From positions 1 through 64,000 of the IMG/VR virus record IMGVR_UViG_651703075_000001: a stretch of DNA of 64,000 nucleotides; one strand, 5' to 3'. How positions within the stretch are numbered: position 1 is the stretch's first letter; every line of letters begins with the position of its first letter. The position numbers and the translations under genes are program-made. The notes under the pieces were generated by a model that was not told the origin of the DNA, made no database searches, and worked only from the letters and a program-made list of their open reading frames with translations. Of this stretch, positions 1 to 64,000 are shown in pieces. Source of the DNA: a virus. Its lineage: Duplodnaviria; Heunggongvirae; Uroviricota; Caudoviricetes.

Positions 1-1
1 A

Positions 2-418
2 ATGGCTGAAGAAAACCAGCCGACTCCCAAAGAGGACGTGGTGAAGAGTGTTGACAAGGCCGAGCGCCGGGCACTCTTTGTCGTCCTGGCTCCGGATGAG
101 GTGGACCTTCACGGGGACATCTACTCCGCAGTCGAGGTGGAGAAGGCATGCATTCAGTTCAACCGGCACTGCATGAAAGCCAACCTGTTCCACGCCGTCG
201 AGACCGAGGCTGCCCAGATCGAGCAAAGCTTCATCAACCTGGCCGACTTCGACACCGACGATGGACGGACCATTACCAAAGGGACTTGGTGTACTTGGAT
301 GCACTTCCCGGAAGGTGATGCGCTGGCAGATGACCTGTGGGCAGGGGTGCTGGATGGATCGTTCAACGGCGTCAGTATCGGCGCCCGAGCAACTGTAGAG
401 GACCTCACCGATGAGTGA
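2..418 (+). CDS. prohead protease, XkdF-like (C-terminal part; gene starts upstream of window)
   Basis: ORF open to window edge; motifs D-x-HGD-x-YS-x-E-x-EKA, GTW, DDLW-x-V-x-DG-x-F-x-GVSIG resemble XkdF-type phage serine protease; directly precedes scaffold and capsid genes. Confidence 0.5.
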   Translation: MAEENQPTPKEDVVKSVDKAERRALFVVLAPDEVDLHGDIYSAVEVEKACIQFNRHCMKANLFHAVETEAAQIEQSFINLADFDTDDGRTITKGTWCTWMHFPEGDALADDLWAGVLDGSFNGVSIGARATVEDLTDE

Positions 419-1298
419 TCGAAAAGCCAAACGCCGGCTGACCGACATCTCTTTTGACCATGAAGGCGCTCATCTGGCGCTGGTCCATAAGGGACAAGGT
501 GGCCCTGCGAATGGGTATACGACCCTGGTAACCAAGGCACTTGACGCGGGAATCCCGCAAGACGTGCTGAAAGCCACCAAGGTCAAAGTGGAGCTGGAGT
601 TCCCGGAGTTCCTCCGGAAGTTCTTCAACATGTACTACAGCGATGCAGAGATGTTGTCTGCTGCCCTGGGGTACGGCACCACTGAAGGGAAAGATTGGCA
701 GATGGACGGAGAGTCGTACCAAGAGTACATCGAACGCCGCGTAGGTGGCATCGAGATTCTGAAGTCCCTGTACAAGAGCGAGGACCCCGTTGCCGGCTTG
801 AATAAGCTTGACGACGCGGCAATCGTCAGCATCGCGAAAGCTCGTGACCTGCTGGAACCCCATATGGCCACCGCTTCTGGGGCCGACCACACCAACAAAG
901 AGGAAAGCCCTGTGAGTCAAGAACTCATCGACAAAGCTGTACAGGCAGCCGAAGCAAAGCTGCAAGATGAACTCAAGAAGCAAGCCGACCTGCTGAAGGC
1001 TGCTACCGAACAAATCGCCGCCATGGAAGCCATCCAGAAGGCCGCTAAGGTAGAAGCTCGTAAGGCCGCTGTAGCCGGTTCCGGTGCTGACGCTGAAGCT
1101 CAGGTTGAGCTGATGAAAGCCATGGAAAGCCTGAGCGATGAAAGCTTCGCTGTCGTTCTCAAGCACATCACCAAAGCAAAAGAAGTTCCGGCTGGTCTGG
1201 ACCGTGAAGTCGGTCTGAGCGGTGCATCTGACGCTGAAAACGCTAGCCAGGTAGAGACCCTCAAGGCTCTGATGCTGGCCAAGTACACCAAGCAATAA
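411..1298 (+). CDS. capsid scaffolding protein
   Basis: 295 aa, Ala/Lys/Glu-rich predicted helical coiled-coil protein, overlaps protease stop, located before major capsid gene. Confidence 0.5.
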   Translation: MSDRKAKRRLTDISFDHEGAHLALVHKGQGGPANGYTTLVTKALDAGIPQDVLKATKVKVELEFPEFLRKFFNMYYSDAEMLSAALGYGTTEGKDWQMDGESYQEYIERRVGGIEILKSLYKSEDPVAGLNKLDDAAIVSIAKARDLLEPHMATASGADHTNKEESPVSQELIDKAVQAAEAKLQDELKKQADLLKAATEQIAAMEAIQKAAKVEARKAAVAGSGADAEAQVELMKAMESLSDESFAVVLKHITKAKEVPAGLDREVGLSGASDAENASQVETLKALMLAKYTKQ

Positions 1299-1314
1299 GG
1301 TATAGGAGCCCATC

Positions 1315-1689
1315 ATGCCCGTTATCGCTACCGACCATCAGCGCCTGAGCAACTGGCTCAAGTACGAATACGACCCGGCCTCCGGCGTAACCCGCGAAGT
1401 CATGCCGAAAACCTGGCTGGACCCGGCTGTGAAAGAGACCGGCTCGGTTCTGGACGCTGACGGCAAGCTGGTCACCAAGGCGACCGCTGCCAACGCTGCC
1501 TACATCCTGATCGATTGCGAGCACCGCGCCGCTGCTGACCAGTTTACTCAGGTCCTGCTTCTGGCACGTGGCTACGCCAAGATCGCCGACGAGGGTGTGA
1601 TCTTTGCGGACGATGTAGAAGCCGCAGACAAAGAAACCGCTTTCGCAGAACTGGCGAAGAAGAACATCTTCGCTGTACACCAGGTATAA
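1315..1689 (+). CDS. hypothetical head-module protein
   Basis: 124 aa ORF with RBS aggagcc upstream, between scaffold and capsid genes. Confidence 0.45.
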   Translation: MPVIATDHQRLSNWLKYEYDPASGVTREVMPKTWLDPAVKETGSVLDADGKLVTKATAANAAYILIDCEHRAAADQFTQVLLLARGYAKIADEGVIFADDVEAADKETAFAELAKKNIFAVHQV

Positions 1690-1699
1690 GGAAGGAACC

Positions 1700-2755
1700 A
1701 TGCGACCGATTCCCTCGCTTCAGAACAACTTCGAATACACCGACCTGACCGAGCCGATGATCCTGATCCCGAACGTGTGGGGTCTGACCCAACAGCTCGG
1801 CATCTTCGGTGTTGACCGCACCACCCAAGAGTCTGTGACTCTGGAAGAAATCACCAAGTCGTTCGGCCTGATGGAAGATATCCATCGTGGCGCTCGCCAC
1901 CAGGTTGGTCGTGACTATGATCGTCAAATGCGCACCTTCGCGGTTCCGCACTTCACCTACGACGATTACATCACCCCGCGTGACATCCAGGGCAAGCGTG
2001 CCTACGGCAAGCAAGAGCTGGAAACCCTGGACCAGGTTCGTATGCGCAAGCTGGAGCGTCTGCGTGGCACTCACGCCGCTACCATGGAGTTTGCTCGTAT
2101 GCACACCCTGGTTACCGGCAAGCCCTACACCCCCAACAACACCGTTGGTGGTGCTACCGGTTACGACTGGTACCAAGAGTTCGGTAAGACCCGTTTCGAA
2201 GTCAACTTCGAGCTGGACACCCCGACCACCAACATCCTGGAGAAGAGCGAGCTGGTTTACGCTCACATGCAGGACGAGGCCTACACTGGCGGCGTAGTTG
2301 GCGATGTTATCGCTATCTGCTCTCCGGAGTTCTTCAGCAAGCTGATCAGCCACCCGACCGTGGTTGAGGCGTACAAATACTACGCCAGCCAGCCGCAGAT
2401 TCTCCGTGAACGCCTGCGTGCCCGTGGCTTCGACGCCCGTTACCGTGAGTTCTACTTCGGCAACGTGCTGTACATCGAGTACCGTGGTGGCTTCCAAGGC
2501 CGTCCGGGTGGCGAGAAGCGCCGTTACGTTCCGGCTGGTGAAGCTGTCTTCATCCCCGGTAGCGGCACCGAAGACCTGTTCAAGACCTTCTTCGCTCCGG
2601 CGAGCAAGTTCGAACACGTCAACACCCCCGGCGAAGAAAGCTACGCGTTCGAGTACGTGGACCCGAAAGGTGAGTTCCTGGAGATTAACTCCGAGACCAA
2701 CTTCATCAACGTCCTGATGTACCCGCAACTGGTCGTGAAAGGCAAAGCGGCCTAA
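1700..2755 (+). CDS. major capsid protein
   Basis: 351 aa, RBS aaggaagga, position after scaffold, followed by strong terminator (highly expressed unit); size and order typical of XkdG-like capsid. Confidence 0.55.
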   Translation: MRPIPSLQNNFEYTDLTEPMILIPNVWGLTQQLGIFGVDRTTQESVTLEEITKSFGLMEDIHRGARHQVGRDYDRQMRTFAVPHFTYDDYITPRDIQGKRAYGKQELETLDQVRMRKLERLRGTHAATMEFARMHTLVTGKPYTPNNTVGGATGYDWYQEFGKTRFEVNFELDTPTTNILEKSELVYAHMQDEAYTGGVVGDVIAICSPEFFSKLISHPTVVEAYKYYASQPQILRERLRARGFDARYREFYFGNVLYIEYRGGFQGRPGGEKRRYVPAGEAVFIPGSGTEDLFKTFFAPASKFEHVNTPGEESYAFEYVDPKGEFLEINSETNFINVLMYPQLVVKGKAA

Positions 2756-2757
2756 GA

Positions 2758-2787
2758 AAACGGGGGCCTTCGGGCCCCCTTTTTTGG
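2758..2787 (+). terminator. rho-independent terminator (GGGGGCCTTCGGGCCCCC + T7)
   Basis: perfect GC hairpin with UUCG loop followed by TTTTTT. Confidence 0.75.
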
Positions 2788-2808
2788 TCCCGAGAAAAGG
2801 AGTAGGAT

Positions 2809-3294
2809 ATGCCCTACACAGGCGATCCGAAGAACAATGTGGTCGATCAGCTCCGCCTGATGGTGGGGGATATCTGGGACGACATTGAAATCTTGACGGA
2901 CGAAGATTACCAATATTTTATCGACATGTACAATGGCAATATCCGCAGGGCTTTCCTGGACGTTGTACGGTCAATCCTCTTCAAGCTGGCACGTTACGTC
3001 AGGGAACGGACTGGTGATATTGAGGTCTACGGAAGTGACTGGTGGAAGGCCTATAGGCAAACTCTCCAGGATATCTTGAAGGACCCGAACCTGACAACCG
3101 TGATTGCTCTGCCCTACGTTGGAGGTGTGTCAGCCAAAGACATGGCCATGAACAATGCCAACCCAGACAACGTGGCACGGAAGATTTTCATTGGATTCAA
3201 TCGTGATTTGCGGCTTTACGAGCAGCAGAACGTAGGGTACAACGACATGCCGAGAATCGGGAAGGCCCTAGATGCCCAGCCGAATCTCTGCTGA
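2809..3294 (+). CDS. hypothetical head-tail connector/neck protein
   Basis: 161 aa ORF with RBS aaaggag; position between capsid and sheath. Confidence 0.4.
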   Translation: MPYTGDPKNNVVDQLRLMVGDIWDDIEILTDEDYQYFIDMYNGNIRRAFLDVVRSILFKLARYVRERTGDIEVYGSDWWKAYRQTLQDILKDPNLTTVIALPYVGGVSAKDMAMNNANPDNVARKIFIGFNRDLRLYEQQNVGYNDMPRIGKALDAQPNLC

Positions 3295-3739
3295 CTTTCG
3301 GAAGCTAGACGCTCTGATTGCCCGGATGGAGGCCTTGGACGGTCTGACGCTGGAAGGAGGCTTCTTCCCTGAAGACCGGTACGGTCCAGAGAATGGTAAC
3401 CTCCCAGTCGCCCAGGTGGCAGCCTACAACGTTTTCGGCACGGAAACCAACCCGGAACGAGACTTCATGACTCCCAGCTTTAGTGACTGGGCCACGGTGA
3501 ACTACTACCGGAAAGCCATGAAGCAGGTGGTAGAGGCTACCATTCGAGATGGGCGGACCCAGAAGGGGCAGCTCAACAAGATGGGCCGAACCATGGTGGA
3601 GATTATCCAGGTCAACATTGACGACTTCCCAGGCCATAACAGCGCTCGCTGGGCCCAGGTGAAAGGCTTTGACGACCCCCTGACCCATACGGGCAAGATG
3701 CAGGATAGCGTCAAGTACAAGATCGTGAGGAGGAAGTGA
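3272..3739 (+). CDS. hypothetical head-tail joining protein
   Basis: 155 aa ORF overlapping upstream gene; neck module position. Confidence 0.4.
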   Translation: MPSRISADFRKLDALIARMEALDGLTLEGGFFPEDRYGPENGNLPVAQVAAYNVFGTETNPERDFMTPSFSDWATVNYYRKAMKQVVEATIRDGRTQKGQLNKMGRTMVEIIQVNIDDFPGHNSARWAQVKGFDDPLTHTGKMQDSVKYKIVRRK

Positions 3740-4110
3740 TGCTCACGCCACCCATGCTAAGCACTCACTTCGTCAAGAACGAGGTGATTCGCCGGCCCAG
3801 GAAGCGCCTGGTCCGAGGACGGCCTGTTCAAGACCCTCCGGAGATTTACATTGTCGAGGGAAGCTTCCAGCCTGTGCTGAAAAGCACGGACACGATGCAA
3901 CTCCCCGAGGGTGAACGGACCAAGAAGGCTTTGAAGGTTTATACCAGGAACCACACCACCCTGCGAGAAGCCAACGAGGCTGAGGATGGCTGGGATGCGG
4001 ACCAGTTCTGGTGGAAGGGCGAGCTGTACGAAGTCGTGAAGACCGCTTCCTACGACATGAGGGTCCTGGATCACGTCAAAGCCATGTGTGTTCGTGTGGA
4101 GGGTACCTGA
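3736..4110 (+). CDS. hypothetical neck/tail completion protein
   Basis: 124 aa, ATGA start-stop overlap with upstream gene. Confidence 0.4.
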   Translation: MMLTPPMLSTHFVKNEVIRRPRKRLVRGRPVQDPPEIYIVEGSFQPVLKSTDTMQLPEGERTKKALKVYTRNHTTLREANEAEDGWDADQFWWKGELYEVVKTASYDMRVLDHVKAMCVRVEGT

Positions 4111-4730
4111 TGGCCCTGACCATGGACGAGCTGAGGGCGAAATACCCCGGCATAGAGGACATTTACACCCAGTTGGAAGATGCCCTCTACAACGTGGCTG
4201 AGGCTGCTTTGGGGGATTTCCCTCTGGTGCTAAGCTACTGTGATAACCAACAGACCCAGACGCCTGCACTGTACATCGAGCCGATGGACATCAAATCGGT
4301 ATTCACCGAGCAGGTAGCAGGCACTCTGGAGATTGACCCAACAGACCCAGAGAGGGCTGTGCAAGAGGTCACCAAGTGGTACACCCTTAAAGCCCGTTTT
4401 ACAGGCCTGGGGAGTCCACACAACCACGCCATGGCAGCGGCAGCAGTCCAGCATTTGGAATTCTTCCTCAGCACTGAGGAGGGTTACCAGGCTTTGGAAT
4501 CCAACGGGTTTTCAAAGAATGGGGCCAATCCAATTCGTCGGATCAGGGATCAACGTCCCAATGAGCTGTACCAGCATTTCCGGTACGATGTTCATTTGTC
4601 CTACGCCATAACACGGAAAGAAGAGGTGACCTGGATCGAAGCTTTGGAGCTGGACGCGGTTTACACCAACGCCGGACGAGAGCCTGACCACGTTATCAAG
4701 AACCATATCTCACTCAACGAGGAACCCTGA
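4110..4730 (+). CDS. hypothetical tail terminator/neck protein
   Basis: 206 aa from internal ATG overlapping upstream stop (tgATG); track ORF 4011 has implausible N-extension. Confidence 0.4.
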   Translation: MALTMDELRAKYPGIEDIYTQLEDALYNVAEAALGDFPLVLSYCDNQQTQTPALYIEPMDIKSVFTEQVAGTLEIDPTDPERAVQEVTKWYTLKARFTGLGSPHNHAMAAAAVQHLEFFLSTEEGYQALESNGFSKNGANPIRRIRDQRPNELYQHFRYDVHLSYAITRKEEVTWIEALELDAVYTNAGREPDHVIKNHISLNEEP

Positions 4731-4732
4731 AG

Positions 4733-6055
4733 ATGACCCGTCTTACCGACATCATCCAGATCACCATTGATCGGCAAACGCAGCCGGTAGCCACCACTGC
4801 GTTCAACGTGCCGATGTTCCTGGCTACCCACTCCAACTTCTCCGAGCGGGCGCGGGAATATGCATCGACGGAAGCTGTCATGGCAGACTTCCCGAACAAT
4901 AGCTCCGTAATGCAGGCAGCTCGTATGGCCTTCGCACAGAACCCGCGCCCCAACCGCCTGGTTGTTGGTCGCCGCAACGTGCCAGGCGCCACTGTCTCCA
5001 TTGTAGAGGTTGCACCGCAGACCACCTACACCATGACCCTGAACGGTATTCCGGTGAGCTACCTGTCGAAACCGGAACCTGTGGATGAAGATGACGATCC
5101 GGCAGACACGGCAGTAACCATCTGCGCAGGCCTGGTAGCAGCTTTCAACGTCAGCCCGGTCGTTGGCATCACTCTGACCGACAATACCGACGGTACCATC
5201 ACCGTTCGCAGCTCCAGCACCTCCTGGTCGCTGACTACCTCGGCAAACCTGTCGAAGTCGAACATGCCGTCCACCGAGGGCTGGGGTGCCGCTATCCTGG
5301 CAGTAAGCGCTGCGAACAGCAAGTGGTACGGTGCTACCATCGAATCTCACGTCCCGGCAGATGTCCTGGAAGTGGCTGCTACCATCGAGTCGATGAGTGC
5401 GAAGAAAATCTTCGGTACCTCTACCAGCTCCGTGGCTGTGAAGAACGCCACTGCTGGCAACATCCTGGAGACCCTGAACAAGGCTGGCTACCATCGCACC
5501 TTCCTGCTCTGGAATGGTCGAGCTGACCAGGACTTCCCGGAACTGGGCTGGATGTCGAGCCAACTGCAAGAGCAGCCGGGCAGCAACACCTGGAGCTTCA
5601 AGGGCATCGCTGGAGCTACCTACGATGAGCTGGACGACCAAGAGTCGGCAAACATCCACGACCACAAAGGTAACACCTATGAGTTCGTCGGGGATGCCAA
5701 CAGCACCACGTTCGGTAGCATGGTGTCTGGCGAGTGGATCGATACCATGGTAGGCATTGACTGGTTCGAAGCCCGCCTCCGGGAGCGCCTGTGGTTCCGT
5801 CAGCGGAACAGCAAGAAAATCCCGTACACCAAGCAGGGTACCACCATCCTCGAAACGGATGTTCGAGCACAGCTCCAAGAGGGCATTCGAGTTCAACTGT
5901 TCACCGACACCCCGGCTCCCCGGGTCCGTGTACGGGACGCAAACAGCATGTCTCCGAATGATCGGGCTCGCCGGTTCTATGACGGTATCGAGTTCGAAGC
6001 TCAGCTCGCTGGTGCCATCCACATCATCGGTATCCGTGGCGTAGTCACGGCATAA
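4733..6055 (+). CDS. tail sheath-like protein (DUF3383-type)
   Basis: 440 aa, RBS, immediately followed by three tube-like paralogs; order sheath-tube-chaperone-tape measure. Confidence 0.5.
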   Translation: MTRLTDIIQITIDRQTQPVATTAFNVPMFLATHSNFSERAREYASTEAVMADFPNNSSVMQAARMAFAQNPRPNRLVVGRRNVPGATVSIVEVAPQTTYTMTLNGIPVSYLSKPEPVDEDDDPADTAVTICAGLVAAFNVSPVVGITLTDNTDGTITVRSSSTSWSLTTSANLSKSNMPSTEGWGAAILAVSAANSKWYGATIESHVPADVLEVAATIESMSAKKIFGTSTSSVAVKNATAGNILETLNKAGYHRTFLLWNGRADQDFPELGWMSSQLQEQPGSNTWSFKGIAGATYDELDDQESANIHDHKGNTYEFVGDANSTTFGSMVSGEWIDTMVGIDWFEARLRERLWFRQRNSKKIPYTKQGTTILETDVRAQLQEGIRVQLFTDTPAPRVRVRDANSMSPNDRARRFYDGIEFEAQLAGAIHIIGIRGVVTA

Positions 6056-6065
6056 GGAGTAGACA

Positions 6066-6587
6066 ATGGCAGGCCGTACTTCCACTTACGCCCCTAACCA
6101 GGTTACTATCGTAATCAACCACGCGGCTTCGGGTATCAGCCACACCCTGACCGGCTTCAGCGAAGACAGCATTGTCTCCGTTGAACGCCTGGTGGACACG
6201 TTCACTGAGTATGTTGGTGCTGATGACACTCACACCCGAGTGTTCAACGCCAACTCTGGTGCCCGGGCTACCGTAAGCCTGGCCCAGACCTCGGAGTCGA
6301 ACGATGTCCTGACCTTCCTTCACGAGTTTGACCGTGAAGCGATGTCCGCAGACGGTATGTTCGAGATGCTGATCAAGGACAACTCGGGCCGCTCCCTGTA
6401 CTTTTCGGACGAGGCGTACATTGCAGTGATCCCGCAGGGCGGTTTCAGCAACCAGATGAACACCCGTGATTGGGTCATTTCCATGACCAACACCACGTTC
6501 CAACATGGCGGCAACCAGAAGGTGAGCCCCGCTACCGCAGACACCCTGACGGCTCTTGGTGTGAACCTCGACGCCCGCTGGCTGTAA
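6066..6587 (+). CDS. tail tube protein paralog 1
   Basis: 173 aa; shares TYAP-x-V-x-I-x-I and LAQTS-x-NDVL motifs with the next two genes. Confidence 0.5.
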   Translation: MAGRTSTYAPNQVTIVINHAASGISHTLTGFSEDSIVSVERLVDTFTEYVGADDTHTRVFNANSGARATVSLAQTSESNDVLTFLHEFDREAMSADGMFEMLIKDNSGRSLYFSDEAYIAVIPQGGFSNQMNTRDWVISMTNTTFQHGGNQKVSPATADTLTALGVNLDARWL

Positions 6588-6595
6588 GCGACAAC

Positions 6596-6626
6596 CTGGC
6601 CGCCCCTCGTGGGCGGCCTTTTTTGT
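6596..6626 (+). terminator. rho-independent terminator
   Basis: GGCCGCCCCTCGTGGGCGGCC hairpin + TTTTTT. Confidence 0.7.
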
Positions 6627-6639
6627 ACCTGGAGGAAAT

Positions 6640-7143
6640 ATGAACACCTTGACTTACTCTCCAAGAGAGGTTACGATCCTGATCGCCGGAGCCCATGAAG
6701 TGACCGGATACGCGGAGGGGGAGTTCGTCACGATCCAGAAAGAGGTTCAAGCGACCCAGACTCAGCGAGCTATGGATGGATCAGTGGCCCGCCTCTACAC
6801 TAAGGATGACGGCTACCGGATGACCCTCACCTTGGCACAGTCCTCACCTACAAACGACTTCTTGGGCGCCGTTTACAACCTGGACGCAGCTACCCGCAAG
6901 GGGAAGTTCCCGCTAGTGGTGAAAGATACCCTGGGAAATACGAACTTCTTCGCAGGAACTGCCTGGATTGAGACCCCTCCGACCGTAGGGTTTGGGGGTA
7001 CTCTTCGAGAAAACGTGTGGCGATTCGCTTGCTACGACGCCACCCTCCGGATCGGTGGGAACAGCGACCTTACTGACTTCGAGAACTACCTGAGTCAGGG
7101 CGCAGCCATCCTTCCAATCCTTCGACAGTACGGACTTATCTGA
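6640..7143 (+). CDS. tail tube protein paralog 2
   Basis: 167 aa; TYSPREVTILI and LAQSSPTNDFL motifs paralogous to 6066 and 7143 genes. Confidence 0.5.
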   Translation: MNTLTYSPREVTILIAGAHEVTGYAEGEFVTIQKEVQATQTQRAMDGSVARLYTKDDGYRMTLTLAQSSPTNDFLGAVYNLDAATRKGKFPLVVKDTLGNTNFFAGTAWIETPPTVGFGGTLRENVWRFACYDATLRIGGNSDLTDFENYLSQGAAILPILRQYGLI

Positions 7144-7646
7144 TGACAAAGCGTGTGTTGACTTACGCCCCCGAGGATGTTAGACTGATAATCTCGGAGT
7201 TTGAATGCGTAGGTGTAGTCTCGGTTGAGGTTGTCTGGGACATGGAGGTCTACCGTAAAGTGGTGGGCATCCGGGGTCAGGTGACCCGAGTTCGAAACCT
7301 CAACCAGTCTGCACGTATGCGAGTAGAGCTTCTTCAGACCTCGGACACAAACGATGTCTTGTTCGACATCCTGACACAGGACCGCGTTAACCAGTCCGGC
7401 AGGCTAGACCTGGCCCTGGCTGACAACAACGGTGATACCATCATCTACACCAACAATGCCTGGATTTCAGGCCATCCCCAGACCCGTAGGAGCCTGGGGT
7501 TTGACAACCCTGTGTGGACGATTGAGATTGCCCGAGTAACGGACCGTGATCTGTCTGGTTCGAACAACCCCCTAGACTTCTTCAGCTTCGACGGGCTGAA
7601 GACGGCTGCGGGTAATGCAATCAACTCGGTCTTAGACCAATTCTAA
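7143..7646 (+). CDS. tail tube protein paralog 3
   Basis: 167 aa; TYAPEDVRLII and LLQTSDTNDVL motifs; ATGA overlap with upstream paralog. Confidence 0.5.
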   Translation: MTKRVLTYAPEDVRLIISEFECVGVVSVEVVWDMEVYRKVVGIRGQVTRVRNLNQSARMRVELLQTSDTNDVLFDILTQDRVNQSGRLDLALADNNGDTIIYTNNAWISGHPQTRRSLGFDNPVWTIEIARVTDRDLSGSNNPLDFFSFDGLKTAAGNAINSVLDQF

Positions 7647-7659
7647 AAGGAGAGCCCAA

Positions 7660-8046
7660 ATGGCACGCAAGCAACATTCCATTGAAATCAACGGTGACCG
7701 TTTCCTGATCACCTCCATGCCGGCCACCACTGGCCTGTCTCATCTGAAGATGCTCACCAAGCTTCTCGGCCCGGCTCTTGCAGAGGCAGGCGCCGGCTCG
7801 AAGGAGGGTGCAGGTTCGCTGGACATCGCCACCCTGGTCAGCAAGGTGGTTGAGCGGATCGACGAGGTTGAGGTGGAAAAGATGATCATCGGCATGATGA
7901 CCAGTGTGTCCAAGAACAACATGGAAATCAACTTCAACGAGGAGTTCTCGGCTGACTTTGGCAAGCTGTTCCAGTTGGTGACTGAGGTAGTGAAGCTGAA
8001 CTTCGGCTCGGTTTTTCAAGCACTCGGTTTCGACGGTCAACAGTAA
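7660..8046 (+). CDS. tail assembly chaperone (gpG-like)
   Basis: 128 aa ORF immediately upstream of tape measure; T5 run at 8012-8016 near its end with open -1 frame continuing to 8288. Confidence 0.45.
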   Translation: MARKQHSIEINGDRFLITSMPATTGLSHLKMLTKLLGPALAEAGAGSKEGAGSLDIATLVSKVVERIDEVEVEKMIIGMMTSVSKNNMEINFNEEFSADFGKLFQLVTEVVKLNFGSVFQALGFDGQQ

Positions 8047-8288
8047 GTGGGGAGGGGGGTGACCAGATGGTACACCCCCGCCTAAAGCGGCTCATGAAGG
8101 AGTTCCAAAAGGACTACGAGGTCTATCAGGTGTTGACGCACTCTCTGCGCCTGGCGAGCCTTCACGAGCTGCAAACGCTGTACGATACCGAGGATTTATA
8201 TGACCTCCTAGAGTACCAGGCAGCTCACGACGAAGCCGCAGACATCGCCCGAGAAATCGCCAAGCTGAGGCAACAAGATGGCAACTGA
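8016..8288 (+). CDS. -1 frame extension of tail assembly chaperone (gpGT-like); may also initiate independently at ATG 8067
   Basis: frame 0 open with no stop from 8016 through 8288, ends inside tape measure start; classic G/GT arrangement. Confidence 0.35.
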   Translation, partial: SSTRFRRSTVSGEGGDQMVHPRLKRLMKEFQKDYEVYQVLTHSLRLASLHELQTLYDTEDLYDLLEYQAAHDEAADIAREIAKLRQQDGN

Positions 8289-10614
8289 AGAGATTACAAA
8301 GCTCGTCGGGACGATCCAGTGGAGGGCGGATAACCGCCCCCTGCTGACGTTCAAGAAGAACCTGGAACAGGTCAGAGACCGCCTCAACGAAGTGGCTGGC
8401 CTGGCCAACAAGAAAGTGACGATGAGGGTTGACCTTGATGGTCGAAGCCTGGCAGCCAAGATCAAAATGGCTACCAATGCCCAGATTCGTCTCAAGAATG
8501 TGGACATCGCCCAGGACACGCTGGGAACGATGGTCAAGAAGCTCAGTGAGCGACTGGCAAACACTCCAGTCACGCTGAGCAATGTCCGTTTCAACATCAA
8601 GGATATCGCCCAACAGAAGCGATTCCTTCGCACGTTTATGCAAGGCTTGGCTCTGGAAATTCCCGTCTCGATTCGAGCGAGGAAGGCAGAGCAAGCCCTG
8701 TTGGCATGGAAGCGGCAGACTGAGCAACGCTTCACGCTTCACCTGAACGCCGACATCAGTCAATCCAAGTTCTACCGAAATGCTCGTCGGACCATCGACG
8801 CAGTGATTCAGCGGCTAGGCACTATCACTCTGCGGACGCCCAATATCAGGCTGTCGGTTGACAGGGCTCACCTCCGGCAAGAGATTGCGGATGTCCTGGC
8901 CCAGATTCGCCGAGAGGCTAGAATTAGAATCGATTTGCAAGGCCATGTCAACCAGGTAAGGGGCAGGAATGCCCATGCTGTGGGAGGTATGGCTGGTGCT
9001 GGTGCAGGGGCTGCTGTAGCCCATTGGGGACGAGGCTTTATCCCCGGCCTGGGGGGCGCGTTTGCCATCTCCCAGATGAACCAGATGGGTCAGCAAATGA
9101 TCGCCCAGCAGAACGCCATGGCTGCGGTAGGTGGTAGCCAGGAAGCTGGTCAAGCCACTATGGCACAGTTCAAGCAGATGGCCAACGAGGTCGGCTTCGA
9201 CTGGCGAGCTGTTGCACCTTCCTACACCAAGATGCTGGCCTCTGGACAGGGCGCCGGAATGGACAAAGATGTTGTTGACAGCATCTTCCGTTCCATGACA
9301 GAGTATGGTACAGTAATGGGCTTGGATACCGAGTCCATGAAAGGTTCTTTGCGCGCCGTCGAACAGATGATGAACAAAGAACAGGTGATGTCTGAGGAAC
9401 TGAAGCTTCAGTTGGGTGAACGGTTCCCGGCAGCTATGAGCCTTATGGCCCAGGCTGTTTCTGCGAAGGAAGGCAGGGAGATCAGCACCAAGGAACTTGG
9501 TGATATGATGGCGAAGGGGTTGGTCCGAACGGACGTGCTTCCCGAGTTCGCTCGTATCATTGCCGAGAAGGCCCGAGAAGGCGGTGCGTTGTCCAGGGCG
9601 CAGAACTCCACTGCTGCCCAACAGCAGCGCTTTAACAACGCCTGGTCGGACGCTGTGGGGCTGATCTACAACAACGGCATGGGCCAGGGCATGGCCAACC
9701 TGTTCAAGGAGATGGCTCGGACGCTGAATGATAACGAGGAGGCTGTAAAAGGCCTGGGTGCTGCGATGGAGTGGCTCCTTTCCCCGTTTGAGGCAGCCGC
9801 TATCTTGATTCGTCAGATGCTGCAACAACTACCCGACCTGGCCAGCAAGCTGGGACTGACATCTGGACAGTTGATGGCTTTGGCTGGAGCTATCGGCCTT
9901 GCGCTATTCCCGTTGGGGCAGATTGCCTTGGCTATTGGCGGCCTGTTCCTGGTGGTCGAGGATTTCGTCGGCTTCCTGCAAGGGAAGGATAGCGTAATTG
10001 GCGACTTCTTCAACCAACTGACGCCAGAGCAGCAAGCTGTGTGGCTGAAGATCGGTGGGGCAGTAGTCCAGACAGCAGAGGCGGTTGGTCGCCTGGCTGA
10101 AGCCATGGGAGAGCTGCTGGGAGGGTTCGCTGAGGGTGGTATGTTCTCCACTGCGCTGGACTTCTTCACGTCGAAGATTCTGGCCGTGCTGACAGTCATC
10201 ACCAAGCTGGTTCAGGCTGCTGAAGCCCTGAAGAATAAGGATTTTGGCAAGGCTGCGAAGCTTGCTGGAGACGCCGGGGCCGTAGCGCTGTCGAACAGCC
10301 CGGTAACCATGCTCCTCCGTGATGACCTCCGGCAGGACCTTGAGGCCCGAGCCCGACGTGCTCAGAATGACATGGGGCGGAACATAGATGAAGACGTTGT
10401 TCGCCGAGTCCCTGAGTACCTCAAAGCGGAGAACGGGGTGGGTGGTATGCCCAGTGTAGGGCAGATTACCCTGAACATCCCCATCCAGATTGAGAGCGCT
10501 CCTCAAATCCAGGATGAAAAGGAGTTCAGCGAGATGCTTCAAACCCGAATCATGGACAGCTTCCATGACACTCTTCGCCAGGCCATGGTGGATGCATCGG
10601 AGAACAAGAAATGA
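8278..10614 (+). CDS. tail tape measure protein
   Basis: 778 aa, helical, Ala/Gly/Met/Gln-rich with hydrophobic segment (LALAGAIGLALFPLGQIALAIGGLFLVV); follows chaperone pair. Confidence 0.75.
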   Translation: MATEEITKLVGTIQWRADNRPLLTFKKNLEQVRDRLNEVAGLANKKVTMRVDLDGRSLAAKIKMATNAQIRLKNVDIAQDTLGTMVKKLSERLANTPVTLSNVRFNIKDIAQQKRFLRTFMQGLALEIPVSIRARKAEQALLAWKRQTEQRFTLHLNADISQSKFYRNARRTIDAVIQRLGTITLRTPNIRLSVDRAHLRQEIADVLAQIRREARIRIDLQGHVNQVRGRNAHAVGGMAGAGAGAAVAHWGRGFIPGLGGAFAISQMNQMGQQMIAQQNAMAAVGGSQEAGQATMAQFKQMANEVGFDWRAVAPSYTKMLASGQGAGMDKDVVDSIFRSMTEYGTVMGLDTESMKGSLRAVEQMMNKEQVMSEELKLQLGERFPAAMSLMAQAVSAKEGREISTKELGDMMAKGLVRTDVLPEFARIIAEKAREGGALSRAQNSTAAQQQRFNNAWSDAVGLIYNNGMGQGMANLFKEMARTLNDNEEAVKGLGAAMEWLLSPFEAAAILIRQMLQQLPDLASKLGLTSGQLMALAGAIGLALFPLGQIALAIGGLFLVVEDFVGFLQGKDSVIGDFFNQLTPEQQAVWLKIGGAVVQTAEAVGRLAEAMGELLGGFAEGGMFSTALDFFTSKILAVLTVITKLVQAAEALKNKDFGKAAKLAGDAGAVALSNSPVTMLLRDDLRQDLEARARRAQNDMGRNIDEDVVRRVPEYLKAENGVGGMPSVGQITLNIPIQIESAPQIQDEKEFSEMLQTRIMDSFHDTLRQAMVDASENKK

Positions 10615-11378
10615 CGGTAGCTATTCAACGAGAGTCCGGGGATATCATCTGGTTCGATGCGATTCTGAACCTGAACATCTCCCGGGCTAACCAGGTGACT
10701 CAGCACGTGGTAGAATCGGGAGCTTCGGTTACCGACCATGTGATTGCTCAGAATCAGAAGATGACCCTTTCGGGGGTCGTCTCTGACGCTGACTTCAACC
10801 TGGACAGGCCAGTTATTACGGCTGCTGACGCACAGGCTTTCGGGATCACCCCTAAGCCTTTTGTCAATAGTACGCCAGTGACATCGGGCCCCATCATCAC
10901 CCCGGGGGCAGACACGGCCTGGACGAACTTCCTCCCGGAGACGGTCAACCAGTTCTTGGACCTGGACAGGCCCACCGTGGTGGTTCCAGCGGCTCCCAAG
11001 GAGAAGGGGGCAAACCTGATCCGAGAAGAACTGGACAGGATCACCAGGGACCGTGAGAGGATTGTCCTGCTGGACTTCGAAGGCTCTGCTGTGAGGACCA
11101 TCTTCCAGAACGTGGTGATCACCTCGATCAGCTTCAAGGAAGACCCGCAGAGCGGTGAGTCGTTGTATGTGGACCTGGCATTTGAGGTGATCAGGACAAC
11201 CACCTTCCAGACGGCAGCCATTCCTAAGAAGGTGAGCGAATCGATCAAGAACAAGGCTAGCGAGAAGCAGGCCAAGGGCAAGCAAGCCCCGAAAGATGAG
11301 AAGGTAACGGATGCAGACGGGAAGAACCCGAAAGGGGAAACCGTATTGCACAGGATGACTAACCGGGAGGTGCGATAG
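10611..11378 (+). CDS. tail/baseplate assembly protein
   Basis: 255 aa, ATGA overlap with tape measure; first gene of baseplate block. Confidence 0.45.
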   Translation: MTVAIQRESGDIIWFDAILNLNISRANQVTQHVVESGASVTDHVIAQNQKMTLSGVVSDADFNLDRPVITAADAQAFGITPKPFVNSTPVTSGPIITPGADTAWTNFLPETVNQFLDLDRPTVVVPAAPKEKGANLIREELDRITRDRERIVLLDFEGSAVRTIFQNVVITSISFKEDPQSGESLYVDLAFEVIRTTTFQTAAIPKKVSESIKNKASEKQAKGKQAPKDEKVTDADGKNPKGETVLHRMTNREVR

Positions 11379-11743
11379 TGGCTATCCGAGAGCGGGCCAG
11401 GCTGGTGGAGCTACCCACTTACCGAGACCCACAATACGCCTACCAAATGAAGCTGGGGGACCAAATTCGGTACCTCAGCTTTTCTTGGTCGGATAGGCAA
11501 CGATATTGGCACATGACCGTAGAAAACATGGACGGAGAGGTTATCATTCGGAACATGAAGTTGGTTCCGAACTACCCTCTAGGCTATGACTACGGATGGG
11601 CCAGGTACGGGCTGAACGGGTATTTTCTAGTTCTCCCCGACAACCACAAGAACGACATCTGTGAAGATATCTCTACTCTCAACGAGTTCTTCGAACTGTA
11701 CTACGTGGAGATTGAGGAATACGACGATAGCGAGGAGGTGTAA
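11378..11743 (+). CDS. hypothetical baseplate-module protein
   Basis: 121 aa, GTG/ATG overlap with upstream gene. Confidence 0.4.
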   Translation: MAIRERARLVELPTYRDPQYAYQMKLGDQIRYLSFSWSDRQRYWHMTVENMDGEVIIRNMKLVPNYPLGYDYGWARYGLNGYFLVLPDNHKNDICEDISTLNEFFELYYVEIEEYDDSEEV

Positions 11744-12625
11744 ATGGAACAGTTCGAACGGGTGTACTTGCTCACCGTTGGAGATTACCGGACAGGCAAG
11801 GGAGTCCTGATCAAGGATGTACACATGCGGTTCGACATCAGCAAGTCGGCAGACAACAAGAAGAAGTCCAACAGTGCCACGGTCGAACTGTACAACCTCT
11901 CAGCAAGCACCCGAGCAATGCTTGATACGGACTATTTGTCGGTCAAACTGGAAGTAGGGTATACGGCAGCCGGAACCCGGGTGGTACTGGAGGGCAACGT
12001 GGTTGAACGCCGGACTGCCCAGCAGGGCCCGGACATGGTGACTCAGCTCATCCTGGGTGAGGGGTACACCGACCTAAACCACATCCGGCTCAAGCAGACG
12101 ATTCCTCCGGGGCAGACTGCCAAGGATGTCATTGAAGCTGCTATGGGGCAACTGCCCGGCGTGGTACGGGGTGTTTTTTCAGGGACCAATATCAACAACC
12201 CCGTGGTGTTCGGGTACCCCATGGACGGGAGTGCAAAGGAAATCTTGAACGACATTTGCAGGGACAACAACATGGAGTGGCGGTGTGATGCAGGCGCCCT
12301 CTACGTCAACGATGTCAACGGGATTCACGACAAAAACATCAAGTCGGCCCCGGTACTGAACGAATCTACCGGACTGATCGGCATCCCCTACCGGACCTCC
12401 TCTGAAGGTAACCGGCAGAAGGGAGATAAGAGGCGGACGCAAGGTGTTCAATTCAAAGCCCTGTTGAACGCCGACTTTGCCCCTGGGCAAGTGGTTCGTA
12501 TCGAGTCAAAAGAGGTGACAGGCTGGTATCGGATCAACTCAGCCAGGTACTACGGGGGCTACGATGACCAGGAATGGTACGTTGATTGCTTCTGTGGCAT
12601 CATTATCGAGGAAGACCTCAGATGA
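11744..12625 (+). CDS. baseplate hub-like protein (Mu gp44 / XkdQ-like position)
   Basis: 293 aa, position and size in Mu/PBSX-like baseplate order. Confidence 0.4.
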   Translation: MEQFERVYLLTVGDYRTGKGVLIKDVHMRFDISKSADNKKKSNSATVELYNLSASTRAMLDTDYLSVKLEVGYTAAGTRVVLEGNVVERRTAQQGPDMVTQLILGEGYTDLNHIRLKQTIPPGQTAKDVIEAAMGQLPGVVRGVFSGTNINNPVVFGYPMDGSAKEILNDICRDNNMEWRCDAGALYVNDVNGIHDKNIKSAPVLNESTGLIGIPYRTSSEGNRQKGDKRRTQGVQFKALLNADFAPGQVVRIESKEVTGWYRINSARYYGGYDDQEWYVDCFCGIIIEEDLR

Positions 12626-13380
12626 TTGAACTAAGTTTCAGCAGCGTGGTGAACACGCTGATCGAGCAACAACTGAACAATGTGAGAACAGCTATCCCGG
12701 GAAGGGTCATCCGAGTCTACAAAGACCTTGAGACACTGATGATTGACGCTCAGCCCCTGGTTAACCGGCTCTACGATGACGGGACTTCAGAGGAGCAGCC
12801 TACCATTCTTTCTGTGCCTGTGCAAATGCCGGGAACTAGAAGGACCTTGGTCAGCTTCCCCTTGTTCCCCGGAGATGAGGTTCTACTGGTCTTCTGCGAG
12901 CGAGGCATTGATAACTTTAAAGCCGGTACCGGGAACCCCACCAAGCCCACGGGGTCTCGAACTTTCAGTGGACGTGATGCTGTGGCTATTCCTGGGGTCT
13001 TCCCCTTCGCAGTCAGCCCCAATAACCCTGCACACAGGAAGTTTCCTCACAGCACCTACGACCTGGTGGTAGCCCACAACCTGGCCACCGCAACTGAGTG
13101 CGAGGTGAGGCTGAAGGAGAATGGGAACATCGAACTCCTGACGGACCTAGACGTGAACGTCAAGGCCCGGAACATCACCTTGGAAGGGTCAGAAGGGATT
13201 ACCCTGAACACACCGGCCCTGAAAGTCCAGGCACAGAATACCACCTGGACAGGGAACATCACCCACTCTGGAAACTACACCCAGACAGGTGTATCGACAT
13301 TCAACGGCATTCCGTTCCACACCCACGTGCATGGAGGGGTTATGCCTGGCGGTGGTACTACTGCCGTCCCACAAGCGTGA
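12622..13380 (+). CDS. baseplate central spike protein (gpV-like)
   Basis: 252 aa from ATG overlapping upstream stop (ATGA); C-terminal Gly-rich GGVMPGGGTT apex-like tail. Confidence 0.45.
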   Translation: MIELSFSSVVNTLIEQQLNNVRTAIPGRVIRVYKDLETLMIDAQPLVNRLYDDGTSEEQPTILSVPVQMPGTRRTLVSFPLFPGDEVLLVFCERGIDNFKAGTGNPTKPTGSRTFSGRDAVAIPGVFPFAVSPNNPAHRKFPHSTYDLVVAHNLATATECEVRLKENGNIELLTDLDVNVKARNITLEGSEGITLNTPALKVQAQNTTWTGNITHSGNYTQTGVSTFNGIPFHTHVHGGVMPGGGTTAVPQA

Positions 13381-13386
13381 GGGATT

Positions 13387-13752
13387 ATGGACCTTCTACT
13401 GGATGAAAATAGTCACGACATCGTGTTCGTGAATGGGCAAACCCCTGTGACTCAGGGGCAAGTCCAGATTGTAGCTCAAAGGCTCAAAATCAAGCTCTGG
13501 ACGTTCCTGGGTGAGTGGTTCTTGAACCTGGACGTAGGGGTGCCCTACCGTCAAAGAATCCTCACCAAGGTGGCCCACAAGGCGACGGTGGACATCATCT
13601 TTCAACGCCTCTTGGCTGAGGACGAGGGGGTGAAGGAAATCCTGGAATACCGAAGCGAATACAACGCGCCCGCTCGGCGCTTCACCTTAGAATTCAAAGT
13701 GCGGACTTACTCCAACGAAGAAGTAGCCGTGCGACTGCCGCTGGAGGTATAA
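13387..13752 (+). CDS. baseplate wedge protein (gpW/gp25-like)
   Basis: 121 aa, size/position typical of gp25-like protein before baseplate J. Confidence 0.45.
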   Translation: MDLLLDENSHDIVFVNGQTPVTQGQVQIVAQRLKIKLWTFLGEWFLNLDVGVPYRQRILTKVAHKATVDIIFQRLLAEDEGVKEILEYRSEYNAPARRFTLEFKVRTYSNEEVAVRLPLEV

Positions 13753-15219
13753 ATGGCTGGATTGACTGACAAAGGACTGGAAATCCGGTACCTTCCTGAG
13801 GTACTGGAGCAGTACCACAACCGAGCCCAGGACATCTTCTCTGACGAAGTTGAACCTGGTGATGTAGTAGATACCAGTGAGAACTCTGCCCTGGGCCGGA
13901 TGATTGGCGTAGTAGCCCCAAGTGTGGCTGAGCTGTGGGAAGCCCTGCAAGAGGTGCATGACAGTTTCAACCCCAACGTGGCAACCGGCTACGCTCTGGA
14001 TAACGAAGTTGCTCTCTCGGGTATCATCCGATACGCTGAAGAGCCCACCAGGGCTCAAGTAGTGTTTGAGGGTAACTACAACATCGTGGTCAGCTCGGTA
14101 GGCTCTGTATCCTCCAGCGTCACCTTGAGGCAGTTCCGGGTGATTACCCCGGTATTGATGAACCTTCAACAAGCTTCAGGGGTAGCCTGGAGGGTCACGG
14201 CTGTTGAAGCTGGACACGAGTATAAGATCGGTTACTCGACGGATGGTGGCAGCAACTTTGTATATGCCACGTACACCGCGACACCCACGGACACTGCAAC
14301 GTCTATTCAGACCATGCTGGGTCAAAAGGTATCTCAGTCGTGGACCAGCTTCGAAACACAGACTGATGCCAAGAACAACTACAACTGGGCCCGTCGCAGG
14401 AATCGTCTCCAGATTGTCCACTTCGACCTGGACCCCCGCATCACCCCAATCAAGGTGGCCAAACCCGGGGTGGTAGAGGATACCCAAATGGGCCCATCGA
14501 CTCAACTTCCAGGGACGATTGACACCATCTCGGTGCCAATCCTGGGCTGGGATTCGGTGTACAACCCGACCAATGCCGTATCCGGCAGGTTCAGGGAGAC
14601 GGATGTCGAACTCCGGGAACGTTGGAGGAATTCTAAGTTCTACCAGGCCGCTGCCATCTTGGAAGCGATGCTGGATGGCATGCACCAAGTTCCTGGGGTG
14701 CGAGATGTGACCATCATTGAGAATGACACCAACAACCATGACTCGGTGCATAACGTTCCTCCCCACGCCTTCACGGTGATCACTCATGGGGGTGACGACT
14801 CTGACATCGGCAAGATGATTTGGCAGAAGAAGCCTACAGGTATCCAAGCCTTCGGGGACACGGTGGTGCAGATTGCGGACTCCCAGGGCAAGGTTCACTC
14901 CATTGGATTCCGCAGAGCCAAAGAGATTGAGGTCCAGGTCAACCTAAACATCTCTGCCATTGCAGGTCAGGTTCTTCCCGGGGATGTAAAGGAACAGGTC
15001 ACTGCTGCCATCCTGGCGTACCAAGATGGGCTGGACAAAATTGGTAAAGAGGTGGTATACTCTAGACTATACACTCCGATTAACAGCGTTCCAGGGTTCC
15101 AGGTTAACAGCTTGACCATTGGAAAGAAAGGGGGCACCCAGGCCATGGCGAACATCCCTGTAGGGTATGACGAGGTGGCTATTTTCGATGCCACCCGTAT
15201 TGCAATCACGGTGACCTGA
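13753..15219 (+). CDS. baseplate J-like protein
   Basis: 488 aa, follows gp25-like gene, precedes gpI-like and fiber genes. Confidence 0.5.
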   Translation: MAGLTDKGLEIRYLPEVLEQYHNRAQDIFSDEVEPGDVVDTSENSALGRMIGVVAPSVAELWEALQEVHDSFNPNVATGYALDNEVALSGIIRYAEEPTRAQVVFEGNYNIVVSSVGSVSSSVTLRQFRVITPVLMNLQQASGVAWRVTAVEAGHEYKIGYSTDGGSNFVYATYTATPTDTATSIQTMLGQKVSQSWTSFETQTDAKNNYNWARRRNRLQIVHFDLDPRITPIKVAKPGVVEDTQMGPSTQLPGTIDTISVPILGWDSVYNPTNAVSGRFRETDVELRERWRNSKFYQAAAILEAMLDGMHQVPGVRDVTIIENDTNNHDSVHNVPPHAFTVITHGGDDSDIGKMIWQKKPTGIQAFGDTVVQIADSQGKVHSIGFRRAKEIEVQVNLNISAIAGQVLPGDVKEQVTAAILAYQDGLDKIGKEVVYSRLYTPINSVPGFQVNSLTIGKKGGTQAMANIPVGYDEVAIFDATRIAITVT

Positions 15220-15220
15220 T

Positions 15221-15985
15221 ATGCTGGAAAAGAACCAGTTCCGGATGATTGACTTTCTGAAAGTCGCTCAAAGCCGGTACACAGAGCAATTCAAGAAGAA
15301 GCCGATCTTCGATAAGTTCGTAGAGCTGCTTCTTCAGGCTCAAATTGAACTGCAAGAGGTTATGCGCCAGGTCCAGCAAGAGCGGACCCTGGACACAGCA
15401 GTAGGGGCTCAATTGGACGTTCTGGGGGAGATTGTAGGTCTTCCCCGGAGTCTTGTCACTGCCGAGATATTCAAATTCTTCGGCTACAAAGACCGTCCTG
15501 ACAACCCAACCCCGCTACCGACCCCGGGCAACGCTGGACCTTACGGTTCCTTGAACGACCCTTCAGTCGGGGCACCTTGGTGGGGGTTGGGGCAAGCTAC
15601 TGAGATTTCCCGGGAGGCAACGGACGAAGAGTACCGCCTGATGATCAAGGCGAAGATTCTGAAGAACCGGACGCTATCTACCCCGGAGGATGTGATCGAA
15701 GCCTACAAGTTCCTGTTTGGGGCTAGCCAGATCATCATCGACGAACTGGGAAACGCCAACTGCCGTATCGGCATCGGGAAGATTCTTTCTACCGTGGAAA
15801 GAGGTTTGCTGTTCGAGCTGGGCAACGTGGCCAGCCTGTTGCCGAAGACCTTGGGTGTGAACTACACCTATTCGGAATTCTCTGCTGACCGCCCGTTTGC
15901 CACCGAAGGCTTCCAGGGAGGTTTTGGCACAGGTGACCTGAACGACCCCTCGGTAGGTGGTATTCTGTCGAACCTTCTAACGTAA
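15221..15985 (+). CDS. baseplate gpI-like protein (DUF2313-type position)
   Basis: 254 aa between baseplate J and tail fiber. Confidence 0.45.
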   Translation: MLEKNQFRMIDFLKVAQSRYTEQFKKKPIFDKFVELLLQAQIELQEVMRQVQQERTLDTAVGAQLDVLGEIVGLPRSLVTAEIFKFFGYKDRPDNPTPLPTPGNAGPYGSLNDPSVGAPWWGLGQATEISREATDEEYRLMIKAKILKNRTLSTPEDVIEAYKFLFGASQIIIDELGNANCRIGIGKILSTVERGLLFELGNVASLLPKTLGVNYTYSEFSADRPFATEGFQGGFGTGDLNDPSVGGILSNLLT

Positions 15986-15994
15986 GAGAGCAAA

Positions 15995-18016
15995 ATGGCC
16001 AATATCAACAAGATCAGTATGAACCTGATTTGGGGCGTCTCTGGTGATATCACCGCCCCAGGTCCGGAAAAGATGAACAAGGGCTGGGAGGTGGAGGTAG
16101 TCCCCCGGCAATGGTTGAACTACCTGCAAAACCGGTTGGACACCAACGTGGCCTACCTGCTCCAGAAGGGCTTGCCTGAGTGGGACAGTGAGACCGAGTA
16201 TCAGGCAAACACCTCCTATGTACAACGCAACGGTGTAGTGTACAAGGCCTCTCGGACAAATACCAACAGTGAGCCTGGCACGACTGCGGGAAACACCAAC
16301 TGGAACCGGGCTTTCCAAGAGTGGTCTCCAGCTCTGGAGTCCTTGACGGCGCTTACCCCGACTGCGTGGAGATTCCCGTTCTACAACGCTTCAGGACAAG
16401 CAACCCTGGGTGGAATCACCTCCTACACTGTAGGGCTTATGGGTCTTAGCTCCGATGTAGCCTGGCGGGCAGAGCTGAAAGCTCAAGCGAGTGCTTCCCA
16501 GCTCACGTGGCTGTCCAACCTGGCACCTGTAGCTGGAGCTATCCCGTATTTCAATACGGCTACCTCCATGGCCAACCTGGCAACGACCCCGTTTGGTCGA
16601 AACTGGATCGGCGTAGCAGATGCCGCAACGGGTAGGTCGCAGCTTCAACTCGGCAGCGCTGCTGTCATGACGGCCACGGCTATTAATCAGGCGAGCACAG
16701 TTGTTGCCAGGGATTCTACAGGAACTGCCGCCATCGGGACGGTGATTGGTAGCCTGACCGGTAATGCTTCAACTGCGACTCGACTGCAAACCGGGAGAAA
16801 CATCAACGGCGTCCTTTTTGATGGAACCCAGGATATCACTCTCCCGCCCCTGACAGCGGATTACGCAGGGATAGTGGCTCGCCTCCACATCAACGGGGCG
16901 AACATGTCAGGGACTGATAAAACAACCCAGTTGGCACTCCGAAATAAGTCCAACACGGATTGGATCAGTCTGGCTGTAATAGAAGATAACATCCTCCAGT
17001 TTGCTTTCCGAAACACTTCGAACCCCATCGTACAGGTCGGAGGAGAAGTCGTTCTCCACACAGGGAACCAGTTCTCCCTTGGACCAACCCTAAGCGATGC
17101 CCGTAGTCGTCTAGGACTTGACCGAGTGTCCCAAGGGTCGTCCGATACCGTGGTATTCGCTAGCACGTTGAATAACGGTCCGTATTTGACCGTCCAACCA
17201 ACCGCTGTTGGAGGTTTTAACGGGGGAACGCAGACTTGGATGTTCCGATTCGATGGGACTGGGACATTGACTCACGGGACGGTCCCAGTTGCAAGGGTAT
17301 CGGGGCTGGCCAACTCGGCTCAAATCCCTGCTGTAACTACCGCACAATCCAATTCTCTGGTTCAGAGGGATTCAAGCGGGAGCTTTAGTGCGGTAGGCAT
17401 CAACGCCTACGGAAGCATTATCGGGTATGGATCGAACATTTTCAGCCGCTCCTCTGGTACAGGGAATGCCCACATCGGTTTCCAGAAGTCCGATGGGAGT
17501 GAGTTGGGCCTGATTTGGGGTGCTCCGTCCAACGGGTCCATGAACTTCCGGACTCTGGGTGGATCAACAGGCATGACGCTGACAGGCCAAGATTTGACTG
17601 TAGTCGGAAGGGTCAATGCGGCTACGCTGAACGCCTCCGGGAACGCTAACGTTTCAGGCAACGTGAACGTGGGAAGTGCTACCCTCAATACGGCAGGTAA
17701 CATCACGGGTCCTGCCTACGGGGCGTACAATTCCCTGACCAACTGGGTGGATTCGGTATATGCCAAGAAGGGTGAGATTCCTAACGACATTGCCCGAGCT
17801 GGAGCAGCCTGGGACGCCGTAGGGCAGTACATCCTGGCAGGAGACCAGTCAGGCGGGTCGGGGGGCCCTGGCACCATTAGGGCAGGGAGCCAACTGAAAC
17901 CGTACTCTACCATCAGTTACACCGCAGGGGCACTTCCGGCAGCCGGGCAGTACCGTTGCATGGGAGCGTTTGCAGGGGGTGGTAACCAGATCACCCTGTG
18001 GCAACGCATTTCCTAA
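15995..18016 (+). CDS. tail fiber protein 1
   Basis: 673 aa, Gly/Ser/Thr/Asn-rich beta-type composition; N-terminus homologous to N-terminus of second fiber. Confidence 0.6.
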   Translation: MANINKISMNLIWGVSGDITAPGPEKMNKGWEVEVVPRQWLNYLQNRLDTNVAYLLQKGLPEWDSETEYQANTSYVQRNGVVYKASRTNTNSEPGTTAGNTNWNRAFQEWSPALESLTALTPTAWRFPFYNASGQATLGGITSYTVGLMGLSSDVAWRAELKAQASASQLTWLSNLAPVAGAIPYFNTATSMANLATTPFGRNWIGVADAATGRSQLQLGSAAVMTATAINQASTVVARDSTGTAAIGTVIGSLTGNASTATRLQTGRNINGVLFDGTQDITLPPLTADYAGIVARLHINGANMSGTDKTTQLALRNKSNTDWISLAVIEDNILQFAFRNTSNPIVQVGGEVVLHTGNQFSLGPTLSDARSRLGLDRVSQGSSDTVVFASTLNNGPYLTVQPTAVGGFNGGTQTWMFRFDGTGTLTHGTVPVARVSGLANSAQIPAVTTAQSNSLVQRDSSGSFSAVGINAYGSIIGYGSNIFSRSSGTGNAHIGFQKSDGSELGLIWGAPSNGSMNFRTLGGSTGMTLTGQDLTVVGRVNAATLNASGNANVSGNVNVGSATLNTAGNITGPAYGAYNSLTNWVDSVYAKKGEIPNDIARAGAAWDAVGQYILAGDQSGGSGGPGTIRAGSQLKPYSTISYTAGALPAAGQYRCMGAFAGGGNQITLWQRIS

Positions 18017-18019
18017 CCA

Positions 18020-18046
18020 ACAAGGGGCTTCGGCCCCTTACTTCTA
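18020..18046 (+). terminator. hairpin terminator/attenuator (AAGGGGCTTCGGCCCCTT)
   Basis: UUCG-loop GC hairpin directly after fiber 1 stop, weak T tract. Confidence 0.4.
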
Positions 18047-18060
18047 CCTGGAAGGTGAGG

Positions 18061-18438
18061 ATGAAATTCAGAAACGTTGTAAAGTATAAGATGGGGTATG
18101 AGTGTGAGATTAAACACCCGGAATGGGGGTGGTCACCGTACTTCGCCTGCGACTACGACGAGAATGCGAAAAAGATTTATGACGCCATTGTGTCTGCCAT
18201 TGAGGCGGGTGACATCCCAGTCCCGGAAGATGTGTCTGACCGGGATTTGGTCATTGATGCCCGTAACTGGAGAGATAATGAACTACGAGATGCAGATCGT
18301 CAAGTAGAAATGGCCATAGACGATGAAGATGCGGTCAAAGAGAAGGCCTGGCGAAAGTATCGCTCAGCTCTGAGAAAGTGGCCTGAAAAGGCGGGATTCC
18401 CTTCCGCAAAGAGCCGCCCGCGCCGCCCCAAGAATTGA
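18061..18438 (+). CDS. tail fiber assembly protein (Tfa-like)
   Basis: 125 aa from ATG with RBS aaggtgagg; C-terminal W-x-x-YR-x-ALR-x-x-P-x-x-x-GFP motif typical of Tfa chaperones. Confidence 0.5.
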   Translation: MKFRNVVKYKMGYECEIKHPEWGWSPYFACDYDENAKKIYDAIVSAIEAGDIPVPEDVSDRDLVIDARNWRDNELRDADRQVEMAIDDEDAVKEKAWRKYRSALRKWPEKAGFPSAKSRPRRPKN

Positions 18439-18447
18439 GGAAAGATT

Positions 18448-19940
18448 ATGCCGCTTCCAAAACCTGACGACCTGTCCGTGATCTGGGCATCTATTGGGCA
18501 GGCGACCAAGCCTGCTCCAAACAAGATCATGACAGGTTGGACCAACGAAATCCCTCCCTACCAGTGGCACAACTGGTATTTCCAGAGGGTAGATAAGGCC
18601 CTGGCTCACATTAACCAGCAAGGCATCGCCATGTGGGATGCTGCCACCACTTACGAAGGGGGCACCAGCCGGCCAAAGGGTCAGACGGAATGGTGTACAA
18701 GGCCAAACGGTCCAGCCGAGGTGTTGACCCAGTATCTCCGGCAAGCAACCTGGACTGGGAACCCGCATTCGAGAGGTACGGTGAGGCTGCGAAAGTAAAT
18801 TCTCAGCTTCAATCCTTGAAAAAGGATTATGAAACACTGGCCAATATCAGCAACATTGCCATGGCCAGGCAAAACCTCTCGGTATATTCCAAAGCCGAGA
18901 CGGATGTCCGATATGCCTTCAAGGCTGGGGCAGCCGGGCAGGTGTTTGCTGTAGCCCCTGCCACCGCAGGGAGCCATGCAGTACCAAGGGATCAGTTGCC
19001 ATCCTTGTACCCCCGAGCAGGCGCGGCGCCGGGTATTATCGCCCTGGCAAGCCAAGCGGAAGGATACGCAGGCACCGTTGAGAACAAGGCGATTGCACCG
19101 AGTGTCCTGAAAGCACTCACCCTGTATAAGAGCCAGAATCTGGCGGACCTCCCGGATAAGCAGCTTGCCCGGGCGAACCTGGGCCTGGCCAGCTCTGCTG
19201 TGTTGCCGGAAAACACCTGGTTGAAAACTGCTAGCAACCTGGCTGATGTCCCCAACAAAGCCGCAGCCCGTGCCAACTTGGGGATCACGTCTTCAGCGCT
19301 CCTCCCCGAGAGCACCTGGTTGAAAACTGCTAGCAACCTGGCTGATGTTCCTAACAAGCCCGCAGCACGGGCTAACCTGGAGATCACAGACACTGCTACG
19401 CTGCCGGTTGGCGACGTGATGCGTAAGAGTCAGAACCTGGCAGGGTTGACCAACGTTCCTCAAGCCCGTGCCAACTTGGGTTTGGGGACTATGGCAACTG
19501 CCAACTCGGGAGACTTCCTAACCTCGGCGAACAACCTTGGAGATGTCAGGGATGCACAAGCAGCCCGGAACAACCTGGGCTTGAAAGGATGTGCTACTCT
19601 GGACGCTCTGGGTCTACCGAACGGAGCAACTGGCCTAGACTTCCAATCGGAACAATCCTCCAGCGCATCCGGCTGGGCAGCTCTTCCGAACGGGTTGATC
19701 CTTCAGTGGGGTCAAGGCCCTGCACTGTACGATGATCGGTCTACGATTGTCCGGCTGCCACGCCAGGCTCGAATCCTGAACGTGAGCGTAACTGTGATGG
19801 GCACTTTCAACGCCTCTATCGGGCCTGGCGCCTACATGACGGACCAGTGGAGTAATACTCAGTTCCGTGTATCGTGCAACTGGGGCAACTGGGCGTATCC
19901 GTTCTGCTGGTTCGCTATCACCACCATCTACGGGATGTAG
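18448..19940 (+). pseudogene. tail fiber protein 2, reading frame interrupted at G5 run 18658-18662 (sequencing error, frameshift mutation, or recoding)
   Basis: N-terminal 70 aa in frame 1 and remaining 426 aa in frame 0 both align with fiber 1 N-terminus (IWxxxG..P.P.K...GW, then GxVYKAxR); contains NL-x-D-x-x-x-x-x-x-AR-x-NLGL fiber repeats and a 102-nt tandem duplication. Confidence 0.5.
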
Positions 19941-19941
19941 T

Positions 19942-20505
19942 ATGATCACCGACAGAGAGTATCAGCAAGCTGCTGAGATGTTGGGGGTAGATGTCCCAGC
20001 GATCAAGGCAGTGACCAAGGTGGAGGCCCCGGTAGGGGGCTTCCAGCCTACAGGAGAGCCAACGATCCTCTACGAGCGTCACCAGATGTACCGACAGCTC
20101 CAGGCCAAAGGGCTCCCAACGGAAGGTCATCCCCCAGACCTGGTAAATAAGGTAGCTGGTGGGTATGGAAAATACAGCGAGCAACACGCTAAACTGGCCC
20201 GCGCCGTAAAGATCGACAGGGACAGCGCCCTGGAGTCCTGCTCCTGGGGGATGTTCCAGATCATGGGCTACCACTGGAAGCTGATGGGGTACCCTACCCT
20301 TCAAGCTTTCGTAAACGCCATGTACGCCAGCGAAGGAGCCCAGATGGACGCCTTCTGCCGGTTCATCAAGGCACAACCCACCACGCATGCTGCCTTGAAA
20401 GCCCACGATTGGGCCAAGTTTGCCAGACTGTACAACGGTCCAGGCTACGCCAAGAACAAGTATGACGTGAAATTGGAGAAAGCATATGCTGAAGCTAGTG
20501 GCTGA
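19942..20505 (+). CDS. endolysin, N-acetylmuramidase family (DUF3380/PF11860-like)
   Basis: 187 aa; motifs GGFQPTGEP, ILYERH, WGMFQIMGYHW, EGAQMDAF, YNGPGYAKNKYD match phage muramidase endolysins. Confidence 0.65.
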   Translation: MITDREYQQAAEMLGVDVPAIKAVTKVEAPVGGFQPTGEPTILYERHQMYRQLQAKGLPTEGHPPDLVNKVAGGYGKYSEQHAKLARAVKIDRDSALESCSWGMFQIMGYHWKLMGYPTLQAFVNAMYASEGAQMDAFCRFIKAQPTTHAALKAHDWAKFARLYNGPGYAKNKYDVKLEKAYAEASG

Positions 20506-20752
20506 AAAGGCCAAGCTGCACCGTAGCAGTACAGTGGTGCTGAGCATCTTCCTCTTCATCCTCTCGATGCTGATCATCTTCGAGCCGCTGATCCCAGGGC
20601 TTGCAGGTGTTCTCGGTCCCGACCTATACCCCAAGGTCGTGGCAGGCGTCTCCATGCTGATTGCAGCAGGCCGGTACATCGTCCAAACCTCCCTCCGGGG
20701 CATGGTAGTTCAAGTATCGGATGAGATTCCCAAGGAGGAAGAGGAAAAATGA
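20486..20752 (+). CDS. holin (class II-like, two TMDs)
   Basis: 88 aa, two hydrophobic segments (VVLSIFLFILSMLIIF; VVAGVSMLIAAG), charged C-tail EEEEK, overlaps endolysin end. Confidence 0.45.
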   Translation: MLKLVAEKAKLHRSSTVVLSIFLFILSMLIIFEPLIPGLAGVLGPDLYPKVVAGVSMLIAAGRYIVQTSLRGMVVQVSDEIPKEEEEK

Positions 20753-21166
20753 AACTGATGACTGCCATGCGGATAGCGTTGGTAGTCCCTCGTTCTGGGG
20801 CTCTCCTGGCTTCTCCGGGAGAGTCATCAGAAAATCGACAGGCTGGAGCAGAGCCTGGCTTCTCTGGAGGCCAGCTACGCAGAAGCATCGGCATCGTACC
20901 GATCCTTCCGAAAGCAATGTCTGTCCGTGTTCTCAATGAACGAGGAACTGGTGATTCAAAACAAGACCCTGGAGGCCTCTGTGGGCTCCGTGGTACAACG
21001 TTTGGATCGGACCCCTACACTGACCCTACCCGAGGTGAAAGATGCGCCTACGAGCGTTCCTGGGCATGTGGCTGCTGAGCGTCTCTCTCCTGGGACTATG
21101 GAGTTGCTCAACGAAGCCTTCTGTGCCGCAGCCCCCGCAGGTCATCCTGCCTGTGCTCCCAAATGA
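20749..21166 (+). pseudogene. i-spanin (Rz)-like gene needing +1 frame change near 20786-20800
   Basis: frame 1 start MKLMTAMRIALVVP (20749) and frame 2 continuation SLVLGLSWLL + coiled coil IDRLEQSLASLEASYAEA... to stop 21166 together give TMD + periplasmic coiled coil; frame 2 has no start codon of its own. Confidence 0.35.
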
Positions 21167-21614
21167 GTGGACAACCCCCTGCGTAATCTTCCCGGTGGAA
21201 GAGGACACGGTAAAGGCCTTGGCCAAGGGGTACGTCCTGAACACTGGTGCAGCAGGTTGCGCCAACAACAAACTCCACTTCATCCAGCAGGGTACAAAGA
21301 CCTGGAGGCCCAGTATGGCAGCCGCACGCAGTAACAACGAAGACTCCCAGTGGAAGTATGTACTGGACCTGGCAGCAAAGTTCCTCCTACCCCTGCTGAT
21401 GGCATGGGCCACCTGGCAACAGACGCAGATTGGTAAGGTAGAGGATAGGCTGTATGCCCTCCAAGCTGTTGCTGTGACCGAGCAAAAACTGGTTGCCACG
21501 GAAAGCCGTATCCTGAACTACCTGGATGTTCGGCTAGGGGACCTGGACAAGAAGATGGAGGTCAATCAGAAATACTCCGAAATGATCATCCAGATGATGA
21601 AGCAGGAGCGGTAA
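21042..21614 (+). CDS. lipoprotein, o-spanin-like N-terminus fused to coiled-coil C-terminal region
   Basis: signal peptide + LGLWSC lipobox-like site, Pro-rich SVPQPPQVILPVLP, start embedded in Rz-like ORF (Rz1-like arrangement); 190 aa is long for o-spanin. Confidence 0.45.
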   Translation: MRLRAFLGMWLLSVSLLGLWSCSTKPSVPQPPQVILPVLPNEWTTPCVIFPVEEDTVKALAKGYVLNTGAAGCANNKLHFIQQGTKTWRPSMAAARSNNEDSQWKYVLDLAAKFLLPLLMAWATWQQTQIGKVEDRLYALQAVAVTEQKLVATESRILNYLDVRLGDLDKKMEVNQKYSEMIIQMMKQER

Positions 21615-21629
21615 ACGAGAGGTGTCCTC

Positions 21630-21917
21630 ATGACGAAGGCCCACGAAATCACCGTCCTGGGGATGCTCTTCGCTACACTGCTGACTCTGGTGGTCGGTTT
21701 GGGAGTTCTGGTCTACTACGCTCAACGAGTGACCAGCACCGAGTACCAGTTCGACATCATCCGGAAGGAGTACCGGCTCAGCCTGGAAGAGATGCGGCGA
21801 GACTTCGATATCCGAACAAACAGACTGCAAGAGCAAATCAATGCCATGCAGTATACCACGTCTAAGCAGATGCGGCTGCTTCAAGAAGAGCAGGACAACC
21901 TCAAGCGGAAAAGATGA
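21630..21917 (+). CDS. membrane coiled-coil protein (i-spanin-like / lysis-associated)
   Basis: 95 aa, N-terminal TMD ITVLGMLFATLLTLVVGLGVLVYY followed by charged coiled coil; last gene before terminator. Confidence 0.45.
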   Translation: MTKAHEITVLGMLFATLLTLVVGLGVLVYYAQRVTSTEYQFDIIRKEYRLSLEEMRRDFDIRTNRLQEQINAMQYTTSKQMRLLQEEQDNLKRKR

Positions 21918-21950
21918 GCCCCACTGGCCACAAGCTGGTGGGGCTTTTTC
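21917..21950 (+). terminator. rho-independent terminator
   Basis: GCCCCACTGGCCACAAGCTGGTGGGGC hairpin + TTTTT. Confidence 0.7.
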
Positions 21951-21968
21951 ACGCCCGGAGAAAAGTAG

Positions 21969-21997
21969 TTGACATCCCCCACAACACCCTATACAGT
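21969..21997 (+). promoter_or_regulatory. sigma70-like promoter TTGACA-N17-TACAGTGGCC
   Basis: same extended consensus as early promoter family; sits right after terminator and before 22026 gene. Confidence 0.55.
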
Positions 21998-22025
21998 GGC
22001 CGCATCAACAACTTGAGGAGGTTCC

Positions 22026-22445
22026 ATGGATAAGGTTTCCATCGACGCAACATTTGACATTGAATCGGTGATCACCGAGCCGGATGGGATAGTATACTCG
22101 GACTACCACAAAGGAACTCCCTTAGGAGTAACCGCCACTCTCCGTGTGAACATGCCCAAACGGGACTCCCGCAGGGTGTGGAAGACTCTCTTGGCCATGG
22201 ATTTCTCGGCCCTGGAGCAGCGTGTATTGGCAGCCATGCTGACTTCTGGAGGGTTGGTTATGCTTCTAGAGGATGGTAAGCTGTACGATCAGAACGGCGC
22301 CCAGATAGAGCACCCCCGTGATAAGCTCGTGGTGATCTTCGATGAGTGGGACAAGCTTTCCAAAAATCAGCGCCACCTTCGCGCCAAGAAGCACCGTACA
22401 GCCCCCAAGAACCCTCAACTGCGAAAGAATCACTGGAACCGTTGA
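22026..22445 (+). CDS. hypothetical protein
   Basis: 139 aa, RBS gaggagg. Confidence 0.5.
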   Translation: MDKVSIDATFDIESVITEPDGIVYSDYHKGTPLGVTATLRVNMPKRDSRRVWKTLLAMDFSALEQRVLAAMLTSGGLVMLLEDGKLYDQNGAQIEHPRDKLVVIFDEWDKLSKNQRHLRAKKHRTAPKNPQLRKNHWNR

Positions 22446-22468
22446 CACAGGAATATAAAGGAGGAACA

Positions 22469-22678
22469 ATGAAGAACAGTACAGCAGCCCTCGGACTGGC
22501 ATGTGCGCTGGCAACAATGCTCACCCTGCCATCCCCGTACCCTGCTACGCTGAACAGCCGGTGGGAGGTTGAAGTCCCGGCCCAGGAGGAATCGACCGAC
22601 AAGAAGAAGGCCAAGAAAAAGAAACTGAAGGCCCTTCAAGCTGAAGCTGTTAAGTCGCGTAAGGGAGGTAAGAAGTGA
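22469..22678 (+). CDS. small secreted basic protein
   Basis: 69 aa from ATG with RBS aaggagga; N-terminal signal-like LGLACALATMLTL; Lys-rich tail. Confidence 0.45.
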   Translation: MKNSTAALGLACALATMLTLPSPYPATLNSRWEVEVPAQEESTDKKKAKKKKLKALQAEAVKSRKGGKK

Positions 22679-23052
22679 CTAAACCGCTCGATCCGCCTCC
22701 GACAGTGGAGTATGTTCGAACGACTCGGAAGGACCCTCCACCGCCTCCTCCAGGCCCTGCTGTGAGGTGGGTGAAAGAAGGGACGACTTTGGATGAACTA
22801 GCGAGGGATTTGAAATTGCAACATATGAAAGCATGGTTTGTCGTGGTTTTAGCAGTTATCCTGGCACTCACCATGATGTTTTCCTTCCTGGGCATGATGC
22901 AGCGCTTGGAAGAGAACCAAGTGAAGCTCGAATCTGAGCGGGTGCAAGCCGTGAAAGAGGCAATCACCAAATGCGAGGCGGGAGCTGGAGTGTTGGAAGT
23001 GACTCTGAAAGGAGACCGGCTGACTTCCTACACTTGCAAGTTCTCGAAGTAG
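22675..23052 (+). CDS. membrane protein
   Basis: 125 aa, central TMD WFVVVLAVILALTMMFSFLGMM, ATGA overlap upstream. Confidence 0.45.
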   Translation: MTKPLDPPPTVEYVRTTRKDPPPPPPGPAVRWVKEGTTLDELARDLKLQHMKAWFVVVLAVILALTMMFSFLGMMQRLEENQVKLESERVQAVKEAITKCEAGAGVLEVTLKGDRLTSYTCKFSK

Positions 23053-23057
23053 CTGTT

Positions 23058-23279
23058 ATGATTCCAGACCTCAAGGAGGCTTACCAGAAAGCCTCCAAGA
23101 GGACTAAGCTGTTGATACTGGCTGCCCTGGTTAGCCAAGCAGCGATAGCCCTCTACGAACAAGATAGAAGGTCTTTAAAAGACCCCCACCTGTCCAGGAT
23201 GTGTTTCGTACAACAAGGGGTTTTTGAAGTTACCCGAACAGGCCCTATCACCCGAATCTATTGCAAGAAAGGAGAGTAA
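23058..23279 (+). CDS. hypothetical protein
   Basis: 73 aa from internal ATG of track ORF 22971. Confidence 0.35.
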   Translation: MIPDLKEAYQKASKRTKLLILAALVSQAAIALYEQDRRSLKDPHLSRMCFVQQGVFEVTRTGPITRIYCKKGE

Positions 23280-23281
23280 AG

Positions 23282-23482
23282 ATGGTAATTTTCACTAAAG
23301 AACGGAACAACTTGGCCAACAGTGAGACGATCGCTATCAACGCCAAACACGTCACTGCTCTGGAAATCCCCGCGTCGAAGGAGGAAATCCGGGTAGGCCT
23401 CACAAGCGGGGTTATTATCCTGGACTTCCTCACCGCCCAGGATGCCAAACAAGCCTTCGAAACTCTGACTTTCGCCTGCTAA
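23282..23482 (+). CDS. hypothetical protein
   Basis: 66 aa, strong RBS aaaggagag. Confidence 0.45.
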   Translation: MVIFTKERNNLANSETIAINAKHVTALEIPASKEEIRVGLTSGVIILDFLTAQDAKQAFETLTFAC

Positions 23483-23492
23483 GGAGGTACCA

Positions 23493-23759
23493 ATGGAACT
23501 CGACATCCGCCAACCCAACCCTCCCTTCGATACCATCCGGATTGCGGATATCAGCGACGATATGAGCAATGTGTGCCTGATCACGTGCAAAGAGGCCCCT
23601 CCCGGAGCTGTGCGCTTGGTGTACCCGGACGAAGGCCAGGCTACATTTGGAATGCCAGGAGATATCGTGCAACAAGAGCTTCTGGTGGAGGACAAGATGC
23701 ACGCCAACTTCCTTATCATGGCGCTGGAGAAGGCTATCGAGTTGGGGTGGCTGAAATGA
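23493..23759 (+). CDS. hypothetical protein
   Basis: 88 aa, RBS aaggaggtacc. Confidence 0.5.
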   Translation: MELDIRQPNPPFDTIRIADISDDMSNVCLITCKEAPPGAVRLVYPDEGQATFGMPGDIVQQELLVEDKMHANFLIMALEKAIELGWLK

Positions 23760-24124
23760 TGGGACTGCCGATCTACCTGAGCGTTAGCGTCTACCACTTG
23801 GCAGGCCTTATCGCAGTCGCCTGCCTGGTCTACTGGGGTATCATCAAGATGACCCGGAGCGAGGTTGAACGAGGAAACATGACCAAGCCGCAAGCGTCCT
23901 GGTGGCGTAAGTGGTACCCCGTGTGGGCTATCGTCTGCATCTCGGTCTCGTGCCTGGGCTTCGGCTACAAGGTGGAAGAGATTCGCCCGGTGGGCACGTT
24001 CCAATCCCATCCCACAACTGTTGACACAGGGGAGAAGAAGGAGTATCGTGCATACCGTGAAAAGGCAGAAGAGCGGTTCAACAAGACCCTCGAAGCCATC
24101 GAAACGAAAAACAACCTGAAGTAA
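23756..24124 (+). CDS. membrane protein, two TMDs (possible partner of SPFH protein)
   Basis: 122 aa from ATG overlapping upstream stop; TMDs LSVSVYHLAGLIAVACLVYWGII and VWAIVCISVSCLGFG; directly upstream of SPFH gene. Confidence 0.45.
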   Translation: MMGLPIYLSVSVYHLAGLIAVACLVYWGIIKMTRSEVERGNMTKPQASWWRKWYPVWAIVCISVSCLGFGYKVEEIRPVGTFQSHPTTVDTGEKKEYRAYREKAEERFNKTLEAIETKNNLK

Positions 24125-24133
24125 GGAGGAAAG

Positions 24134-24985
24134 ATGTTCAAGAACCTGATGCGTGGCGTCGCCATTGTCCTGGCCCTGGCCCTGGTTGCAGGCTGCTCTG
24201 ATGTGGTACCGCCTGCCATGAAAGGCAAGCACCTCAGCGGTAGTGGCTACAGCACCAACGTCCTCGAACCTGGCCGTCACTGGCGCGCCCCGTGGACTCG
24301 TATCGTGATGCTGGATGTCTCCACCCAGACCGTCGCCGAGCCCCTGAAAGTGAAGATGGCCGACAATCTGGACCTGACGTTCGTGGTACGCTTCCGTACT
24401 CGAATCGCAGGCACCGAGCGAACCATCAATGCCATGTTCAACGATATCCGGGTGGAGAATGACCGAGTAACTCTCCAGCAGGTGTATGGTGTCTACGGTA
24501 AGGATGTGGTACAACGTGTCAGCCGCTCGGTCCTGGGCAAGTACCGCACCCAGGATGTGGCAGCCAACTTCGACAAGATCAACCAAGCCCTACACTCCCA
24601 ACTGGTAGCAGCAATGGAGGGTAGCCCTTTGGAGGTGAGCAACATCACCCTGGCTGACCTGCAATACCCGGAAGTGATTACGAAGGCTATCGAAGCTCAG
24701 AACGAGCGAGAGCTGGCTATCAAGACCGCCGAGAACGAACAGGCTATCGAGATGGTCAAGCGTGAGAACGCCCTGAAACTGGCCGAGGCGGATCGTGAAA
24801 TCGAACTGACCAAAGCACGTACTCTGGCTGACCAGAACGAAATCACGAACCGTGGCCTGTCGGAGCGGCTGCTCCAGTACAAGGCGCTGGAAGTCCAGAT
24901 GGAAATGACCAAGAATTCCTCTGCGGTGTTCGTACCCTACGAGGCTCTGACCAGCCCCGGCTTCCAGAACCGCGTCTACAAGTGA
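24134..24985 (+). CDS. SPFH/band-7 (stomatin/prohibitin/HflK-C-like) domain lipoprotein
   Basis: 283 aa; signal peptide + LVAGC lipobox; L-x-PG-x-H-x-x-x-P...V-x-VD-x-x-x-Q core and C-terminal Ala/Glu-rich coiled coil AIEAQNERELAIKTAENEQAIEMVKRENALKLAEADREIELTKA typical of SPFH proteins. Confidence 0.6.
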   Translation: MFKNLMRGVAIVLALALVAGCSDVVPPAMKGKHLSGSGYSTNVLEPGRHWRAPWTRIVMLDVSTQTVAEPLKVKMADNLDLTFVVRFRTRIAGTERTINAMFNDIRVENDRVTLQQVYGVYGKDVVQRVSRSVLGKYRTQDVAANFDKINQALHSQLVAAMEGSPLEVSNITLADLQYPEVITKAIEAQNERELAIKTAENEQAIEMVKRENALKLAEADREIELTKARTLADQNEITNRGLSERLLQYKALEVQMEMTKNSSAVFVPYEALTSPGFQNRVYK

Positions 24986-24989
24986 CCAA

Positions 24990-25021
24990 CAGGGGCCAGC
25001 CAGGCTGGCCCCATTTCTTTT
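24990..25021 (+). terminator. rho-independent terminator
   Basis: GGGGCCAGCCAGGCTGGCCCC hairpin + ATTTCTTTT. Confidence 0.65.
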
Positions 25022-25033
25022 GAAGGAGGATGC

Positions 25034-25354
25034 ATGGAACATAAAGCGTTGGAAGGTGTTAAACACAGAACGTGGGAAGTGGTGGATAGCGAGTTTGACG
25101 GAGTTTACATCCGAGAAGCCCTCCCTAAAGTGAGGGGTGGATACCTGATCGAGTACGTGATTGCCTCTGATGTTAAGGAAGAGCATGTTGCTACCCTGTG
25201 TGCTGCCCGGGAGCTGAAAGCGGAGCTGGAGCGCCTGTGCCGGATGAGTGAGTCCAGCTTTATCCTCTTGGGCTGGGAAGAAAAGGACATTGAAAGCGTC
25301 CTCGCTCCCGCAAAAGCAGCCCTGGCCTTGGCCAACAAAAACTGGGAGAAGTGA
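25034..25354 (+). CDS. hypothetical protein
   Basis: 106 aa, RBS gaaggagga. Confidence 0.5.
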   Translation: MEHKALEGVKHRTWEVVDSEFDGVYIREALPKVRGGYLIEYVIASDVKEEHVATLCAARELKAELERLCRMSESSFILLGWEEKDIESVLAPAKAALALANKNWEK

Positions 25355-25355
25355 G

Positions 25356-25727
25356 ATGGACGTGATGGACGACGATTTTGAGTTCCCTGATATCCTGCCG
25401 GAGTGGGCTGAAGAGTTTCATCCCTCGGAAGGAAAGCACCAGATAGGGGCGCAGTTGGCGACTAAGGATGGACGAGTAACTGGGAATGGGGTGATATTCT
25501 GTGCTGTGCCGTGGAAATTCTACCCTAAGCTTGACCTGTTCCTTGTGGTGACGGATGCAGGAAACGTTCTCAAGTTGACCGAGTACGAGTTGAACAGCCT
25601 CTTCCACTGGCCACAATATATTGCCGACCTCAACCAACCGACTCCGGCTGAGGTGATGTATACGGTAAAGACAGGACCAATTGGGGACCTTATTCAAGAC
25701 TTCAAGGAGGAAAACGGACATGCGTAA
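25356..25727 (+). CDS. hypothetical protein
   Basis: 123 aa from ATG with RBS gggaga just after upstream stop. Confidence 0.45.
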   Translation: MDVMDDDFEFPDILPEWAEEFHPSEGKHQIGAQLATKDGRVTGNGVIFCAVPWKFYPKLDLFLVVTDAGNVLKLTEYELNSLFHWPQYIADLNQPTPAEVMYTVKTGPIGDLIQDFKEENGHA

Positions 25728-26940
25728 ACTATCTTCAATTCGTCAAGTGTCAGGTATCGAACCCATCGAGGGTGCAGACCGGATCGAGAAGGCCTTCTTC
25801 GGGGGCTGGACCACCATCGTTCCAAAAGGTGTGCTGTCCCCCGGCGACCTGGCAGTCTACTTCGAGATTGACAGCCTGCTGCCTGTGGCAGACCCAGCAT
25901 TCTCTCACCTCACCAAGAACCTGGTGAAGGTTACCCGGAAGAAAGAGTCCTGTTCCCTGGGGATGGGTTGCGAGGTGGTGGGAGCCTGTTATGCCTCGTC
26001 GCAAGGTTGCCCTAGTGAGTGCGGTGGCGAAGAGGAGGTGGTATACTCTCGCCTGCGGACTATGAAAATGCGAGGTGTAACCTCCCAGGGTTTGGCCCTT
26101 CCTCTACGAGCCTTCCCAGGCCGCCTGGCACAGTTGGAAGCTGGCATCCTTCGCCGGCTACAGAAAGCACCCGTGCAAGAGGTGTTGGACGACCTGAATG
26201 AGAAGATGCCGCTGGATGAAATGCTCGGCGTGCTGAAGTACGAGAAACCTGAAGAGGTGGAGGCAGGGAATAGTAATGTCTCCCGCGTCAGCACGTTCCC
26301 CTCATACATCCCGAAGACGGACCAGGAAAGGGTCCAGAACATCCCGCTGGAGAAGGTCATTGCAGATGGACCATATCAGGTAACCATCAAGATGGATGGC
26401 TCCAGTTGCACCGTATGGGTGAATGAAGAGGGTGTGGGCATGGCCAGCCGAAATCAAACACTCGTGGAGCCCACCTGGACGAATTTCCCCAGCTTCGAGG
26501 ATTGCAATCACTTTGGGCAGGCCGTCCTGGACCAGGACATCCCGCGCAAGTTGGCAGAGTTCTATGAACTCAGCAAACAGCCGTTCGCAATTCAAGGCGA
26601 GGTGTGTGGCCCGGCTATTCAGGGCAACAAGGAGAAACTGGAGAAACCTACCTTCTTCTTGTTCAGTGTCTTCAACATCAAGGAGGGTGCCTACGAGTCC
26701 CCAGAGTATTGCAGGATGCTGGCGGAAACTCTCGATATTAAGCATGTGCCTGTGCTCTCGACTCAGCATGTGTTTGAAGATGTCACTTATGCCGACATCC
26801 TTGCCATGGCTGAAGGTAAGAGCTATAATCCTGCCACCAACAGGGAAGGCCTTGTTTTCACAGCGGTAGACAAGAACCGCTACGGTCACTACCCCCATTT
26901 CAAAGCTATCAGCCAATCTTGGCTGGCGAAACACGAGTAA
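25720..26940 (+). CDS. ATP-dependent RNA ligase (Rnl5/DraRnl-like: N-terminal OB-like region + nucleotidyltransferase)
   Basis: 406 aa, RBS aaggagga; motif I TIKMDGSS (KxDG), motif IV EGLVF, motif V HFKAIS; Cys-rich insert CSLGMGCEVVGACYASSQGCPSECGG. Confidence 0.55.
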   Translation: MRKLSSIRQVSGIEPIEGADRIEKAFFGGWTTIVPKGVLSPGDLAVYFEIDSLLPVADPAFSHLTKNLVKVTRKKESCSLGMGCEVVGACYASSQGCPSECGGEEEVVYSRLRTMKMRGVTSQGLALPLRAFPGRLAQLEAGILRRLQKAPVQEVLDDLNEKMPLDEMLGVLKYEKPEEVEAGNSNVSRVSTFPSYIPKTDQERVQNIPLEKVIADGPYQVTIKMDGSSCTVWVNEEGVGMASRNQTLVEPTWTNFPSFEDCNHFGQAVLDQDIPRKLAEFYELSKQPFAIQGEVCGPAIQGNKEKLEKPTFFLFSVFNIKEGAYESPEYCRMLAETLDIKHVPVLSTQHVFEDVTYADILAMAEGKSYNPATNREGLVFTAVDKNRYGHYPHFKAISQSWLAKHE

Positions 26941-26949
26941 GGAGAGTCC

Positions 26950-27135
26950 ATGCAGTCGCAGTTCCAAAACATCCTGAAATCCCTGGAAATCGCTCGTCAG
27001 ATTCGGGATGACGAAGAGTTCGCCCGGCTGGTTGAGCTGGGCATGGTTCAGGCGGACATCATGAATGAGTCGTTCTACTGGGTTGACATGCAGGGCCGTT
27101 TCAGGCAGTATACTCCTCACGGCTTCGAACACTGA
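26950..27135 (+). CDS. hypothetical protein
   Basis: 61 aa, RBS aaggagag. Confidence 0.4.
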   Translation: MQSQFQNILKSLEIARQIRDDEEFARLVELGMVQADIMNESFYWVDMQGRFRQYTPHGFEH

Positions 27136-27175
27136 TCAACATGGCCCGGCTAGTCCGGGCCTTACAGGAGGAAAC

Positions 27176-27571
27176 ATGAGCGAAATCAACTTTTATCCCG
27201 TATCTGCTGAGAATATTTACCCCGGCCTGACCCAGGCGGCAAAGATCGTCCTGCTGATGGTTCTGCCTGAGCTTCGAGGAATCATCTGCCCAGACACAGG
27301 TGAACGTCTGCGGGAGGGCTTGGGAATGCATGGTATCCTGGAGTGCGTATGGGAAAGCCGCCACAAGGTTCATGCCATGGACCAGTGGGCCAACTTCATG
27401 CAAGGGTACAAGTCCGAAATGCCGGGCTCCAGCGACATGTATGACCAAATTCAACGAGTGTTGCCTTCCCGGAACATGCTGAAACAAATGATCTTACCGT
27501 ACCTGGAGGCTTGCAAACGTCAAACCCGCGAAGAGCGTATCGCACAGGAGAAGTACCATGAGCAAATTTGA
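27176..27571 (+). CDS. hypothetical protein
   Basis: 131 aa from ATG with RBS caggagga. Confidence 0.45.
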   Translation: MSEINFYPVSAENIYPGLTQAAKIVLLMVLPELRGIICPDTGERLREGLGMHGILECVWESRHKVHAMDQWANFMQGYKSEMPGSSDMYDQIQRVLPSRNMLKQMILPYLEACKRQTREERIAQEKYHEQI

Positions 27572-28094
27572 AACTCTTGACCTGGTGTGCATTCATCCGG
27601 ACCCGGAAGTGTCTGGGAGCAAGGGAACTCTATTCGGAGACTTCCGGGAAAAAGGCGCCATAGGCATCGTGTTCTACGTCCCCCATGGGATAAGCACAAC
27701 GGGCAACGTGAAGGCCCTTGGGAATGAAAAAGGATACGGGGTCGTCTGGCATGTGGAAGGGCGCCTACGCGTTATGTACGGAGTGCCAGAAACTGACCTG
27801 GTACGCTACAAAGGCCTTCGCCAGGAAGATGAGTTCCCGTGGGCTGAACTACCTCTTCCTGGGGAGGTCATCTACTTCCGAGAGGAGGGGTACGTGAACG
27901 GGGTAGGCGGTACTGCAAAGAAAGCCCCGTATGACACCATTTCAACTGGAGCCGTGTATGGCTACTCCTCAGACCTGAAGCTTCTGCTGGTATCGGTACT
28001 CCCGCACGGAGATGAGGAGGAGGTTCCGGTAGAGAACGTGGTGGGCCTGAAGCTGGGGATCACAGACCGTATGATAGAGGAGGGCTACCTCTAA
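27558..28094 (+). CDS. hypothetical protein
   Basis: 178 aa, overlaps upstream gene end. Confidence 0.45.
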   Translation: MSKFETLDLVCIHPDPEVSGSKGTLFGDFREKGAIGIVFYVPHGISTTGNVKALGNEKGYGVVWHVEGRLRVMYGVPETDLVRYKGLRQEDEFPWAELPLPGEVIYFREEGYVNGVGGTAKKAPYDTISTGAVYGYSSDLKLLLVSVLPHGDEEEVPVENVVGLKLGITDRMIEEGYL

Positions 28095-28360
28095 TGGCAA
28101 AGCTGAAGCTAGATGGGAACATCCTCACCGTGATGGAACTGACGGCAGGTCAGGCCGTCAAGAAGGTGAAGCAACGCATTCGGATGGATGTTGACTTTAC
28201 CCAGGTAACTGTGGTACAGTCTGGTCCTGGAGTATTCCAAGTCTCTTACCCTCTGAACAAGGGTGAGCGTGGAAGCTACAAGCACCTCTATGACAAGCAG
28301 GAGAAGGAGCGTAAGGCGAACAACCCGCCTCCCGAGCCACCACCCCTCCTGCTGGCGTAA
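28094..28360 (+). CDS. hypothetical protein
   Basis: 88 aa, TAATG overlap. Confidence 0.45.
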   Translation: MAKLKLDGNILTVMELTAGQAVKKVKQRIRMDVDFTQVTVVQSGPGVFQVSYPLNKGERGSYKHLYDKQEKERKANNPPPEPPPLLLA

Positions 28361-28363
28361 CCC

Positions 28364-28390
28364 TCAGGGCCCTCCGTGGGCCCTTTTTAT
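28364..28390 (+). terminator. rho-independent terminator (GGGCCCTCCGTGGGCCC + TTTTT)
   Basis: GC hairpin plus T tract. Confidence 0.7.
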
Positions 28391-28407
28391 TGCAGAAGGA
28401 GTAGGAA

Positions 28408-30360
28408 GTGCTGATTGGGAAGTTCGCCTGTGTCCTGCCAGGATGTGATAGCAGCGACGCTATGGCGGTCTACGAGGACGAGCCGGGGGTCTTCGGTGGA
28501 CGCTGTTTCAGTTGTGATCGGATGGTTTCGAACAACACCCTGGCAAGGTCTCCCCTGGGGGAAGAGTTGGGAGCAGTGATCATCAAAGGTGATCGACGTG
28601 CCCAGGCCCAGAGGAGGAAAGAGGAGAAAGAAGTGAGAGAGATTCAACGCAAGCCCGTCATCACTGCCGAAGACCGGGAGAAAATCCAAGGCAACGGCGG
28701 GGCTGACACGACCCTGTTCCGGGGCATAGCCCGGCAGACCAACGAGAAGTACGGGTGTATCACACACTACGCAGACAACGAGCCTGTGGTGCGATATTAT
28801 CCGATCCATGACCACGGTGAGCTGGTAGGATACAAGGTTCGTCAGGTTCCCAAGTCCTTCTATGCCATCGGTCGGAACGACAAACACTGCGAGCTTTATG
28901 GTCAACACCTGTTCCCTGCCGGAGGCAAATACCTCCTCATTGTAGGCGGAGAGGAGGATGCTCATGCAGCTTACCAGATGCTCCGAGTTGATCAGCTCCA
29001 GCGCTGGAAGAAGAAGAACCCTTACGCGGACATCGCAGATGCACCGTTGCCGTATCCAGTCGTAAGTCCGACTGTGGGTGAAACCTCGGCAGCCAGCCAG
29101 TTGGCTGCCAACTATGAGTACATCAACTCTTTCGACGAAATCATCCTCATGTTCGACGCGGATGAGAAGGGAGAGCAGGGTGCTCAGGCGGCGCTGGAAG
29201 TGCTGCCCATGGGGAAGGTACGGATTGCCAACCTCCCAGGGAAGGACCCCAACAAGATGTTGGAGGACAAGCAGGCCAAGGCGTTCATCAATGCCTTCTT
29301 CGACGCCCGCAAGGCATCCCCAGCAGGCATTGTGGGGTCGGGGCAGATTCGAGAGGCTATGCTGAACAAGGCAATGGCGCCTAAGCTGCCTCTGCCTTCG
29401 TTCCTGTACGAGCTGTCCAGGAAAACCGCTGGAGGGTTCCCGCTGAACTCCATCGTCAACCTGATCGCCGGTTCTGGCATCGGTAAGACCACCTGGGTCA
29501 ACGAATTGGTGTACCATTGGATTTTCAACAGTCCGTACAAGATGGGCATCGTTACCCTGGAGGCCGACATCGCAGAGTACGGGGGCTACCTGCTGTCCCG
29601 GCACCTGGGCCAGAAGCTGGCCTTGATTGAGGACCCTCAGGAGTACCTGGCAACAATCGAATCTGACAGGGTAGAGCAGGCGAGTAACGAGCTGTTCCTC
29701 AATGCCGACGGGTCTGACCGGTTCCTGCTGGTGGATGATCGGGGGGACCACGATGCGATCAAGCAGAAGATTGAGCAGATGATCATTTCGGGGGGCATCC
29801 AGGTGATCGTCCTTGACCCAATGTCAGACCTGATTGACGGGATGGACACAGGTGAACAGGCGTTGTTCATGAAGTGGCAGAAGCAGATGGTGAAGGCTTA
29901 CGACGTAATCTTCATCAACGTCAACCACACCCGTAAGGGCAAGGACAACAAGACTGCTGCAAGCCGGGGCGCTGAGCTGAGCGAGGAAGACATCATTGGC
30001 TCCTCGACCATCTACAAGTCGGGCAACATCAACATCACCCTGGTGCGCAACAAGCACGCGGAGGACGATTTGGAACGGAACACCACCCTGGTGACCCTTA
30101 CCAAATGCCGCCACACAGGGTACACCGGACCAGCGGGTAGGGTCCTGTACAACATCAAGACACACACTTTGATTTCCCTGACGGACTTCCTCAACCAGCA
30201 GGTGGAGGAGTACAACCAGGAACACGGAGAGTCTGAAGGGTTAGAGCAATACCCTGAAGCAGAGTGTGTCGAGCAAGTTCATTCGCCGGAAGATGTGGCT
30301 CCCGTCTACCCTCAGTTGGACGGCCCACCGCCGACCGGGGACGATGATATTCCGTTCTGA
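28408..30360 (+). CDS. bifunctional DNA primase-helicase (T7 gp4-like)
   Basis: 650 aa; N-terminal Zn ribbon C-x2-C...C-x2-C, TOPRIM-like acidic core, Walker A GSGIGKTTW, DnaB-family helicase region; C-terminus ends DDDIPF. Confidence 0.8.
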   Translation: MLIGKFACVLPGCDSSDAMAVYEDEPGVFGGRCFSCDRMVSNNTLARSPLGEELGAVIIKGDRRAQAQRRKEEKEVREIQRKPVITAEDREKIQGNGGADTTLFRGIARQTNEKYGCITHYADNEPVVRYYPIHDHGELVGYKVRQVPKSFYAIGRNDKHCELYGQHLFPAGGKYLLIVGGEEDAHAAYQMLRVDQLQRWKKKNPYADIADAPLPYPVVSPTVGETSAASQLAANYEYINSFDEIILMFDADEKGEQGAQAALEVLPMGKVRIANLPGKDPNKMLEDKQAKAFINAFFDARKASPAGIVGSGQIREAMLNKAMAPKLPLPSFLYELSRKTAGGFPLNSIVNLIAGSGIGKTTWVNELVYHWIFNSPYKMGIVTLEADIAEYGGYLLSRHLGQKLALIEDPQEYLATIESDRVEQASNELFLNADGSDRFLLVDDRGDHDAIKQKIEQMIISGGIQVIVLDPMSDLIDGMDTGEQALFMKWQKQMVKAYDVIFINVNHTRKGKDNKTAASRGAELSEEDIIGSSTIYKSGNINITLVRNKHAEDDLERNTTLVTLTKCRHTGYTGPAGRVLYNIKTHTLISLTDFLNQQVEEYNQEHGESEGLEQYPEAECVEQVHSPEDVAPVYPQLDGPPPTGDDDIPF

Positions 30361-30380
30361 CGGATGAAAGGAGGAGTAAC

Positions 30381-33038
30381 GTGGAAGAGGTACAGAAACG
30401 CCGGGTAGTATTCGATATCGAGGCTACCGGGCTGATCGGGGAGGGGACGGTGGATTACACCGCCTCACCCTGGCGCCTGAAAGAGGATTTCAAGCTACAC
30501 TGTGCTGTAGCTCGGGACATTGACACCGACGAGGTGTTCAAGTGGGGTCCTGACGAGGTGATGGACTTCGCCAAATGGCTGGGTGAAGAGTGCTCGGTCG
30601 TAATTGGCCACAACATTATCAACTACGACTTGCTGGCTCTGAAGCTGACATGCGGGCTGGAGTACACCATCGGGTGGGGAGAGACCAAGGACACCATCAA
30701 CGGTAACCCCGTCAAGATCGTGGACACCCTGGTAATCTCCAAAGCCCTTAACCCTGACCGTCGCCCTGGCCACGGCATTGGGGCTTGGGGTGACAAGCTG
30801 GGCCTGGCCAAGATCGATTGGCGTGCGAAGGCTGTCGAACTGGGATTGATTACCGAGAACGCCCCTCGTGGTGCAGAGTTCAAGACGTATCACCCGGAGA
30901 TGCTGGAGTACAACGTCCGAGACGTGGATGTCAACCTGCTGGTCTACAAAGCTCTGATGGCAGAGTGGGGTGCATGGAACTGGGCTCCGGCAGTCCAGAC
31001 CGAAAGCTACGTGGCTTGGGTGGTGACCCGTCAAAGTCACAGGGGGTTCTTCTTCGACGAGCGCCTGGCCCAGGCCAACGTCCGGGAGCTGGATCAACTG
31101 ATGGAGGAGTGTCGTGCCATTGTTGAACCGATCCTTCCCCCGAAGAAGCCGACCAAGACGGAAGCTGCCAAGTATTGCTTCCCGAAGACCCAGGAGAAGA
31201 AGATCAAGGGCGGTCTGGGACTCTCCAGCAACATGGAGAAGTTCCTGGAGAAGATGGGCGGTAAGCACCTTCCACGTTCGGGGCCGGATGCTCCCAACTA
31301 CGTGGAAATCAACGGCAGGACGTATGGCCTACCGTTCGATCATACGGTAAGCTTGCTTACCGAGGTGCCTGCCAAGATCAGCGATACAACCCACATCAAG
31401 GGTTGGCTGGTGGACATGGGATGGGACCCGACTTCGTGGAAGGAGCGTGATCTTTCGTCGGATCAGAAGACGAAGGCCCAGCTACCTTTCGAGAAGTTCG
31501 AAAAGGTGGTTACCTCGTACATCGAGCAAACCTATGCAAGCCCGTTCAAGAAGTACCGCCTGGAGCACCTGAAAGAGAAGCTGCGTGCTAAGTGGTCCCT
31601 GGCCTTCATGATGGACAACCCAGATATCGTTCTGGAGTACATCCTGGAGCGAGGCAATGATCGTCAGTTGAAGGTGTGGACCAACCCGGAGTTCACCGTA
31701 GGTCAGGACAAGGACCTCTGTCCCGCCCTGGAACGAATCTCCGAGAAGTTCCCTCACGTTCGGCACGTGACCAACTACCTGACGTATCGCCATCGGCGGA
31801 ACTCGATCCTAGGTGGTGGGTATGACCCGGACGACCTGGACGAAGACGGCATGCCTGTCAAGGGGTACATGGCCTACCAGCGTGAAGATGGTCGGATTGC
31901 AACTCCGGCAGACAGTTGTGGTGCTGGTACCAGCCGGTTCAAACACAAGCAGGTGGCCAACATTCCTCGTGTGACCTCGCTGTACGGGGTACCGATGCGA
32001 AACCTGTTCGGCGTGGACACCAACAAGTGTTGGCAGATTGGCTACGACTTTGACTCCCTGGAAGCGAAGATCGAAGCCCACTACTGCCTGAGCACGGCAA
32101 TGCGTCTCAGCCCTGCTGCGGCACAGAAGCTCAAGATCAAGTTTGGGTCCAACTTCGCCAAGTACCGGGAAGCGTGCATCCAGGCAGCGCAAGAGTATGC
32201 GGTAGCGCTTGTGGCTGAGAAGCCCAACGATATTCACACGGTGACGGCGGCGAAGATTTCCACCATCATCGGAGGAGACTTCAGTCGTACCAATGCCAAG
32301 TCGGTCAAGTATGGCTGCTCCTACGGGGCTCAGGTGGCACGTGTAGCGAAGATCGTCGGCTGCTCTATGCAGGAGGCCCAGGCCATCTTCGACGCCTTCT
32401 GGGAGGCTGCTAGCCCCCTTGCGCTGCTGAAGACGGTTCTCACCGACTTCTGGAAGGAGAAGGGGAACAAGAAGTTCATCGTTGGGATCGATGGCCGCCA
32501 GATTCCTACCCGTTCGGAGCATGCTCTGGTCAACAGCCTGTTCCAATCGGCAGGTGTTATCTGCGCCAAGGTGGCGATGATCATGCACGACCAGAAGCTG
32601 ATGGCTGAAGGTCTGCTGGTAGACTTCTGGAAGGACGACTGGAAGAACAAGTCGTACTGCCAGCAGCTCATTGCTTACCACGATGAGAGCCAGTTGGAAG
32701 TGACCAAGGATTTGGTCAAGTTCAAGATGTTCTCCAAGGAAGCCTTGGGCTGGCAAGAGATGCAGCACGAGGACCCAGAGGAGCAGAAGAAGCTTCAGAA
32801 GAAGGAAGACGCTCGATGCAAGGCCCTGGTCCAGAAGTGGAAGGACGAGATGGAAGAGTCCTCGGGTCAAATCTGGAGCGACATCGGAGAGTCCCCGAAG
32901 GGTGGTTGGTTCGTAGGCTACAGTCGAGCAGGGGAGACGGCTATCGAGGCTGTCAAAGCTGCTGGTGAACACTTCAAGCTGCGAGTAGACCTGTCCGCAG
33001 GGTACATGTTGGGAACTACGTGGGGCACCTGCCACTAA
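30381..33038 (+). CDS. DNA polymerase, family A (T7 gp5-like) with 3'-5' exonuclease domain
   Basis: 885 aa; Exo I VVFDIEATG, Exo II/III motifs, pol motif A DYDSLEAKI, motif B KxxxxxxxYG (KSVKYGCSYG), motif C YHDESQ. Confidence 0.85.
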   Translation: MEEVQKRRVVFDIEATGLIGEGTVDYTASPWRLKEDFKLHCAVARDIDTDEVFKWGPDEVMDFAKWLGEECSVVIGHNIINYDLLALKLTCGLEYTIGWGETKDTINGNPVKIVDTLVISKALNPDRRPGHGIGAWGDKLGLAKIDWRAKAVELGLITENAPRGAEFKTYHPEMLEYNVRDVDVNLLVYKALMAEWGAWNWAPAVQTESYVAWVVTRQSHRGFFFDERLAQANVRELDQLMEECRAIVEPILPPKKPTKTEAAKYCFPKTQEKKIKGGLGLSSNMEKFLEKMGGKHLPRSGPDAPNYVEINGRTYGLPFDHTVSLLTEVPAKISDTTHIKGWLVDMGWDPTSWKERDLSSDQKTKAQLPFEKFEKVVTSYIEQTYASPFKKYRLEHLKEKLRAKWSLAFMMDNPDIVLEYILERGNDRQLKVWTNPEFTVGQDKDLCPALERISEKFPHVRHVTNYLTYRHRRNSILGGGYDPDDLDEDGMPVKGYMAYQREDGRIATPADSCGAGTSRFKHKQVANIPRVTSLYGVPMRNLFGVDTNKCWQIGYDFDSLEAKIEAHYCLSTAMRLSPAAAQKLKIKFGSNFAKYREACIQAAQEYAVALVAEKPNDIHTVTAAKISTIIGGDFSRTNAKSVKYGCSYGAQVARVAKIVGCSMQEAQAIFDAFWEAASPLALLKTVLTDFWKEKGNKKFIVGIDGRQIPTRSEHALVNSLFQSAGVICAKVAMIMHDQKLMAEGLLVDFWKDDWKNKSYCQQLIAYHDESQLEVTKDLVKFKMFSKEALGWQEMQHEDPEEQKKLQKKEDARCKALVQKWKDEMEESSGQIWSDIGESPKGGWFVGYSRAGETAIEAVKAAGEHFKLRVDLSAGYMLGTTWGTCH

Positions 33039-33054
33039 GGTGCCTGGAGGAAAT

Positions 33055-33261
33055 ATGAGCAAGAAAGGTAATACCGAACCGACAGGGATGGCGATCCTGG
33101 ATTACGTGAACATGCGTCACCAGGAATTGGAAGACTTCCTCCTCTACTGGGTAGAGAACCATGCCAAGGGGAAGAACTTTCCTTTGGAGATGCCCAACGA
33201 TGCGGAGTGGTTTGAGCATGAGCTGGCCTACCTGACGGTGGAAGGTATCCGAGAGGCTTGA
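33055..33261 (+). CDS. hypothetical protein
   Basis: 68 aa from ATG with RBS ctggagga. Confidence 0.4.
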   Translation: MSKKGNTEPTGMAILDYVNMRHQELEDFLLYWVENHAKGKNFPLEMPNDAEWFEHELAYLTVEGIREA

Positions 33262-33286
33262 CATTGCCTCTGGATTGTGCTTCAAT
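33258..33286 (+). promoter_or_regulatory. promoter-like element TTGACA-N17-TTCAATAG
   Basis: one of two copies of identical architecture in the 33.26-33.4 kb intergenic region. Confidence 0.4.
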
Positions 33287-33354
33287 AGGCTCCTCGCTGC
33301 AACAATGCGCGGGGAGCTAGCAACCTGAAGTATGTGAGTTTTTGATAAAAGTCC

Positions 33355-33383
33355 TTGACTTTCAATAGCTTATATGCTTCAAT
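33355..33383 (+). promoter_or_regulatory. promoter-like element TTGACT-N17-TTCAATAG
   Basis: second copy; the TTCAATAG octamer occurs three times within 100 nt. Confidence 0.4.
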
Positions 33384-33407
33384 AGCGTTCCAAATGAGGA
33401 GGACATC

Positions 33408-33593
33408 ATGTCTATTCAAGTAGAGGAGACCACCGAATATGTGGTCTGCAACAAGTACAACCTGACCAGCCGGTCCTACGCCTTCAGCCTCCGGGAAGAC
33501 GCCCGGAAGATGAAAGCTCAACTGGGTGGCAAGCAGCTAGGGTGGATCATCGAGCGAATTACTCGCAAGATTGTCACCGAAGAAGTTCGCTAA
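33408..33593 (+). CDS. hypothetical protein
   Basis: 61 aa, strong RBS tgaggagga. Confidence 0.45.
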   Translation: MSIQVEETTEYVVCNKYNLTSRSYAFSLREDARKMKAQLGGKQLGWIIERITRKIVTEEVR

Positions 33594-33660
33594 CAAGCGA
33601 CAAACCCCCCGATTAGGGGCAACTACCGCCCGATAGGGTAATTGATAGGAGAAGTAAAAC

Positions 33661-34554
33661 ATGGCACTGCGTCCCAAAAGCACTGGCAACACCGGCACCC
33701 CGCGTGAGTTCGTCAACCTCCCCGAGCCGACCCCGGGCAACCACGAAGCCCGCGTCTCGCTGATCGTCTACCTGGGCGAGCAAAACCGGGAAGACTTCGT
33801 TGATGATAACGGTGAGAGCAAAGCTCAGAAGCCTGTGGATCAGGTGGCAGTATTCGCCGACCTGGTGGAAGAAGTAGTGGACTACGGTGGTGACATCGGT
33901 GAGCAACAGTACCGCCTGATGCTGAACAAGTCCTTCCGTGGTGAAGTGAGTGGTATCACCCTCCAGGCGACCCCGCCGCGTGACGGCGAAGGCCGTATCG
34001 TAGAAGGTGGCATCTGGACCTACCACCCGAACAGCCCGCTGACCAAGCTGGCGAAAGCAATGCAACCGGGTGCAGCAACCGCGATCCTGGACGGTACCGA
34101 CCTGGATATCGAGCCGCTGCTCAACCAGCCGTTCATGTGCACTGTGAACGTCAAGAAGACCCCGGCGAAGAACGACAAGAAGGACAAAGACGGCAACCCG
34201 CTCGTCTACACCAACGTCAGCTTCGGTGGCGCGACCCAGGTACCGGCCAAGATGATGCGTGCAGGTGTAGCTGAGCTGCGTCAGAAGCCGCTCCTGATCG
34301 ACTTCGACAACGTGACTATCGAGACCGCCCGCCTGCTCCGTCGCGATGTGATCCGCAAGATTCAGCAGGCTAACAACCTGGCTGGCACCCGCATGGAAGC
34401 CGTTCTCCGTGAACTGGCCAAGGAACGCGGCGACAAGGCACCGGAAGCCAAAGAAGCTCCCGCACCGCGCCCCGTAGCAACCCAGCAGAGCGCTCCCCCG
34501 GCTCAGGGTCCTGCTTCGGACGTGGACAGCTTCGACGACGATATTCCGTTCTAA
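33661..34554 (+). CDS. ssDNA-binding protein candidate (gp2.5-like role) with bacterial SSB-type C-terminal tail DDDIPF
   Basis: 297 aa, RBS gataggag; acidic/Pro-rich linker then terminal DVDSFDDDIPF identical to E. coli SSB tip; located in replication module. Confidence 0.5.
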   Translation: MALRPKSTGNTGTPREFVNLPEPTPGNHEARVSLIVYLGEQNREDFVDDNGESKAQKPVDQVAVFADLVEEVVDYGGDIGEQQYRLMLNKSFRGEVSGITLQATPPRDGEGRIVEGGIWTYHPNSPLTKLAKAMQPGAATAILDGTDLDIEPLLNQPFMCTVNVKKTPAKNDKKDKDGNPLVYTNVSFGGATQVPAKMMRAGVAELRQKPLLIDFDNVTIETARLLRRDVIRKIQQANNLAGTRMEAVLRELAKERGDKAPEAKEAPAPRPVATQQSAPPAQGPASDVDSFDDDIPF

Positions 34555-34561
34555 GACGGAA

Positions 34562-34592
34562 CCCTCAGGGCCCTTCGGGGCCCTTTCTTTTA
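34562..34592 (+). terminator. rho-independent terminator (GGGCCCTTCGGGGCCC + TTTCTTTT)
   Basis: UUCG-loop GC hairpin + T tract. Confidence 0.7.
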
Positions 34593-34606
34593 CTCCAAAG
34601 GAGGAG

Positions 34607-34807
34607 ATGAGAATGGAAGATTACGTGGTGATCAAGTGCCGCGTTAACACTGGTTTCGCAGGCGGTGTTCATGAAGATGAAGAGCACATGCCACGAGACG
34701 AGTGGGAAGAGATGTCAGAGAAAGAGAGGGAGCGGTTCCTGGAGGGGTTCGCCCAGGACATGGTAAGCAACTACATTGATGCCCACGCTTGGGTGGAGGA
34801 AGAGTAA
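34607..34807 (+). CDS. hypothetical acidic protein
   Basis: 66 aa, RBS aaaggaggag. Confidence 0.45.
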   Translation: MRMEDYVVIKCRVNTGFAGGVHEDEEHMPRDEWEEMSEKERERFLEGFAQDMVSNYIDAHAWVEEE

Positions 34808-35083
34808 ATGGCACAGAGCAACACCCTGGTCCTGAATGACATGCACAACGTCTACGTCCTGCGACTGCCGAGCGTCTACTTTGGCAAGGACATCCCGGAA
34901 ACCATGAAAGAGGACTTCAAGCACTGGAAAGGGCAGCTCCATGCCATTGCCCAGGGCACCCAGAATTCGCTGATGCTTCCCAGCACCACTGATCCGGAGT
35001 CCCGCCAACCCTTGTTCGACTTCCAAATCCTGCCACGGAAGACTGAACAGGCTGCCCCAAGCACCATCACTATTCAAAACTGA
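34808..35083 (+). CDS. hypothetical protein
   Basis: 91 aa, TAAATG overlap. Confidence 0.45.
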   Translation: MAQSNTLVLNDMHNVYVLRLPSVYFGKDIPETMKEDFKHWKGQLHAIAQGTQNSLMLPSTTDPESRQPLFDFQILPRKTEQAAPSTITIQN

Positions 35084-35094
35084 AGGAGAGAGAA

Positions 35095-35361
35095 ATGGAA
35101 AACTACAACGACGAGCGTGAAGGTCAAATGACCGAGAAGGAACTGTTCGACCGCCTGGTGACTCTGCACCGTGAAAAGCTGACCAACGCAGACGACCGTT
35201 CGCAGCTCAAGAAGGATGCCAAGGAGCACGGCCTGGACAAGGACCGTATCAAGCTGATCGACAAGGCAGCAGCCCACGACGCGAAGCGCGACTTCGAGGA
35301 GAAAGACTATGAATTCTCCCAGCTTCGTCAGGTTTACGAGGAACTTTCGGAGGACGCATAA
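35095..35361 (+). CDS. hypothetical charged helical protein
   Basis: 88 aa, RBS gaaggagag. Confidence 0.45.
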   Translation: MENYNDEREGQMTEKELFDRLVTLHREKLTNADDRSQLKKDAKEHGLDKDRIKLIDKAAAHDAKRDFEEKDYEFSQLRQVYEELSEDA

Positions 35362-36449
35362 TGTCCCAACCGGCAGATACAATTGCCGTAATCGACGGTG
35401 ACGAGTGGGCCTTTAAGGCCTGCTCTGCCGCAGAGGGGCGTGCTATCATAGCGAAGCACATCCCCAGCGGTAGGGAGAAGGAATTCAACCATCGCACGGA
35501 ATTCCGAGACTTCCTGAAGACCCAGCACGGTGGGAAGTTCACTGAGGATCAGTTCGAAATTCGGGATGTCCAGTACCCTGAACCCATCGAGAACGTCCTG
35601 TTCACCCTCAAGCAGATGATTGCCGGGGTGTGTGCTGAGGTGAATGCCACGGGCTACCAGGTTCTGATTTCGGGCCCGGACAACTTCCGACTCGATATCG
35701 ACCTTCCCAAGCGCTACCGTACCCCTCCAAACAAGCGAGCGCCGAACGGCACTGAGAAGGCGGGACGCTACAAAGAGTCCCGAGGGGATTCCCTCCGTCC
35801 GGTACACCTGAGCGACGCCAAGAAGTACCTGATCAAAAAGCACGGGGCACTGACCACTTATCGCTGTGAGGCCGACGATGCTCTGGCAACCCGAGGGTAC
35901 GCCGGGCGTATTGCCGAGCTGAAGGGTGCTGCTCAGTGGATCATCCCCTGCACACAGGACAAGGATGCGATGGGTGTGGAGAGTCGTCTCTACAACCCCA
36001 ACAAGCCTGGCCTGGGCATCATGGATAACAGGGGGTTTGGCCAGCTCGTCGAGATGGGTAAGGATATCAAGGGGCATGGTCGGATGTGGCTGTACTTCCA
36101 GATTCTCCTGGGCGACAGTACGGACAACTACAACCCTCGTGACATTCTGGAGTGGGCCACCTACCAGGCCGGAGGAACTCCTAAACCCTTCGGAGAGAAG
36201 AAGGTCTACTCTATCCTGAAGGACTGCCAGGACGACCGGGATGCCTGGAAGGCAATGTACGATCAATACAAGCTCTGGTATCCGGAGGAAGTGGAGTACG
36301 TGAGCTGGACCGACGAGGTTATGCGAAAGGACGCCATTGACATCATGCAGATGTACGTGGACTGCGCCCACATGCAGCGTTGGGAAAACGACCGAATCAA
36401 TGTCCGGCAGACGCTGGAGAAAATGGGAGTGATAGAATGCAGCAAGTAA
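35361..36449 (+). CDS. 5'-3' exonuclease / flap endonuclease (T7 gp6-like, PIN-FEN fold)
   Basis: 362 aa; N-terminal IAVIDGDEWAFKA resembles FEN motif; CEADDALATRG acidic motif; overlaps upstream stop. Confidence 0.6.
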   Translation: MSQPADTIAVIDGDEWAFKACSAAEGRAIIAKHIPSGREKEFNHRTEFRDFLKTQHGGKFTEDQFEIRDVQYPEPIENVLFTLKQMIAGVCAEVNATGYQVLISGPDNFRLDIDLPKRYRTPPNKRAPNGTEKAGRYKESRGDSLRPVHLSDAKKYLIKKHGALTTYRCEADDALATRGYAGRIAELKGAAQWIIPCTQDKDAMGVESRLYNPNKPGLGIMDNRGFGQLVEMGKDIKGHGRMWLYFQILLGDSTDNYNPRDILEWATYQAGGTPKPFGEKKVYSILKDCQDDRDAWKAMYDQYKLWYPEEVEYVSWTDEVMRKDAIDIMQMYVDCAHMQRWENDRINVRQTLEKMGVIECSK

Positions 36450-36598
36450 GTCTTACAGATTGGCTGGAAGAGTTGGACCTGGTTCTCGAAAGTCGCGGCC
36501 TGCCGTCAGCCCATGCGTACTTCCTGGAAGGCCTGTACGGGGACTACTACGACCAAGGCCTGACTCCCGAGGAGGCAGTCGAAGAGGAGTTCGGCTGA
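36437..36598 (+). CDS. hypothetical small protein
   Basis: 53 aa from ATG with RBS gggagtga; overlaps exonuclease end by 13 nt. Confidence 0.35.
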   Translation: MQQVSLTDWLEELDLVLESRGLPSAHAYFLEGLYGDYYDQGLTPEEAVEEEFG

Positions 36599-36771
36599 TG
36601 GAGACGGTCACCGAGAAAGGCAAGTTGTGGGGGTGGTTCCCCCACCTGTACTTCGTTCGGGCGGGTGTCATCTGTGTGATCCAACTAGGACCCCTGAAGC
36701 TGTCCAAGGTGGGGGCTATCTACGGCATGGGCCTGTTCAACCGGCTGTTGTTCCAGTGGGGTGGGAGATGA
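36598..36771 (+). CDS. hypothetical small hydrophobic protein
   Basis: 57 aa, ATGA overlap, hydrophobic core LYFVRAGVICVIQLGPL. Confidence 0.35.
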   Translation: METVTEKGKLWGWFPHLYFVRAGVICVIQLGPLKLSKVGAIYGMGLFNRLLFQWGGR

Positions 36772-37331
36772 GTGTTCGTCGCCGACCCTGGGAAGAGCTT
36801 CCAGAGGTTTGGAAGACTGAGGCTTCATTCCTGTCCTGGCTGCGAGGAGGTATCCGTCGCGCCATGTGGATGAGGCACCCGGTCAAGCTGGAGTTCATCA
36901 AGAACAACTCTGTGGAGATGGTGAACACCAACCCACGAAGCATGAAGCGGTTCCCAACCGTAAAAGGCGCTCAGTGCTCCAAATGTGGGGAGGTGAAGCG
37001 TGCAGCGGACATGGAAGTCGATCACCGGACAGGGGAGTTCAGCCTTCGATCTATTGAGGACCTACAAAGGTTCATCGAAGGAGTGGTGCTGGTAGGTATG
37101 GACGACCTGGCATGGCTTTGTAAGCCGTGCCATGAAATCAAGACTCACATGGAGCGGCAAGGTTTCCATACCTGGGGAGAAGCCCGAGCTGACAAGGAAG
37201 CCATCGCCATTGGCAAGAAAGGCGTGAGTGTTGTCAAGGCATGGCTGAAAGAGCGAGGGGTAGAGCCTGGCACCACAACAGCTAAGCGTCGGGATCAAAT
37301 CTTCGCTATCCTGAAGGAGGAGTACAAGTGA
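36768..37331 (+). CDS. HNH endonuclease
   Basis: 187 aa; C-x2-C (CSKCG) ... EVDHRTGEF ... C-x2-CH (CKPCHEIKTH) HNH-type metal-binding motif. Confidence 0.55.
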   Translation: MSVRRRPWEELPEVWKTEASFLSWLRGGIRRAMWMRHPVKLEFIKNNSVEMVNTNPRSMKRFPTVKGAQCSKCGEVKRAADMEVDHRTGEFSLRSIEDLQRFIEGVVLVGMDDLAWLCKPCHEIKTHMERQGFHTWGEARADKEAIAIGKKGVSVVKAWLKERGVEPGTTTAKRRDQIFAILKEEYK

Positions 37332-37543
37332 CCCAACGATGCATGTTCCGGCAGGATGATTCCTGCCACTGGTACCTGGTCCCGGAAGCAGAGTGCAGGC
37401 GGTTCGATGAGCTGTGTGCCCTGATCACCGGAGAATTAGAGCCGGACTCGGAAGAGTGGTTTGACGCCATCTGCGAGTTCGACAACAGCTATGGCCACCT
37501 ACGTTGTGGTCACCCGTCCAATTACGTCATCACGGCGCACTAA
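37328..37543 (+). CDS. hypothetical protein
   Basis: 71 aa, GTGA overlap. Confidence 0.4.
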   Translation: MTQRCMFRQDDSCHWYLVPEAECRRFDELCALITGELEPDSEEWFDAICEFDNSYGHLRCGHPSNYVITAH

Positions 37544-37552
37544 GGAGATTTC

Positions 37553-38470
37553 ATGAAACCGTGGCACAATACCGCTCTAGAACTGGCAGCAGCCGGGAAG
37601 TCCTGGCGTCAGATTGCCGTGGAGCTGGGCATGGCCAAGTCCACTGTGAGCGACTTCCTACGAACTCAGAAGATCAACGAGAACAAGCCGATGCCCAAAG
37701 TGCTGATCCTCGACATCGAGACGGCTCCGGCTATCGGCTATTACTGGAGCCGCTGGAAGACTACGGTGGGCCAGAACCAGGTGTTGCAAGAGGGTTATTT
37801 GCTCACCTTCTCGGCCAAGTGGCTGGGCAGCGATGATATCCTGGAGTGCAAGCTTCCGGATTTCGACCTCTACAACACCGAGCCGAAGAATGACCGAGAG
37901 CTTCTCAAGGTCCTGGCAGGCCTGCTGGACGAGGCAGATTTCGTGGTGGCGCACAATGGCCGCAAGTTCGACCTGCCGACGATCAATGCTCACCTGGTGA
38001 AGCACGACATCTTGCCTCCCAGCCCGTACAAGATCATCGACACGTGCGACATTGCCAAGAAGGTGTTCAAATTCCCGAGCAACTCCCTGAAGTCCCTGGC
38101 GATTTTCCTGAAGTGTCAGCACGATAAGCTTGATACTGGCGGTTTCGAGCTGTGGGCGAGAGTCATGGATGGAGACCCCGAGGCTTGGGACCACATGATG
38201 GAGTACAACGTCTTCGACGTGATTGTCCTGGAGGAGGTTTACTTGAAGCTGCGTGCGTGGTATAATACCCACCCGTCGCTCTCTGCGTTGATCCCTCAGA
38301 AGGTCACTCCCCATTGCCCTGTGTGCTGCTCGGACGACTTGCGTCCAACGGGCAAACTGTACTACACCGCAGTGTCGGCCTTCGAGGTTCTCCGCTGCCA
38401 TAGTTGTGGGAAGCACTCCCGCACTCGTCAGAATGTCTTGGACCGGGAACACCTGGTAGTCGGCATCTGA
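37553..38470 (+). CDS. DEDD-family 3'-5' exonuclease (DnaQ/RNase T-like) with N-terminal HTH and C-terminal Zn ribbon
   Basis: 305 aa; HTH-like WRQIAVELGMAKSTVSDFLRTQ; Exo I ILDIETAP, Exo II VAHNGRKFDLP, Exo III YNVFDVIVLEEVY; C-terminal CPVCC...CHSCG. Confidence 0.55.
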   Translation: MKPWHNTALELAAAGKSWRQIAVELGMAKSTVSDFLRTQKINENKPMPKVLILDIETAPAIGYYWSRWKTTVGQNQVLQEGYLLTFSAKWLGSDDILECKLPDFDLYNTEPKNDRELLKVLAGLLDEADFVVAHNGRKFDLPTINAHLVKHDILPPSPYKIIDTCDIAKKVFKFPSNSLKSLAIFLKCQHDKLDTGGFELWARVMDGDPEAWDHMMEYNVFDVIVLEEVYLKLRAWYNTHPSLSALIPQKVTPHCPVCCSDDLRPTGKLYYTAVSAFEVLRCHSCGKHSRTRQNVLDREHLVVGI

Positions 38471-38473
38471 CTC

Positions 38474-38502
38474 AAAGCCCACCTTCGGGTGGGCTCTTTC
38501 AT
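38474..38502 (+). terminator. rho-independent terminator (AGCCCACCTTCGGGTGGGCT + CTTTCAT)
   Basis: GC hairpin with TTCG loop. Confidence 0.6.
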
Positions 38503-38523
38503 ATCTACAAGGAGAATTCACGC

Positions 38524-38748
38524 ATGATCATGAGCGATCTGCTCGACGCCCCAGAGAAGCCCGAAACCACCGAGATGGAAGTGTCCATCGATCAGGAGCT
38601 GGGGGCTGACCTGCTGATGTGGTTGGAAAAGAACTACCCCGACACCCCGATGATCACTGTGTATGTCACTCTGCTGGCTGCCACGCAGATGATTGCCGAA
38701 ACTATGAAGGTGGCCTCCACCTCCCTGGACGAAGGAGTCAAGCTGTGA
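38524..38748 (+). CDS. hypothetical protein
   Basis: 74 aa from ATG with RBS aaggagaa. Confidence 0.45.
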   Translation: MIMSDLLDAPEKPETTEMEVSIDQELGADLLMWLEKNYPDTPMITVYVTLLAATQMIAETMKVASTSLDEGVKL

Positions 38749-39158
38749 AACTGGGACCCTCTGTAATGATCACTGCCAGCGAGTATGTCGCTTCCAAAGA
38801 AGCGGCAGAGATGTTCAAAACTATAGGAAGCCCGCCTGGATGGGTAAACCCTGTAGCCCCTACCGAAGAGGAGGGGGAACACACGGGAGGTTCTTCCAGC
38901 TACTACCAGGTAGAGGTCCGAAACCCCACCTCTGGCGGGGAGCCCTACATAGGGGAGTGCAACGATTTTATCGAAGCACTGGGCATGACCTTCGCCGAAG
39001 CGAACGTGTTCAAGGCAATCTGGCGAAAAGCAGCCGAGCGCACCTTGGGTAAGAAAAAGAAGGGCAACAACGCTGTCTATGACGCCGAGAAGATGGTATT
39101 CTTCTCTCAGCGGGAGCTGATTCAGACCCGTGCCAAAGAAGAAACGAAGAAGGAGTAA
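38745..39158 (+). CDS. hypothetical protein
   Basis: 137 aa from GTG overlapping upstream stop (GTGA) with RBS aaggag; alternative ATG at 38766. Confidence 0.45.
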   Translation: MKLGPSVMITASEYVASKEAAEMFKTIGSPPGWVNPVAPTEEEGEHTGGSSSYYQVEVRNPTSGGEPYIGECNDFIEALGMTFAEANVFKAIWRKAAERTLGKKKKGNNAVYDAEKMVFFSQRELIQTRAKEETKKE

Positions 39159-39161
39159 CCA

Positions 39162-40061
39162 ATGAAAGCGAGCGTGATCGCCAAAAGCATTTCCTACCCA
39201 GGTACATCACAGTTCCCGGTAACAATCACCACCTTCGAGCTGGAGTATCCCCGGTTCATCCACGCCGAGCTGATGACGCACCACGCTCTCTTCAAGAACT
39301 GTGCCTCCAGCCGGGCTATCCCAACCAAGAAGCTCATTGAGCAGGTGCGGAATAACCCAGCTATGCCAGTCCATTGGGGTGCTAACCAGGCCGGCATGCA
39401 AGCTCACAAGGAGCTGTCGAAGCCTCTTCAGGTGGCAGCCAAGTATCTCTGGATCAAAGCTGCCAAGGCCGCCGCTGGGATGGCCCTGGCCATGCACAAG
39501 GTTGGACTGCACAAGCAGATTGTCAACCGGGTGCTTGAGCCTTTCCAGATGATGAAGACGGTAGTGACCGCTACCGAGTGGGAGAACTTCTACTGGCTCC
39601 GTGATCACGAAGACGCCCAGCCGGAGTTCCAGCACCTGGCTCGAATGATGAAGGAGGCCACTGCCGGGGTGGCCCCTGAATTACTGGTCCCTGGTCAATG
39701 GCACGTTCCCTATGTGAAAACAGAGTTCATCCCGGGCATGGGCCGGCAATACTTCGATGAGAACGGGGAGATCATCTCTGTAGAGCAAGCGTTGAAGCTT
39801 TCTGCAAGCTGCTGTGCTCAGACCAGCTACCGGGCCACTGACAAGAGCCAGGACAAGGCTGAAGTGGTCTTCGGCAAGCTGATCAATAGCGAGCCAGTTC
39901 ACGCCAGTCCTACCGAGCACCAGGCCACCCCCATGCATATAGCAGGTGGCTGGGAGAAGGGTGTGACTCACCAGGACCGTGATGGTTGTTACTGGTCCTC
40001 CGGCCTGCGAGGTTGGATTCAGCATCGTCAACTAATTCCGAACAATTGCAAGAAGGGGTAA
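39162..40061 (+). CDS. ThyX-like (flavin-dependent thymidylate synthase fold) protein with divergent active-site motif
   Basis: 299 aa; ELMTHHALFKNCASSRA in place of canonical RHR-x7-S-x-RY, and FYWLRDHEDAQPEFQ resembling the ThyX LR-x-x-x-HAQ-x-EIR motif. Confidence 0.4.
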   Translation: MKASVIAKSISYPGTSQFPVTITTFELEYPRFIHAELMTHHALFKNCASSRAIPTKKLIEQVRNNPAMPVHWGANQAGMQAHKELSKPLQVAAKYLWIKAAKAAAGMALAMHKVGLHKQIVNRVLEPFQMMKTVVTATEWENFYWLRDHEDAQPEFQHLARMMKEATAGVAPELLVPGQWHVPYVKTEFIPGMGRQYFDENGEIISVEQALKLSASCCAQTSYRATDKSQDKAEVVFGKLINSEPVHASPTEHQATPMHIAGGWEKGVTHQDRDGCYWSSGLRGWIQHRQLIPNNCKKG

Positions 40062-40064
40062 ACT

Positions 40065-40439
40065 GTGAGTCAAGGTAAGGTCGAGTTTTCGCTGTCCGTG
40101 TCGGACCTGCGACTGGTAACTGGTTTCAAAGAGGCGTTCGCTGCTTACCAGGCAGGTAACCCCAAGGTCTTGGCAGCCCTGCTGTACCGCAACGGCATGG
40201 ACACCACACAACCCTACGAAGTGGTTCACCGGGAACACCGGAACCTCCGTGGGCAACATATCTCCGGCGAACGTTTCGAAGGCTATGAGCGACTGGACGA
40301 GAGCTGGATCAAGAAGGGGGCACCGAGCGAGGAGGCAATCATCGCCTCTGCCAAGGACGGTAGCCTCCGTGACGAGCTGATCCACATGGGTCGGCGACTA
40401 AACCCTGCACAGGCTATGGTGGATTTCCTGAATGAGTGA
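40065..40439 (+). CDS. hypothetical protein
   Basis: 124 aa, GTG start per ORF track, overlaps NrdA start. Confidence 0.4.
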   Translation: MSQGKVEFSLSVSDLRLVTGFKEAFAAYQAGNPKVLAALLYRNGMDTTQPYEVVHREHRNLRGQHISGERFEGYERLDESWIKKGAPSEEAIIASAKDGSLRDELIHMGRRLNPAQAMVDFLNE

Positions 40440-42288
40440 GAGTGTTCAGCCGTATAACGGCATTCTGATTGATTATTCCCTGGACCGGACGATCCCGGAA
40501 CAAGGATTGGCGATGCTCACCTCGGACGGCTTCTACAAGAAGGAACACGAGACATCGCCTCAACAAACGCTGTCACGAGCAGCGGTGAGCTATTGCTTCG
40601 GTGACTACGATTTTGCTCAGCGGATGTATGGTTATTTCAGCCGGCAGTGGGCAGTGCCTGCAAGCCCGGTACAAACCAACGCCCTGGACATCGAGTGGCC
40701 CAATTTCACCGAAGAGCAGTTTGACGAAGCAGGGGACTGGCTTCAAGAAAACATCGATACCACCGGGATGCCCATCAGTTGCTTCCTATCGATGATCGCG
40801 GACAGCCGTAAAGGCCTCACAACGGCCTCTGGTGAAGCGAAAGAGTTGAGCATGGCTGGTGGTGGGGTAGGCGTCTACGCAGGCATCAGGGCCCCGGATG
40901 AGCTGTCTACGGGCGTCATTGAGCACGCTGGGGACTACGATGTCATGTGCCGGGCTTACCGTCAGACCCGTACTCGTCGTGGCAGCATGGCCATGTACTT
41001 GGACGTGGCTCACCCCGAGTTCCCTGTGTTCCTCCAAATGCGGAACCCGGTAGGCGGTGACCCGAAGCTGAAGCGCTTCAACCTGAACAACGGTGCTAAC
41101 ATCCCGGACGCCTTCATGGAGGCGGTCATCAAGGGTGAGGATTGGGAGTTCGTTGATCCCAAACACGGTAAGACTGGACGTAAGGTTCCGGCACGTGAGC
41201 TATGGGAAGAGATGCTTCAGGTTCGTAAGGACACGGGCGAGCCGTTCATGTTGTTCGTGGACACGGTGAACCGTAACCTACCGGAATGCATCACTCATCC
41301 GCTGTACCGGGTACGACAGAGCAACCTGTGCTCCGAAATCACCCTGTACACCAGCTTCAAGCGTACTGCGGTGTGCTGCCTGTCGAGTGTTAACCTGGGC
41401 ACCTACGATGAGTGGAAGGACGACCCCCTGTTTATCGCAGACATGGTTCGGTTCCTGGACAACGTGCTGGAGTTCTTCATCCGCCTGGCACCTCCGAGCA
41501 TGCACCGGGCCGTACACTCCGCCTCCAAGGAGCGTGCAATCGGCTTGGGAACCATGGGCTTCCATACTCTGCTACAACAGCGTATGATCCCGTTCGAATC
41601 TGGTGGCATGGGTGGCATGCAGCAGCTCAACTACCAGGTTTACAAGCAAATCAAGGAGCAGGCCGTACAGGCCAGCTTGGAGCTGGGACGCTCCCGTGGG
41701 GAGGCTCCGGACTGCCAGGGAAGCGGGCGTCGGAATAGCCATTTGCTGGCGATTGCTCCGAATGCCAACAGCTCCAGCCTGGTCAACGTATCTCCGTCCA
41801 CTGAACCCTGGGCAGGCAACTGCTTCAACGCTCAAGGCCGGGCGGGGAGCTTCCTGATCAAAAACGAATACCTCCGGCGAGAGCTGGAAAAAGTCGGCCT
41901 GGACACCAAGGAAACCTGGCGTTCGATCAACGATGCTGAAGGTTCTTGCCAGCACATCGAAGGTTTGAGCGACGAGGTGAAAGCGGTGTTCAAGACGATC
42001 CGGGAGATTAGCCCAATGTGGTTGATTGAGGCAGCAGCAGGGCGTCAACCCTTCATCTGCCAGTCTCAGTCGGTCAACTTGTACGTTCACCCGGACATCA
42101 CGCTGCAAGAGATGTCGGACATCCACATCTATGCGTGGCACAAGGGGCTGAAGAGCCTCTACTACTGCCGCTCCAAGGCGGCGAAGAGCATGAAGGTTGG
42201 TACCGGGGGCGCTGAGCCTCTGAATGCCCTCCCAGTGCGATACACAATCTCCCTGGACGAGGACACTTGCCTGTCCTGCCAAGGGTAA
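40432..42288 (+). CDS. nrdA: ribonucleotide reductase large (catalytic) subunit
   Basis: 618 aa; catalytic SNLCSEITL motif; C-terminal redox Cys pair CLSCQG. Confidence 0.7.
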   Translation: MSESVQPYNGILIDYSLDRTIPEQGLAMLTSDGFYKKEHETSPQQTLSRAAVSYCFGDYDFAQRMYGYFSRQWAVPASPVQTNALDIEWPNFTEEQFDEAGDWLQENIDTTGMPISCFLSMIADSRKGLTTASGEAKELSMAGGGVGVYAGIRAPDELSTGVIEHAGDYDVMCRAYRQTRTRRGSMAMYLDVAHPEFPVFLQMRNPVGGDPKLKRFNLNNGANIPDAFMEAVIKGEDWEFVDPKHGKTGRKVPARELWEEMLQVRKDTGEPFMLFVDTVNRNLPECITHPLYRVRQSNLCSEITLYTSFKRTAVCCLSSVNLGTYDEWKDDPLFIADMVRFLDNVLEFFIRLAPPSMHRAVHSASKERAIGLGTMGFHTLLQQRMIPFESGGMGGMQQLNYQVYKQIKEQAVQASLELGRSRGEAPDCQGSGRRNSHLLAIAPNANSSSLVNVSPSTEPWAGNCFNAQGRAGSFLIKNEYLRRELEKVGLDTKETWRSINDAEGSCQHIEGLSDEVKAVFKTIREISPMWLIEAAAGRQPFICQSQSVNLYVHPDITLQEMSDIHIYAWHKGLKSLYYCRSKAAKSMKVGTGGAEPLNALPVRYTISLDEDTCLSCQG

Positions 42289-42297
42289 GGAGCACAC

Positions 42298-42663
42298 ATG
42301 GCGTTAACCGTGGAAAACTGTCTGGCGTTGCAGTACAAGTACGTCAACTTCAGTTATCCGATCACGATGAACGAAGACATGATGTTCGTGGTGCCAATTC
42401 CACCATACAACACCTACTTCCTCATCGACGCAATGGACCATTCCTCCACTCACGGAGGTTCCCAACTCAAGCTGCTGATTGCGGGCTGGTTCCTGTTCCC
42501 GCCCACCGCCAGCTATGAGTGGAACATCATGGGCGTTGCGGAGGCTGAAAAAAACGAGCTGTTCATCCCCCATGAGGTGGAAGAGGCAGACATCATCCTC
42601 AACCCGATGCAACCCCCGCCAGAAGGCCAGATGTGGCCGCATGAAATCTGGACTGGGCAGTAA
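42298..42663 (+). CDS. hypothetical protein
   Basis: 121 aa, RBS aaggagcacac, between RNR subunit genes. Confidence 0.45.
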   Translation: MALTVENCLALQYKYVNFSYPITMNEDMMFVVPIPPYNTYFLIDAMDHSSTHGGSQLKLLIAGWFLFPPTASYEWNIMGVAEAEKNELFIPHEVEEADIILNPMQPPPEGQMWPHEIWTGQ

Positions 42664-42667
42664 AACA

Positions 42668-42692
42668 GAGGGGCCTTCGGGCCCCTTCTTTG
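42668..42692 (+). terminator. hairpin terminator (GGGGCCTTCGGGCCCC + TTCTTT)
   Basis: UUCG-loop GC hairpin shared with other terminators here. Confidence 0.55.
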
Positions 42693-42704
42693 AAAGGAGA
42701 GATT

Positions 42705-43724
42705 GTGAGCGTATTTGTTGAAAGCACCAGTTACCGTCCCTTTGTTTACCCTTGGGCAGTCGAGGCAGCTCGGGTCCATGCCATCGATATGCATTGGGAT
42801 GTTCACCAGGCAGACCTGACAGACGACAAGCAGCAGTATTTCAGCACCTCAGGGCTCGGGACCAACCAGGTTCCCCACGAGAACCACAAGTGGCTGCTGG
42901 ACAAAACCCTGTCCATGTTCACCGAGATGGACCGGACAGTCGGCGAGGGCTACACCAAGCTCCTCCCGTACATCAAGAACAATGAGATTCGAAACTGGCT
43001 CATTACTGCCGCCTCCCGTGAGGTGGTTCACCAGCGAGCTTATGCCCTGGCAGCCGAGGAGTTCGGGTTCACCGATGGCGATTGGAAAGCTTTTGCCTCC
43101 TACAAGGAGATGCGAGACAAACTGGAGGTGATGGGAGAGAATCGGATAGACGCAAGCTGGTCCGAGCCCCTCCAGGCCGCTTGCATCCTGGCCCAACTTC
43201 TGACCGGCGAAGGTGTAGGCCTGTTCGGTGCGTTCACTGTGCTGCTGAACATGAAGCGTTGCGGCAAGCTGATCGGGTTCAACGACATCAACCAGTGGAG
43301 CCTGGCGGATGAGACCGACCACGTGGAGAAGAATATCCGCGTCCTGAAAGCCATGCGTAAGGACCTTACCCCGGAAGAGAATGCGATCCTGGACCAGGAA
43401 ATCCGATACCTGATCGAAGACTATCGGGAAGCCGAGGTCAAGTATCTGGTCCTGGCTTTCGAGAAGGGCCCTCAGCATGACCTGACCTTCGAGCAGACTG
43501 TCGAGTACATCGACTACCTGTGCCGCCTGAGGCTCTTCGAATGCGAGCTTCTCAAGGAGCACCAGGTGGGTGAGAACCCGTTGCCCTGGATGGAATGGAT
43601 GATCAACGCCGCCCGACACGACAACTTCTTCGAGAAGAAGGTGACGGACTATAGCCACTCCAAGCTGAGCGGTGATGTGGATTACTCCAAGTACAATTTC
43701 ATGTTGACTAGCCGAGCTGGTTGA
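42705..43724 (+). CDS. nrdB: ribonucleotide reductase small subunit-like (ferritin-like di-iron)
   Basis: 339 aa from GTG with RBS aaaggagag; E-x-x-H motifs (SREVVHQRAY, ADETDHV). Confidence 0.55.
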   Translation: MSVFVESTSYRPFVYPWAVEAARVHAIDMHWDVHQADLTDDKQQYFSTSGLGTNQVPHENHKWLLDKTLSMFTEMDRTVGEGYTKLLPYIKNNEIRNWLITAASREVVHQRAYALAAEEFGFTDGDWKAFASYKEMRDKLEVMGENRIDASWSEPLQAACILAQLLTGEGVGLFGAFTVLLNMKRCGKLIGFNDINQWSLADETDHVEKNIRVLKAMRKDLTPEENAILDQEIRYLIEDYREAEVKYLVLAFEKGPQHDLTFEQTVEYIDYLCRLRLFECELLKEHQVGENPLPWMEWMINAARHDNFFEKKVTDYSHSKLSGDVDYSKYNFMLTSRAG

Positions 43725-43731
43725 CCTATCA

Positions 43732-43769
43732 TAGCCCCCATGAGCTGAAGAGCCGTGGGGGCTTTTTCG
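43732..43769 (+). terminator. rho-independent terminator
   Basis: AGCCCCCATGAGCTGAAGAGCCGTGGGGGCT hairpin + TTTTT. Confidence 0.7.
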
Positions 43770-43784
43770 TACCTGGAGGATTTT

Positions 43785-44267
43785 ATGGCATCTCTTTTCA
43801 TTCTTCGAATCGAAACCGTGTGTGGCAAGGGTATGTATGCCGACGCACTGAGCAGCAAGGTGCAATCCAAGACCCTGGAGGGCCTGGGATACCCTCGGTG
43901 GCAGGCTACTGGCCTCTATATCGATCTTTGCATGTGCTTAGACAAGGAGAAGGAACTTCATCCAGTCCCCGAGGAAGACATCCCCGGGTGGGAAGACCTT
44001 GCCAAGAATGAAAAAGAGATGCTCACTTACTATTTCGGCTTCAGTTCCTGGGAGCAAGCACGAGAGTGGGTAGGCTTGCGTGCTTTCAACGAGATGGGTA
44101 TGCTAGGGGCCAACCTTTGCATTTACGAAATGAAAGAGGAAGATGTCCTGCTGGGAGGGAAACAGGCCGCCTTCAAAATGGGCAACGCTCTCCGGGTATT
44201 GAAGATGCCCATTAACAAGGACATGCAAGATTTGATATGGGAGGAGATTGAAGGGTATGACGACTAA
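43785..44267 (+). CDS. hypothetical protein
   Basis: 160 aa from ATG with RBS ctggagga. Confidence 0.45.
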   Translation: MASLFILRIETVCGKGMYADALSSKVQSKTLEGLGYPRWQATGLYIDLCMCLDKEKELHPVPEEDIPGWEDLAKNEKEMLTYYFGFSSWEQAREWVGLRAFNEMGMLGANLCIYEMKEEDVLLGGKQAAFKMGNALRVLKMPINKDMQDLIWEEIEGYDD

Positions 44268-44520
44268 GCTGCTACGTTTCCAGGCAGAGAGCCCTAAAGG
44301 GGAGAAGATCACATTTTCCTTGAACTGGTGGACAGACGGGAGTACAATCTGGTATCGTATCCAGGCGGATCGGGGAGCTTCCCGGGCTTACACCGACATC
44401 CCTTGCCAGCAGGAGGCCATGAAGGACCTCATGGAGGCTCGGGAGGTGTGGATCAGGGAAGGGTTCCTAGACAAGTTCACCTCATTTACAACGAAAGGAG
44501 GAGTTGGATTCCATGAGTAA
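44257..44520 (+). CDS. hypothetical protein
   Basis: 87 aa. Confidence 0.4.
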   Translation: MTTKLLRFQAESPKGEKITFSLNWWTDGSTIWYRIQADRGASRAYTDIPCQQEAMKDLMEAREVWIREGFLDKFTSFTTKGGVGFHE

Positions 44521-44743
44521 AGAAATCGAAGCGTTTGACGTGGCAGGCCGCCGACTGCATGTGGGCGACCAGGTGGCTATCGCCAGCACCGCAGGGAAGG
44601 CTACTGAGATGGTAGTCACCACTGTGGAAGCTGTCCGGGCGAAGACGGTAATCCTGAAACATCCGACTGCCTGGGGTGCTCAAACCTCTCGGCGTCACTC
44701 GGCTGTGTGCAAGATTCCCGAAATGAATGGAAAGGAGGTGTAA
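44513..44743 (+). CDS. hypothetical protein
   Basis: 76 aa, RBS aaaggaggag. Confidence 0.4.
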   Translation: MSKEIEAFDVAGRRLHVGDQVAIASTAGKATEMVVTTVEAVRAKTVILKHPTAWGAQTSRRHSAVCKIPEMNGKEV

Positions 44744-44744
44744 A

Positions 44745-44978
44745 GTGAACAAGACTATTCGTGCTCAGCTCAACAACCACTACGACCGGCAGGGGCTGAC
44801 GGGCAATCATCGCCGTCTGGCGATGAAGGCTGACCTCCGGCTGGTCAGGGAGCGAACTGACCAGGACATGGCGGAGTGGTTGCAGACGGAAGAAGGCATG
44901 TTCGTGGGTTTGAAGAGCGCCTTTGTGTGGAGTAACACCCCGGAAGGCCATGACTTCTGGCTGGATAAGAACGGCTAA
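44745..44978 (+). CDS. hypothetical protein
   Basis: 77 aa from GTG with RBS aaaggaggtg. Confidence 0.4.
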   Translation: MNKTIRAQLNNHYDRQGLTGNHRRLAMKADLRLVRERTDQDMAEWLQTEEGMFVGLKSAFVWSNTPEGHDFWLDKNG

Positions 44979-44983
44979 AGCTG

Positions 44984-45012
44984 TTGACATTGCTTACAGG
45001 GGCAGGCATACT
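44984..45012 (+). promoter_or_regulatory. sigma70-like promoter TTGACA-N17-CATACT
   Basis: canonical -35 and 17-nt spacer, upstream of 45039 gene. Confidence 0.5.
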
Positions 45013-45038
45013 GTCCCTATTTCAACCGGGAGGTAAAG

Positions 45039-45593
45039 ATGAACGATCAAAACTACGATTTTCATGCAGAGGGGAAATTCCCCGCCCATTGCGACGAACG
45101 GGCTGAACGCTTCTTCTCTCTGGTTTTCGTAGGGAAGAGCGTCAAGGGTGCGGATAAGTACGGCTACACCTACAGTTGGAACTCCCGCCACGCCGACCTT
45201 CAACCTACTTCCACCCTTCAACAGCGCGGGGCCCACTCCTGCTCCTTCTGTGGTCGTGCTGCTCTACCTGTCCAGAACAGAGGGGATCGATTTGCAGGGT
45301 ACGACTACTCCGTCGAGGGGTACACCTGCATCTGCTCCGGCGCCATGGACGAGCTTGACTGGATTGTTCAGGCCCAGAGGATGAAGAAACGTCACCAGGA
45401 GGAAGTGGAAGAGATGTTGCTTCAACGTCCGGTACCTCCAAAAGATGTCCGCCAGGAGCTGACAAAAAATCGTCTGATGAGGTTGCTTTCTGACGTGGAG
45501 AATAGTAACCTTGTCTCCGCAATGAGGCTCCTGGAGATAACCTCCAACCGCCCCTCAGTATGGAACGAAAGCTATGAACACTTGGGCAGCTAA
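45039..45593 (+). CDS. hypothetical protein (Cys-containing)
   Basis: 184 aa, RBS gggaggtaaag. Confidence 0.5.
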   Translation: MNDQNYDFHAEGKFPAHCDERAERFFSLVFVGKSVKGADKYGYTYSWNSRHADLQPTSTLQQRGAHSCSFCGRAALPVQNRGDRFAGYDYSVEGYTCICSGAMDELDWIVQAQRMKKRHQEEVEEMLLQRPVPPKDVRQELTKNRLMRLLSDVENSNLVSAMRLLEITSNRPSVWNESYEHLGS

Positions 45594-45606
45594 ACGCCAG
45601 GAAGAG

Positions 45607-45747
45607 ATGGTAGCCTGCGGGTACTCTTTCAAAAAGCACGAAGATGGGTATTGGGAGTGCCGGGACGAAGAGGGCACCCTCATCGAGACTCACCGCCAAC
45701 TGGGCAAACTGATTTCACTGATGGCCAGCTCCCTGGGCATCGATTAG
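45607..45747 (+). CDS. hypothetical small protein
   Basis: 46 aa, fills the gap between genes, RBS aggaag. Confidence 0.3.
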   Translation: MVACGYSFKKHEDGYWECRDEEGTLIETHRQLGKLISLMASSLGID

Positions 45748-45756
45748 GAGGATTCC

Positions 45757-46077
45757 ATGCAAGACCTGTATAGCCAACACCGTGCCGCTGTCAAGAAACT
45801 CCTCCAAGAGGGGCGAAAGCTGAAGGCGACCTACGTCATGACCCTCTACATGGAGGGTTCCAGCCCGAAGGATGAAGACCCTATGGTAGCCCACCTCACG
45901 TTGGGTAAAACCTATGATGTTATCACAGACGGCCTGTACAAGGATGGTTCCTTCTACGTGGTGGACGATGAGGGCTGGGATCACCTGTTTACCCTGGATA
46001 TCCTGCCCGAAGAAGATGGATGCCCACGGTTCGATGTGTTCGATCACTTTGTGTTTAATGTGGAGGGTCCTCTCTGA
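45757..46077 (+). CDS. hypothetical protein
   Basis: 106 aa, RBS ttaggagga. Confidence 0.5.
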   Translation: MQDLYSQHRAAVKKLLQEGRKLKATYVMTLYMEGSSPKDEDPMVAHLTLGKTYDVITDGLYKDGSFYVVDDEGWDHLFTLDILPEEDGCPRFDVFDHFVFNVEGPL

Positions 46078-46244
46078 TGTACGAGATTCAGTTGATCAAC
46101 GACTGCAACGGTTGCACTGCTACTCTACAGGTTGCCGATGAAGAGGCAGCTCTGGATTTGATGGAGGAGATGGAGTATGCCTGGACCCGCTATGGCAGTG
46201 ATTGGATGCCGTCTTGGTTAGGGTTTAATCCGAAACTCTCTTGA
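46077..46244 (+). CDS. hypothetical small acidic protein
   Basis: 55 aa, TGATG overlap, stop overlaps the -35 of next promoter. Confidence 0.35.
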   Translation: MYEIQLINDCNGCTATLQVADEEAALDLMEEMEYAWTRYGSDWMPSWLGFNPKLS

Positions 46245-46269
46245 CAACACCGGAGGGCTCTTATACACT
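46241..46269 (+). promoter_or_regulatory. sigma70-like promoter TTGACA-N17-TACACT
   Basis: consensus -35, 17-nt spacer, upstream of 46297 gene. Confidence 0.5.
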
Positions 46270-46296
46270 GAGCCCTCAACCACCTTTGGAGGATTT

Positions 46297-46794
46297 ATGA
46301 ACACTGCTCAAACCATCGCAGACATCCTGATTCACCTCGCTGACCGTCTGTACACTCAGAAGGGTCGATGCCTCATCGACGGGCGCTGCAACTATGTAGA
46401 TGGCCAGGGAAATCACTGTGCTGTTGGGCACCTCCTAAGCTCCCAGTCGTGGGAGTTCGCTTCCAAGTGCCACGGCGGCGTGCCATCCCTGGAGAACGAC
46501 TGGGCGCGGCGTAAAGATGGAAGTGTGGAGACTCTCTATGACGAGAAGTTCTTCATCGCAGACATCGGTGTTCGCCGCCGTCTGTTGGACTCTTTGCAGT
46601 TCTACCATGATGAGCCGTCTATGTACTGGACAGTGGCTAAAAGCCCGTCATTCTCAAAGGTAAGCCTCCTGTTGTCTATGGTGGATTTCCTGAACACTCA
46701 AGGCCTGGACTTTGTTGAGCGCCCCCAATCTAGTGTTAAGGGTTTCTGGTCGGAAGCTAAAGGAATTCTTCGCAATCGGGGGTACCACGTATGA
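46297..46794 (+). CDS. hypothetical protein
   Basis: 165 aa, RBS tttggagga. Confidence 0.5.
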   Translation: MNTAQTIADILIHLADRLYTQKGRCLIDGRCNYVDGQGNHCAVGHLLSSQSWEFASKCHGGVPSLENDWARRKDGSVETLYDEKFFIADIGVRRRLLDSLQFYHDEPSMYWTVAKSPSFSKVSLLLSMVDFLNTQGLDFVERPQSSVKGFWSEAKGILRNRGYHV

Positions 46795-47270
46795 ACAAGG
46801 CTCTCCTTCTGAAAGACCAGTTGGCAGCAGCCCTACGATGTGAAGACCATACCCTGCAAGGTGTTGTCAGTTCTATCGTGTTCGGCCCTACCCAGGGGCT
46901 TGATCATAACGGTATTGCGATCCGTGGGCCGGGGCTTCTAAGTGATCACCGGGAACTGGTACAGCGAGCCGACAGGGTATGGATGAACATCGCCTACCGT
47001 CGAGAAGGTTTGCTAGTCAACATGAATGGCTTTACCCGGTCTGTGGTAGATGTGTTTATTCTCAAAGACAGGTATCACGGGCTGACAGGGTTGAGGTCCG
47101 TGGGTGTGGGTGAGGGATGGGCAAATGCCCTGGCCATCGACTGTGCCCTGCTGAAGAAGCAGTTCGAAGTTATTGTCGAAATCCCTTACCAGTACGAGGG
47201 GTGGGCAACCGACCTGGTACGGGCAGGTGAGATTCCTGAAGGTGTGACCATCATGTCCTCGGGGGTGTAG
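46791..47270 (+). CDS. hypothetical protein
   Basis: 159 aa, ATGA overlap. Confidence 0.5.
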   Translation: MNKALLLKDQLAAALRCEDHTLQGVVSSIVFGPTQGLDHNGIAIRGPGLLSDHRELVQRADRVWMNIAYRREGLLVNMNGFTRSVVDVFILKDRYHGLTGLRSVGVGEGWANALAIDCALLKKQFEVIVEIPYQYEGWATDLVRAGEIPEGVTIMSSGV

Positions 47271-47345
47271 ATATTTGAGGGGCTGGGGATATTTGCTCTA
47301 GATATTTGGGTGGCCCCCTATTTCGAGCTAGATATTTGAAGGGGC
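47268..47345 (+). repeat. direct repeats CTAGATATTTG(A/G)(A/G)GGG x3 (plus partial GATATTTG copy), ~30-nt period
   Basis: copies at ~47268, 47298, 47328 in intergenic DNA. Confidence 0.7.
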
Positions 47346-47440
47346 CTCCCAGCCTCGCTATCACATTTTAAGCCGGCCCCTGACTCACGGCCTAGGTTAG
47401 GGGAGAAATCGTCTCCTAGGCCCATCAGAGGAGCTTACAA

Positions 47441-47653
47441 GTGCATATCAACATCACGCTTACAGTCGGTCCTGAGATTCGTTGTAAGAAGTGCGACTCC
47501 CCCACCCCTGCCCGGGATATCGTAGAAGGCCTCTGCCCTTCCTGCCGGACACTCAAGGCCTGGGAGGCGCTTGGGCAGGCTGCTCAAGAGCTGTGGGCTT
47601 CCACTTTCAAGAGCGTCAAGATCGATTCCGTTCGGCTTGAGCAAGGTACCTGA
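47441..47653 (+). CDS. small Zn-ribbon protein (candidate DNA-binding regulator)
   Basis: 70 aa from GTG with RBS gaggag; CKKC...CPSC; flanked on both sides by direct-repeat arrays. Confidence 0.4.
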   Translation: MHINITLTVGPEIRCKKCDSPTPARDIVEGLCPSCRTLKAWEALGQAAQELWASTFKSVKIDSVRLEQGT

Positions 47654-47730
47654 CAGATTTTCACAGCCGGGCGTAAGGTACTCGACAGATTTTCACCGAG
47701 CGCCCAAGGTACTCGACAGATTTTTACAGA
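47644..47730 (+). repeat. direct repeats AAGGTACYYGACAGATTTT(T)YACMG x3, 31-nt period
   Basis: three 24-nt copies starting at ~47644, 47675, 47706. Confidence 0.75.
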
Positions 47731-47790
47731 GACAGGTATCAAAAGAACTGTCAAGTTTCCCTCCCCAGGCGGCCCGACCCCTCGGCCTCT

Positions 47791-47830
47791 TGTAGCACGT
47801 CAACTCCCCGCTGTAGCACGTCACTTCCCC
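47791..47830 (+). repeat. direct repeat TGTAGCACGTCA(A/C)(C/T)TCCCC x2
   Basis: two 19-nt copies 21 nt apart in the same non-coding region. Confidence 0.65.
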
Positions 47831-48098
47831 GGTAAGTAGCTCCCTATCTATCCCTCCCTCACCGAAACTACCTTTCACATGCAATCTCCATGCCAACCTT
47901 GAAAAGCGCGCAGGGGCGGTGTTTGTCTCCGGCGCCCGGCCCCTCCGGCCTGCTTTCCCGCATGCCTCCAGAATGCCAGGATGAGCCTGGAGTGTCAAGC
48001 CTTGTGCCAGGATTTTTCATCGCCGACCTGGCATGTTCCTTGCTACGCTTGCGCGTTCCTCTACCTGGCGTTGCCAGAGCAATTTCTTAAAAAGGGGG

Positions 48099-48126
48099 TT
48101 GACTTCTAACCGTGCCACCGTAGAAT
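48099..48126 (+). promoter_or_regulatory. early promoter TTGACT-N16-TAGAATGACC
   Basis: member of the TAGAATGGCC promoter family with conserved CAAGCAAGGCAAAC leader. Confidence 0.55.
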
Positions 48127-48165
48127 GACCCTCAAGCAAGGCAAACAACCTGTAGGAAGGTAACC

Positions 48166-48435
48166 ATGCAAAAAGCTCTCTGCAATCAACGTGACCTGTA
48201 CGCTGCCTATAACCGTGGTGAGTATGACCGCGTGGCCGTAGACCTGAATCGGTACTTCCCCATTGAGCGGGATAATCAGTGGGAAGATGGAGATGCGAAC
48301 CTGCGTCGTCGCACCTATCTGGTGAAGCACTCGAAGGGCGTGGCCAGGTGGCACACTCTCTATCGTAATGGTCAGGTTCACGGCGTCGGCGTTATCTTCG
48401 ACGTAAAGCCGGACGAACCCTTCCGAACTGCCTGA
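48166..48435 (+). CDS. hypothetical protein
   Basis: 89 aa, RBS ggaaggtaacc. Confidence 0.45.
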   Translation: MQKALCNQRDLYAAYNRGEYDRVAVDLNRYFPIERDNQWEDGDANLRRRTYLVKHSKGVARWHTLYRNGQVHGVGVIFDVKPDEPFRTA

Positions 48436-48446
48436 GGAGAGACAAG

Positions 48447-48680
48447 ATGCCTGTCAAAATAGGGGATATAGTAGCCATCCGGGGCGACCTTCGGAAAAAG
48501 CTCGACGGAACGTGTCAGTACCTGCCCGAACAGTTGGTAGGTGGTAAGTTCCTCAAGCATGCCGGCACGGGAGAAATATGGACTGGCCGAGTGAGTAAGA
48601 TACGAGGTGATATGGCCAAGGTGGGAGGTGCATGGCGCGGGATCGAATTCTATGTTCCGGTTGACGAAATAAACGCTTGA
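48447..48680 (+). CDS. hypothetical protein
   Basis: 77 aa, RBS tgaggagag. Confidence 0.45.
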   Translation: MPVKIGDIVAIRGDLRKKLDGTCQYLPEQLVGGKFLKHAGTGEIWTGRVSKIRGDMAKVGGAWRGIEFYVPVDEINA

Positions 48681-48706
48681 CAACCTGATGCACTAGCAGC
48701 ACAATA
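48677..48706 (+). promoter_or_regulatory. promoter TTGACA-N17-CACAAT
   Basis: -35 overlaps stop of upstream gene. Confidence 0.45.
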
Positions 48707-48738
48707 GCACCCACAAACCCCGACAGAGGTAACACACG

Positions 48739-48942
48739 ATGCAAATTCATTTCTCCTCCCGTACCGCAGCCCGTGCTTTCGTGAAGGGCTCTTCCGTTCC
48801 TCGCCAGGTAACCGATAACGGCGCGGAAGCTTCCCGCCGCTGGGGAGTCAAGCTGAATATCTCCCCCAGCGTCCGAGTGCTGGGCTGCGAATACCTCGCC
48901 TTTGGCAAGGCTGGCAATGCGGTGCCTGTATACGTCAAGTAA
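48739..48942 (+). CDS. hypothetical protein
   Basis: 67 aa. Confidence 0.4.
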   Translation: MQIHFSSRTAARAFVKGSSVPRQVTDNGAEASRRWGVKLNISPSVRVLGCEYLAFGKAGNAVPVYVK

Positions 48943-49017
48943 CAGCAGAGTGCTTTTAGGGCTGCCCCTGGACGCCGGGGGCAGCTTGCCTAAATCCACT
49001 CCGTAGGAGATAACACG

Positions 49018-49566
49018 ATGAACACTGTTCAAAAAACCGTCCTGGCTTTCGTTCTGACCACTCCCCTGTCCCTGGCTGCTGGCGCCATGATCGGCAAGGC
49101 CGTTGCCCTCCCTCCCGCACTGAAAGCTCAAGCTGTCAGCCTGGAGATGGCGCATGCCAAGGACCTGGCAGACAATTACGTTCCCAAAATGAACATCATC
49201 CATACCGCTACAGGTGCTATCGAGCTGGGCCAGGTGTACGGGGACCGCCTGGCGGGCGAGGTTAAAATGATCGTTAAGGGCAAAGTGCTGGCCAGTACGC
49301 ACATTAACGGTCGCAGCGTTCAGCAAGCCCTGGAGGAGGCAGCAGGTGGCACTATCGAAGATCGCGTGCTGAATAAGGATGTCACTTTCCGAATCACCAT
49401 GGATCGCCTGTACCAGTCCGAAAACTTCCCGCAGTTCACAGTAGTGATGCTGAACTCCTCTGTCTATGGCAAAGACGGTGACAGCCTAACCGCACTGGCT
49501 GCCCGCCTGGAAAAACAGCGCCTGGCCACGGTGAAGTTGTTCGAAGAAACCCGAATCCTGAAATAA
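49018..49566 (+). CDS. secreted/periplasmic protein
   Basis: 182 aa; N-terminal signal peptide KTVLAFVLTTPLSLAAGAMIG. Confidence 0.5.
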   Translation: MNTVQKTVLAFVLTTPLSLAAGAMIGKAVALPPALKAQAVSLEMAHAKDLADNYVPKMNIIHTATGAIELGQVYGDRLAGEVKMIVKGKVLASTHINGRSVQQALEEAAGGTIEDRVLNKDVTFRITMDRLYQSENFPQFTVVMLNSSVYGKDGDSLTALAARLEKQRLATVKLFEETRILK

Positions 49567-49570
49567 AGTG

Positions 49571-49598
49571 TTGACACGGCATCTCGTGTCTGTAGAAT
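49571..49598 (+). promoter_or_regulatory. early promoter TTGACA-N16-TAGAATAGGC
   Basis: family consensus. Confidence 0.55.
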
Positions 49599-49646
49599 AG
49601 GCATCACAGAGGGGGACGGTCCCCCTCCTCCTAAAAGGATATCAGC

Positions 49647-50045
49647 ATGACCACTCTCGACCCTAAAGAACTGGCACGTCAAGGCATGATCAAGGAAGCT
49701 GTTCAAGCTTTCAAAGATATGGGCGTAGATTCTCCCTGGAATGCCGAGAATGTGGCAACATTCCGAAACTACGATGTCACCCTGGGCGAGGTGGACTTGT
49801 CCGAAGAGGAGTTCGTGGAAGAGTTGGATTCCATCCACGAAGGGGTTAAGATAGCCAACATCTCTTTCTCTGCCGGCCAAGTGCTGCTAAAAATGGACCC
49901 CATAGCTTTCCGTTGCGCATGCGGGGAGTATGAGTCTCAATTGACCGAGGAGTTGGAGGAGGCGCTGCGAGTCGAAGACGACGATTGTATCGAATTCTTC
50001 ATCGACCCCATCGATTGGGAAGCGGTTGAAGAAGAGGAAGAATAA
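49647..50045 (+). CDS. highly acidic protein (candidate DNA mimic / anti-restriction-like)
   Basis: 132 aa, Asp/Glu-rich throughout, C-terminal EEEEE. Confidence 0.45.
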   Translation: MTTLDPKELARQGMIKEAVQAFKDMGVDSPWNAENVATFRNYDVTLGEVDLSEEEFVEELDSIHEGVKIANISFSAGQVLLKMDPIAFRCACGEYESQLTEELEEALRVEDDDCIEFFIDPIDWEAVEEEEE

Positions 50046-50048
50046 GGG

Positions 50049-50077
50049 TTGACAAGGGGCCAGGAAACTCATAAACT
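50049..50077 (+). promoter_or_regulatory. promoter TTGACA-N17-TAAACT
   Basis: consensus -35, 17-nt spacer. Confidence 0.45.
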
Positions 50078-50111
50078 GGCCCCAACACCAACGCACTGAG
50101 GGTAACACAAC

Positions 50112-50501
50112 ATGGTCAAGTTCGAAGAGATTGCACAACGTTTCAAGAATTCCCAACGCCGCTGGGACAAGCCAGGCGTCATGGCTGCCATGCAAGAGGC
50201 TGTCAATAACGCTCCCGTCAAGGTAGTGGTAGAGTCCACCAGCAAGGCGCTCAAGCCCGACACCCCTACCGTTCGGATCATCGTCCGGGAGTGGATCAAA
50301 GCTCGGCTCGGCGAGGAGTTCACAGTGTACGATATCATCCCCTACGTCCACCACCTGGCCACCCCTAGTGATGTGAACAACGCCCTCAAGCACTGGAAAC
50401 TGCAAGGCGTGCAAATCCCGACCATTCGCCAGCAGCAGAGGGAAGCGGGGAAAGCTGGCCGCCCGATCAATGTGTATCGTTGCGATGAGTTCGCAGCCTA
50501 A
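50112..50501 (+). CDS. hypothetical protein
   Basis: 129 aa, RBS gagggtaacac. Confidence 0.5.
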   Translation: MVKFEEIAQRFKNSQRRWDKPGVMAAMQEAVNNAPVKVVVESTSKALKPDTPTVRIIVREWIKARLGEEFTVYDIIPYVHHLATPSDVNNALKHWKLQGVQIPTIRQQQREAGKAGRPINVYRCDEFAA

Positions 50502-50525
50502 CCTTTCACTCTGAGGAGATATATC

Positions 50526-50639
50526 ATGCGTACTGACAAATCCGGCGCCCGTTCCGAACGTAAAGAAGCCATCAAGGCGAGCCGTGAGCTTCGCAACCTG
50601 CGAAAGAACAAGCGTAACCAGTGGGTCAGCAAGGACTAA
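50526..50639 (+). CDS. hypothetical small basic protein
   Basis: 37 aa, Arg/Lys-rich, RBS tgaggagat. Confidence 0.3.
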   Translation: MRTDKSGARSERKEAIKASRELRNLRKNKRNQWVSKD

Positions 50640-50663
50640 CCTGGCGCCTGGGGCGCCTTCCCT

Positions 50664-50690
50664 AAACCCTGGACATTCTCCAGGGTTTAC
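50664..50690 (+). terminator. hairpin (AAACCCTGGA-CATTC-TCCAGGGTTT)
   Basis: 10-bp perfect stem; weak T tract. Confidence 0.3.
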
Positions 50691-50739
50691 GAAAGATGCT
50701 CTAGATGTTACCCTGCAACCCCACATTTGAGGTTTAATC

Positions 50740-50874
50740 ATGGTCATTGAATGTCATCCTGGACCCGTAGAGTATTGCTTTTCCCTGGCGCTGTGCCTGG
50801 CTAAGGCGGGGGTTAAAGTGAAACTGTTCCGAACCGGTAAAGAGTGGGGAGTGATTCCGTGCCGAGACGTTTAA
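50740..50874 (+). CDS. hypothetical small protein
   Basis: 44 aa, RBS tgagg. Confidence 0.25.
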   Translation: MVIECHPGPVEYCFSLALCLAKAGVKVKLFRTGKEWGVIPCRDV

Positions 50875-51251
50875 GAGCCATTCCGACCTGGGTATCTGGG
50901 GGAGATGAAGAAGACACCCCGCGCAAGCCTGTCCTTTCCGTGATAGACCGGGCTTGCCCTATTCAGCGGAAGTTAAATGCCCTGGACCGAGATTGCGAGG
51001 AGTTACGGCGCAAGCAAGACACCCTAGAGCCTGCCACTTTTGACCAACTGGCCAATAGCCTGGAAGAGCGCCGGCAAGCCTTGTGGAAGGCCTTCGAATC
51101 CAAGTATGGCGCAGAGCCTGAGGGGGACAGCCACGACACTATCAAGGCTTTGGCCGATGCCAGTATCCAGCCTGCGCAACATGTGGACATCGGGGCACTG
51201 CTGTTGCTAGGACTGGTGGCGTTACTCTTCGCCGCGTGGCTGTTCAAATAA
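50859..51251 (+). CDS. tail-anchored membrane protein
   Basis: 130 aa from GTG; C-terminal TMD IGALLLLGLVALLFAAWLF. Confidence 0.4.
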   Translation: MPRRLRAIPTWVSGGDEEDTPRKPVLSVIDRACPIQRKLNALDRDCEELRRKQDTLEPATFDQLANSLEERRQALWKAFESKYGAEPEGDSHDTIKALADASIQPAQHVDIGALLLLGLVALLFAAWLFK

Positions 51252-51266
51252 AAGATCAAAAAGGGC

Positions 51267-51295
51267 TTGACGTGCGCAACGGGTGGCCCTAGTAT
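51267..51295 (+). promoter_or_regulatory. promoter TTGACG-N17-TAGTAT
   Basis: good -10, 17-nt spacer. Confidence 0.5.
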
Positions 51296-51339
51296 CTCTC
51301 TCAGAAACACAACCCCTTACTTACAAGGTAGATCGAAAC

Positions 51340-51603
51340 ATGAACACCAATGCAAACCCCGCGCAAACCCTTACTCCCGCCGACGCTTTGGAAGCGGTGG
51401 AACTTCTGATGATCCTGGGAATCGAGGCGTACCAGTCCGGTGCATGGTTGAATGAAAGTGATTCAACTGTTCAGGTTACTGACAGCGCTATTGCGTTGTG
51501 GAGCAGCACTCTTAACCGCTACAAGCTGCTGGACCTGGCACGGACGTTTGCTGAAGAAGCCAGCTTGTTAGAACTTCAAATCAAAGCCCGGGAGGTTTGC
51601 TAA
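51340..51603 (+). CDS. hypothetical protein
   Basis: 87 aa from ATG with RBS aaggtag; track ORF start lies inside promoter. Confidence 0.45.
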   Translation: MNTNANPAQTLTPADALEAVELLMILGIEAYQSGAWLNESDSTVQVTDSAIALWSSTLNRYKLLDLARTFAEEASLLELQIKAREVC

Positions 51604-51839
51604 TGATCAGTCTCGTTCTCACTCTCTGCACTGCCCTGGCATGTGATGATTATGTGATCGCGCAAGACAGCGATGCTGACATCATCAATCACACCCTGTA
51701 CGTTGAATCTGAAGAGTTAGGCGATGCCTGGGTGGCCCCTAACGCCAACGACCGCATTGGCCGCTACCTGGCACGGTTCAACATCTCCACTCCCCCGGCT
51801 ATGGTAGTGGACTACGACTACACTGTGGAGGGTAACTGA
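51603..51839 (+). CDS. small secreted/lipoprotein-like protein
   Basis: 78 aa, RBS ggagg, N-terminal ISLVLTLCTALAC signal with Cys. Confidence 0.45.
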   Translation: MISLVLTLCTALACDDYVIAQDSDADIINHTLYVESEELGDAWVAPNANDRIGRYLARFNISTPPAMVVDYDYTVEGN

Positions 51840-51840
51840 A

Positions 51841-52119
51841 ATGCATTGGAACATTCTCGACGATGTACGCGCCAGCCTGGCAATGGTTTTCCTGTTCGAA
51901 GCGGTCCATGATGTGGCTGCCTGGACCCTGCTAGGCCATAAGCATGGCTTTGCCATTGAAGACGTGGCCGCCCTGTCCGCCGAGTTCTACCTACCTCTGA
52001 CGGAAGTATTCCAAGCCCTGGAGGAAGCATCTGGCGATGTGGAAGAGGTAAGGGAAACCCTGCAACAGGCCGCCGCAAGTCGATTAGTCGATGACTCCCT
52101 GGACTACTACAGTCGCTAA
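51841..52119 (+). CDS. hypothetical acidic protein
   Basis: 92 aa, RBS ggagggtaac. Confidence 0.45.
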   Translation: MHWNILDDVRASLAMVFLFEAVHDVAAWTLLGHKHGFAIEDVAALSAEFYLPLTEVFQALEEASGDVEEVRETLQQAAASRLVDDSLDYYSR

Positions 52120-52122
52120 CAC

Positions 52123-52151
52123 CAGCCCCGCTCATGCGGGGCTTTTGTTTG
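52123..52151 (+). terminator. rho-independent terminator (AGCCCCGCTCATGCGGGGCT + TTTGTTT)
   Basis: GC hairpin + T tract. Confidence 0.7.
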
Positions 52152-52165
52152 CCTGAAATAAAGTG

Positions 52166-52193
52166 TTGACACTATAGGCCCTTCCTGTAGAAT
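52166..52193 (+). promoter_or_regulatory. early promoter TTGACA-N16-TAGAATGGCC
   Basis: family consensus. Confidence 0.6.
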
Positions 52194-52242
52194 GGCCGCC
52201 ATACACAAGGAAAATGTTCCACAACATCCTCTGGAGATAATC

Positions 52243-52479
52243 ATGCGTTCGATCAAATCCCTCGCACGAGAAGCCTACAAAAACCGCTATGCGTTTGCAC
52301 GTGTAACCGTTGCCCGTGATGGAAATATGCTCGGGCATTGGGCTGAGGAGGGTTTTGACCCGGTGAAGCTGGGGAACATCCACGATTGTTCCACCACGGT
52401 GAATCCGAGAAAGACTGGCGTTTGCTTCCGAAACCGTGACTTTCTGGTATTCACTTTCGGGATGGAGGTCCTTAAATAA
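52243..52479 (+). CDS. hypothetical protein
   Basis: 78 aa from ATG with RBS ctggag; track ORF start is inside promoter -10. Confidence 0.45.
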   Translation: MRSIKSLAREAYKNRYAFARVTVARDGNMLGHWAEEGFDPVKLGNIHDCSTTVNPRKTGVCFRNRDFLVFTFGMEVLK

Positions 52480-52557
52480 CCGCTCGCAAATCTCCTTTAC
52501 CAGCCCGGCTGTGCCGGGCTTCACAGTAAAACCGCAGGCAGAGCAGAATCCCGGGGC

Positions 52558-52585
52558 TTGACACCAGCGATAGCCCCGGTAGAAT
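52558..52585 (+). promoter_or_regulatory. early promoter TTGACA-N16-TAGAATAGCC
   Basis: family consensus with CATCAAGCAAGACAAAC leader. Confidence 0.6.
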
Positions 52586-52623
52586 AGCCATCAAGCAAGA
52601 CAAACTCACCTGGAGAAAGCAAA

Positions 52624-53115
52624 ATGACTGGTAGCAACCCTAACATCGACCCGAACACTGTGGCCCTGTTCACTGAGATACGTTTCTACATGGCGCGCGC
52701 CTTCTTTGCCCATGCATTCGCAGATCAAGCTGAAGACGCCGGACAGCCCTTGCAAGGGGAGATTCTCGACCAATTGCCGCAGGGTTGGAGCGCGGATTGG
52801 GCACCCTTCCATGCGGCGGACACTCTTATTGCACAACTGGTCACAGGCGTGAAGGCTGGGTACCGTTCTGAAAAAGTTCAGAAAGCCACCCCTGTAGAGA
52901 TCATCGGTGCCCTGTTCAAGGCTTGCAAGAGTCGTCATGGTGGGCGCGCCTATGACCGTGAAGCGACCGCCGAGAACTTCGGGCATTACCTGGCAATGGG
53001 CGCCATGGGAACGGGGGTAGGTATGGAGTGCTTCGGCCCGGACGTGGCAAAGTATTTCGAAGGGCTGCCCTATGTAGAGTTCGGCTCGCACAGCCTGAGC
53101 AAAGATTATTTCTGA
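52624..53115 (+). CDS. hypothetical protein
   Basis: 163 aa, RBS ctggagaaag. Confidence 0.5.
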   Translation: MTGSNPNIDPNTVALFTEIRFYMARAFFAHAFADQAEDAGQPLQGEILDQLPQGWSADWAPFHAADTLIAQLVTGVKAGYRSEKVQKATPVEIIGALFKACKSRHGGRAYDREATAENFGHYLAMGAMGTGVGMECFGPDVAKYFEGLPYVEFGSHSLSKDYF

Positions 53116-53125
53116 GGAGAACACT

Positions 53126-53485
53126 GTGGCAACTCACAAGGCAATTCGTGACATCCTGTCTGCTGCAACCGCCCTGGCATTTGCCGAGGTTGAACGCCTG
53201 GCGCGGGAAGTGTTCCGGGAAGACCCCAACTGTATGAATTTCTGCATGTCTATGGGTAGTGCATCCTTCTATCGGGAGTGGATCGATTGTAACGATCCGG
53301 ACGGGGATTGGCCCATGAACGAGTACCTGAGAGCCGAGGAAGTTTATGAAATGTCAGGCAGCCAGGCCGCCAAACACCTCGACAGCCTCCTGACAGAGTT
53401 CGGGGAGGCGCTTCGTCTAACTGGCCACCCTCTGAAGTTGACCCGGATGACTGAAGACAGTATCCTTCGACAAACGGACTGGTAA
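53126..53485 (+). CDS. hypothetical protein
   Basis: 119 aa, RBS tgaggagaac. Confidence 0.45.
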   Translation: MATHKAIRDILSAATALAFAEVERLAREVFREDPNCMNFCMSMGSASFYREWIDCNDPDGDWPMNEYLRAEEVYEMSGSQAAKHLDSLLTEFGEALRLTGHPLKLTRMTEDSILRQTDW

Positions 53486-53510
53486 CCACCTACATCGGGA
53501 GTCTCCCTCA

Positions 53511-53978
53511 ATGAAGCAAGTGTCCCCCAAATTCATCATTCACGATTCGCACCTCTACCGTGCTGCCATCCTGCCCAAGGTGGAAAAGGACTCTTTGGGC
53601 AACTGGTACACTGCCCGATATGTCTGGACTAAGGCAGGGATTCCTCTTGCCAGGTTGATCGCGGGAGAAGATCAAAACCCCCTGGAAAGCTTCCTGCTGG
53701 CAGAGGGCGCTGTTATGGACCTTGGCCAGGCCGAGGAGACGACTGTGGAGCCTGCTACTCCCTGGATTGTCTTTGTAGGTGATGATCCGGTAGCAGCCTG
53801 CACTACCAACGCCAGGGCGCATCTCCACATCGCGGAGCAATGGCTAAACGGAAACTCTACCGCCAAGGTGATGCATTGGGATGAAGTCAATCCGGATGTG
53901 CTGGCGCCTATCCTGCGTAAACTGGCTAATCGCGGCATCTACCTGGCGACGGACGGTCAGAACATCGTGACCGTATAA
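53511..53978 (+). CDS. hypothetical protein
   Basis: 155 aa. Confidence 0.45.
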   Translation: MKQVSPKFIIHDSHLYRAAILPKVEKDSLGNWYTARYVWTKAGIPLARLIAGEDQNPLESFLLAEGAVMDLGQAEETTVEPATPWIVFVGDDPVAACTTNARAHLHIAEQWLNGNSTAKVMHWDEVNPDVLAPILRKLANRGIYLATDGQNIVTV

Positions 53979-53980
53979 AG

Positions 53981-54009
53981 TTGACAAGACCCTTTTGGGT
54001 TTGTAAGAT
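53981..54009 (+). promoter_or_regulatory. promoter TTGACA-N17-TAAGAT
   Basis: consensus -35, 17-nt spacer. Confidence 0.5.
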
Positions 54010-54061
54010 GCGTGTCAAAGGGAAGGCATAAAGCCTTCCCGCTTCAGGAAGGTGAACAGGA

Positions 54062-54307
54062 ATGAACATCATTGACCGGACCCAAGGCCACGAGAGTCCC
54101 AATCACTGCTATATCGTCACTGGCAGCATTGGGCCGGAGTTCGAACCCCTTCTTTTCACGTCTAAGAGTCTTGCTGTTCAATACGCCAAGCAAATCATCA
54201 AGCACGGAAAAGCGCACGACGTTTTCCCACCCTTTACGCCTGTTATCGAGACCCGCCACAAGGTGGATATGCACCGGTTCACCGTCCACGACAAAATCCC
54301 TGAATAA
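54062..54307 (+). CDS. hypothetical protein
   Basis: 81 aa, RBS ggaaggtgaac. Confidence 0.45.
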   Translation: MNIIDRTQGHESPNHCYIVTGSIGPEFEPLLFTSKSLAVQYAKQIIKHGKAHDVFPPFTPVIETRHKVDMHRFTVHDKIPE

Positions 54308-54311
54308 AAGC

Positions 54312-54339
54312 TTGACTTCCCTCCCGCTTCCCGTAGAAT
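54312..54339 (+). promoter_or_regulatory. early promoter TTGACT-N16-TAGAATAGGC
   Basis: family consensus. Confidence 0.55.
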
Positions 54340-54373
54340 AGGCTTCAAAGGGCAAGGGCCCTCTTTCATAAAG

Positions 54374-54916
54374 GTGACACAAATGAAAAATATCGAACTG
54401 AACATCGGCGGCAAAGACTTCACTTTCAAGGTGGAGGTGGTGAGAGATGATGAGCATGGGGCGCCTTGGGAAGAGCAAGATGGGCATGGCCCTGTGAGCG
54501 ATTGGACCTGTCGAGATAAGCGCCCTGGCGAGTTAGTCTTGAACAGTGACGGAGCCAGGAAGCGTTTCTATGACTTCTCCGAGGCCTGCCGGATTGCCCT
54601 CCGTGATGGTTGGGATTCTTATCCTCACAACCTCTTTGGCGAGCAATCCAAACGCCAGCAAGCTGCAAAGGCCGCCCGTGCCGACTTCGAAAATCTTCGT
54701 GCATGGTGCCAGGATGAATGGTATTGGGTCGGCGTTATTGTCACCCTGCTGGACGAAGAGGGGAATAAAACGGACATCATCGACTCTTTGTGGGGAATGG
54801 CCAGTAACGACGAAGACGGCATATCCCATGAGGCTGGAATCCTCGCCGATGACCTGGCAAGAGGCTATGGCGTCCGCTGGGGCGAGACAGCAAAAACTAC
54901 TTACGAATTCTTCTAA
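54374..54916 (+). CDS. hypothetical protein
   Basis: 180 aa, RBS aaaggtgacac. Confidence 0.5.
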   Translation: MTQMKNIELNIGGKDFTFKVEVVRDDEHGAPWEEQDGHGPVSDWTCRDKRPGELVLNSDGARKRFYDFSEACRIALRDGWDSYPHNLFGEQSKRQQAAKAARADFENLRAWCQDEWYWVGVIVTLLDEEGNKTDIIDSLWGMASNDEDGISHEAGILADDLARGYGVRWGETAKTTYEFF

Positions 54917-54922
54917 AATCGC

Positions 54923-54950
54923 TTGACAGCTTAGGCCATTCGAGTAGAAT
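54923..54950 (+). promoter_or_regulatory. early promoter TTGACA-N16-TAGAATGGCC
   Basis: family consensus with CAAGCAAGACAAAC leader. Confidence 0.6.
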
Positions 54951-54999
54951 GGCCCCAAGCAAGACAAACCACCAACAGGCAAACCCAAGGAACTAAATC

Positions 55000-55506
55000 A
55001 TGACTACTGAAAACCTTACCTCTCAAGAGATCGAAACTTCTGTTGACGAATTCCTGAAGTCAATCGACGTTACCCTGGCCACCGTGCATCGCGGCGAGCG
55101 CAAGGAGGGGGATTGGGTGCATGACCTGTGGAGTGTAAGCTTCATCCATGAGCATGGCGTTCTCGATACTGAATTCCGCACTGGCATCGGGCACCGCAAA
55201 GCCACGATTCCCATGCCTGTTGACATCCGCCGTCTGGCTCCGAACATCCTGGCACGGGTGGAGTGGGAAAAACGTCACATCAAGCCTGTAGCTCCTAAGG
55301 CCGCCTGTATCCTGTCCAGTTTGGTTCGAGATTGTGATGTCGGTGGTTCCACCTTCGAGGAGTTCTGCGGCGACTTCGGTTATGACAAAGATAGCCGGAA
55401 AGCCCTGGACACTTACATGGCATGTCAAGAGATTACATCCAAGCTTCGCCGATTCTTCTCTCAGGAAGAGGTCGAAACCATCCGTAGTCTGGTAGAGCAT
55501 TACTGA
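55000..55506 (+). CDS. hypothetical protein
   Basis: 168 aa, RBS caaggaac. Confidence 0.5.
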   Translation: MTTENLTSQEIETSVDEFLKSIDVTLATVHRGERKEGDWVHDLWSVSFIHEHGVLDTEFRTGIGHRKATIPMPVDIRRLAPNILARVEWEKRHIKPVAPKAACILSSLVRDCDVGGSTFEEFCGDFGYDKDSRKALDTYMACQEITSKLRRFFSQEEVETIRSLVEHY

Positions 55507-55628
55507 TGCTTCGCGTGTGCTACAAGTGTCTACATGTTGGGTATCCTGTTAGAACCCTAAGCCGGAAAACCAAGGTCTGGTACCTAGGCTGCCCCCTCTG
55601 CCGTTCTGGAGTCTTCTTTTCCTGAACC

Positions 55629-55657
55629 CAAGCCCCCAATCCGGGGGCTTTCTTTTT
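55629..55657 (+). terminator. rho-independent terminator (AGCCCCCAATCCGGGGGCT + TTCTTTTTT)
   Basis: GC hairpin + long T tract. Confidence 0.75.
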
Positions 55658-55668
55658 TCCTAAAGGGC

Positions 55669-55696
55669 TTGACCTGGCCCCCTCTTCCTGTAGAAT
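55669..55696 (+). promoter_or_regulatory. early promoter TTGACC-N16-TAGAATGCGC
   Basis: family consensus. Confidence 0.55.
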
Positions 55697-55716
55697 GCGC
55701 ATCAAAGGGAAGCACA

Positions 55717-55956
55717 ATGCTCCCCAGGCATGAGACAAGACCCATGAGCCAGATCAAGATTCAAGAGTACATTATCGCAGAGGTCAAGGTTAACCATTGT
55801 GCCCACCTGCGCAAGGGCCAGACCATCCAAGCCCGCGATGCTAGTAGCAGTGAAAAGTGGATTGCATTCATGGTGGAACGTGGGTATAGTGCCTCTGAAG
55901 CCGCTATCCTGTTCAAAGATGCACATGATGTGGCAATGCTCGAACTGGCAGCCTAA
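55717..55956 (+). CDS. hypothetical protein
   Basis: 79 aa from ATG with RBS aaggga (alt ATG 55744). Confidence 0.4.
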   Translation: MLPRHETRPMSQIKIQEYIIAEVKVNHCAHLRKGQTIQARDASSSEKWIAFMVERGYSASEAAILFKDAHDVAMLELAA

Positions 55957-55981
55957 CACTCGACCTTAATAGGAGTTACCA

Positions 55982-56371
55982 ATGTCTAATGTGACCGTTT
56001 GGACCGAAGAATTTGAAAAAGCGGCAGCGGCTGAGGGCTGGCTTATCTCTAGTACGTTCTCTGAATCAAGCCCCTACGAAGTGCAGGCGATAGATAACCC
56101 GGAAGCCTACAGCATGGATAAGGGGGTCCCCTGCCCTCCTCGTTTGTCGGGTGACCGTGCCGCATGGGCGTTGTTCCTCTCTGGCAAAGAACCCCATCAC
56201 AGTGCGGCCCGCAGCTTCATATCCCAGCACTCCCCTGTAGAATGGAGGCTGATACTGGAAAGCGTCTGCAAAGACTGTCAAGGGCTGGGCCGGGGAGGCC
56301 CTAACACCACGGACGGAGGGGAGCACGACGATTGCTGTTCCTGCTCTGGCACAGGTAGCTCCATTCTCTGA
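55982..56371 (+). CDS. hypothetical protein with DnaJ-type zinc-finger repeats (CxxCxGxG)
   Basis: 129 aa; CKDCQGLG and CCSCSGTG motifs near C-terminus. Confidence 0.45.
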   Translation: MSNVTVWTEEFEKAAAAEGWLISSTFSESSPYEVQAIDNPEAYSMDKGVPCPPRLSGDRAAWALFLSGKEPHHSAARSFISQHSPVEWRLILESVCKDCQGLGRGGPNTTDGGEHDDCCSCSGTGSSIL

Positions 56372-56378
56372 AAAACAT

Positions 56379-56408
56379 CTTGACGGGGGTCCCTGGCTTC
56401 GGCATAAT
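56379..56408 (+). promoter_or_regulatory. promoter TTGACG-N18-CATAATGACC
   Basis: family-like -10 and CAAGCAAACAAAC leader; spacer contains inverted repeat GGGGGTC/GACCCCC. Confidence 0.5.
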
Positions 56409-56443
56409 GACCCCCGTCAAGCAAACAAACCCCGGAGATTCCC

Positions 56444-56959
56444 ATGAACACCTTCGCATACGCCCACTACGTCGCCCGCATGGACAAGGCCTCGGGTTCG
56501 AGCCTTCCCTACTCCACCCTGTTCCGCATTGCCCTTCGTAACGCCTACCGCAAGCCTGGCGTCCGCCAATATGATTACACTGCCCTCGCCGAGGATGTCA
56601 AAGGCCTCGAACTGGCCCAAAAGCGCACCCGTGCTGAAAAGGCTGTCGTGATGGCTGCGGTAATGCGAGGGATTCGCATGGGCTTCACCGTGAGCGTGAA
56701 AGACGGCAGCGATGGCGAATGGGTGGTTCGTCAGTCTACCGATGTCAAGGAAATTTCCGACAGCCTGCAATCCACCTGTGACGATGTTATCCGATTCCGC
56801 AAAGGGTCTGGCCCTGAGAACGTTGTCGGCTCCCTGTGGGCAATCTACGGCAACAGCGCTGGCGAAGTGATCGCGGATTGGTCGGACAATGACACCATGG
56901 CTATGGTGATGGCTCCCGCAGAACGCAAGATGGAAAAATACGCTGAGATGGGGATTTAA
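56444..56959 (+). CDS. hypothetical protein
   Basis: 171 aa, RBS ccggag. Confidence 0.5.
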   Translation: MNTFAYAHYVARMDKASGSSLPYSTLFRIALRNAYRKPGVRQYDYTALAEDVKGLELAQKRTRAEKAVVMAAVMRGIRMGFTVSVKDGSDGEWVVRQSTDVKEISDSLQSTCDDVIRFRKGSGPENVVGSLWAIYGNSAGEVIADWSDNDTMAMVMAPAERKMEKYAEMGI

Positions 56960-57028
56960 TGCTTTACGGGGCCCGGCAAGGGCCCCATAATGCACCCATG
57001 CCAAACAACAGCCCTGGAGGGCAATACA

Positions 57029-57211
57029 ATGAAAACTGGATACCTGAAGAAGGACAGTCAAGAACGTTTCAACCTGAAACGGGCGTGGACAGTGAATGCA
57101 TGGCGCATCGTGGACGCCCTGGGCCGCGACATGGTTCAGCCCTGGGCAAACACAAAGACCGAGGCGCGCCAGACCGCAAAAGCTCTTGGCATCAAGCTTA
57201 TCGAGGTATAA
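57029..57211 (+). CDS. hypothetical small protein
   Basis: 60 aa from ATG with RBS ctggaggg. Confidence 0.4.
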   Translation: MKTGYLKKDSQERFNLKRAWTVNAWRIVDALGRDMVQPWANTKTEARQTAKALGIKLIEV

Positions 57212-57255
57212 TCCTCCAGCGGTAATCGCCAAGGGACGCCAAACAGGAGAAGAAA

Positions 57256-57543
57256 ATGAAGAGCAAGTATGGAAAAAACATCGCTGCGGAATATAACCTT
57301 TCCTGCCGAGTTCGCCGGATTACTTTTGAAAGCGCCCGGCGCCACCCTGACAGTCGCATTGTGAAGCTCGCAGCATCCTACGCCTGTGCTGCCTATGGCC
57401 GTCCTTACAAGGACTGTATCGGTGCCTACAAGGCCGCCAAGCGGCGAGAGAAGGCAATGCGAAACCCCGCCACATGGAAGCTCAACCGGGAAGCTAAGCG
57501 GGCCGTGCAGTGGCTACAAGCTGCCATGAACAAACGCAAATAA
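57256..57543 (+). CDS. hypothetical basic protein
   Basis: 95 aa, RBS caggagaag, Lys/Arg-rich. Confidence 0.45.
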   Translation: MKSKYGKNIAAEYNLSCRVRRITFESARRHPDSRIVKLAASYACAAYGRPYKDCIGAYKAAKRREKAMRNPATWKLNREAKRAVQWLQAAMNKRK

Positions 57544-57548
57544 AGTTG

Positions 57549-57576
57549 TTGACAGCTTAGGCCATTCCTGTAGAAT
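57549..57576 (+). promoter_or_regulatory. early promoter TTGACA-N16-TAGAATGGCC
   Basis: near-identical to 54923 promoter including AGCTTAGGCCATTC spacer. Confidence 0.6.
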
Positions 57577-57626
57577 GGCCATCAAGCAAAGGGAATCACC
57601 CTGAGCAACTGAATAGGTAAAAGACG

Positions 57627-57821
57627 ATGCAAGCAACCTACCAAGCCCTGAAAACTCTGCGCGATGCTTGTGAAGCTGTCAAGGATGAAAAAGGCACCAT
57701 CAACGGAAACAAATTGAATGCACTGCGTAACAAGGCTGTCAAGGAAATGCAAGCTGGTGGTGAAACCTACTCTGACGCCATTAGCATGGCTCACGACTTG
57801 ATTAAGAAGTATCGCAAGTAA
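57627..57821 (+). CDS. hypothetical protein
   Basis: 64 aa, RBS ggtaaaag. Confidence 0.45.
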   Translation: MQATYQALKTLRDACEAVKDEKGTINGNKLNALRNKAVKEMQAGGETYSDAISMAHDLIKKYRK

Positions 57822-57871
57822 CCGTAACCCCGGTTCGCCGGGTCATCACAGAGCATGACCGAGGAGACAAC

Positions 57872-58009
57872 ATGAATAACTCGCCTGTAGTTGTATGTCT
57901 TAAGTGCGGAGCCGTAAATGGCGGACAGAGCAAGCACAATGTTGTAGTAGCTCTGGGTAAGAAGTGGTGCGGACACTGTGGGTCTAATCTCGCAACCCTT
58001 CGTCGCTAA
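57872..58009 (+). CDS. small Zn-ribbon protein
   Basis: 45 aa, RBS gaggag, CLKC...CGHC; preceded by conserved hairpin leader. Confidence 0.3.
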   Translation: MNNSPVVVCLKCGAVNGGQSKHNVVVALGKKWCGHCGSNLATLRR

Positions 58010-58053
58010 CCCAGCCCAGCCCCGGTTCCCCGGGGCATCACCGAGGAAAGATC

Positions 58054-58215
58054 ATGAACGCCACCCTGGCACGTCTTCAGAACGAACGCTGTGCAACTCT
58101 TCGATTGATGCTGCTCCCGGAGCATCGTGGGTACAAGTTCACTGGCCACCCCTGGGCCGAGCGAATTCGCAATCTCCACGATGAAGCCCGGTGCATCCGC
58201 AGCCATCACAACTAA
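58054..58215 (+). CDS. hypothetical small protein
   Basis: 53 aa, RBS gaggaaag; preceded by second copy of the conserved hairpin leader. Confidence 0.3.
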   Translation: MNATLARLQNERCATLRLMLLPEHRGYKFTGHPWAERIRNLHDEARCIRSHHN

Positions 58216-58223
58216 CCCCCTTC

Positions 58224-58250
58224 CCAGCCCGGCACAGCCGGGCTTTCTCT
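58224..58250 (+). terminator. rho-independent terminator (AGCCCGGCACAGCCGGGCT + TTCTCT)
   Basis: GC hairpin + pyrimidine tract. Confidence 0.55.
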
Positions 58251-58263
58251 CATAGGAGGAACC

Positions 58264-58482
58264 ATGAAAGTTCAGATCGGTCAGCATACCCTGGAAGTCG
58301 TAGCTCCCGCCCATAATGTCCCCAAGAGCGACGGGTGTTGCAGTGTGCTTTTGAACGGGACACTTCTCTACGTTGGTTTCAACCCTCGTGACGCTTGGGG
58401 GCTGTTCGAAGACCTGGAGAAAGCCCTACTCAGCGTCGAAGCTCAGTCGGTAGAGTCTGAGGAGGCCTTGCATGACTGGTAA
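58264..58482 (+). CDS. hypothetical protein
   Basis: 72 aa, strong RBS taggagga. Confidence 0.5.
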   Translation: MKVQIGQHTLEVVAPAHNVPKSDGCCSVLLNGTLLYVGFNPRDAWGLFEDLEKALLSVEAQSVESEEALHDW

Positions 58483-58696
58483 CGCCCTGGGGCATTCTCC
58501 ATTCATCCCCTATGCCTCAGTGCCAGGACCTATGTTTGAATTCGAGTGGTTCGACGTAGGGAATGCCGTCATAGAGCTAGAGCCAGGATGGCTAGTAGGG
58601 GTAGGGTTTGGAGTGGATAGCTTGTTTGTACTCACCTGGGTTGAAGGGGAACCATTCGCCGAGCGGCGACCCTGGACCCCTAACCTCAGGTCATAG
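58472..58696 (+). CDS. hypothetical protein
   Basis: 74 aa, ATGA overlap. Confidence 0.4.
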   Translation: MTGNALGHSPFIPYASVPGPMFEFEWFDVGNAVIELEPGWLVGVGFGVDSLFVLTWVEGEPFAERRPWTPNLRS

Positions 58697-59976
58697 ATTC
58701 TCTGCCAGGTGGTCACAAGTTTCTATTCGGTCGCCATAATAATGACCCTGGGGAGGGTCCTACGGACCGTCACGATAACAGGGGAATTATGGCCATGTTA
58801 ACAGGGCCTATAGGCTTCGTAGAAGCCAGTTTAGCTTAGGCAGTACCCTAGTATAGGAAAGGCCTTGAAAAGGCCGTATGCGCGCCCCCAGGGGGCCTAT
58901 CGGGGAGGGAGTGGGCAAGTGCCCCCTCCCCGTGTCTAAGCCTTATCAACTGGACTCTTCGAGTCCATTCCAACAGGCTTCTACGAAGCCATATAATCAC
59001 CAGTCATAATACCAATCATGCGCAGAGCATCCGGGTAGGATGATCAAGCCATTGGTCTCTCCTCTCTGTCAAGAATTCTGTAACAATCACTAGGTCACGT
59101 CGTGACCCATTGTGTAACAGTCGGCAGACTGTCATTCGGGCAGGGGCATTTGCCCCCTTCCTGCCCTCCTAAACTAGCTGGCTTCGACGAAGCCTTCCCA
59201 TGCCACCAACCCAATTATGTAACAGCCTGGCCATGGTCATGGCCCATTGTGTAACGGCATTGCATGCCAGGATCACCAGACAGCCCCAGCCAGTCCAATT
59301 GTGTAACCATTCCCCATCCCAGCAGCAGAATATCCCCAGCCAGGAAGCCCATGACCCTCCCCATTGCATCCTAGGTGCTCAGCCCCTGGAATACGTCGAT
59401 TGTGTAACCCATGACCACCCATGCCCTAGTAGGCCTCTTCGAGGCGAGCTAATGCCGGCGTCTCTCTACCCTCACGGGAAGAGTTCCCCCTTTATTATGG
59501 CGACCGAATAGAGAATGCCCGGTTCATGCGGCCTGTAGGCCATTACAATGGCCAGCCCGGGTAAGGATTGCATTACACAATAGGCTTACCCTCACCCCTG
59601 AATTGACAGGCCTCGAAGAGGCTAGCCAGGCTCAGACAGACAGCTTGAGTTACACAATTCCCCCTCACATATTGCCCCACTCCCCATGCCACACCCCTGA
59701 CATTCAACCCCACGCCCCAGCCTCAGCAGATACATTTGCTTCGACGAAGCCTGGATATTTCCAGATCATGACGGCGCCTCATGGCCACCCTCGGGTCTTG
59801 TTAAATACCCCGGCTGCCTATCTGGAATTTCAGAATCATGATGCCCCTCCCCAGTCACACCCCCAGGCCCGTTCCCCAGGATTCCCCCAGATATATTTCC
59901 CAGGCTGGTGCCCAGGAAGGGTGCCCCCATGTACCCCTGAAATTTTGGCGGGGGTGGGTTTCTGAATTGAAAAATG
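58697..59976. repeat. 1.3 kb non-coding hub with dispersed ATTGTGTAAC repeats (both orientations) and GGCTTCG-N-CGAAGCC / GGTCACG-N-CGTGACC palindromes
   Basis: no ORF with RBS on either strand; at least 5 forward and 2 reverse copies of (A)ATTGTGTAAC; several 7-bp-arm palindromes. Confidence 0.6.
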
Positions 59977-60006
59977 TTGACAGGCCCCTGCCGGGGCTTC
60001 ACAATG
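59977..60006 (+). promoter_or_regulatory. promoter TTGACA-N17-CACAATGGCC driving the paralog array
   Basis: family-type extended -10 (AATGGCC); track ORF 59974 ATG lies inside it. Confidence 0.55.
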
Positions 60007-60039
60007 GCCCCATATTCGCTGCCAGAGAGGAGGCACCCC

Positions 60040-60471
60040 ATGGTTTTGTTTATGTATGATGTTGACCCCGGCTCCCTGCCTGTAGGCTGCTACGGGGCTT
60101 TCCTGAAGACTCCCCACGCCATCCGTGTTGCCCTGTGTGAGCTGGCTAGCTGGGCTAAGGAAGGATGTCCCCAGCATCCCGTGTTTGAAAGACAGAAACG
60201 AATCTGCAACAACGTGGGGAAGTACCTTCTTACCCATGGCAACTACACTCACCTGGCGATGGTGAACTGGAAGCTGGAATACCTTATGTCCTGGGCTGGG
60301 TTTTCCAGAGGGCACCCCCTTCCCTTCGAGCTAGGGGGTAAGCGGGATGAGAAGGGAGAGTATTACGAGAACCCCAACAGGTTGCATTTCCTGGACATGG
60401 TGGTTATGATGTCCAAGATGTATTACAACGATGAGATGAAGCGTTTGGAAGGAGGGAAGAATGATGTGTGA
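60040..60471 (+). CDS. paralog-family protein 1 (W..G.P / R.C.N / AG / YPFE / Y.NP.R..F family)
   Basis: 143 aa from ATG with RBS gagaggagg; motifs SWAKEGCP, RICNN, LPFELGG, YYENPNRLHFL. Confidence 0.5.
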   Translation: MVLFMYDVDPGSLPVGCYGAFLKTPHAIRVALCELASWAKEGCPQHPVFERQKRICNNVGKYLLTHGNYTHLAMVNWKLEYLMSWAGFSRGHPLPFELGGKRDEKGEYYENPNRLHFLDMVVMMSKMYYNDEMKRLEGGKNDV

Positions 60472-60802
60472 GAATGTGCGTTTTGTACTGGCTGTGAAGC
60501 TCCTCCACCCAAAGGTGAAGGCAGGGTTGGCCAGGATGGTCAAGTGGTACAAGGAAGGTATGCCTGGTGACCGCACCTTTTCCAAGTACACCCGGCTATG
60601 CTCCAACATCTTTCTTGAGACAGGTGTTGCGTATGCCCTGGTTGATCTGTTCACAGCTTACGGGCTGTCCTTCACCTCCTCGTACCCCTTCGAGGGTGGT
60701 CAGCGGATAGAGGTCCCTGAGGACATCTACAAGAACCCTCTCCGGGTCAAGTTCCTGCTGGATGTTGGTGCTGTGTTGAAGGAGGAAGGATATGATTGCT
60801 GA
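60461..60802 (+). CDS. paralog-family protein 2
   Basis: 113 aa; WYKEGMP, RLCSN, YPFEGG, IYKNPLRVKFL. Confidence 0.5.
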   Translation: MMCENVRFVLAVKLLHPKVKAGLARMVKWYKEGMPGDRTFSKYTRLCSNIFLETGVAYALVDLFTAYGLSFTSSYPFEGGQRIEVPEDIYKNPLRVKFLLDVGAVLKEEGYDC

Positions 60803-61166
60803 TCTGACATATGCTGAACGTGTTGCTGATTTGAAGTGGGCCTGGGACAGGACTGATAAGGGTCTCCAGGAGGTGCTGAGGGAGTTCGTAGCCTGGTACA
60901 CGGACGGGTGCAGGAATAGTGACCGATTCACCCGCTACTGGCGTATCTGCACCAACGTGAATAACCACTGGGATAGTGGGCCCTATGATGACTTCGAAAT
61001 GGGCAACCTGTTCATCGCTGCCGGGTACCACTACGTCTGCTTCCCGTTTGAGCAAGGGGAGCGCCTGGATACCTCGGACAACATCTACGATAACCCTCAC
61101 CGCAGGGAGTTCCTGGACCTGCTCCATGAGGTGATCCAGCAGGAGGCCCAGAATGAAGCTGTCTAA
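60792..61166 (+). CDS. paralog-family protein 3
   Basis: 124 aa; WYTDGC, RICTN, AAGY, FPFEQG, IYDNPHRREFL. Confidence 0.5.
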   Translation: MIADLTYAERVADLKWAWDRTDKGLQEVLREFVAWYTDGCRNSDRFTRYWRICTNVNNHWDSGPYDDFEMGNLFIAAGYHYVCFPFEQGERLDTSDNIYDNPHRREFLDLLHEVIQQEAQNEAV

Positions 61167-61515
61167 GCAGTTCGTTGCCACCCTGATGGGTGTGCCCATG
61201 CCTGTGAAAGAAGCCCTCTTCGAGCTTGGCAAGTGGAAGCAGGAGGGGTTTCCTGATGGCCATAAGGTGTTCAAGAAGACGTACCGGCTGTGCGATAACC
61301 TGGTAGGTTTCCTGGAGTATCGGTCTCTGGACCAATCCCTCCTTGCACCATGGTGGTCCTACACGTCAGCGTTGTTCCTGGCTGCGGGGTACCCGGGAGG
61401 GTCGTATCCCTTTGAGAATGGAGAATACCTTGACTGGGCGGATGAGCTGTACGATAATCCGAAGCGTCTGAAATTCATCGACATGTGTTGGGAGGTTTTG
61501 AATGGAAATGGGTGA
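61153..61515 (+). CDS. paralog-family protein 4
   Basis: 120 aa; WKQEGFP, RLCDN, AAGY, YPFENG, LYDNPKRLKFI. Confidence 0.5.
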   Translation: MKLSKQFVATLMGVPMPVKEALFELGKWKQEGFPDGHKVFKKTYRLCDNLVGFLEYRSLDQSLLAPWWSYTSALFLAAGYPGGSYPFENGEYLDWADELYDNPKRLKFIDMCWEVLNGNG

Positions 61516-61843
61516 TTATGTGTGGAAAGAGCTTGCACCAGAAGTGAAAGAGGGGCTGTTGGCCCTGGTGAAATGGAAGGATGAAGGCTTCTCCGAGCAT
61601 CCTTGCTTTGACCGAAGGGTCCGTCTGTGTAAGAATTTGGCCTCTTTCTTGGAGGCTAAAGGTATGCGTCGGGTAGAATCTATGGTACTGGTAATCAACT
61701 CCATGTCAGGTTTATTTCTCGCTGAAGGTTTTAAAAAAGGGGCGTACCCTTTCGAGAAGGGGAAGGGAGACCTTCAGCCCATGATCTACACTAACCCCCA
61801 TCGTCTCGAATTCATTGAAACTTGCAGGAGGAAACTGGCATGA
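61502..61843 (+). CDS. paralog-family protein 5
   Basis: 113 aa; WKDEGF, RLCKN, AEGF, YPFEKG, IYTNPHRLEFI. Confidence 0.5.
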   Translation: MEMGDYVWKELAPEVKEGLLALVKWKDEGFSEHPCFDRRVRLCKNLASFLEAKGMRRVESMVLVINSMSGLFLAEGFKKGAYPFEKGKGDLQPMIYTNPHRLEFIETCRRKLA

Positions 61844-62742
61844 CCCTAGACCTAAACAGAGCACCTGCTTCGGCTACCCACTACTCCGTTCGGACGGACT
61901 CTCCCTTTACAACCTTCTGGAGAAAGGAAGGTGATCTGTTTACCCGTATATGGGTAGCTGATGCAGAGGGTTTACGTCTCCCAGAAGGGCGTACTCCCAC
62001 CCCTTACGAGAAAGATGTTGCGAGTGTTTATGCCAAGCCCTTACCATCCCCTCCTCAGGGTGTAGTGGATAATCCTGTCGTGGCTTCATACCGGGAAGCG
62101 TTCAGCCCCGCCCCTCAGGTTGAGTCGGGAGAAACCCGGGCACGTGGGAAAGTGGACTATAGCAGTCTGGACAGCTACATATGGAGCCAGGCCCCCCTTC
62201 AGGCCAACTTCTTCTCCCTGGGGCTGAACGGGGAGTTGAACTGCTGGCTGCGCGTTGAAGAAGACAAGATCGTAACGGTTTGGACGGAGCAGGGTACGGT
62301 GTATAACTATCGATCATCCGACCGACAACCTTCGGTACCTGGTCCGAGATTCCCCCGCCCCCAGAAGAAGGAAGAGGCCTCCCCTCAAGAGTGGGACGGT
62401 GAAGGACTCCCTCCTGTCGGCTGCACCGTCCAACTGGTGGACATCTCTTCTCCTGTGAGCCCGCCTTTCGATGAGTGGTTGCTTGGGGACTACCTGGAGG
62501 TGATCGCCCACAAGGAGGTTTGTGGAACCGTTCGTCCTGTCGTGTGGAATGACAGGAAGCAGACGGGATCGTCCATCCTTCCAAGGCTGATTAGCCCTGT
62601 GTCCCAAGAGACTCTGGCTGCCGAGAAGGAACGCCAGCAAGGTATCCAGGAAATGGTCTCTTTGGTGAGCAGCATGGACCTTGCCCGTGCCCTGGAAGTG
62701 CTGTATGATGCAGGCTATCGTAAACAGGAGGACACCGAATGA
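61840..62742 (+). CDS. hypothetical protein (Pro-rich, not family member) embedded in paralog array
   Basis: 300 aa from ATG overlapping upstream stop with RBS ggagga; lacks YPFE/NP-R motifs. Confidence 0.45.
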   Translation: MTLDLNRAPASATHYSVRTDSPFTTFWRKEGDLFTRIWVADAEGLRLPEGRTPTPYEKDVASVYAKPLPSPPQGVVDNPVVASYREAFSPAPQVESGETRARGKVDYSSLDSYIWSQAPLQANFFSLGLNGELNCWLRVEEDKIVTVWTEQGTVYNYRSSDRQPSVPGPRFPRPQKKEEASPQEWDGEGLPPVGCTVQLVDISSPVSPPFDEWLLGDYLEVIAHKEVCGTVRPVVWNDRKQTGSSILPRLISPVSQETLAAEKERQQGIQEMVSLVSSMDLARALEVLYDAGYRKQEDTE

Positions 62743-63092
62743 ACACCCATGAACGACTGCTACGTGCTGTGCAAGCTCTGCCTCGGGACCTGATCCCGTC
62801 CCTGCATGACCTGGTGGCCTGGTACCACTCAGGCTGCCCGGATGGGTCCCCGTTTAACACCTCCCGTAGGATATGCGGGAACGTATACCGACACCTCATC
62901 TGCAAAAGAGGGGTGAGTCCTGAAAGGGCCTGTGATCTGGAGGACTGCCTGTACTCTCTTTACGAGGCCTTCCTGGATGTTGACCTCAGCGACGAGGGGT
63001 TCCCATTCGACGACGAAGCGACAATCTACAAGAACCACTACGACAACCCGCTCCGCATGGCCTTCCTCAAGTGTCTGTCGGAGGTGCTGTGA
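62739..63092 (+). CDS. paralog-family protein 6
   Basis: 117 aa; WYHSGCP, RICGN, FPFDDE, YDNPLRMAFL. Confidence 0.5.
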   Translation: MNTHERLLRAVQALPRDLIPSLHDLVAWYHSGCPDGSPFNTSRRICGNVYRHLICKRGVSPERACDLEDCLYSLYEAFLDVDLSDEGFPFDDEATIYKNHYDNPLRMAFLKCLSEVL

Positions 63093-63772
63093 TGCGACTC
63101 AAGAGGATTGAACATATAAACTTCGAGAAGTTCTCCTGGCAGACTCAGGTTGCCTTGAAGGAGCTGGCTCGTTGGGTGTTTAAGGACATGGGTCCGTGGA
63201 CTGAGGGTAAGACCCATCCAGCCTTCTACCGGGGGTATCGTGTCTGCACCAACCTCCGCTTGTGGGAGTTGCATTACGGGTGGGGGGATAAGCATGGTCG
63301 GACGATCCAGACAGAGTTATCCGAAGAGTTCGTTCGTGTTGGCCTGGACAGGGACCTCCCCTTCGAAGGCCGTCTCTCGGATGACGGGATATTCGTTCTG
63401 GACGAAGATGCTGTCGAAGAACTCTACGACAACCCCCTTCGTCAGCGGTTCCTCCGACTAGCCCTGGAGAAGCTTTCAGCGCCCAAGGTGGAGGTCAGTG
63501 AGATGGTGGAAGACGCGCTCACAGCCGTGGCCCGCTGGGCTATTTTGAAGGAGTCCTTCTCCTGCTTCGAACCTCGGTTCCGAATCTGCTGGAACGTGGA
63601 GAACTACCTTACCTGGTTAGGGAAGAGCGAGGTAGAGGTCGCCAAAGCTTATCAGGAGTTGTCCAAAGTCTTCGGCGTCATGTACCCCTTTGAAAGTGAG
63701 GAAGGGTTTGACACAGAGGAAGAGATTTGGAAGAATGATCGCCGACTCTCTTTCCTGGCTCAATTTATCTGA
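63092..63772 (+). CDS. paralog-family protein 7 (tandem double domain)
   Basis: 226 aa from ATG overlapping upstream stop; domain 1 RVCTN...LPFEGR...LYDNPLRQRFL; domain 2 RICWN...YPFESEEG...IWKNDRRLSFL. Confidence 0.5.
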   Translation: MRLKRIEHINFEKFSWQTQVALKELARWVFKDMGPWTEGKTHPAFYRGYRVCTNLRLWELHYGWGDKHGRTIQTELSEEFVRVGLDRDLPFEGRLSDDGIFVLDEDAVEELYDNPLRQRFLRLALEKLSAPKVEVSEMVEDALTAVARWAILKESFSCFEPRFRICWNVENYLTWLGKSEVEVAKAYQELSKVFGVMYPFESEEGFDTEEEIWKNDRRLSFLAQFI

Positions 63773-63781
63773 GGAGGTGAT

Positions 63782-64000
63782 ATGCGTGATGTGACCTGCT
63801 TTACTCAAAAGGAAGCCCACCTCTACGGTGGACGGTTGGGGATTCAAGACCTCCAATTGTACCTCCAAGGTCAAGGGATGAGCGCTGACGAGGCATCCCG
63901 TAAGGTTCGATTCCTCGTCTCCAGCTCTGGTGTGTCCTTGCACCACTCCACGGTTCGAGCCATTGCAGGCTACTGCTGGAGTGCGGGGTTCACTTTCGTG
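63782..64000 (+). CDS. hypothetical protein (3' end beyond window)
   Basis: open frame from ATG with RBS gaggaggtg to window edge. Confidence 0.35.
   Translation, partial: MRDVTCFTQKEAHLYGGRLGIQDLQLYLQGQGMSADEASRKVRFLVSSSGVSLHHSTVRAIAGYCWSAGFTFV

What the first reader, a model, noticed from the sequence alone, without database searches (positions are those of the whole stretch)
28408..34554. Primase-helicase and SSB-like protein both end in the bacterial SSB tail DDDIPF
The gp4-like primase-helicase ends ...PPPTGDDDIPF and the SSB-like protein ends ...DVDSFDDDIPF. DDDIPF is the exact C-terminal tip of E. coli-type SSB, which docks many host genome-maintenance proteins. T7 gp4 and gp2.5 both use acidic Phe-terminated tails to bind the polymerase. 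Here both tails copy the host SSB tip instead, suggesting either a shared docking site on the phage polymerase or hijacking of host SSB-interacting proteins.
Basis: partly seen in the sequence, partly recalled or inferred. Interest (0 to 1): 0.7.

Follow-up and report, generated by a model that had tools for sequence, protein, structure and literature searches.

The report
Host SSB tip on phage helicase
In Pseudomonas phage KPP10 both the T7-type primase-helicase and an unannotated phage-type single-strand-DNA-binding protein end in the docking peptide of the host's own SSB, a natural twist on the known T7 'acidic tail' mechanism that also turns up on other phage replication proteins and has never been tested.

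Summary
The window is Pseudomonas phage KPP10. DDDIPF occurs twice in six-frame translation (expected 0.0003), both times directly before a stop: in ORF46, a T7 gp4 homolog, and in ORF50.

ORF50 is annotated hypothetical. It models as an OB-fold with a disordered tail and is the only SSB candidate in the genome. It is not detectably homologous to bacterial SSB, T7 gp2.5 or N4 SSB. Its family nearly always ends acidic-x-P-F (95/111). Its last 11 residues match the P. aeruginosa SSB at 10/11 (DVDSFDDDIPF vs DYDSFDDDIPF).

The helicase tip is derived. Relatives end in T7-like [D/E]-[F/Y] (PAK_P1: GRDTEY), and only Nankokuvirus has a roughly 44-57-residue acidic tether ending DDDIPF.

The polymerase between them is a T7 gp5 homolog, and twin terminators bracket the block.

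Best reading (0.45): a T7-like replisome whose two tails share one docking pocket, probably on the phage polymerase. Rival (0.3): recruitment of host SSB partners.

A sample of 120 viral ORFs ending DDDIPF includes SF2 helicases and a processivity factor, so the tip is a reused tag.

Verdict: new variant of a known kind; moderately interesting.

The parts
28366..28384 (+). GC-rich hairpin plus T-run (terminator-like) immediately upstream of ORF46; twin of the one after ORF50
   Evidence: AGGGCCCTCCGTGGGCCCT followed by TTTTATT; 7 pairs, 6 of them G-C
28408..30360 (+). ORF46, T7 gp4-type primase-helicase (650 aa, GTG start)
   Evidence: phrog_239 E 6.8e-179; Toprim_2 and AAA_25 above Pfam cut-offs; T7 gp4 tblastn E 1e-43; AF2 pLDDT 89
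28429..28515 (+). Cys4 zinc-finger of the primase (C8, C13, C33, C36)
   Evidence: C8, C13 and C33 invariant and C36 nearly invariant in 59 homologs. This supports the GTG start at 28408 over the 632-aa annotation used in some records
28801..29271 (+). TOPRIM primase domain (about residues 132-288)
   Evidence: Toprim_2 residues 234-285; phrog_47 primase residues 132-288
29395..30225 (+). SF4 (DnaB/RecA-like) helicase domain, folded up to the last helix at residues 591-606
   Evidence: AAA_25 residues 344-512; DnaB_C residues 333-569 (below cut-off); AF2 secondary structure
30226..30357 (+). Disordered acidic C-terminal tether of the helicase (residues 607-650). The clade-specific extension beyond the family core is 57 aa, contains no K or R, and has net charge -14
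   Evidence: residues 619-650 have pLDDT below 50; alignments to all non-Nankokuvirus homologs stop at about residues 588-618
30340..30357 (+). Helicase tip DDDIPF (GAC GAT GAT ATT CCG TTC), followed by TGA
30381..33038 (+). ORF47, family-A DNA polymerase homologous to T7 gp5; candidate receptor of both tails
   Evidence: the only PDB sequence matches are T7 DNA polymerase (E 1.6e-24). Three (MAFFT) to four (BLAST) of the 6 front-basic-patch positions are retained. A Lys-rich insertion of about 96 aa lies at the position of the T7 thioredoxin-binding domain
33055..33593 (+). Two small ORFs (ORF48 33055-33261, ORF49 33408-33593) of unknown function inside the same terminator-bracketed block
   Evidence: annotation only
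33661..34554 (+). ORF50, phage-type OB-fold SSB candidate (297 aa; annotated 'hypothetical protein')
33733..34428 (+). Folded OB-fold core of ORF50 (about residues 25-256)
   Evidence: pLDDT mostly above 90; strands 26-41, 59-74, 81-87, 157-168, 182-192
34429..34551 (+). Disordered P/A/Q-rich linker plus tip of ORF50 (residues 257-297), resembling the C-terminal domain of Pseudomonas SSB
   Evidence: pLDDT 48-61. Tail against P. delhiensis SSB tail scores 111 versus 53±8 for shuffles (0/2000). The linker alone is marginal (10/5000 against P. delhiensis, 177/5000 against P. aeruginosa)
34519..34551 (+). ORF50 terminal 11-mer DVDSFDDDIPF, matching 10/11 of P. aeruginosa SSB DYDSFDDDIPF; tip codons 34534-34551 are GAC GAC GAT ATT CCG TTC, followed by TAA
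   Evidence: the last 36 nt match 32/36 of the P. delhiensis ssb 3' end
34567..34584 (+). GC-rich hairpin plus T-run (terminator-like) immediately after ORF50
   Evidence: AGGGCCCTTCGGGGCCCT followed by TTCTTTT

Best explanation
KPP10 encodes a T7-type replisome in one terminator-bracketed block. It comprises a gp4-type primase-helicase (ORF46), a gp5-type polymerase (ORF47) and an SSB (ORF50).

ORF50 is built from a phage-specific OB-fold core and a disordered tail. That tail ends in the host-type SSB C-terminal peptide.

In the Nankokuvirus lineage, the helicase's ancestral T7-like acidic [D/E]-[F/Y] tip was replaced. In its place is a longer, strongly acidic, disordered tether that ends in the same DDDIPF.

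The two tips are therefore interchangeable ligands for one SSB-Ct-type pocket: a hydrophobic hole for the terminal Phe and its carboxylate, with a basic rim for the aspartates. Most likely that pocket is on the phage polymerase. It would give helicase-polymerase tethering and SSB-polymerase hand-off by competition for one site, as shown for T7 gp4 and gp2.5 on gp5.

Because the peptide is the host's, cross-talk with host SSB and its partners is a probable side benefit.

Shown here: the sequences, the homologies, the disorder of the tails, family-wide conservation, lineage specificity, and the host match.

Inferred: that the tails bind anything at all, and that the receptor is ORF47.
For: 1. 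ORF46 and ORF47 are direct homologs of T7 gp4 and gp5.
2. In T7, both acidic Phe-terminated tails bind the same polymerase basic patches. PDB 6P7E shows the gp4 peptide DTDF on gp5, and the gp2.5 tail binds K587-R599 (PMC12339929). The T7 tails were read from the genome.
3. Helicases of relatives keep T7-like tips: 39/120 end [D/E]F and 69/120 end in an aromatic residue. PAK_P1, which infects the same host, ends GRDTEY. Their ORF50-like SSBs end x-P-F. The two-tail architecture is therefore ancestral, and KPP10 simply made the two tips identical.
4. Both tips sit on disordered tethers. The helicase tether has net charge -14 and no basic residue.
5. ORF47 keeps 3-4 of the 6 T7 front-basic-patch positions. 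It also has a Lys-rich insertion where T7 has its tail-binding thioredoxin-binding domain.
6. There is a precedent for an x-P-F tip on a non-canonical phage SSB recruiting a phage-encoded partner: HK620 SSB with tip NDYPPF recruits Sak4 (PMC5928155).
7. Twin terminators bracket exactly ORF46-ORF50.
8. The tips are invariant in all Nankokuvirus variants while the linkers vary.
Against:
- The polymerase patch is the same in relatives whose helicases carry other tips. There is thus no sign of polymerase co-evolution with the new tip.
- Only 3 of the 6 patch residues align in the multiple alignment.
- ORF50 matches the host SSB over 11 residues, including lineage-specific D-x-D-S-F. Docking on a phage polymerase would not require this.
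- The same DDDIPF tip occurs on SF2 helicases in phage contigs where no PolA was seen in the captured DNA.
- Nankokuvirus genomes are more than 90% identical, most above 97%. Invariance of the tips within the genus is therefore weak evidence for selection.
Confidence: 0.45

Rival explanations
1. Host hijack. The tips let the phage SSB and the phage helicase plug directly into the P. aeruginosa SSB interactome. Candidate partners include Pol III chi, DnaG, PriA, RecQ, RecG, RecO, ExoI, RNase HI, Topo III and Ung. These enzymes would be recruited to phage forks, or titrated away from host SSB.
For: - ORF50's last 11 residues match the host SSB at 10/11, including the Pseudomonas-specific D-x-D-S-F.
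- Bacterial tails are lineage-specific: DSF in Pseudomonadaceae 8/10, DFA/DFS in Xanthomonadales 23/24, DDM/ADM in Betaproteobacteria 45/61. ORF50-family members carry the same kinds of tail (DSF, DNF, DDM, SDM).
- The last 36 nt match 32/36 of a host-lineage ssb gene.
- The exact tip also sits on SF2 helicases (phrog_16) and on a processivity factor (phrog_947). In the captured DNA of the five SF2-helicase contigs examined, no PolA was seen.
- The SSB-Ct is the established docking peptide for more than a dozen host enzymes (PMC4137731, PMC10164576).
Against: - KPP10 encodes its own polymerase, primase-helicase, exonuclease, ligase and a second helicase, so the need for host enzymes is unclear.
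- Half of the ORF50 family has S, A, E, T or C at position -3, whereas the sampled bacterial SSBs have I in 107/112. Exact host mimicry is therefore not general.
- PAK_P1, which infects the same host, matches only the hexapeptide.
- The helicase matches only the universal 6 residues.
- A host-like tail could be a by-product of capture from a host ssb gene.
Confidence: 0.3
2. Phage-internal regulation without the polymerase. The tails fold back on, or cross-bind, the ssDNA groove of ORF50, as a DNA mimic and auto-inhibitor like the gp2.5 and E. coli SSB tails. Alternatively, they recruit another phage protein, such as the T7 gp6-like exonuclease ORF54, the DprA-like protein or helicase ORF139. 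The helicase tail would then load or hand off ORF50 at the fork.
For: - In T7, Enc34 and E. coli SSB, the acidic tails bind the protein's own DNA groove (PMC5686142; PMC5928155 discussion).
- The HK620 SSB tip recruits the phage annealase Sak4 only when the SSB is on ssDNA.
- KPP10 encodes a DprA-like protein, a second helicase and an exonuclease.
Against: - AF2 does not dock the ORF50 tail on its core (pLDDT below 50 for residues 286-295).
- This reading gives no specific reason for the helicase to copy the tip exactly.
- It was not testable here.
Confidence: 0.1
3. Evolutionary relic or decoy. The helicase tip arose by copying the 3' end of ORF50 or of a host ssb gene and has no specific docking role. 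Alternatively, the tips serve to confuse host defence systems that sense phage SSBs.
For: - The two tip-coding 18-mers differ at one base. Both use the minority codons GAT (32%) and ATT (28%), hinting at copying.
- Conservation within a genus that is more than 90% identical proves little.
- Defence systems triggered by phage SSBs exist (title and abstract of bioRxiv 10.64898/2026.02.22.705581).
Against: - Upstream of the hexapeptide, the helicase tail shows no similarity to ORF50 or to host SSB (43 versus 42±7 in shuffles). Only 18 nt could have been copied.
- The tip ends a 57-aa, K/R-free, acidic extension that looks purpose-built.
- Several unrelated phage replication proteins independently carry the same tip, which argues for function.
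Confidence: 0.07

Closest known systems
Bacteriophage T7 replisome: acidic C-terminal tails of gp4 (…NDTDF) and gp2.5 (…EDGDF) docking on gp5/thioredoxin
   Same: - The helicase-primase and polymerase are homologous.
- Both the helicase and the SSB end in a disordered acidic tail with a C-terminal Phe.
- In T7, the two tails share binding sites on the polymerase (PMC12339929).
- Relatives of KPP10 still carry T7-like helicase tips, for example PAK_P1 with GRDTEY.
   Different: - The tip is the bacterial I-P-F type, not D-F, and it is identical in the two proteins and in the host SSB.
- The helicase tether is about 3 times longer than in T7 (57 aa beyond the core).
- The polymerase keeps only 3-4 of the 6 patch residues.
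Bacterial SSB C-terminal tip (SSB-Ct, …DFDDDIPF) as the hub for SSB-interacting proteins
   Same: - The hexapeptide is identical in both proteins.
- ORF50 also shares the Pseudomonas-specific 9-11-mer and a P/A/Q-rich disordered linker.
- The position is the same: the extreme C-terminus with a free Phe carboxylate.
   Different: - Neither carrier is a bacterial-type SSB. ORF50 has no PF00436 match, and E. coli SSB aligns only to the two tails.
- One of the carriers is a helicase.
Phage HK620 SSB (DUF669 family, distant N4-SSB relative) with C-terminal NDYPPF
   Same: It is a non-canonical phage SSB whose bacterial-like x-P-F tip is required to recruit a partner, the phage annealase Sak4 (PMC5928155). 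ORF50-family members give weak DUF669 signals: 2/66 members at E 0.005, and a BFVD DUF669 protein at E 3.6e-4.
   Different: - No significant profile link was found (hhalign to N4 SSB 0.16%).
- The HK620 tip is only similar to the host tip, not identical to it.
- No helicase with the same tip was described there.
PrgE of plasmid pCF10 (PDB 8S4S), a non-typical OB-fold SSB

Membership tests
T7 gp4-type primase-helicase (ORF46) | N-terminal Cys4 zinc-binding domain | tested here: met
   C8, C13 and C33 invariant and C36 nearly invariant in 59 homologs
T7 gp4-type primase-helicase (ORF46) | TOPRIM primase domain followed by an SF4 RecA/DnaB-like helicase domain in one chain; sequence homology to gp4 | tested here: met
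   Toprim_2 26.3 bits (cut-off 22.1); AAA_25 30.5 bits (cut-off 27); phrog_239 E 6.8e-179; tblastn to T7 gp4 29% identity, E 1e-43
T7 gp4-type primase-helicase (ORF46) | Acidic disordered C-terminal tail ending in an aromatic residue | tested here: met
   57-aa extension with net charge -14, ending in F; pLDDT below 50 for residues 619-650
T7 gp4-type primase-helicase (ORF46) | The tail docks on the cognate polymerase | not testable with these tools
   No complex prediction or binding assay is available; there is only partial conservation of the T7 basic patch in ORF47
Bacterial SSB family, PF00436 (ORF50) | Sequence-detectable SSB-type OB domain | tested here: not met
   No PF00436 hit. E. 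coli SSB tblastn against the whole genome matches only the two tails
Bacterial SSB family, PF00436 (ORF50) | Disordered linker plus acidic tip D-D-D-I-P-F at the extreme C-terminus | tested here: met
   10/11 identity with the P. aeruginosa SSB end
T7 gp2.5-type SSB (ORF50) | Sequence or profile similarity to gp2.5, or the gp2.5 fold as top structural match | tested here: not met
DUF669 / N4-SSB superfamily (ORF50) | Profile match to DUF669 or N4 SSB | tested here: inconclusive
   2/66 family members hit DUF669 at E 0.005, not significant given 66 proteins scanned at a threshold of E 1. BFVD DUF669 protein E 3.6e-4. hhalign to N4 SSB 0.16%. N4 SSB itself ends in a basic ...SLFGKK
Single-strand-DNA-binding protein, functional class (ORF50) | OB-fold core | tested here: met
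Single-strand-DNA-binding protein, functional class (ORF50) | Preferential binding of ssDNA | not testable with these tools
   Requires EMSA or fluorescence titration. Indirect support comes from synteny between the polymerase and the exonuclease in all relatives, and from the absence of any other SSB in the genome
SSB-Ct docking motif (both tips) | Extreme C-terminal Pro-Phe with a free carboxylate, a hydrophobic residue at -3 and at least 3 acidic residues at -4 to -6, at the end of a disordered segment | tested here: met
SSB-Ct docking motif (both tips) | Binds a hydrophobic pocket with a basic rim on a partner protein | not testable with these tools
   No partner was identified experimentally

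The most novel reading that the evidence does not exclude
The host SSB C-terminal peptide may be a portable address tag that phages graft onto many different replisome proteins. Carriers seen here are gp4-type and SF2 helicases, processivity factors, several unrelated SSB families, and small proteins of unknown function. The tag would give these proteins direct access to the host's SSB-interactome, or let them compete with host SSB for it. On this reading, the KPP10 helicase is the first gp4-type example of a general and so far undescribed hijacking strategy. Phage tails would then track host-lineage-specific SSB tails (DSF, DFA or DDM before DDDIPF).
Probability: 0.3. Interest if true: 0.8.

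Novelty: new variant of a known kind. Interest (0 to 1): 0.58.

Why it matters
KPP10 and PAK_P3-type phages (Nankokuvirus) are therapeutic candidates against P. aeruginosa, yet their replication proteins are largely annotated 'hypothetical'. This work contributes three things.

1. It assigns the missing SSB (ORF50, phrog_2544, 'unknown function').
2. It defines a compact T7-like replisome operon.
3. It identifies two 6-11-residue peptides whose deletion or F-to-A change should give clean phenotypes.

More broadly, T7 taught that a helicase and an SSB can share one docking site on a polymerase through similar acidic tails. Here nature has made the two tails identical, and identical to the host hub peptide. 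That makes the question 'polymerase docking or host hijack?' directly testable with peptides.

The census result is that SF2 helicases, a processivity factor and dozens of unrelated phage proteins end in exactly DDDIPF. This suggests a general and easily searchable principle for predicting phage-host replication interfaces. It may also help predict hosts from the residues that precede the tip.

Tried and rejected
- **Profile comparison of the ORF50 family with T7 gp2.5 and N4 SSB.** No relation was found. I therefore dropped the 'gp2.5-like' label implied by the T7 analogy.
- **Pfam scan of 66 family members.** It gave only noise plus two weak DUF669 hits.
- **Covariation of helicase and SSB tips across genomes.** In about 30 contigs holding both genes, no helicase other than KPP10-type carries x-P-F. 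There is no covariation signal to exploit.
  - The two other helicases with P-F-like ends, P0118 (…DDNPF) and P0181 (…DDCPFAM), lie on contigs that end before the SSB gene.
- **Search for the P. aeruginosa SSB tail in PDB and in plasmids.** PDB chains are truncated at residue 121, and the plasmid search returned only enterobacterial SSBs.
  - This was solved with a primer-derived 21-mer scan of genomes and a final homolog search.
- **DNA-level capture from a host ssb gene.** A 32/36 match over the last 36 nt is suggestive, but the shared codons are mostly the preferred ones, so it is not proof.
- **Linker similarity to the true host SSB.** It is only marginal (177/5000 shuffles), so I claim only the 11-mer.
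- **Co-evolution of the polymerase basic patch with the helicase tip.** The patch is the same in relatives with other tips.
- **Polymerase-peptide complex prediction.** I considered fusing the polymerase to the tail peptide.
- **Literature searches for SSB-tail mimicry by non-SSB phage proteins.** Nothing was found in the held library. This is absence of evidence only.
Full report
**Identity of the window and check of the observation**

The 6.1-kb region is 100% identical to Pseudomonas phage KPP10 (AB472900.2 / NC_015272.2, genus Nankokuvirus), at the same coordinates. Forty-one phage records share at least 90% identity with it.

ORF46 (28408-30360, 650 aa) ends ...PPPTGDDDIPF. ORF50 (33661-34554, 297 aa, annotated 'hypothetical protein') ends ...DVDSFDDDIPF.

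DDDIPF occurs exactly twice in the six-frame translation of the window, and both occurrences are directly followed by a stop. From composition, 0.00028 occurrences are expected, and 0.0000087 with a stop. None appeared in 300 shuffles.

In the complete 88,322-bp genome, no other ORF of at least 50 aa has such a terminus.

**What the three large genes are**

ORF46 is a genuine T7 gp4-type primase-helicase.
- It matches phrog_239 at E 6.8e-179 and has Toprim_2 and AAA_25 above the Pfam cut-offs.
- It is 29% identical to T7 gp4 over residues 13-588 (E 1e-43).
- It has a conserved Cys4 zinc finger (C8, C13, C33, C36).

ORF47 (30381-33038) is a family-A polymerase. Its only sequence matches among solved structures are T7 DNA polymerase (E 1.6e-24).

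ORF50 belongs to phrog_2544, 'unknown function'. With an alignment of 66 homologs, AlphaFold2 gives a confident model (pLDDT 85.8). It has a beta-rich core at about residues 25-256 and a disordered segment from about residue 260 to the end.
- Foldseek against PDB finds nothing significant.
- The viral structure library shows the fold is widespread among uncharacterised phage proteins, including one labelled DUF669.

Kazlauskas et al. proposed that DUF669 and N4-SSB proteins are highly diverged OB-fold SSBs with acidic tails (PMC4889955). My direct tests of that link are inconclusive:
- 2/66 members hit DUF669 at E 0.005;
- hhalign to N4 SSB gives probability 0.16%.

There is also no detectable relation to T7 gp2.5 (probability 0.4%).

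KPP10 has no other SSB. E. coli SSB, gp2.5 and N4 SSB find nothing in the genome except the two tails, which E. coli SSB matches.

In every relative examined, the ORF50 homolog lies between the polymerase and the gp6-like exonuclease.

I conclude that ORF50 is the phage's SSB by fold, tail, position and exclusion. It is not a member of the bacterial SSB or gp2.5 families.

**The two tails have different histories**

*The ORF50 family.* This covers 111 near-full-length homologs at 36-52% identity.
- 95 end in P-F, 99 end in P-[FYW], and 107 have P-F within the last 25 residues.
- A mean of 4.7 acidic residues lies in positions -10 to -3.
- The tip extends to distant syntenic homologs: PAK_P1 ends ...NVDDDIPF, KIL1 ends ...DDSDAPF, and the nearest metagenomic relative L074 ends ...AFDEDIPF.

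*The helicase family.* Among the 120 best homologs:
- 63 end in F, 39 end in [D/E]-F, and only 2 end in P-F (KPP10-type, and P0118 with ...DDNPF).

In about 30 contigs that carry both genes, only KPP10-type genomes have x-P-F on the helicase. Closer comparisons give the same picture:
- The closest non-Nankokuvirus helicases (54% identity) have no such tip.
- PAK_P1, a sister genus on the same host, ends ...EEEGRDTEY. This is strikingly like T7 gp4's ...SNDTDF.

Alignments to all non-Nankokuvirus homologs stop at about residues 588-618. The KPP10 extension beyond the family core is 57 residues, with no K or R and a net charge of -14.

The AF2 model of the helicase (pLDDT 89) is folded up to a last helix at residues 591-606. 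Residues 619-650 have pLDDT below 50.

The helicase tip is therefore a derived, lineage-specific replacement of a T7-like tip, mounted on a longer acidic tether.

**Relation to the host SSB**

The chromosomal P. aeruginosa SSB ends ...PQPAQDYDSFDDDIPF (P0259, a cluster of 321 sequences). The literature agrees on the DDDIPF tip (PMC4137731, PMC9087215).

ORF50 ends ...GPASDVDSFDDDIPF, which is 10 of the last 11 residues.

I sampled 107 proteobacterial SSBs. In that sample the hexapeptide is nearly constant, but the three residues before it are lineage-specific:

| Lineage | Residues before DDDIPF | Count |
|---|---|---|
| Pseudomonadaceae | DSF | 8/10 |
| Xanthomonadales | DFA or DFS | 23/24 |
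| Betaproteobacteria | DDM or ADM | 45/61 |

ORF50 carries the Pseudomonas type. The bacterial tails that score best against the ORF50 tail are mostly from Pseudomonas and its close relatives. Other ORF50-family members carry DNF, DDM or SDM before the tip.

At the DNA level, the last 36 nt of ORF50 match 32/36 of the P. delhiensis ssb 3' end.

The whole tail aligns to a Pseudomonas SSB tail far better than shuffles do: 111 versus 53±8, with 0/2000 shuffles reaching the observed score. Once the last 11 residues are removed, the linker similarity is only marginal: 10/5000 against P. delhiensis and 177/5000 against P. aeruginosa.

The helicase tail shows no similarity to host SSB beyond the six residues (43 versus 42±7).

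The two tip-coding 18-mers differ at one base and share the minority codons GAT and ATT. This is a weak hint of copying within the genome.

**Context of the block**

Two nearly identical GC-rich hairpins with T-runs lie at 28366-28384 and 34567-34584. They are immediately before ORF46 and immediately after ORF50. The helicase, the polymerase, two small ORFs and the SSB therefore look like one transcription unit.

All sequence variants of both proteins within Nankokuvirus keep the tips, and the few substitutions lie in the linkers. Because the genus is very homogeneous, this is only weak evidence for selection.

**Mechanism**

In T7, the acidic Phe-terminated tails of gp4 and gp2.5 bind the same basic patches of gp5. 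PDB 6P7E holds the gp4 peptide DTDF, and the gp2.5 tail anchors on K587, K589, R590, R591, K594 and R599 (PMC12339929).

ORF47 retains K, K and R at the positions of R590, R591 and R599 in a multiple alignment, and one more basic position in the pairwise alignment. It also has a Lys-rich insertion of about 96 aa where T7 has its thioredoxin-binding domain. The patch is the same in relatives whose helicases end differently, so I see no co-evolution signal.

A precedent shows that an x-P-F tip on a non-canonical phage SSB can serve a phage partner. The HK620 SSB tip NDYPPF is needed to recruit Sak4 (PMC5928155).

My best explanation (0.45) is a T7-like replisome in which helicase and SSB present the same ligand to one pocket, most likely on ORF47.

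The main rival (0.3) is direct use of the host SSB interactome. Three things favour it:
- the 11-residue host match of ORF50;
- the lineage-type tails in the family;
- the census described below.

The two readings are not mutually exclusive.

The minor rivals are tail-groove or other phage-internal interactions (0.1), and relic or decoy (0.07).

**How unusual is the tip on a non-SSB protein?**

I scanned viral contigs for DNA encoding DDDIPF followed by TAA or TGA.
- 34 match the E. coli SSB N-domain.
- 11 match the ORF50-family profile. Six of these match both, presumably through the tail.
- 81 match neither. The 73 of these that are at least 60 aa long form 38 clusters when the tip is masked.

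Among the 81 are:
- six SF2 helicases of 560-623 aa, one of them truncated (ResIII/DEAD/Helicase_C; phrog_16 'DNA helicase', E 7.5e-92);
- a phrog_947 'DNA polymerase processivity factor' (E 2e-45);
- Pam3_Gp34-like proteins;
- further SSB-annotated PHROGs (phrog_743, phrog_6015);
- a 16-member cluster of proteins, mostly 85-130 aa, with no family match.

The SF2-helicase contigs show temperate-phage-like modules, with no PolA in the DNA captured.

The tip is therefore a widely reused tag on phage replication proteins. The KPP10 helicase is one instance of it, and the only gp4-type instance with the exact tip in my sample.

I found no description of this pattern in the searchable literature. 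That is absence of evidence only.

**Verdict**

The system works like the T7 tail-docking system and is a member of the gp4/gp5 replisome family. Its SSB belongs to a different, phage-specific OB-fold family. It is a new variant of a known kind.

Interest is moderate (0.58). The mechanism is familiar, but three features would interest specialists: the exact copy of the host hub peptide on a replicative helicase, the host-lineage match of the SSB tail, and the breadth of the census. The competing mechanisms are cheaply testable with peptides and tail mutants.

Noticed in passing
window 28366-28384 and 34567-34584: Two nearly identical GC-rich hairpin terminators (AGGGCCC-loop-GGGCCCT followed by a T-run) bracket exactly the ORF46-ORF50 block, suggesting a single replisome transcription unit.
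   Followed up: partly
ORF50-family proteins P0028, P0043, P0055, P0059, P0083; P. aeruginosa-labelled SSB paralogs P0306, P0355, P0363: Some proteins continue for 11-18 residues after the D-D-D-I-P-F motif and end in a second motif, for example ...GKLSYLI...GKLFLHMI...SRSLLLIC...RRLWLLV. This motif occurs both in phage ORF50-like SSBs and in bacterial SSB paralogs that are probably carried on mobile elements. It resembles a clamp-binding motif (my own impression, not tested) and would bury the Phe carboxylate of the SSB tip.
   Followed up: no
viral loci L207 (2210-3946), L242 (4836-6524), L271 (3366-5237), L276 (4501-6252), L285 (942-2774), L240: A family of phage SF2 helicases (ResIII/DEAD/Helicase_C; phrog_16) ends in exactly DDDIPF. 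In L207 and L271, an ORF of about 680 aa lies directly downstream. From its N-terminal sequence I guess it is a primase-polymerase, but this was not tested. RusA-like and exonuclease genes lie upstream, and no PolA is present in the captured DNA.
   Followed up: partly
viral locus L284 (ORF ending near 7668+; 392 aa): A protein matching phrog_947 'DNA polymerase processivity factor' (E 2e-45) also ends ...KSDIEDDDIPF.
   Followed up: no
viral loci L214, L224, L227, L234, L286 and others (16-member cluster): Proteins mostly of 85-130 aa that start MAYEMRPGxGSxFKNDKK...HPxYxG and end in DDDIPF. The representative tested has no Pfam or PHROG match. This is the largest non-SSB cluster in the DDDIPF census.
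   Followed up: no
viral locus L244 (259-aa ORF ending at about 2833+): A phrog_3284 protein of unknown function carries a Pseudomonas-type SSB C-terminal module...QRPQAPAPAPAPQGDFDSFDDDIPF, on an unrelated N-terminal domain. This is another apparent case of grafting the host SSB tail.
   Followed up: no
L035 1584-3339, L038 2457-2760, L051 1980-2364 (IMG/VR relatives of KPP10): An ORF that appears to be a UvrD/SF1-like helicase lies upstream of the polymerase in related contigs. The assignment rests on my reading of motifs in the sequence. The ORF ends in a conserved ...EGY(S/T)xxEIxxLPF, in genomes whose ORF50-like SSB ends DDDIPF.
   Followed up: no
window 28408-28461: Some GenBank records annotate the helicase as 632 aa starting at M19. 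Conserved C8 and C13 of the zinc finger argue for the 650-aa GTG start at 28408.
   Followed up: yes
window about 31100-31385 (ORF47 residues about 240-335): The polymerase has a Lys-rich insertion of about 96 aa at the position of the T7 thioredoxin-binding domain, conserved in relatives. The related contig L074 encodes a 79-aa thioredoxin-like protein at 20614-20853.
   Followed up: partly
window 33661-34554 and homologs in other records: ORF50 homologs are annotated 'structural protein' in the Epa16, Epa18, Epa26, Acibel004 and TAC1 records. One record calls the homolog 'terminase small subunit'. In PAK_P3 and the RP phages, a 'putative antisense RNA' is annotated across the gene.
   Followed up: no
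cluster of P0115: Fragments of this phage helicase are filed in NCBI as partial Staphylococcus aureus proteins (WP_174834431.1, WP_217468802.1). A full copy is filed as a P. aeruginosa protein on an 88,329-bp contig. That contig is probably a phage genome inside a bacterial assembly, or contamination.
   Followed up: no
window 25720-26940 (ORF41): An RNA ligase with a PHA02142-type OB domain lies upstream of the replisome block. A separate ATP-dependent DNA ligase, a DprA-like protein and a second helicase lie on the other arm of the genome at 73.8-79.1 kb, outside the window.
   Followed up: no

What the first reader, a model, noticed from the sequence alone, without database searches (positions are those of the whole stretch)
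44984..60006. Family of ~16 early promoters sharing a 40-nt consensus that includes the transcribed leader
The family is cTTGACa-N16/17-(G)TAGAATGGCC. Thirteen instances lie within 48.1-57.6 kb. Further sigma70-like promoters that fit loosely sit at 21969 (TACAGTGGCC), 44984 (CATACT), 46241 (TACACT) and 59977 (CACAATGGCC). Conservation extends beyond the -10 element into +1 and the leader, for example CCATCAAGCAAGACAAAC at 52590, 54955 and 57580. Variants occur at 48130 and 56415. The -35/-10 fit host sigma70. The conserved discriminator and leader are not explained by sigma70 alone and could be a binding site for a phage regulator, an RNA processing or stability element, or a translation enhancer.
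Basis: seen in the sequence. Interest (0 to 1): 0.55.

Follow-up and report, generated by a model that had tools for sequence, protein, structure and literature searches.

The report
Known phage early promoters with built-in hairpins
These are the already published host-type early promoters of Pseudomonas phage KPP10. Much of their extra conservation comes from GC-rich hairpins built into the promoters, which appear to end upstream transcripts and serve as recombination sites, as in the promoter-terminator cassettes of T4-like phages.

Summary
The window is Pseudomonas phage KPP10 (Nankokuvirus), genome positions 1-64000. The promoter family is real. There are 8 exact TTGAC-N17-TAGAAT sites (0 expected) and about 16 intergenic, + strand sigma70-type promoters at 45.0-60.0 kb.

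It is already known. Henry et al. 2015 described the 41-nt promoter repeats. Putzeys et al. 2024 mapped transcription starts in PAK_P3, which is 97% identical; 16 of them transfer onto KPP10 promoters and one more onto 21969. The site at 46241 has no mapped start.

The "40-nt consensus" holds for only two full copies (54923, 57549). The leader AAGCAAG.CAAAC occurs in 3 copies, with looser variants at 56417 and 57584.

The conservation outside the hexamers has several sources:
- An A-rich UP-like tract, and a YCA start 6-8 nt after the -10.
- Inverted repeats that pair the spacer with the discriminator or leader.
- Generally A/C-rich, U-poor leaders.

In PAK_P3, mapped 3' ends fall 5-10 nt after five of these hairpins. 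Hybrid cassettes in phages PS24 and G1 show recombination inside the promoters.

The closest analogue is the PeSL cassette of T4-like phages. I found no evidence for a regulator-binding site. The interest is low to moderate.

The parts
21969..22004 (+). Outlying sigma70-type promoter (TTGACA-N17-TACAGT, discriminator GGCCGC, start at 22004). It lies just after an intrinsic terminator.
   Evidence: One search gives the site. PAK_P3 P016 (TSS 24923) and terminator T010 (24869) are. Transfer to KPP10 position 22004 is.
44984..45019 (+). First early promoter (-35 at 44984, -10 CATACT at 45007-45012, start at 45019). The inverted repeat AGGGGCAG 44998-45005 / CTGTCCCT 45011-45018 brackets the -10.
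   Evidence: The ortholog PAK_P3 P033 has a mapped TSS and is active in a GFP reporter. PAK_P3 3' end T020 lies 4 nt after that TSS. The arms changed on both sides between phages while keeping pairing.
46241..46277 (+). Candidate promoter (TTGACA-N17-TACACT) with inverted repeat GAGGGCTC 46253-46260 / GAGCCCTC 46270-46277. It is not supported by a mapped start.
   Evidence: It is annotated 'putative promoter_05' in the PAK_P3 record, but Table S3 lists no TSS between 48439 and 51049. The arms are conserved while the loop varies among relatives.
48099..48146 (+). Promoter TTGACT-N16-TAGAAT, start at 48134, with leader AAGCAAGGCAAAC.
   Evidence: (PAK_P3 P035).
48677..48713 (+). Promoter TTGACA-N17-CACAAT, start at 48713. 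Phages Ab11 and Ab04 carry a 537-nt insertion at +2 to +10.
   Evidence: (P036).
49571..49627 (+). Promoter TTGACA-N16-TAGAAT, start at 49606. The leader carries a 5'-proximal hairpin, GAGGGGGA...TCCCCCTC.
   Evidence: (P038).
50049..50084 (+). Promoter TTGACA-N17-TAAACT, start at 50084. The inverted repeat GGGGCCAG 50056-50063 / CTGGCCCC 50076-50083 encloses the -10.
   Evidence: z = -4.1; P039. PAK_P3 3' end T024 lies 4 nt after the TSS.
51262..51303 (+). Promoter TTGACG-N17-TAGTAT, start at 51303. The inverted repeat AGGGC 51262-51266 / GCCCT 51286-51290 encloses the -35 and the spacer.
   Evidence: (P040). PAK_P3 3' end T026 lies 8 nt before the TSS.
52124..52153 (+). Canonical intrinsic terminator (8-bp GC stem plus a T-run) directly upstream of the next promoter's A-rich tract.
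   Evidence: The ortholog is PAK_P3 T027, classed 'intrinsic'.
52166..52201 (+). Promoter TTGACA-N16-TAGAATGGCC, start at 52201. It forms the left end of the ORF91 module that is absent from G1 and PS24.
   Evidence: (P041).
52551..52605 (+). Promoter TTGACA-N16-TAGAAT, start at 52593, with leader AAGCAAGACAAAC. The inverted repeat CCGGGGC 52551-52557 / GCCCCGG 52573-52579 encloses the -35. It forms the right end of the ORF91 module.
   Evidence: (P042).
53981..54041 (+). Promoter TTGACA-N17-TAAGAT, start at 54017. The leader carries the hairpin GGGAAGGC-ATAAA-GCCTTCCC from +4.
   Evidence: P043; z = -2.6.
54312..54347 (+). Promoter TTGACT-N16-TAGAAT, start at 54347, with leader AAAGGGCAAGGG.
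   Evidence: (P044).
54923..54969 (+). Cassette copy 1 (the published 41-nt repeat): TTGACAGCTTAGGCCATTCgagTAGAATGGCCccAAGCAAGACAAAC, start at 54957. It contains the 8-bp inverted repeat GGCCATTC 54934-54941 / GAATGGCC 54947-54954.
   Evidence: z = -4.3; P045. The same cassette occurs 5 times in PaP1. It is the left recombination partner in PS24.
55630..55660 (+). Canonical intrinsic terminator upstream of the promoter at 55669.
   Evidence: The ortholog is PAK_P3 T028, classed 'intrinsic'.
55669..55712 (+). Promoter TTGACC-N16-TAGAAT, start at 55704. Spacer CTTCC (55684-55688) is complementary to leader GGAAG (55708-55712).
   Evidence: (P046). A spacer change in Ab11 extends the pairing.
56379..56421 (+). 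Promoter TTGACG-N17-CATAAT, mapped start at 56417. The whole promoter is enclosed by a perfect 13-bp inverted repeat, CTTGACGGGGGTC / GACCCCCGTCAAG.
   Evidence: z = -4.2; P049. PAK_P3 3' end T029 lies 9 nt after the TSS. The right breakpoint of the PH826/G1 deletion lies at -1.
56963..56998 (+). Weaker promoter TTTACG-N17-CATAAT, start at 56998. The hairpin GGGGCCC 56968-56974 / GGGCCCC 56980-56986 lies in the spacer.
   Evidence: P050. PAK_P3 3' end T030 lies 5 nt before the TSS.
57549..57596 (+). Cassette copy 2: TTGACAGCTTAGGCCATTCctgTAGAATGGCCatcAAGCAAAGGGAAT, start at 57584, with inverted repeat 57560-57567 / 57573-57580. The 66 nt around it (57535-57600) are 100% identical to PaP1, a phage of another genus.
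   Evidence: z = -3.7; P051. Replacement breakpoints lie at +10 and +45.
59977..60012 (+). Promoter TTGACA-N17-CACAATGGCC, start at 60012, with inverted repeats in the spacer (GGCCCC/GGGGC) and across the -10 (GGGGC 59993-59997 / GCCCC 60007-60011).
   Evidence: P053.

Best explanation
These are the sigma70-dependent early promoters of Pseudomonas phage KPP10. Host RNA polymerase uses them directly after infection to transcribe a 15-kb block of small genes of unknown function.

Each promoter has an A-rich UP-like tract, a near-consensus -35, a 16-17-nt spacer, a TAGAAT-like -10, a 6-8-nt GC-rich discriminator and an A start in a YCA context.

The conservation outside the two hexamers has three sources.
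1. RNA polymerase contacts and start-site preference. This is inferred from general knowledge of UP elements, discriminators and Y-1/R+1 starts.
2. In about half of the promoters, a GC-rich inverted repeat has its 5' arm in the spacer (or at the -35) and its 3' arm in the discriminator or first leader bases. Transcripts that start at the promoter lack the 5' arm. Only RNA reading through from the upstream unit can fold the hairpin, and in the relative PAK_P3 mapped 3' ends accumulate 5-10 nt after it. The hairpin therefore most likely acts as a leaky terminator or a 3'-end protector, tiling the early transcription units end to start. The 3'-end positions are shown. Termination versus processing is inferred.
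3. The near-identical 40-48-nt copies are kept alike by common descent and by recombination between copies. They serve as crossover sites that delete, insert or swap gene modules within the genus, and homologous early modules bounded by the same cassettes are shared with another genus. Hybrid junctions are shown.

Functionally this is the same design as the PeSL promoter-terminator cassettes of T4-like phages.

The leaders are generally A/C-rich and U-poor. The motif AAGCAAGACAAAC is the extreme case. Its specific role (promoter escape, stability or ribosome standby) remains unresolved.
For: Identity of the window: 100% match to KPP10, same numbering.

Promoters:
- Sites are far more frequent than chance.
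- Seventeen PAK_P3 TSSs transfer onto the KPP10 sites.
- The reporter construct for P033 was active in both hosts.
- The block is transcribed early in PAK_P3.

Hairpins:
- Five promoters have fold z-scores from -2.7 to -4.3.
- Spacer-to-discriminator complementarity is specific to each promoter: swap-permutation p = 0.005.
- The early promoters are more structured than 23 other sigma70-type promoters of the same phage. Mean MFE is -13.1 against -8.8 kcal/mol (p = 0.016), and 7/16 against 2/23 have z < -2.
- In eight promoters the 3' arm ends between -4 and +4 of the start.
- In PAK_P3, 5 of 12 early-region 3' ends lie within 10 nt of a TSS, against 0.33 expected (P = 1e-5), each 5-10 nt after the stem. 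Two more are canonical terminators about 50 nt upstream of a TSS. The transcription-unit table shows units ending at these sites with partial read-through.
- The arms differ in sequence between promoters. At the 45019 promoter, KPP10 and PAK_P3 differ by a C-G to G.U change on both sides and a G.U to A-U change. GGCCGTTC variants of the cassette keep a G.U pair.

Recombination:
- PS24 carries a hybrid cassette whose 42 nt align to both PAK_P3 cassettes, and it lacks the 2.47 kb between them.
- G1 and PS24 have one promoter where KPP10 has two flanking ORF91. Both junctions lie inside promoters, at -29 and -20.
- Other junctions lie at -1, +2, +6, +10, +33 and +45 of a TSS.
- The cassettes and their neighbouring modules are shared with the Pakpunavirus PaP1.

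Leaders: A+C is 69% against 51% in the region, and U is 13% against 22% (p = 4e-12 and 3e-5).

PeSL anatomy matches that described by Arbiol et al. 2010.
Against: - All TSS and 3'-end data come from PAK_P3, not KPP10.
- The two best-conserved cassettes (PAK_P3 P045 and P051, with the 8-bp GGCCATTC hairpin) have no 3' end listed in PAK_P3.
- The hairpins lack U-tracts, so they are not canonical intrinsic terminators. Termination cannot be told apart from exonuclease trimming.
- Roughly half of the promoters have no convincing inverted repeat.
- The covariation evidence rests on very few changes, and the 3' arm is partly fixed by the -10.
- Once breakpoints are required to be intergenic, they are not enriched in the cassettes: 8 of 15 against 41% expected, P = 0.24. 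The case for recombination therefore rests on the individual hybrid junctions.
- The early-versus-other structure comparison is only modestly significant (p = 0.016-0.05).
Confidence: 0.7

Rival explanations
1. Plain strong promoters plus recent duplication. The extra conservation would reflect only RNA polymerase preferences (UP tract, discriminator, start site) and the recent common origin of a few copies. On this view the inverted repeats are incidental products of GC-rich, GGCC-type self-complementary sequence and have no function.
For: - Only 2-5 copies share the long consensus.
- TAGAATGGCC alone is not significantly enriched.
- About half the promoters have no strong inverted repeat.
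- GGCC is self-complementary.
- Breakpoints are not enriched in cassettes once they are required to be intergenic.
Against: - Complementarity is specific to each promoter's own spacer (p = 0.005).
- The arms differ in sequence between promoters, yet their 3' ends all fall at -4 to +4.
- PAK_P3 3' ends coincide with five of the hairpins (P = 1e-5).
- Changes between relatives keep the pairing.
- The spacer GGCCATTC is conserved across two genera, although sigma70 places no sequence demand on it.
Confidence: 0.15
2. Operator for a regulator. The palindrome GGCCATTC-N5-GAATGGCC, and the other repeats that overlap the -10, would be binding sites for a dimeric phage or host protein that shuts early transcription off at the switch to middle genes.
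For: - A perfect 8+8 palindrome overlaps the -10 in two KPP10 cassettes and at least five PaP1 cassettes, and is almost invariant across genera.
- Early transcription is temporally regulated in PAK_P3.
Against: - The repeats at other promoters have unrelated sequences, which fits a structure better than a single recognition sequence.
- The right half-site is already fixed by the -10.
- GGCCGTTC variants break DNA symmetry but keep RNA pairing.
- None of 40 early ORFs has a Pfam DNA-binding domain, although ORFans could hide one.
Confidence: 0.1
3. The leader acts as an RNA element of the downstream transcript. The conserved +1 to +16 sequence (AAGCAAGACAAAC, or AAAGGGAAG plus a hairpin) would itself set promoter escape, mRNA stability or translation efficiency. 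This is compatible with the best explanation but is a separate claim.
For: - The leader motif occurs behind four different spacers in KPP10 (48134, 52593, 54957, 56417) and in a G1/PS24 hybrid with yet another spacer.
- AAGCAA plus a hairpin follows unrelated spacers in other viral contigs.
- All 16 leaders are A/C-rich and U-poor.
- Several leaders carry 5'-proximal hairpins with z about -2 to -2.6.
- PAK_P3 triggers massive RNA degradation.
Against: - Only 3 to 5 of the 16 leaders carry the motif.
- There is no Rfam match.
- The motif is predicted to be unstructured.
- No assay was available, and recombination inside cassettes could reassort leaders without any selection.
Confidence: 0.25
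4. Stringent-type control. The GC-rich discriminators would make the promoters sensitive to ppGpp/DksA or to initiating-NTP levels, coupling early expression to the host's physiological state.
For: The discriminators are GC-rich (GGCC, GACCC, GCGC) and most starts are A-A. From general knowledge, GC-rich discriminators mark stringently controlled promoters such as rrnB P1.
Against: Composition is the only evidence. The GC-rich bases are accounted for by pairing with the spacer. The second discriminator base is often G, which from general knowledge favours stable open complexes, not unstable ones.
Confidence: 0.05

Closest known systems
[quoted passage not shown] 2015, PLoS One, PMC4309531), and the ONT-cappable-seq promoter map of PAK_P3 (Putzeys et al. 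2024, microLife, PMC10914365)
   Same: This is the same element in the same phage group. Henry et al. report TTGACA-N17-TAgAAT repeats with conserved flanks, 5-6 copies in Pakpunavirus genomes and two in each KPP10-like genome, in the putative early region. Putzeys et al. report 58 sigma70-like promoters and 75 TSSs in PAK_P3, with reporter validation.
   Different: Henry et al. do not mention stem-loops, terminators or recombination. Putzeys et al. list the 3' ends, but the section I read on terminators does not discuss their coincidence with promoters. No direct data exist for KPP10 itself.
PeSL (promoter-early stem-loop) cassettes of T4-type phages (Arbiol et al. 2010, PMC2839356; Comeau et al. 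2014, PMC4122927)
   Same: Both have a strong sigma70 early promoter, an AT-rich upstream tract, and a GC stem-loop placed between the -35 and -10 or overlapping the -10. Both are followed by the Shine-Dalgarno sequence and ATG, and both are clustered in regions of ORFan genes. In both, the stem-loop attenuates upstream transcription and the cassettes are crossover points for insertion, deletion and replacement of ORFans. Here each feature has a counterpart.
   Different: The phage family is different (Nankokuvirus, not T4-like), and I saw no sequence similarity to PeSLs. Only about half of the promoters carry a clear stem-loop. Terminator activity and mini-circle formation have not been tested. 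The resemblance is functional and does not show homology.
Strong coliphage early promoters (T5, T7 A1) with conserved regions outside the hexamers, together with UP elements and discriminator contacts of E. coli RNA polymerase (recalled from general knowledge, not checked here)
   Same: Both have an A/T-rich tract at about -40 to -50, near-consensus hexamers, and sequence similarity that extends into the first ~20 transcribed bases. In the coliphage promoters this downstream region was linked to late steps of initiation.
   Different: Those promoters are not described as containing hairpins that span the -10. The KPP10 leader motif is unrelated in sequence.
Intrinsic (Rho-independent) terminators
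   Same: Both have a GC-rich stem with mapped 3' ends 5-10 nt downstream.
   Different: The promoter-embedded hairpins have no U-tract. Only the sites at 52124 and 55630 satisfy the canonical pattern.

Membership tests
Bacterial sigma70-type promoter | -35 and -10 hexamers close to TTGACA/TATAAT with a 16-18-nt spacer | tested here: met
   Sixteen sites score 9-11 of 12 with 16-17-nt spacers. The count is 29 sites against 8.8 in shuffles.
Bacterial sigma70-type promoter | Transcription starts 6-8 nt downstream of the -10 | tested here: met
   Published PAK_P3 5' ends were transferred by alignment. The start is the A after a 6-8-nt discriminator at 16 early sites and at 22004. This comes from orthologs, not from KPP10 itself. 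The site at 46241 has no mapped start.
Bacterial sigma70-type promoter | Activity with host RNA polymerase alone | not testable with these tools
   The literature covers one ortholog only: PAK_P3 P033 (equivalent to KPP10 44984) drove msfGFP in E. coli and P. aeruginosa.
41-nt promoter repeat of Henry et al. 2015 | Repeated TTGACA-N16/17-TAgAAT with near-perfect conservation around both hexamers, two copies per KPP10-like genome, shared with PAK_P1-like phages | tested here: met
   The copies lie at 54923-54969 and 57549-57596. The same cassette occurs 5 times in PaP1 and in 161 phage records.
PeSL composite promoter-terminator cassette | Strong sigma70 early promoter with an AT-rich tract upstream of the -35 | tested here: met
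   The consensus aaATAAAg lies at about -46 to -38. The region is early in PAK_P3.
PeSL composite promoter-terminator cassette | Stable GC stem-loop between the -35 and -10 or overlapping the -10 | tested here: met
   A clear stem-loop is present in 8-10 of 17 sites and absent from the others. Fold z-scores reach -4.3, the swap test gives p = 0.005, and the early promoters are more structured than other promoters of the phage.
PeSL composite promoter-terminator cassette | The stem-loop terminates or attenuates transcription coming from upstream | tested here: inconclusive
   PAK_P3 3' ends lie 5-10 nt after five promoter-embedded stems (P = 1e-5), with partial read-through. Termination cannot be separated from processing, and the two GGCCATTC cassettes have no listed 3' end.
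PeSL composite promoter-terminator cassette | Clustered in a variable region of small ORFan genes | tested here: met
   Of 40 ORFs at 45-62.7 kb, 39 have no Pfam match and one is a DUF. All are annotated as hypothetical. Gene content varies among 10 relatives.
PeSL composite promoter-terminator cassette | Insertion, deletion or replacement junctions between related phages lie inside the cassettes | tested here: met
   PS24 has a hybrid of the two cassettes with a 42-nt shared overlap and a 2.47-kb loss. The ORF91 module is bounded at -29 and -20 in G1 and PS24. Other junctions lie at -1 to +45. Caveat: there is no enrichment beyond what the intergenic location alone gives.
PeSL composite promoter-terminator cassette | Formation of mini-circles by recombination between neighbouring cassettes | not testable with these tools
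   This needs inverse PCR or deep sequencing of lysates.
PeSL composite promoter-terminator cassette | Found in T4-type (Straboviridae) genomes | tested here: not met
   The window is a Nankokuvirus. The claim is therefore that it works like a PeSL, not that it is homologous to one.
Intrinsic terminator | GC-rich hairpin immediately followed by a U-tract | tested here: not met
   Only 52124 and 55630 on the + strand fit. The promoter-embedded hairpins are followed by A/C-rich leaders.
Known RNA family (Rfam) | Match to a curated covariance model | tested here: not met
   There is no match at gathering score in 43-64 kb. One sub-threshold hit on the minus strand is taken as chance.

The most novel reading that the evidence does not exclude
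A PeSL-type system may have arisen independently in Nankokuvirus and Pakpunavirus. In this reading, hairpins without U-tracts are nested in the promoters so that only read-through RNA can fold them. They end or protect the upstream transcript exactly where the next one starts. The same 40-48-nt cassettes carry small early genes between phages of two genera. The U-poor, A/C-rich leaders would then be a linked adaptation that lets phage mRNAs survive the RNA degradation the phage itself triggers.
Probability: 0.4. Interest if true: 0.45.

Novelty: already known. Interest (0 to 1): 0.27.

Why it matters
The promoter repeats of KPP10-like phages were published in 2015, and the transcription starts of a 97%-identical phage were mapped in 2024.

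What may be worth a short follow-up is the link that the papers I read do not draw. About half of these promoters carry a hairpin across the -10, mapped 3' ends sit at those hairpins, and natural deletion and replacement variants have their junctions inside the cassettes.

That would extend the PeSL idea of promoter-terminator cassettes as engines of gene shuffling from T4-like phages to an unrelated group of therapeutic Pseudomonas phages. It also gives compact, portable insulator-plus-promoter parts for phage engineering, and it predicts where deletion variants will arise in phage-therapy stocks.

Tried and rejected
- The 10-mer TAGAATGGCC as a marker: not significantly enriched on its own.
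- Rfam scan of 43-64 kb at a permissive E-value: only one sub-threshold hit on the minus strand.
- Pfam scan of 40 early ORFs for a DNA-binding regulator: nothing except DUF7449 in ORF79.
- Collecting more orthologs of the 45019 promoter from IMG/VR by an exact leader pattern: only one contig. I used GenBank phage records instead.
- Breakpoint enrichment statistic: highly significant against the whole region (P = 1e-5) but not once breakpoints are required to be intergenic (P = 0.24). I therefore do not use it as evidence.
- GCTGGGCT as a second promoter or processing motif: not enriched in the window.
- Hfq/Crc-type A-rich (AAnAAnAA or ARN-repeat) reading of the leader: checked by eye, and the motif does not fit. 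This is inference, not a tool result.
- Promoter-bound RNA polymerase as a roadblock causing the 3' ends: rejected because the ends lie at -8 to +9 of the start, just after the stems, not upstream of the promoter footprint. This is also inference.
- The PMC version of Putzeys et al. holds no supplements; the bioRxiv version does. The KPP10 genome paper (Uchiyama 2012) is not held.
- The PaP1 and JG004 genome papers do not describe these promoters.

Full report
**Identity of the window.** A 10-kb query from the finding matches Pseudomonas phage KPP10 (AB472900.2 / NC_015272.2, genus Nankokuvirus) at 100% identity with the same numbering. The window is therefore KPP10 positions 1-64000. Close relatives are 97-99% identical over this stretch. 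They include PAK_P3, whose GenBank record already annotates "putative promoter_04" to "_12" here.

**Check of the observation.**
- TTGAC-N17-TAGAAT occurs 8 times exactly, all on the + strand between 48099 and 57576, against none in 100 shuffles.
- The looser N17 pattern gives 22 sites against 2.9 expected.
- The consensus scanner finds 29 promoter-like sites in 44-61 kb against 8.8 +/- 3.3.
- The promoters are intergenic, 20-45 nt upstream of annotated start codons.
- Two details are overstated. TAGAATGGCC is exact only three times and is not enriched by itself. The 18-mer CCATCAAGCAAGACAAAC is exact once, with 2-3 mismatches at two other sites.
- An alignment anchored on the start sites shows that all members share an A-rich tract at about -46 to -38, the -35, the -10 and a YCA start. 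Only two copies (54923-54969 and 57549-57596) share the whole 40-48-nt unit.

**What is already published.**
- Henry et al. 2015 (PMC4309531) reported a 41-nt repeated promoter-like sequence, TTGACA-N17-TAgAAT. They found 5-6 copies in PAK_P1-like phages and two in each KPP10-like phage, in the putative early region. They remarked on the unusual conservation around the hexamers. They do not mention stem-loops, terminators or recombination.
- Chevallereau et al. 2016 (PMC4933390) showed that PAK_P3 gp74-gp112 are the early genes.
- Putzeys et al. 2024 (PMC10914365) mapped 75 transcription starts and 43 3' ends in PAK_P3 by ONT-cappable-seq and classed 58 promoters as sigma70-like. [quoted passage not shown]
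- Their Table S3, read from the bioRxiv supplement, lists a start at each of these promoters.

**Transfer of the mapped starts to KPP10.** I transferred the PAK_P3 starts by local alignment. They land at 45019, 48134, 48713, 49606, 50084, 51303, 52201, 52593, 54017, 54347, 54957, 55704, 56417, 56998, 57584 and 60012. The outlier at 21969 starts at 22004. The start is the A that follows a 6-8-nt discriminator. Starts are downstream of the elements, and the conserved leader (+1 to +13) is distinct from the Shine-Dalgarno and ATG at +21 to +46.

**Why conservation extends beyond the hexamers.** Part of it is ordinary promoter anatomy: an UP-like A-tract, a purine start after a pyrimidine, and G-rich first discriminator bases. 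That part rests on general knowledge of RNA polymerase and was not tested here.

The new element is an inverted repeat. Folding -36 to +6 gives z-scores of -2.7 to -4.3 for five promoters.

| Start | 5' arm | Gap (nt) | 3' arm |
|---|---|---|---|
| 45019 | AGGGGCAG | 5 | CTGTCCCT |
| 50084 | GGGGCCAG | 12 | CTGGCCCC |
| 54957 and 57584 | GGCCATTC | 5 | GAATGGCC |
| 56417 | CTTGACGGGGGTC | 17 | GACCCCCGTCAAG |

- Weaker or differently placed repeats occur at 46241, 51303, 52201, 52593, 55704, 56998 and 60012.
- The arms differ in sequence from promoter to promoter. In eight cases the 3' arm ends between -4 and +4 of the start.
- Pairing each spacer with the -10/discriminator of another promoter destroys the complementarity (permutation p = 0.005).
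- These 16 promoters are more structured than 23 other sigma70-type promoters of the same phage. Mean MFE is -13.1 against -8.8 kcal/mol (p = 0.016), and 7/16 against 2/23 have z < -2.
- Because the 5' arm lies upstream of +1, only RNA that reads through from the preceding unit can form the hairpin.

**Link to 3' ends.** Table S4 of Putzeys et al. lists PAK_P3 3' ends close to several of these starts.

| PAK_P3 3' end | Position | PAK_P3 TSS | Position | Offset (nt) |
|---|---|---|---|---|
| T020 | 47943 | P033 | 47939 | +4 |
| T024 | 53146 | P039 | 53142 | +4 |
| T026 | 54353 | P040 | 54361 | -8 |
| T029 | 59378 | P049 | 59369 | +9 |
| T030 | 59945 | P050 | 59950 | -5 |

- Folding the PAK_P3 sequence shows that each end lies 5-10 nt after the embedded stem.
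- Five of 12 early-region 3' ends within 10 nt of a start compares with 0.33 expected (P = 1e-5).
- Two more 3' ends (T027, T028) are canonical terminators about 50 nt upstream of the next start. Their KPP10 counterparts at 52124 and 55630 are the only + strand terminator-like sites in the scan that correspond to a PAK_P3 terminator classed as intrinsic.
- The transcription-unit table shows units running from one promoter to the 3' end inside the next promoter, with some read-through.
- The early block is thus tiled end to start.
- Caveats apply. The data are from PAK_P3, the hairpins lack U-tracts, termination cannot be distinguished from exonuclease trimming, and the two GGCCATTC cassettes have no listed 3' end.

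**Comparative evidence for the hairpins.** I compared ten relatives: PAK_P3, Epa24, PH826, PAK_P5, PAP-JP, G1, Ab11, Ab04, CHA_P1 and PS24.
- The 121 nt around the 45019 promoter are only 79-89% identical in most relatives, against 93-98% identity for the aligned block that contains it.
- The variable part is the 5' spacer, while the stem is kept.
- KPP10 and PAK_P3 differ by a C-G to G.U change on both sides and a G.U to A-U change.
- At 46241 the loop varies while the arms are kept. At 55704 a spacer change in Ab11 extends the pairing with the leader.
- Among 57 distinct TTGACA-N16-TAGAATGGCC sites found in IMG/VR, the cassette arm varies only as GGCCATTC or GGCCGTTC, apart from one GGCCATTG copy. 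The GGCCGTTC form keeps a G.U pair in the sense RNA.
- This evidence is thin but consistently points to a sense-strand RNA structure rather than a single protein recognition sequence.

**Recombination at the cassettes.**
- PS24 aligns to PAK_P3 up to +6 of P045 and resumes at -35 of P051. Forty-two nucleotides of PS24 match both cassettes, and the 2.47 kb between them (gp100-gp105) is missing. That is a crossover inside the repeat.
- G1 and PS24 have a single promoter where KPP10 has two flanking ORF91. It carries the upstream flank of the 52201 promoter and the leader of the 52593 promoter, and the junctions lie at -29 and -20.
- Further junctions lie at -1 (PH826/G1 deletion), +2 to +10 (537-nt insertion in Ab11/Ab04), +10 and +45 (replacements after 57584) and +33 (ORF101 replacement).
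- The Pakpunavirus PaP1 carries the same cassette five times. It also shares gene-sized modules whose similarity ends at or near the promoters, including a 956-nt stretch at 94% identity.
- Ten of 21 distinct breakpoints lie within -50 to +45 of a start (P = 1e-5 against the whole region). This is not more than expected if breakpoints merely have to be intergenic (P = 0.24). I therefore rely on the individual hybrid junctions and not on the statistic.

**The leaders.** Two leader types recur. One is AAGCAAG(A/G)CAAAC (48134, 52593, 54957; a variant at 56417). The other is AAAGGGAAG-type with a 5'-proximal hairpin (54017, 54347, 55704). The 57584 leader combines AAGCAA with a hairpin.
- The AAGCAAG motif follows four different spacers, so it is not simply co-inherited with the GGCCATTC spacer.
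- All 16 leaders are A/C-rich and U-poor. A+C is 69% against 51%, U is 13% against 22%, and U is only 6% in +1 to +13.
- The motif is predicted to be unstructured and matches no Rfam family.
- Its function is open: promoter escape, avoidance of U-dependent endonuclease sites during the phage-induced RNA degradation, or a ribosome standby site.

**The regulator hypothesis.** The 8+8 palindrome over the -10 would suit a dimeric repressor. Against this, the repeats at other promoters are unrelated in sequence, the right half is already fixed by the -10, and none of the 40 ORFs from 45.0 to 62.7 kb has a Pfam DNA-binding domain. The hypothesis is not excluded, and I give it about 0.1.

**Comparison with known systems.** The anatomy matches the PeSL cassettes of T4-type phages point by point. 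[quoted passage not shown] They also show terminator/attenuator function, are clustered among ORFans, and act as crossover sites for insertions and deletions. The phage family is different, I saw no sequence similarity, and terminator activity and mini-circles are untested. This is therefore a functional analogue, not a member by descent. A full-text search found no paper linking PeSLs to Pseudomonas phages.

**Verdict.** The added value here is the explanation of the extra conservation: promoter-embedded hairpins tied to 3' ends, recombining cassettes and U-poor leaders. That makes these promoters a likely new example of a known design. Interest is low to moderate.

Noticed in passing
window 57254-58209: This 956-nt stretch (ORF102, the promoter cassette, ORF103 and beyond) is 94% identical to PaP1, a phage of another genus (Pakpunavirus). 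Other early modules are 72-92% identical. The early region is a cross-genus mosaic.
   Followed up: partly
window 58700-59970: This is an almost ORF-free 1.3-kb stretch. It holds four dispersed palindromes (A)GGCTTCGACGAAGCC(T), about five copies of ATTGTGTAAC in both orientations, a perfect 21-nt inverted repeat (58722/59492) and the palindrome GGCCATTACAATGGCC at 59538. It corresponds to the region called the predicted genome terminus in PAK_P3 and to a duplicated 754-bp repeat annotated in CHA_P1. It may be an origin or packaging region.
   Followed up: no
window 48886, 60156, 60302 (also 56041): PAK_P3 5' ends that are not sigma70-like (P037, P054, P055, P048) end in ...CTGGGCT or ...GGGCTGG. 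This recalls the CTGGG motif Putzeys et al. report near a second class of starts in phage 14-1. The 8-mer GCTGGGCT is not enriched in the window. These could be processing sites or a phage-specific promoter class.
   Followed up: partly
window 44940-45060: The 121 nt around the first early promoter are only 79-89% identical in most Nankokuviruses (100% only in PH826), against 93-98% for the aligned block that contains them. Variation is concentrated in the 5' half of the spacer.
   Followed up: partly
window: -35 elements and start sites of 48134, 52593, 54017, 56417, 57584 and others: The start context (G)TCAAG(C) is the reverse complement of the -35 context (G)CTTGA(C). Many promoters are therefore flanked by a second, outer short inverted repeat, which is perfect over 13 bp at 56379-56421. 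I could not tell whether this is functional or a by-product of the YCA-A start.
   Followed up: no
L058 (Ab11) 4844-5382, inserted at window 48715-48723: Ab11 and Ab04 carry a 537-nt insertion directly after the 48713 start. It ends in an AT-rich palindrome, TGACTGTAATATATATATATGTCAGG. The resident gene is thereby left without its own promoter.
   Followed up: no
window 48166-48435 (ORF79): This is the only early ORF with a Pfam match: DUF7449, E = 9e-58. The other 39 ORFs between 45.0 and 62.7 kb have none.
   Followed up: no
window 57654-57682, minus strand: A promoter-like site on the minus strand (TTGACA-N17-CAGAGT) faces back into the cassette at 57549. Its ortholog is annotated 'putative promoter_12' in PAK_P3, but no minus-strand start is listed there. 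PAK_P3 also has long antisense RNAs (as16, as17) across 51.1-53.7 kb of its early region.
   Followed up: no
window 45067-45123, minus strand: There is a sub-threshold Rfam hit to the xanthine riboswitch aptamer (27.4 bits against a gathering score of 36, E = 0.024). It lies inside ORF71 on the opposite strand, so I take it as chance.
   Followed up: no
IMG/VR loci L012, L028, L004, L010, L014, L023, L033, L036: Other, apparently unrelated viral contigs of 5-98 kb also use TTGACA-N16-TAGAATGGCC behind aaaataa-type tracts. Two of them (L012, L028) have an AAGCAA leader followed by a GGGG...CCCC hairpin. The design may be wider than these two genera.
   Followed up: no
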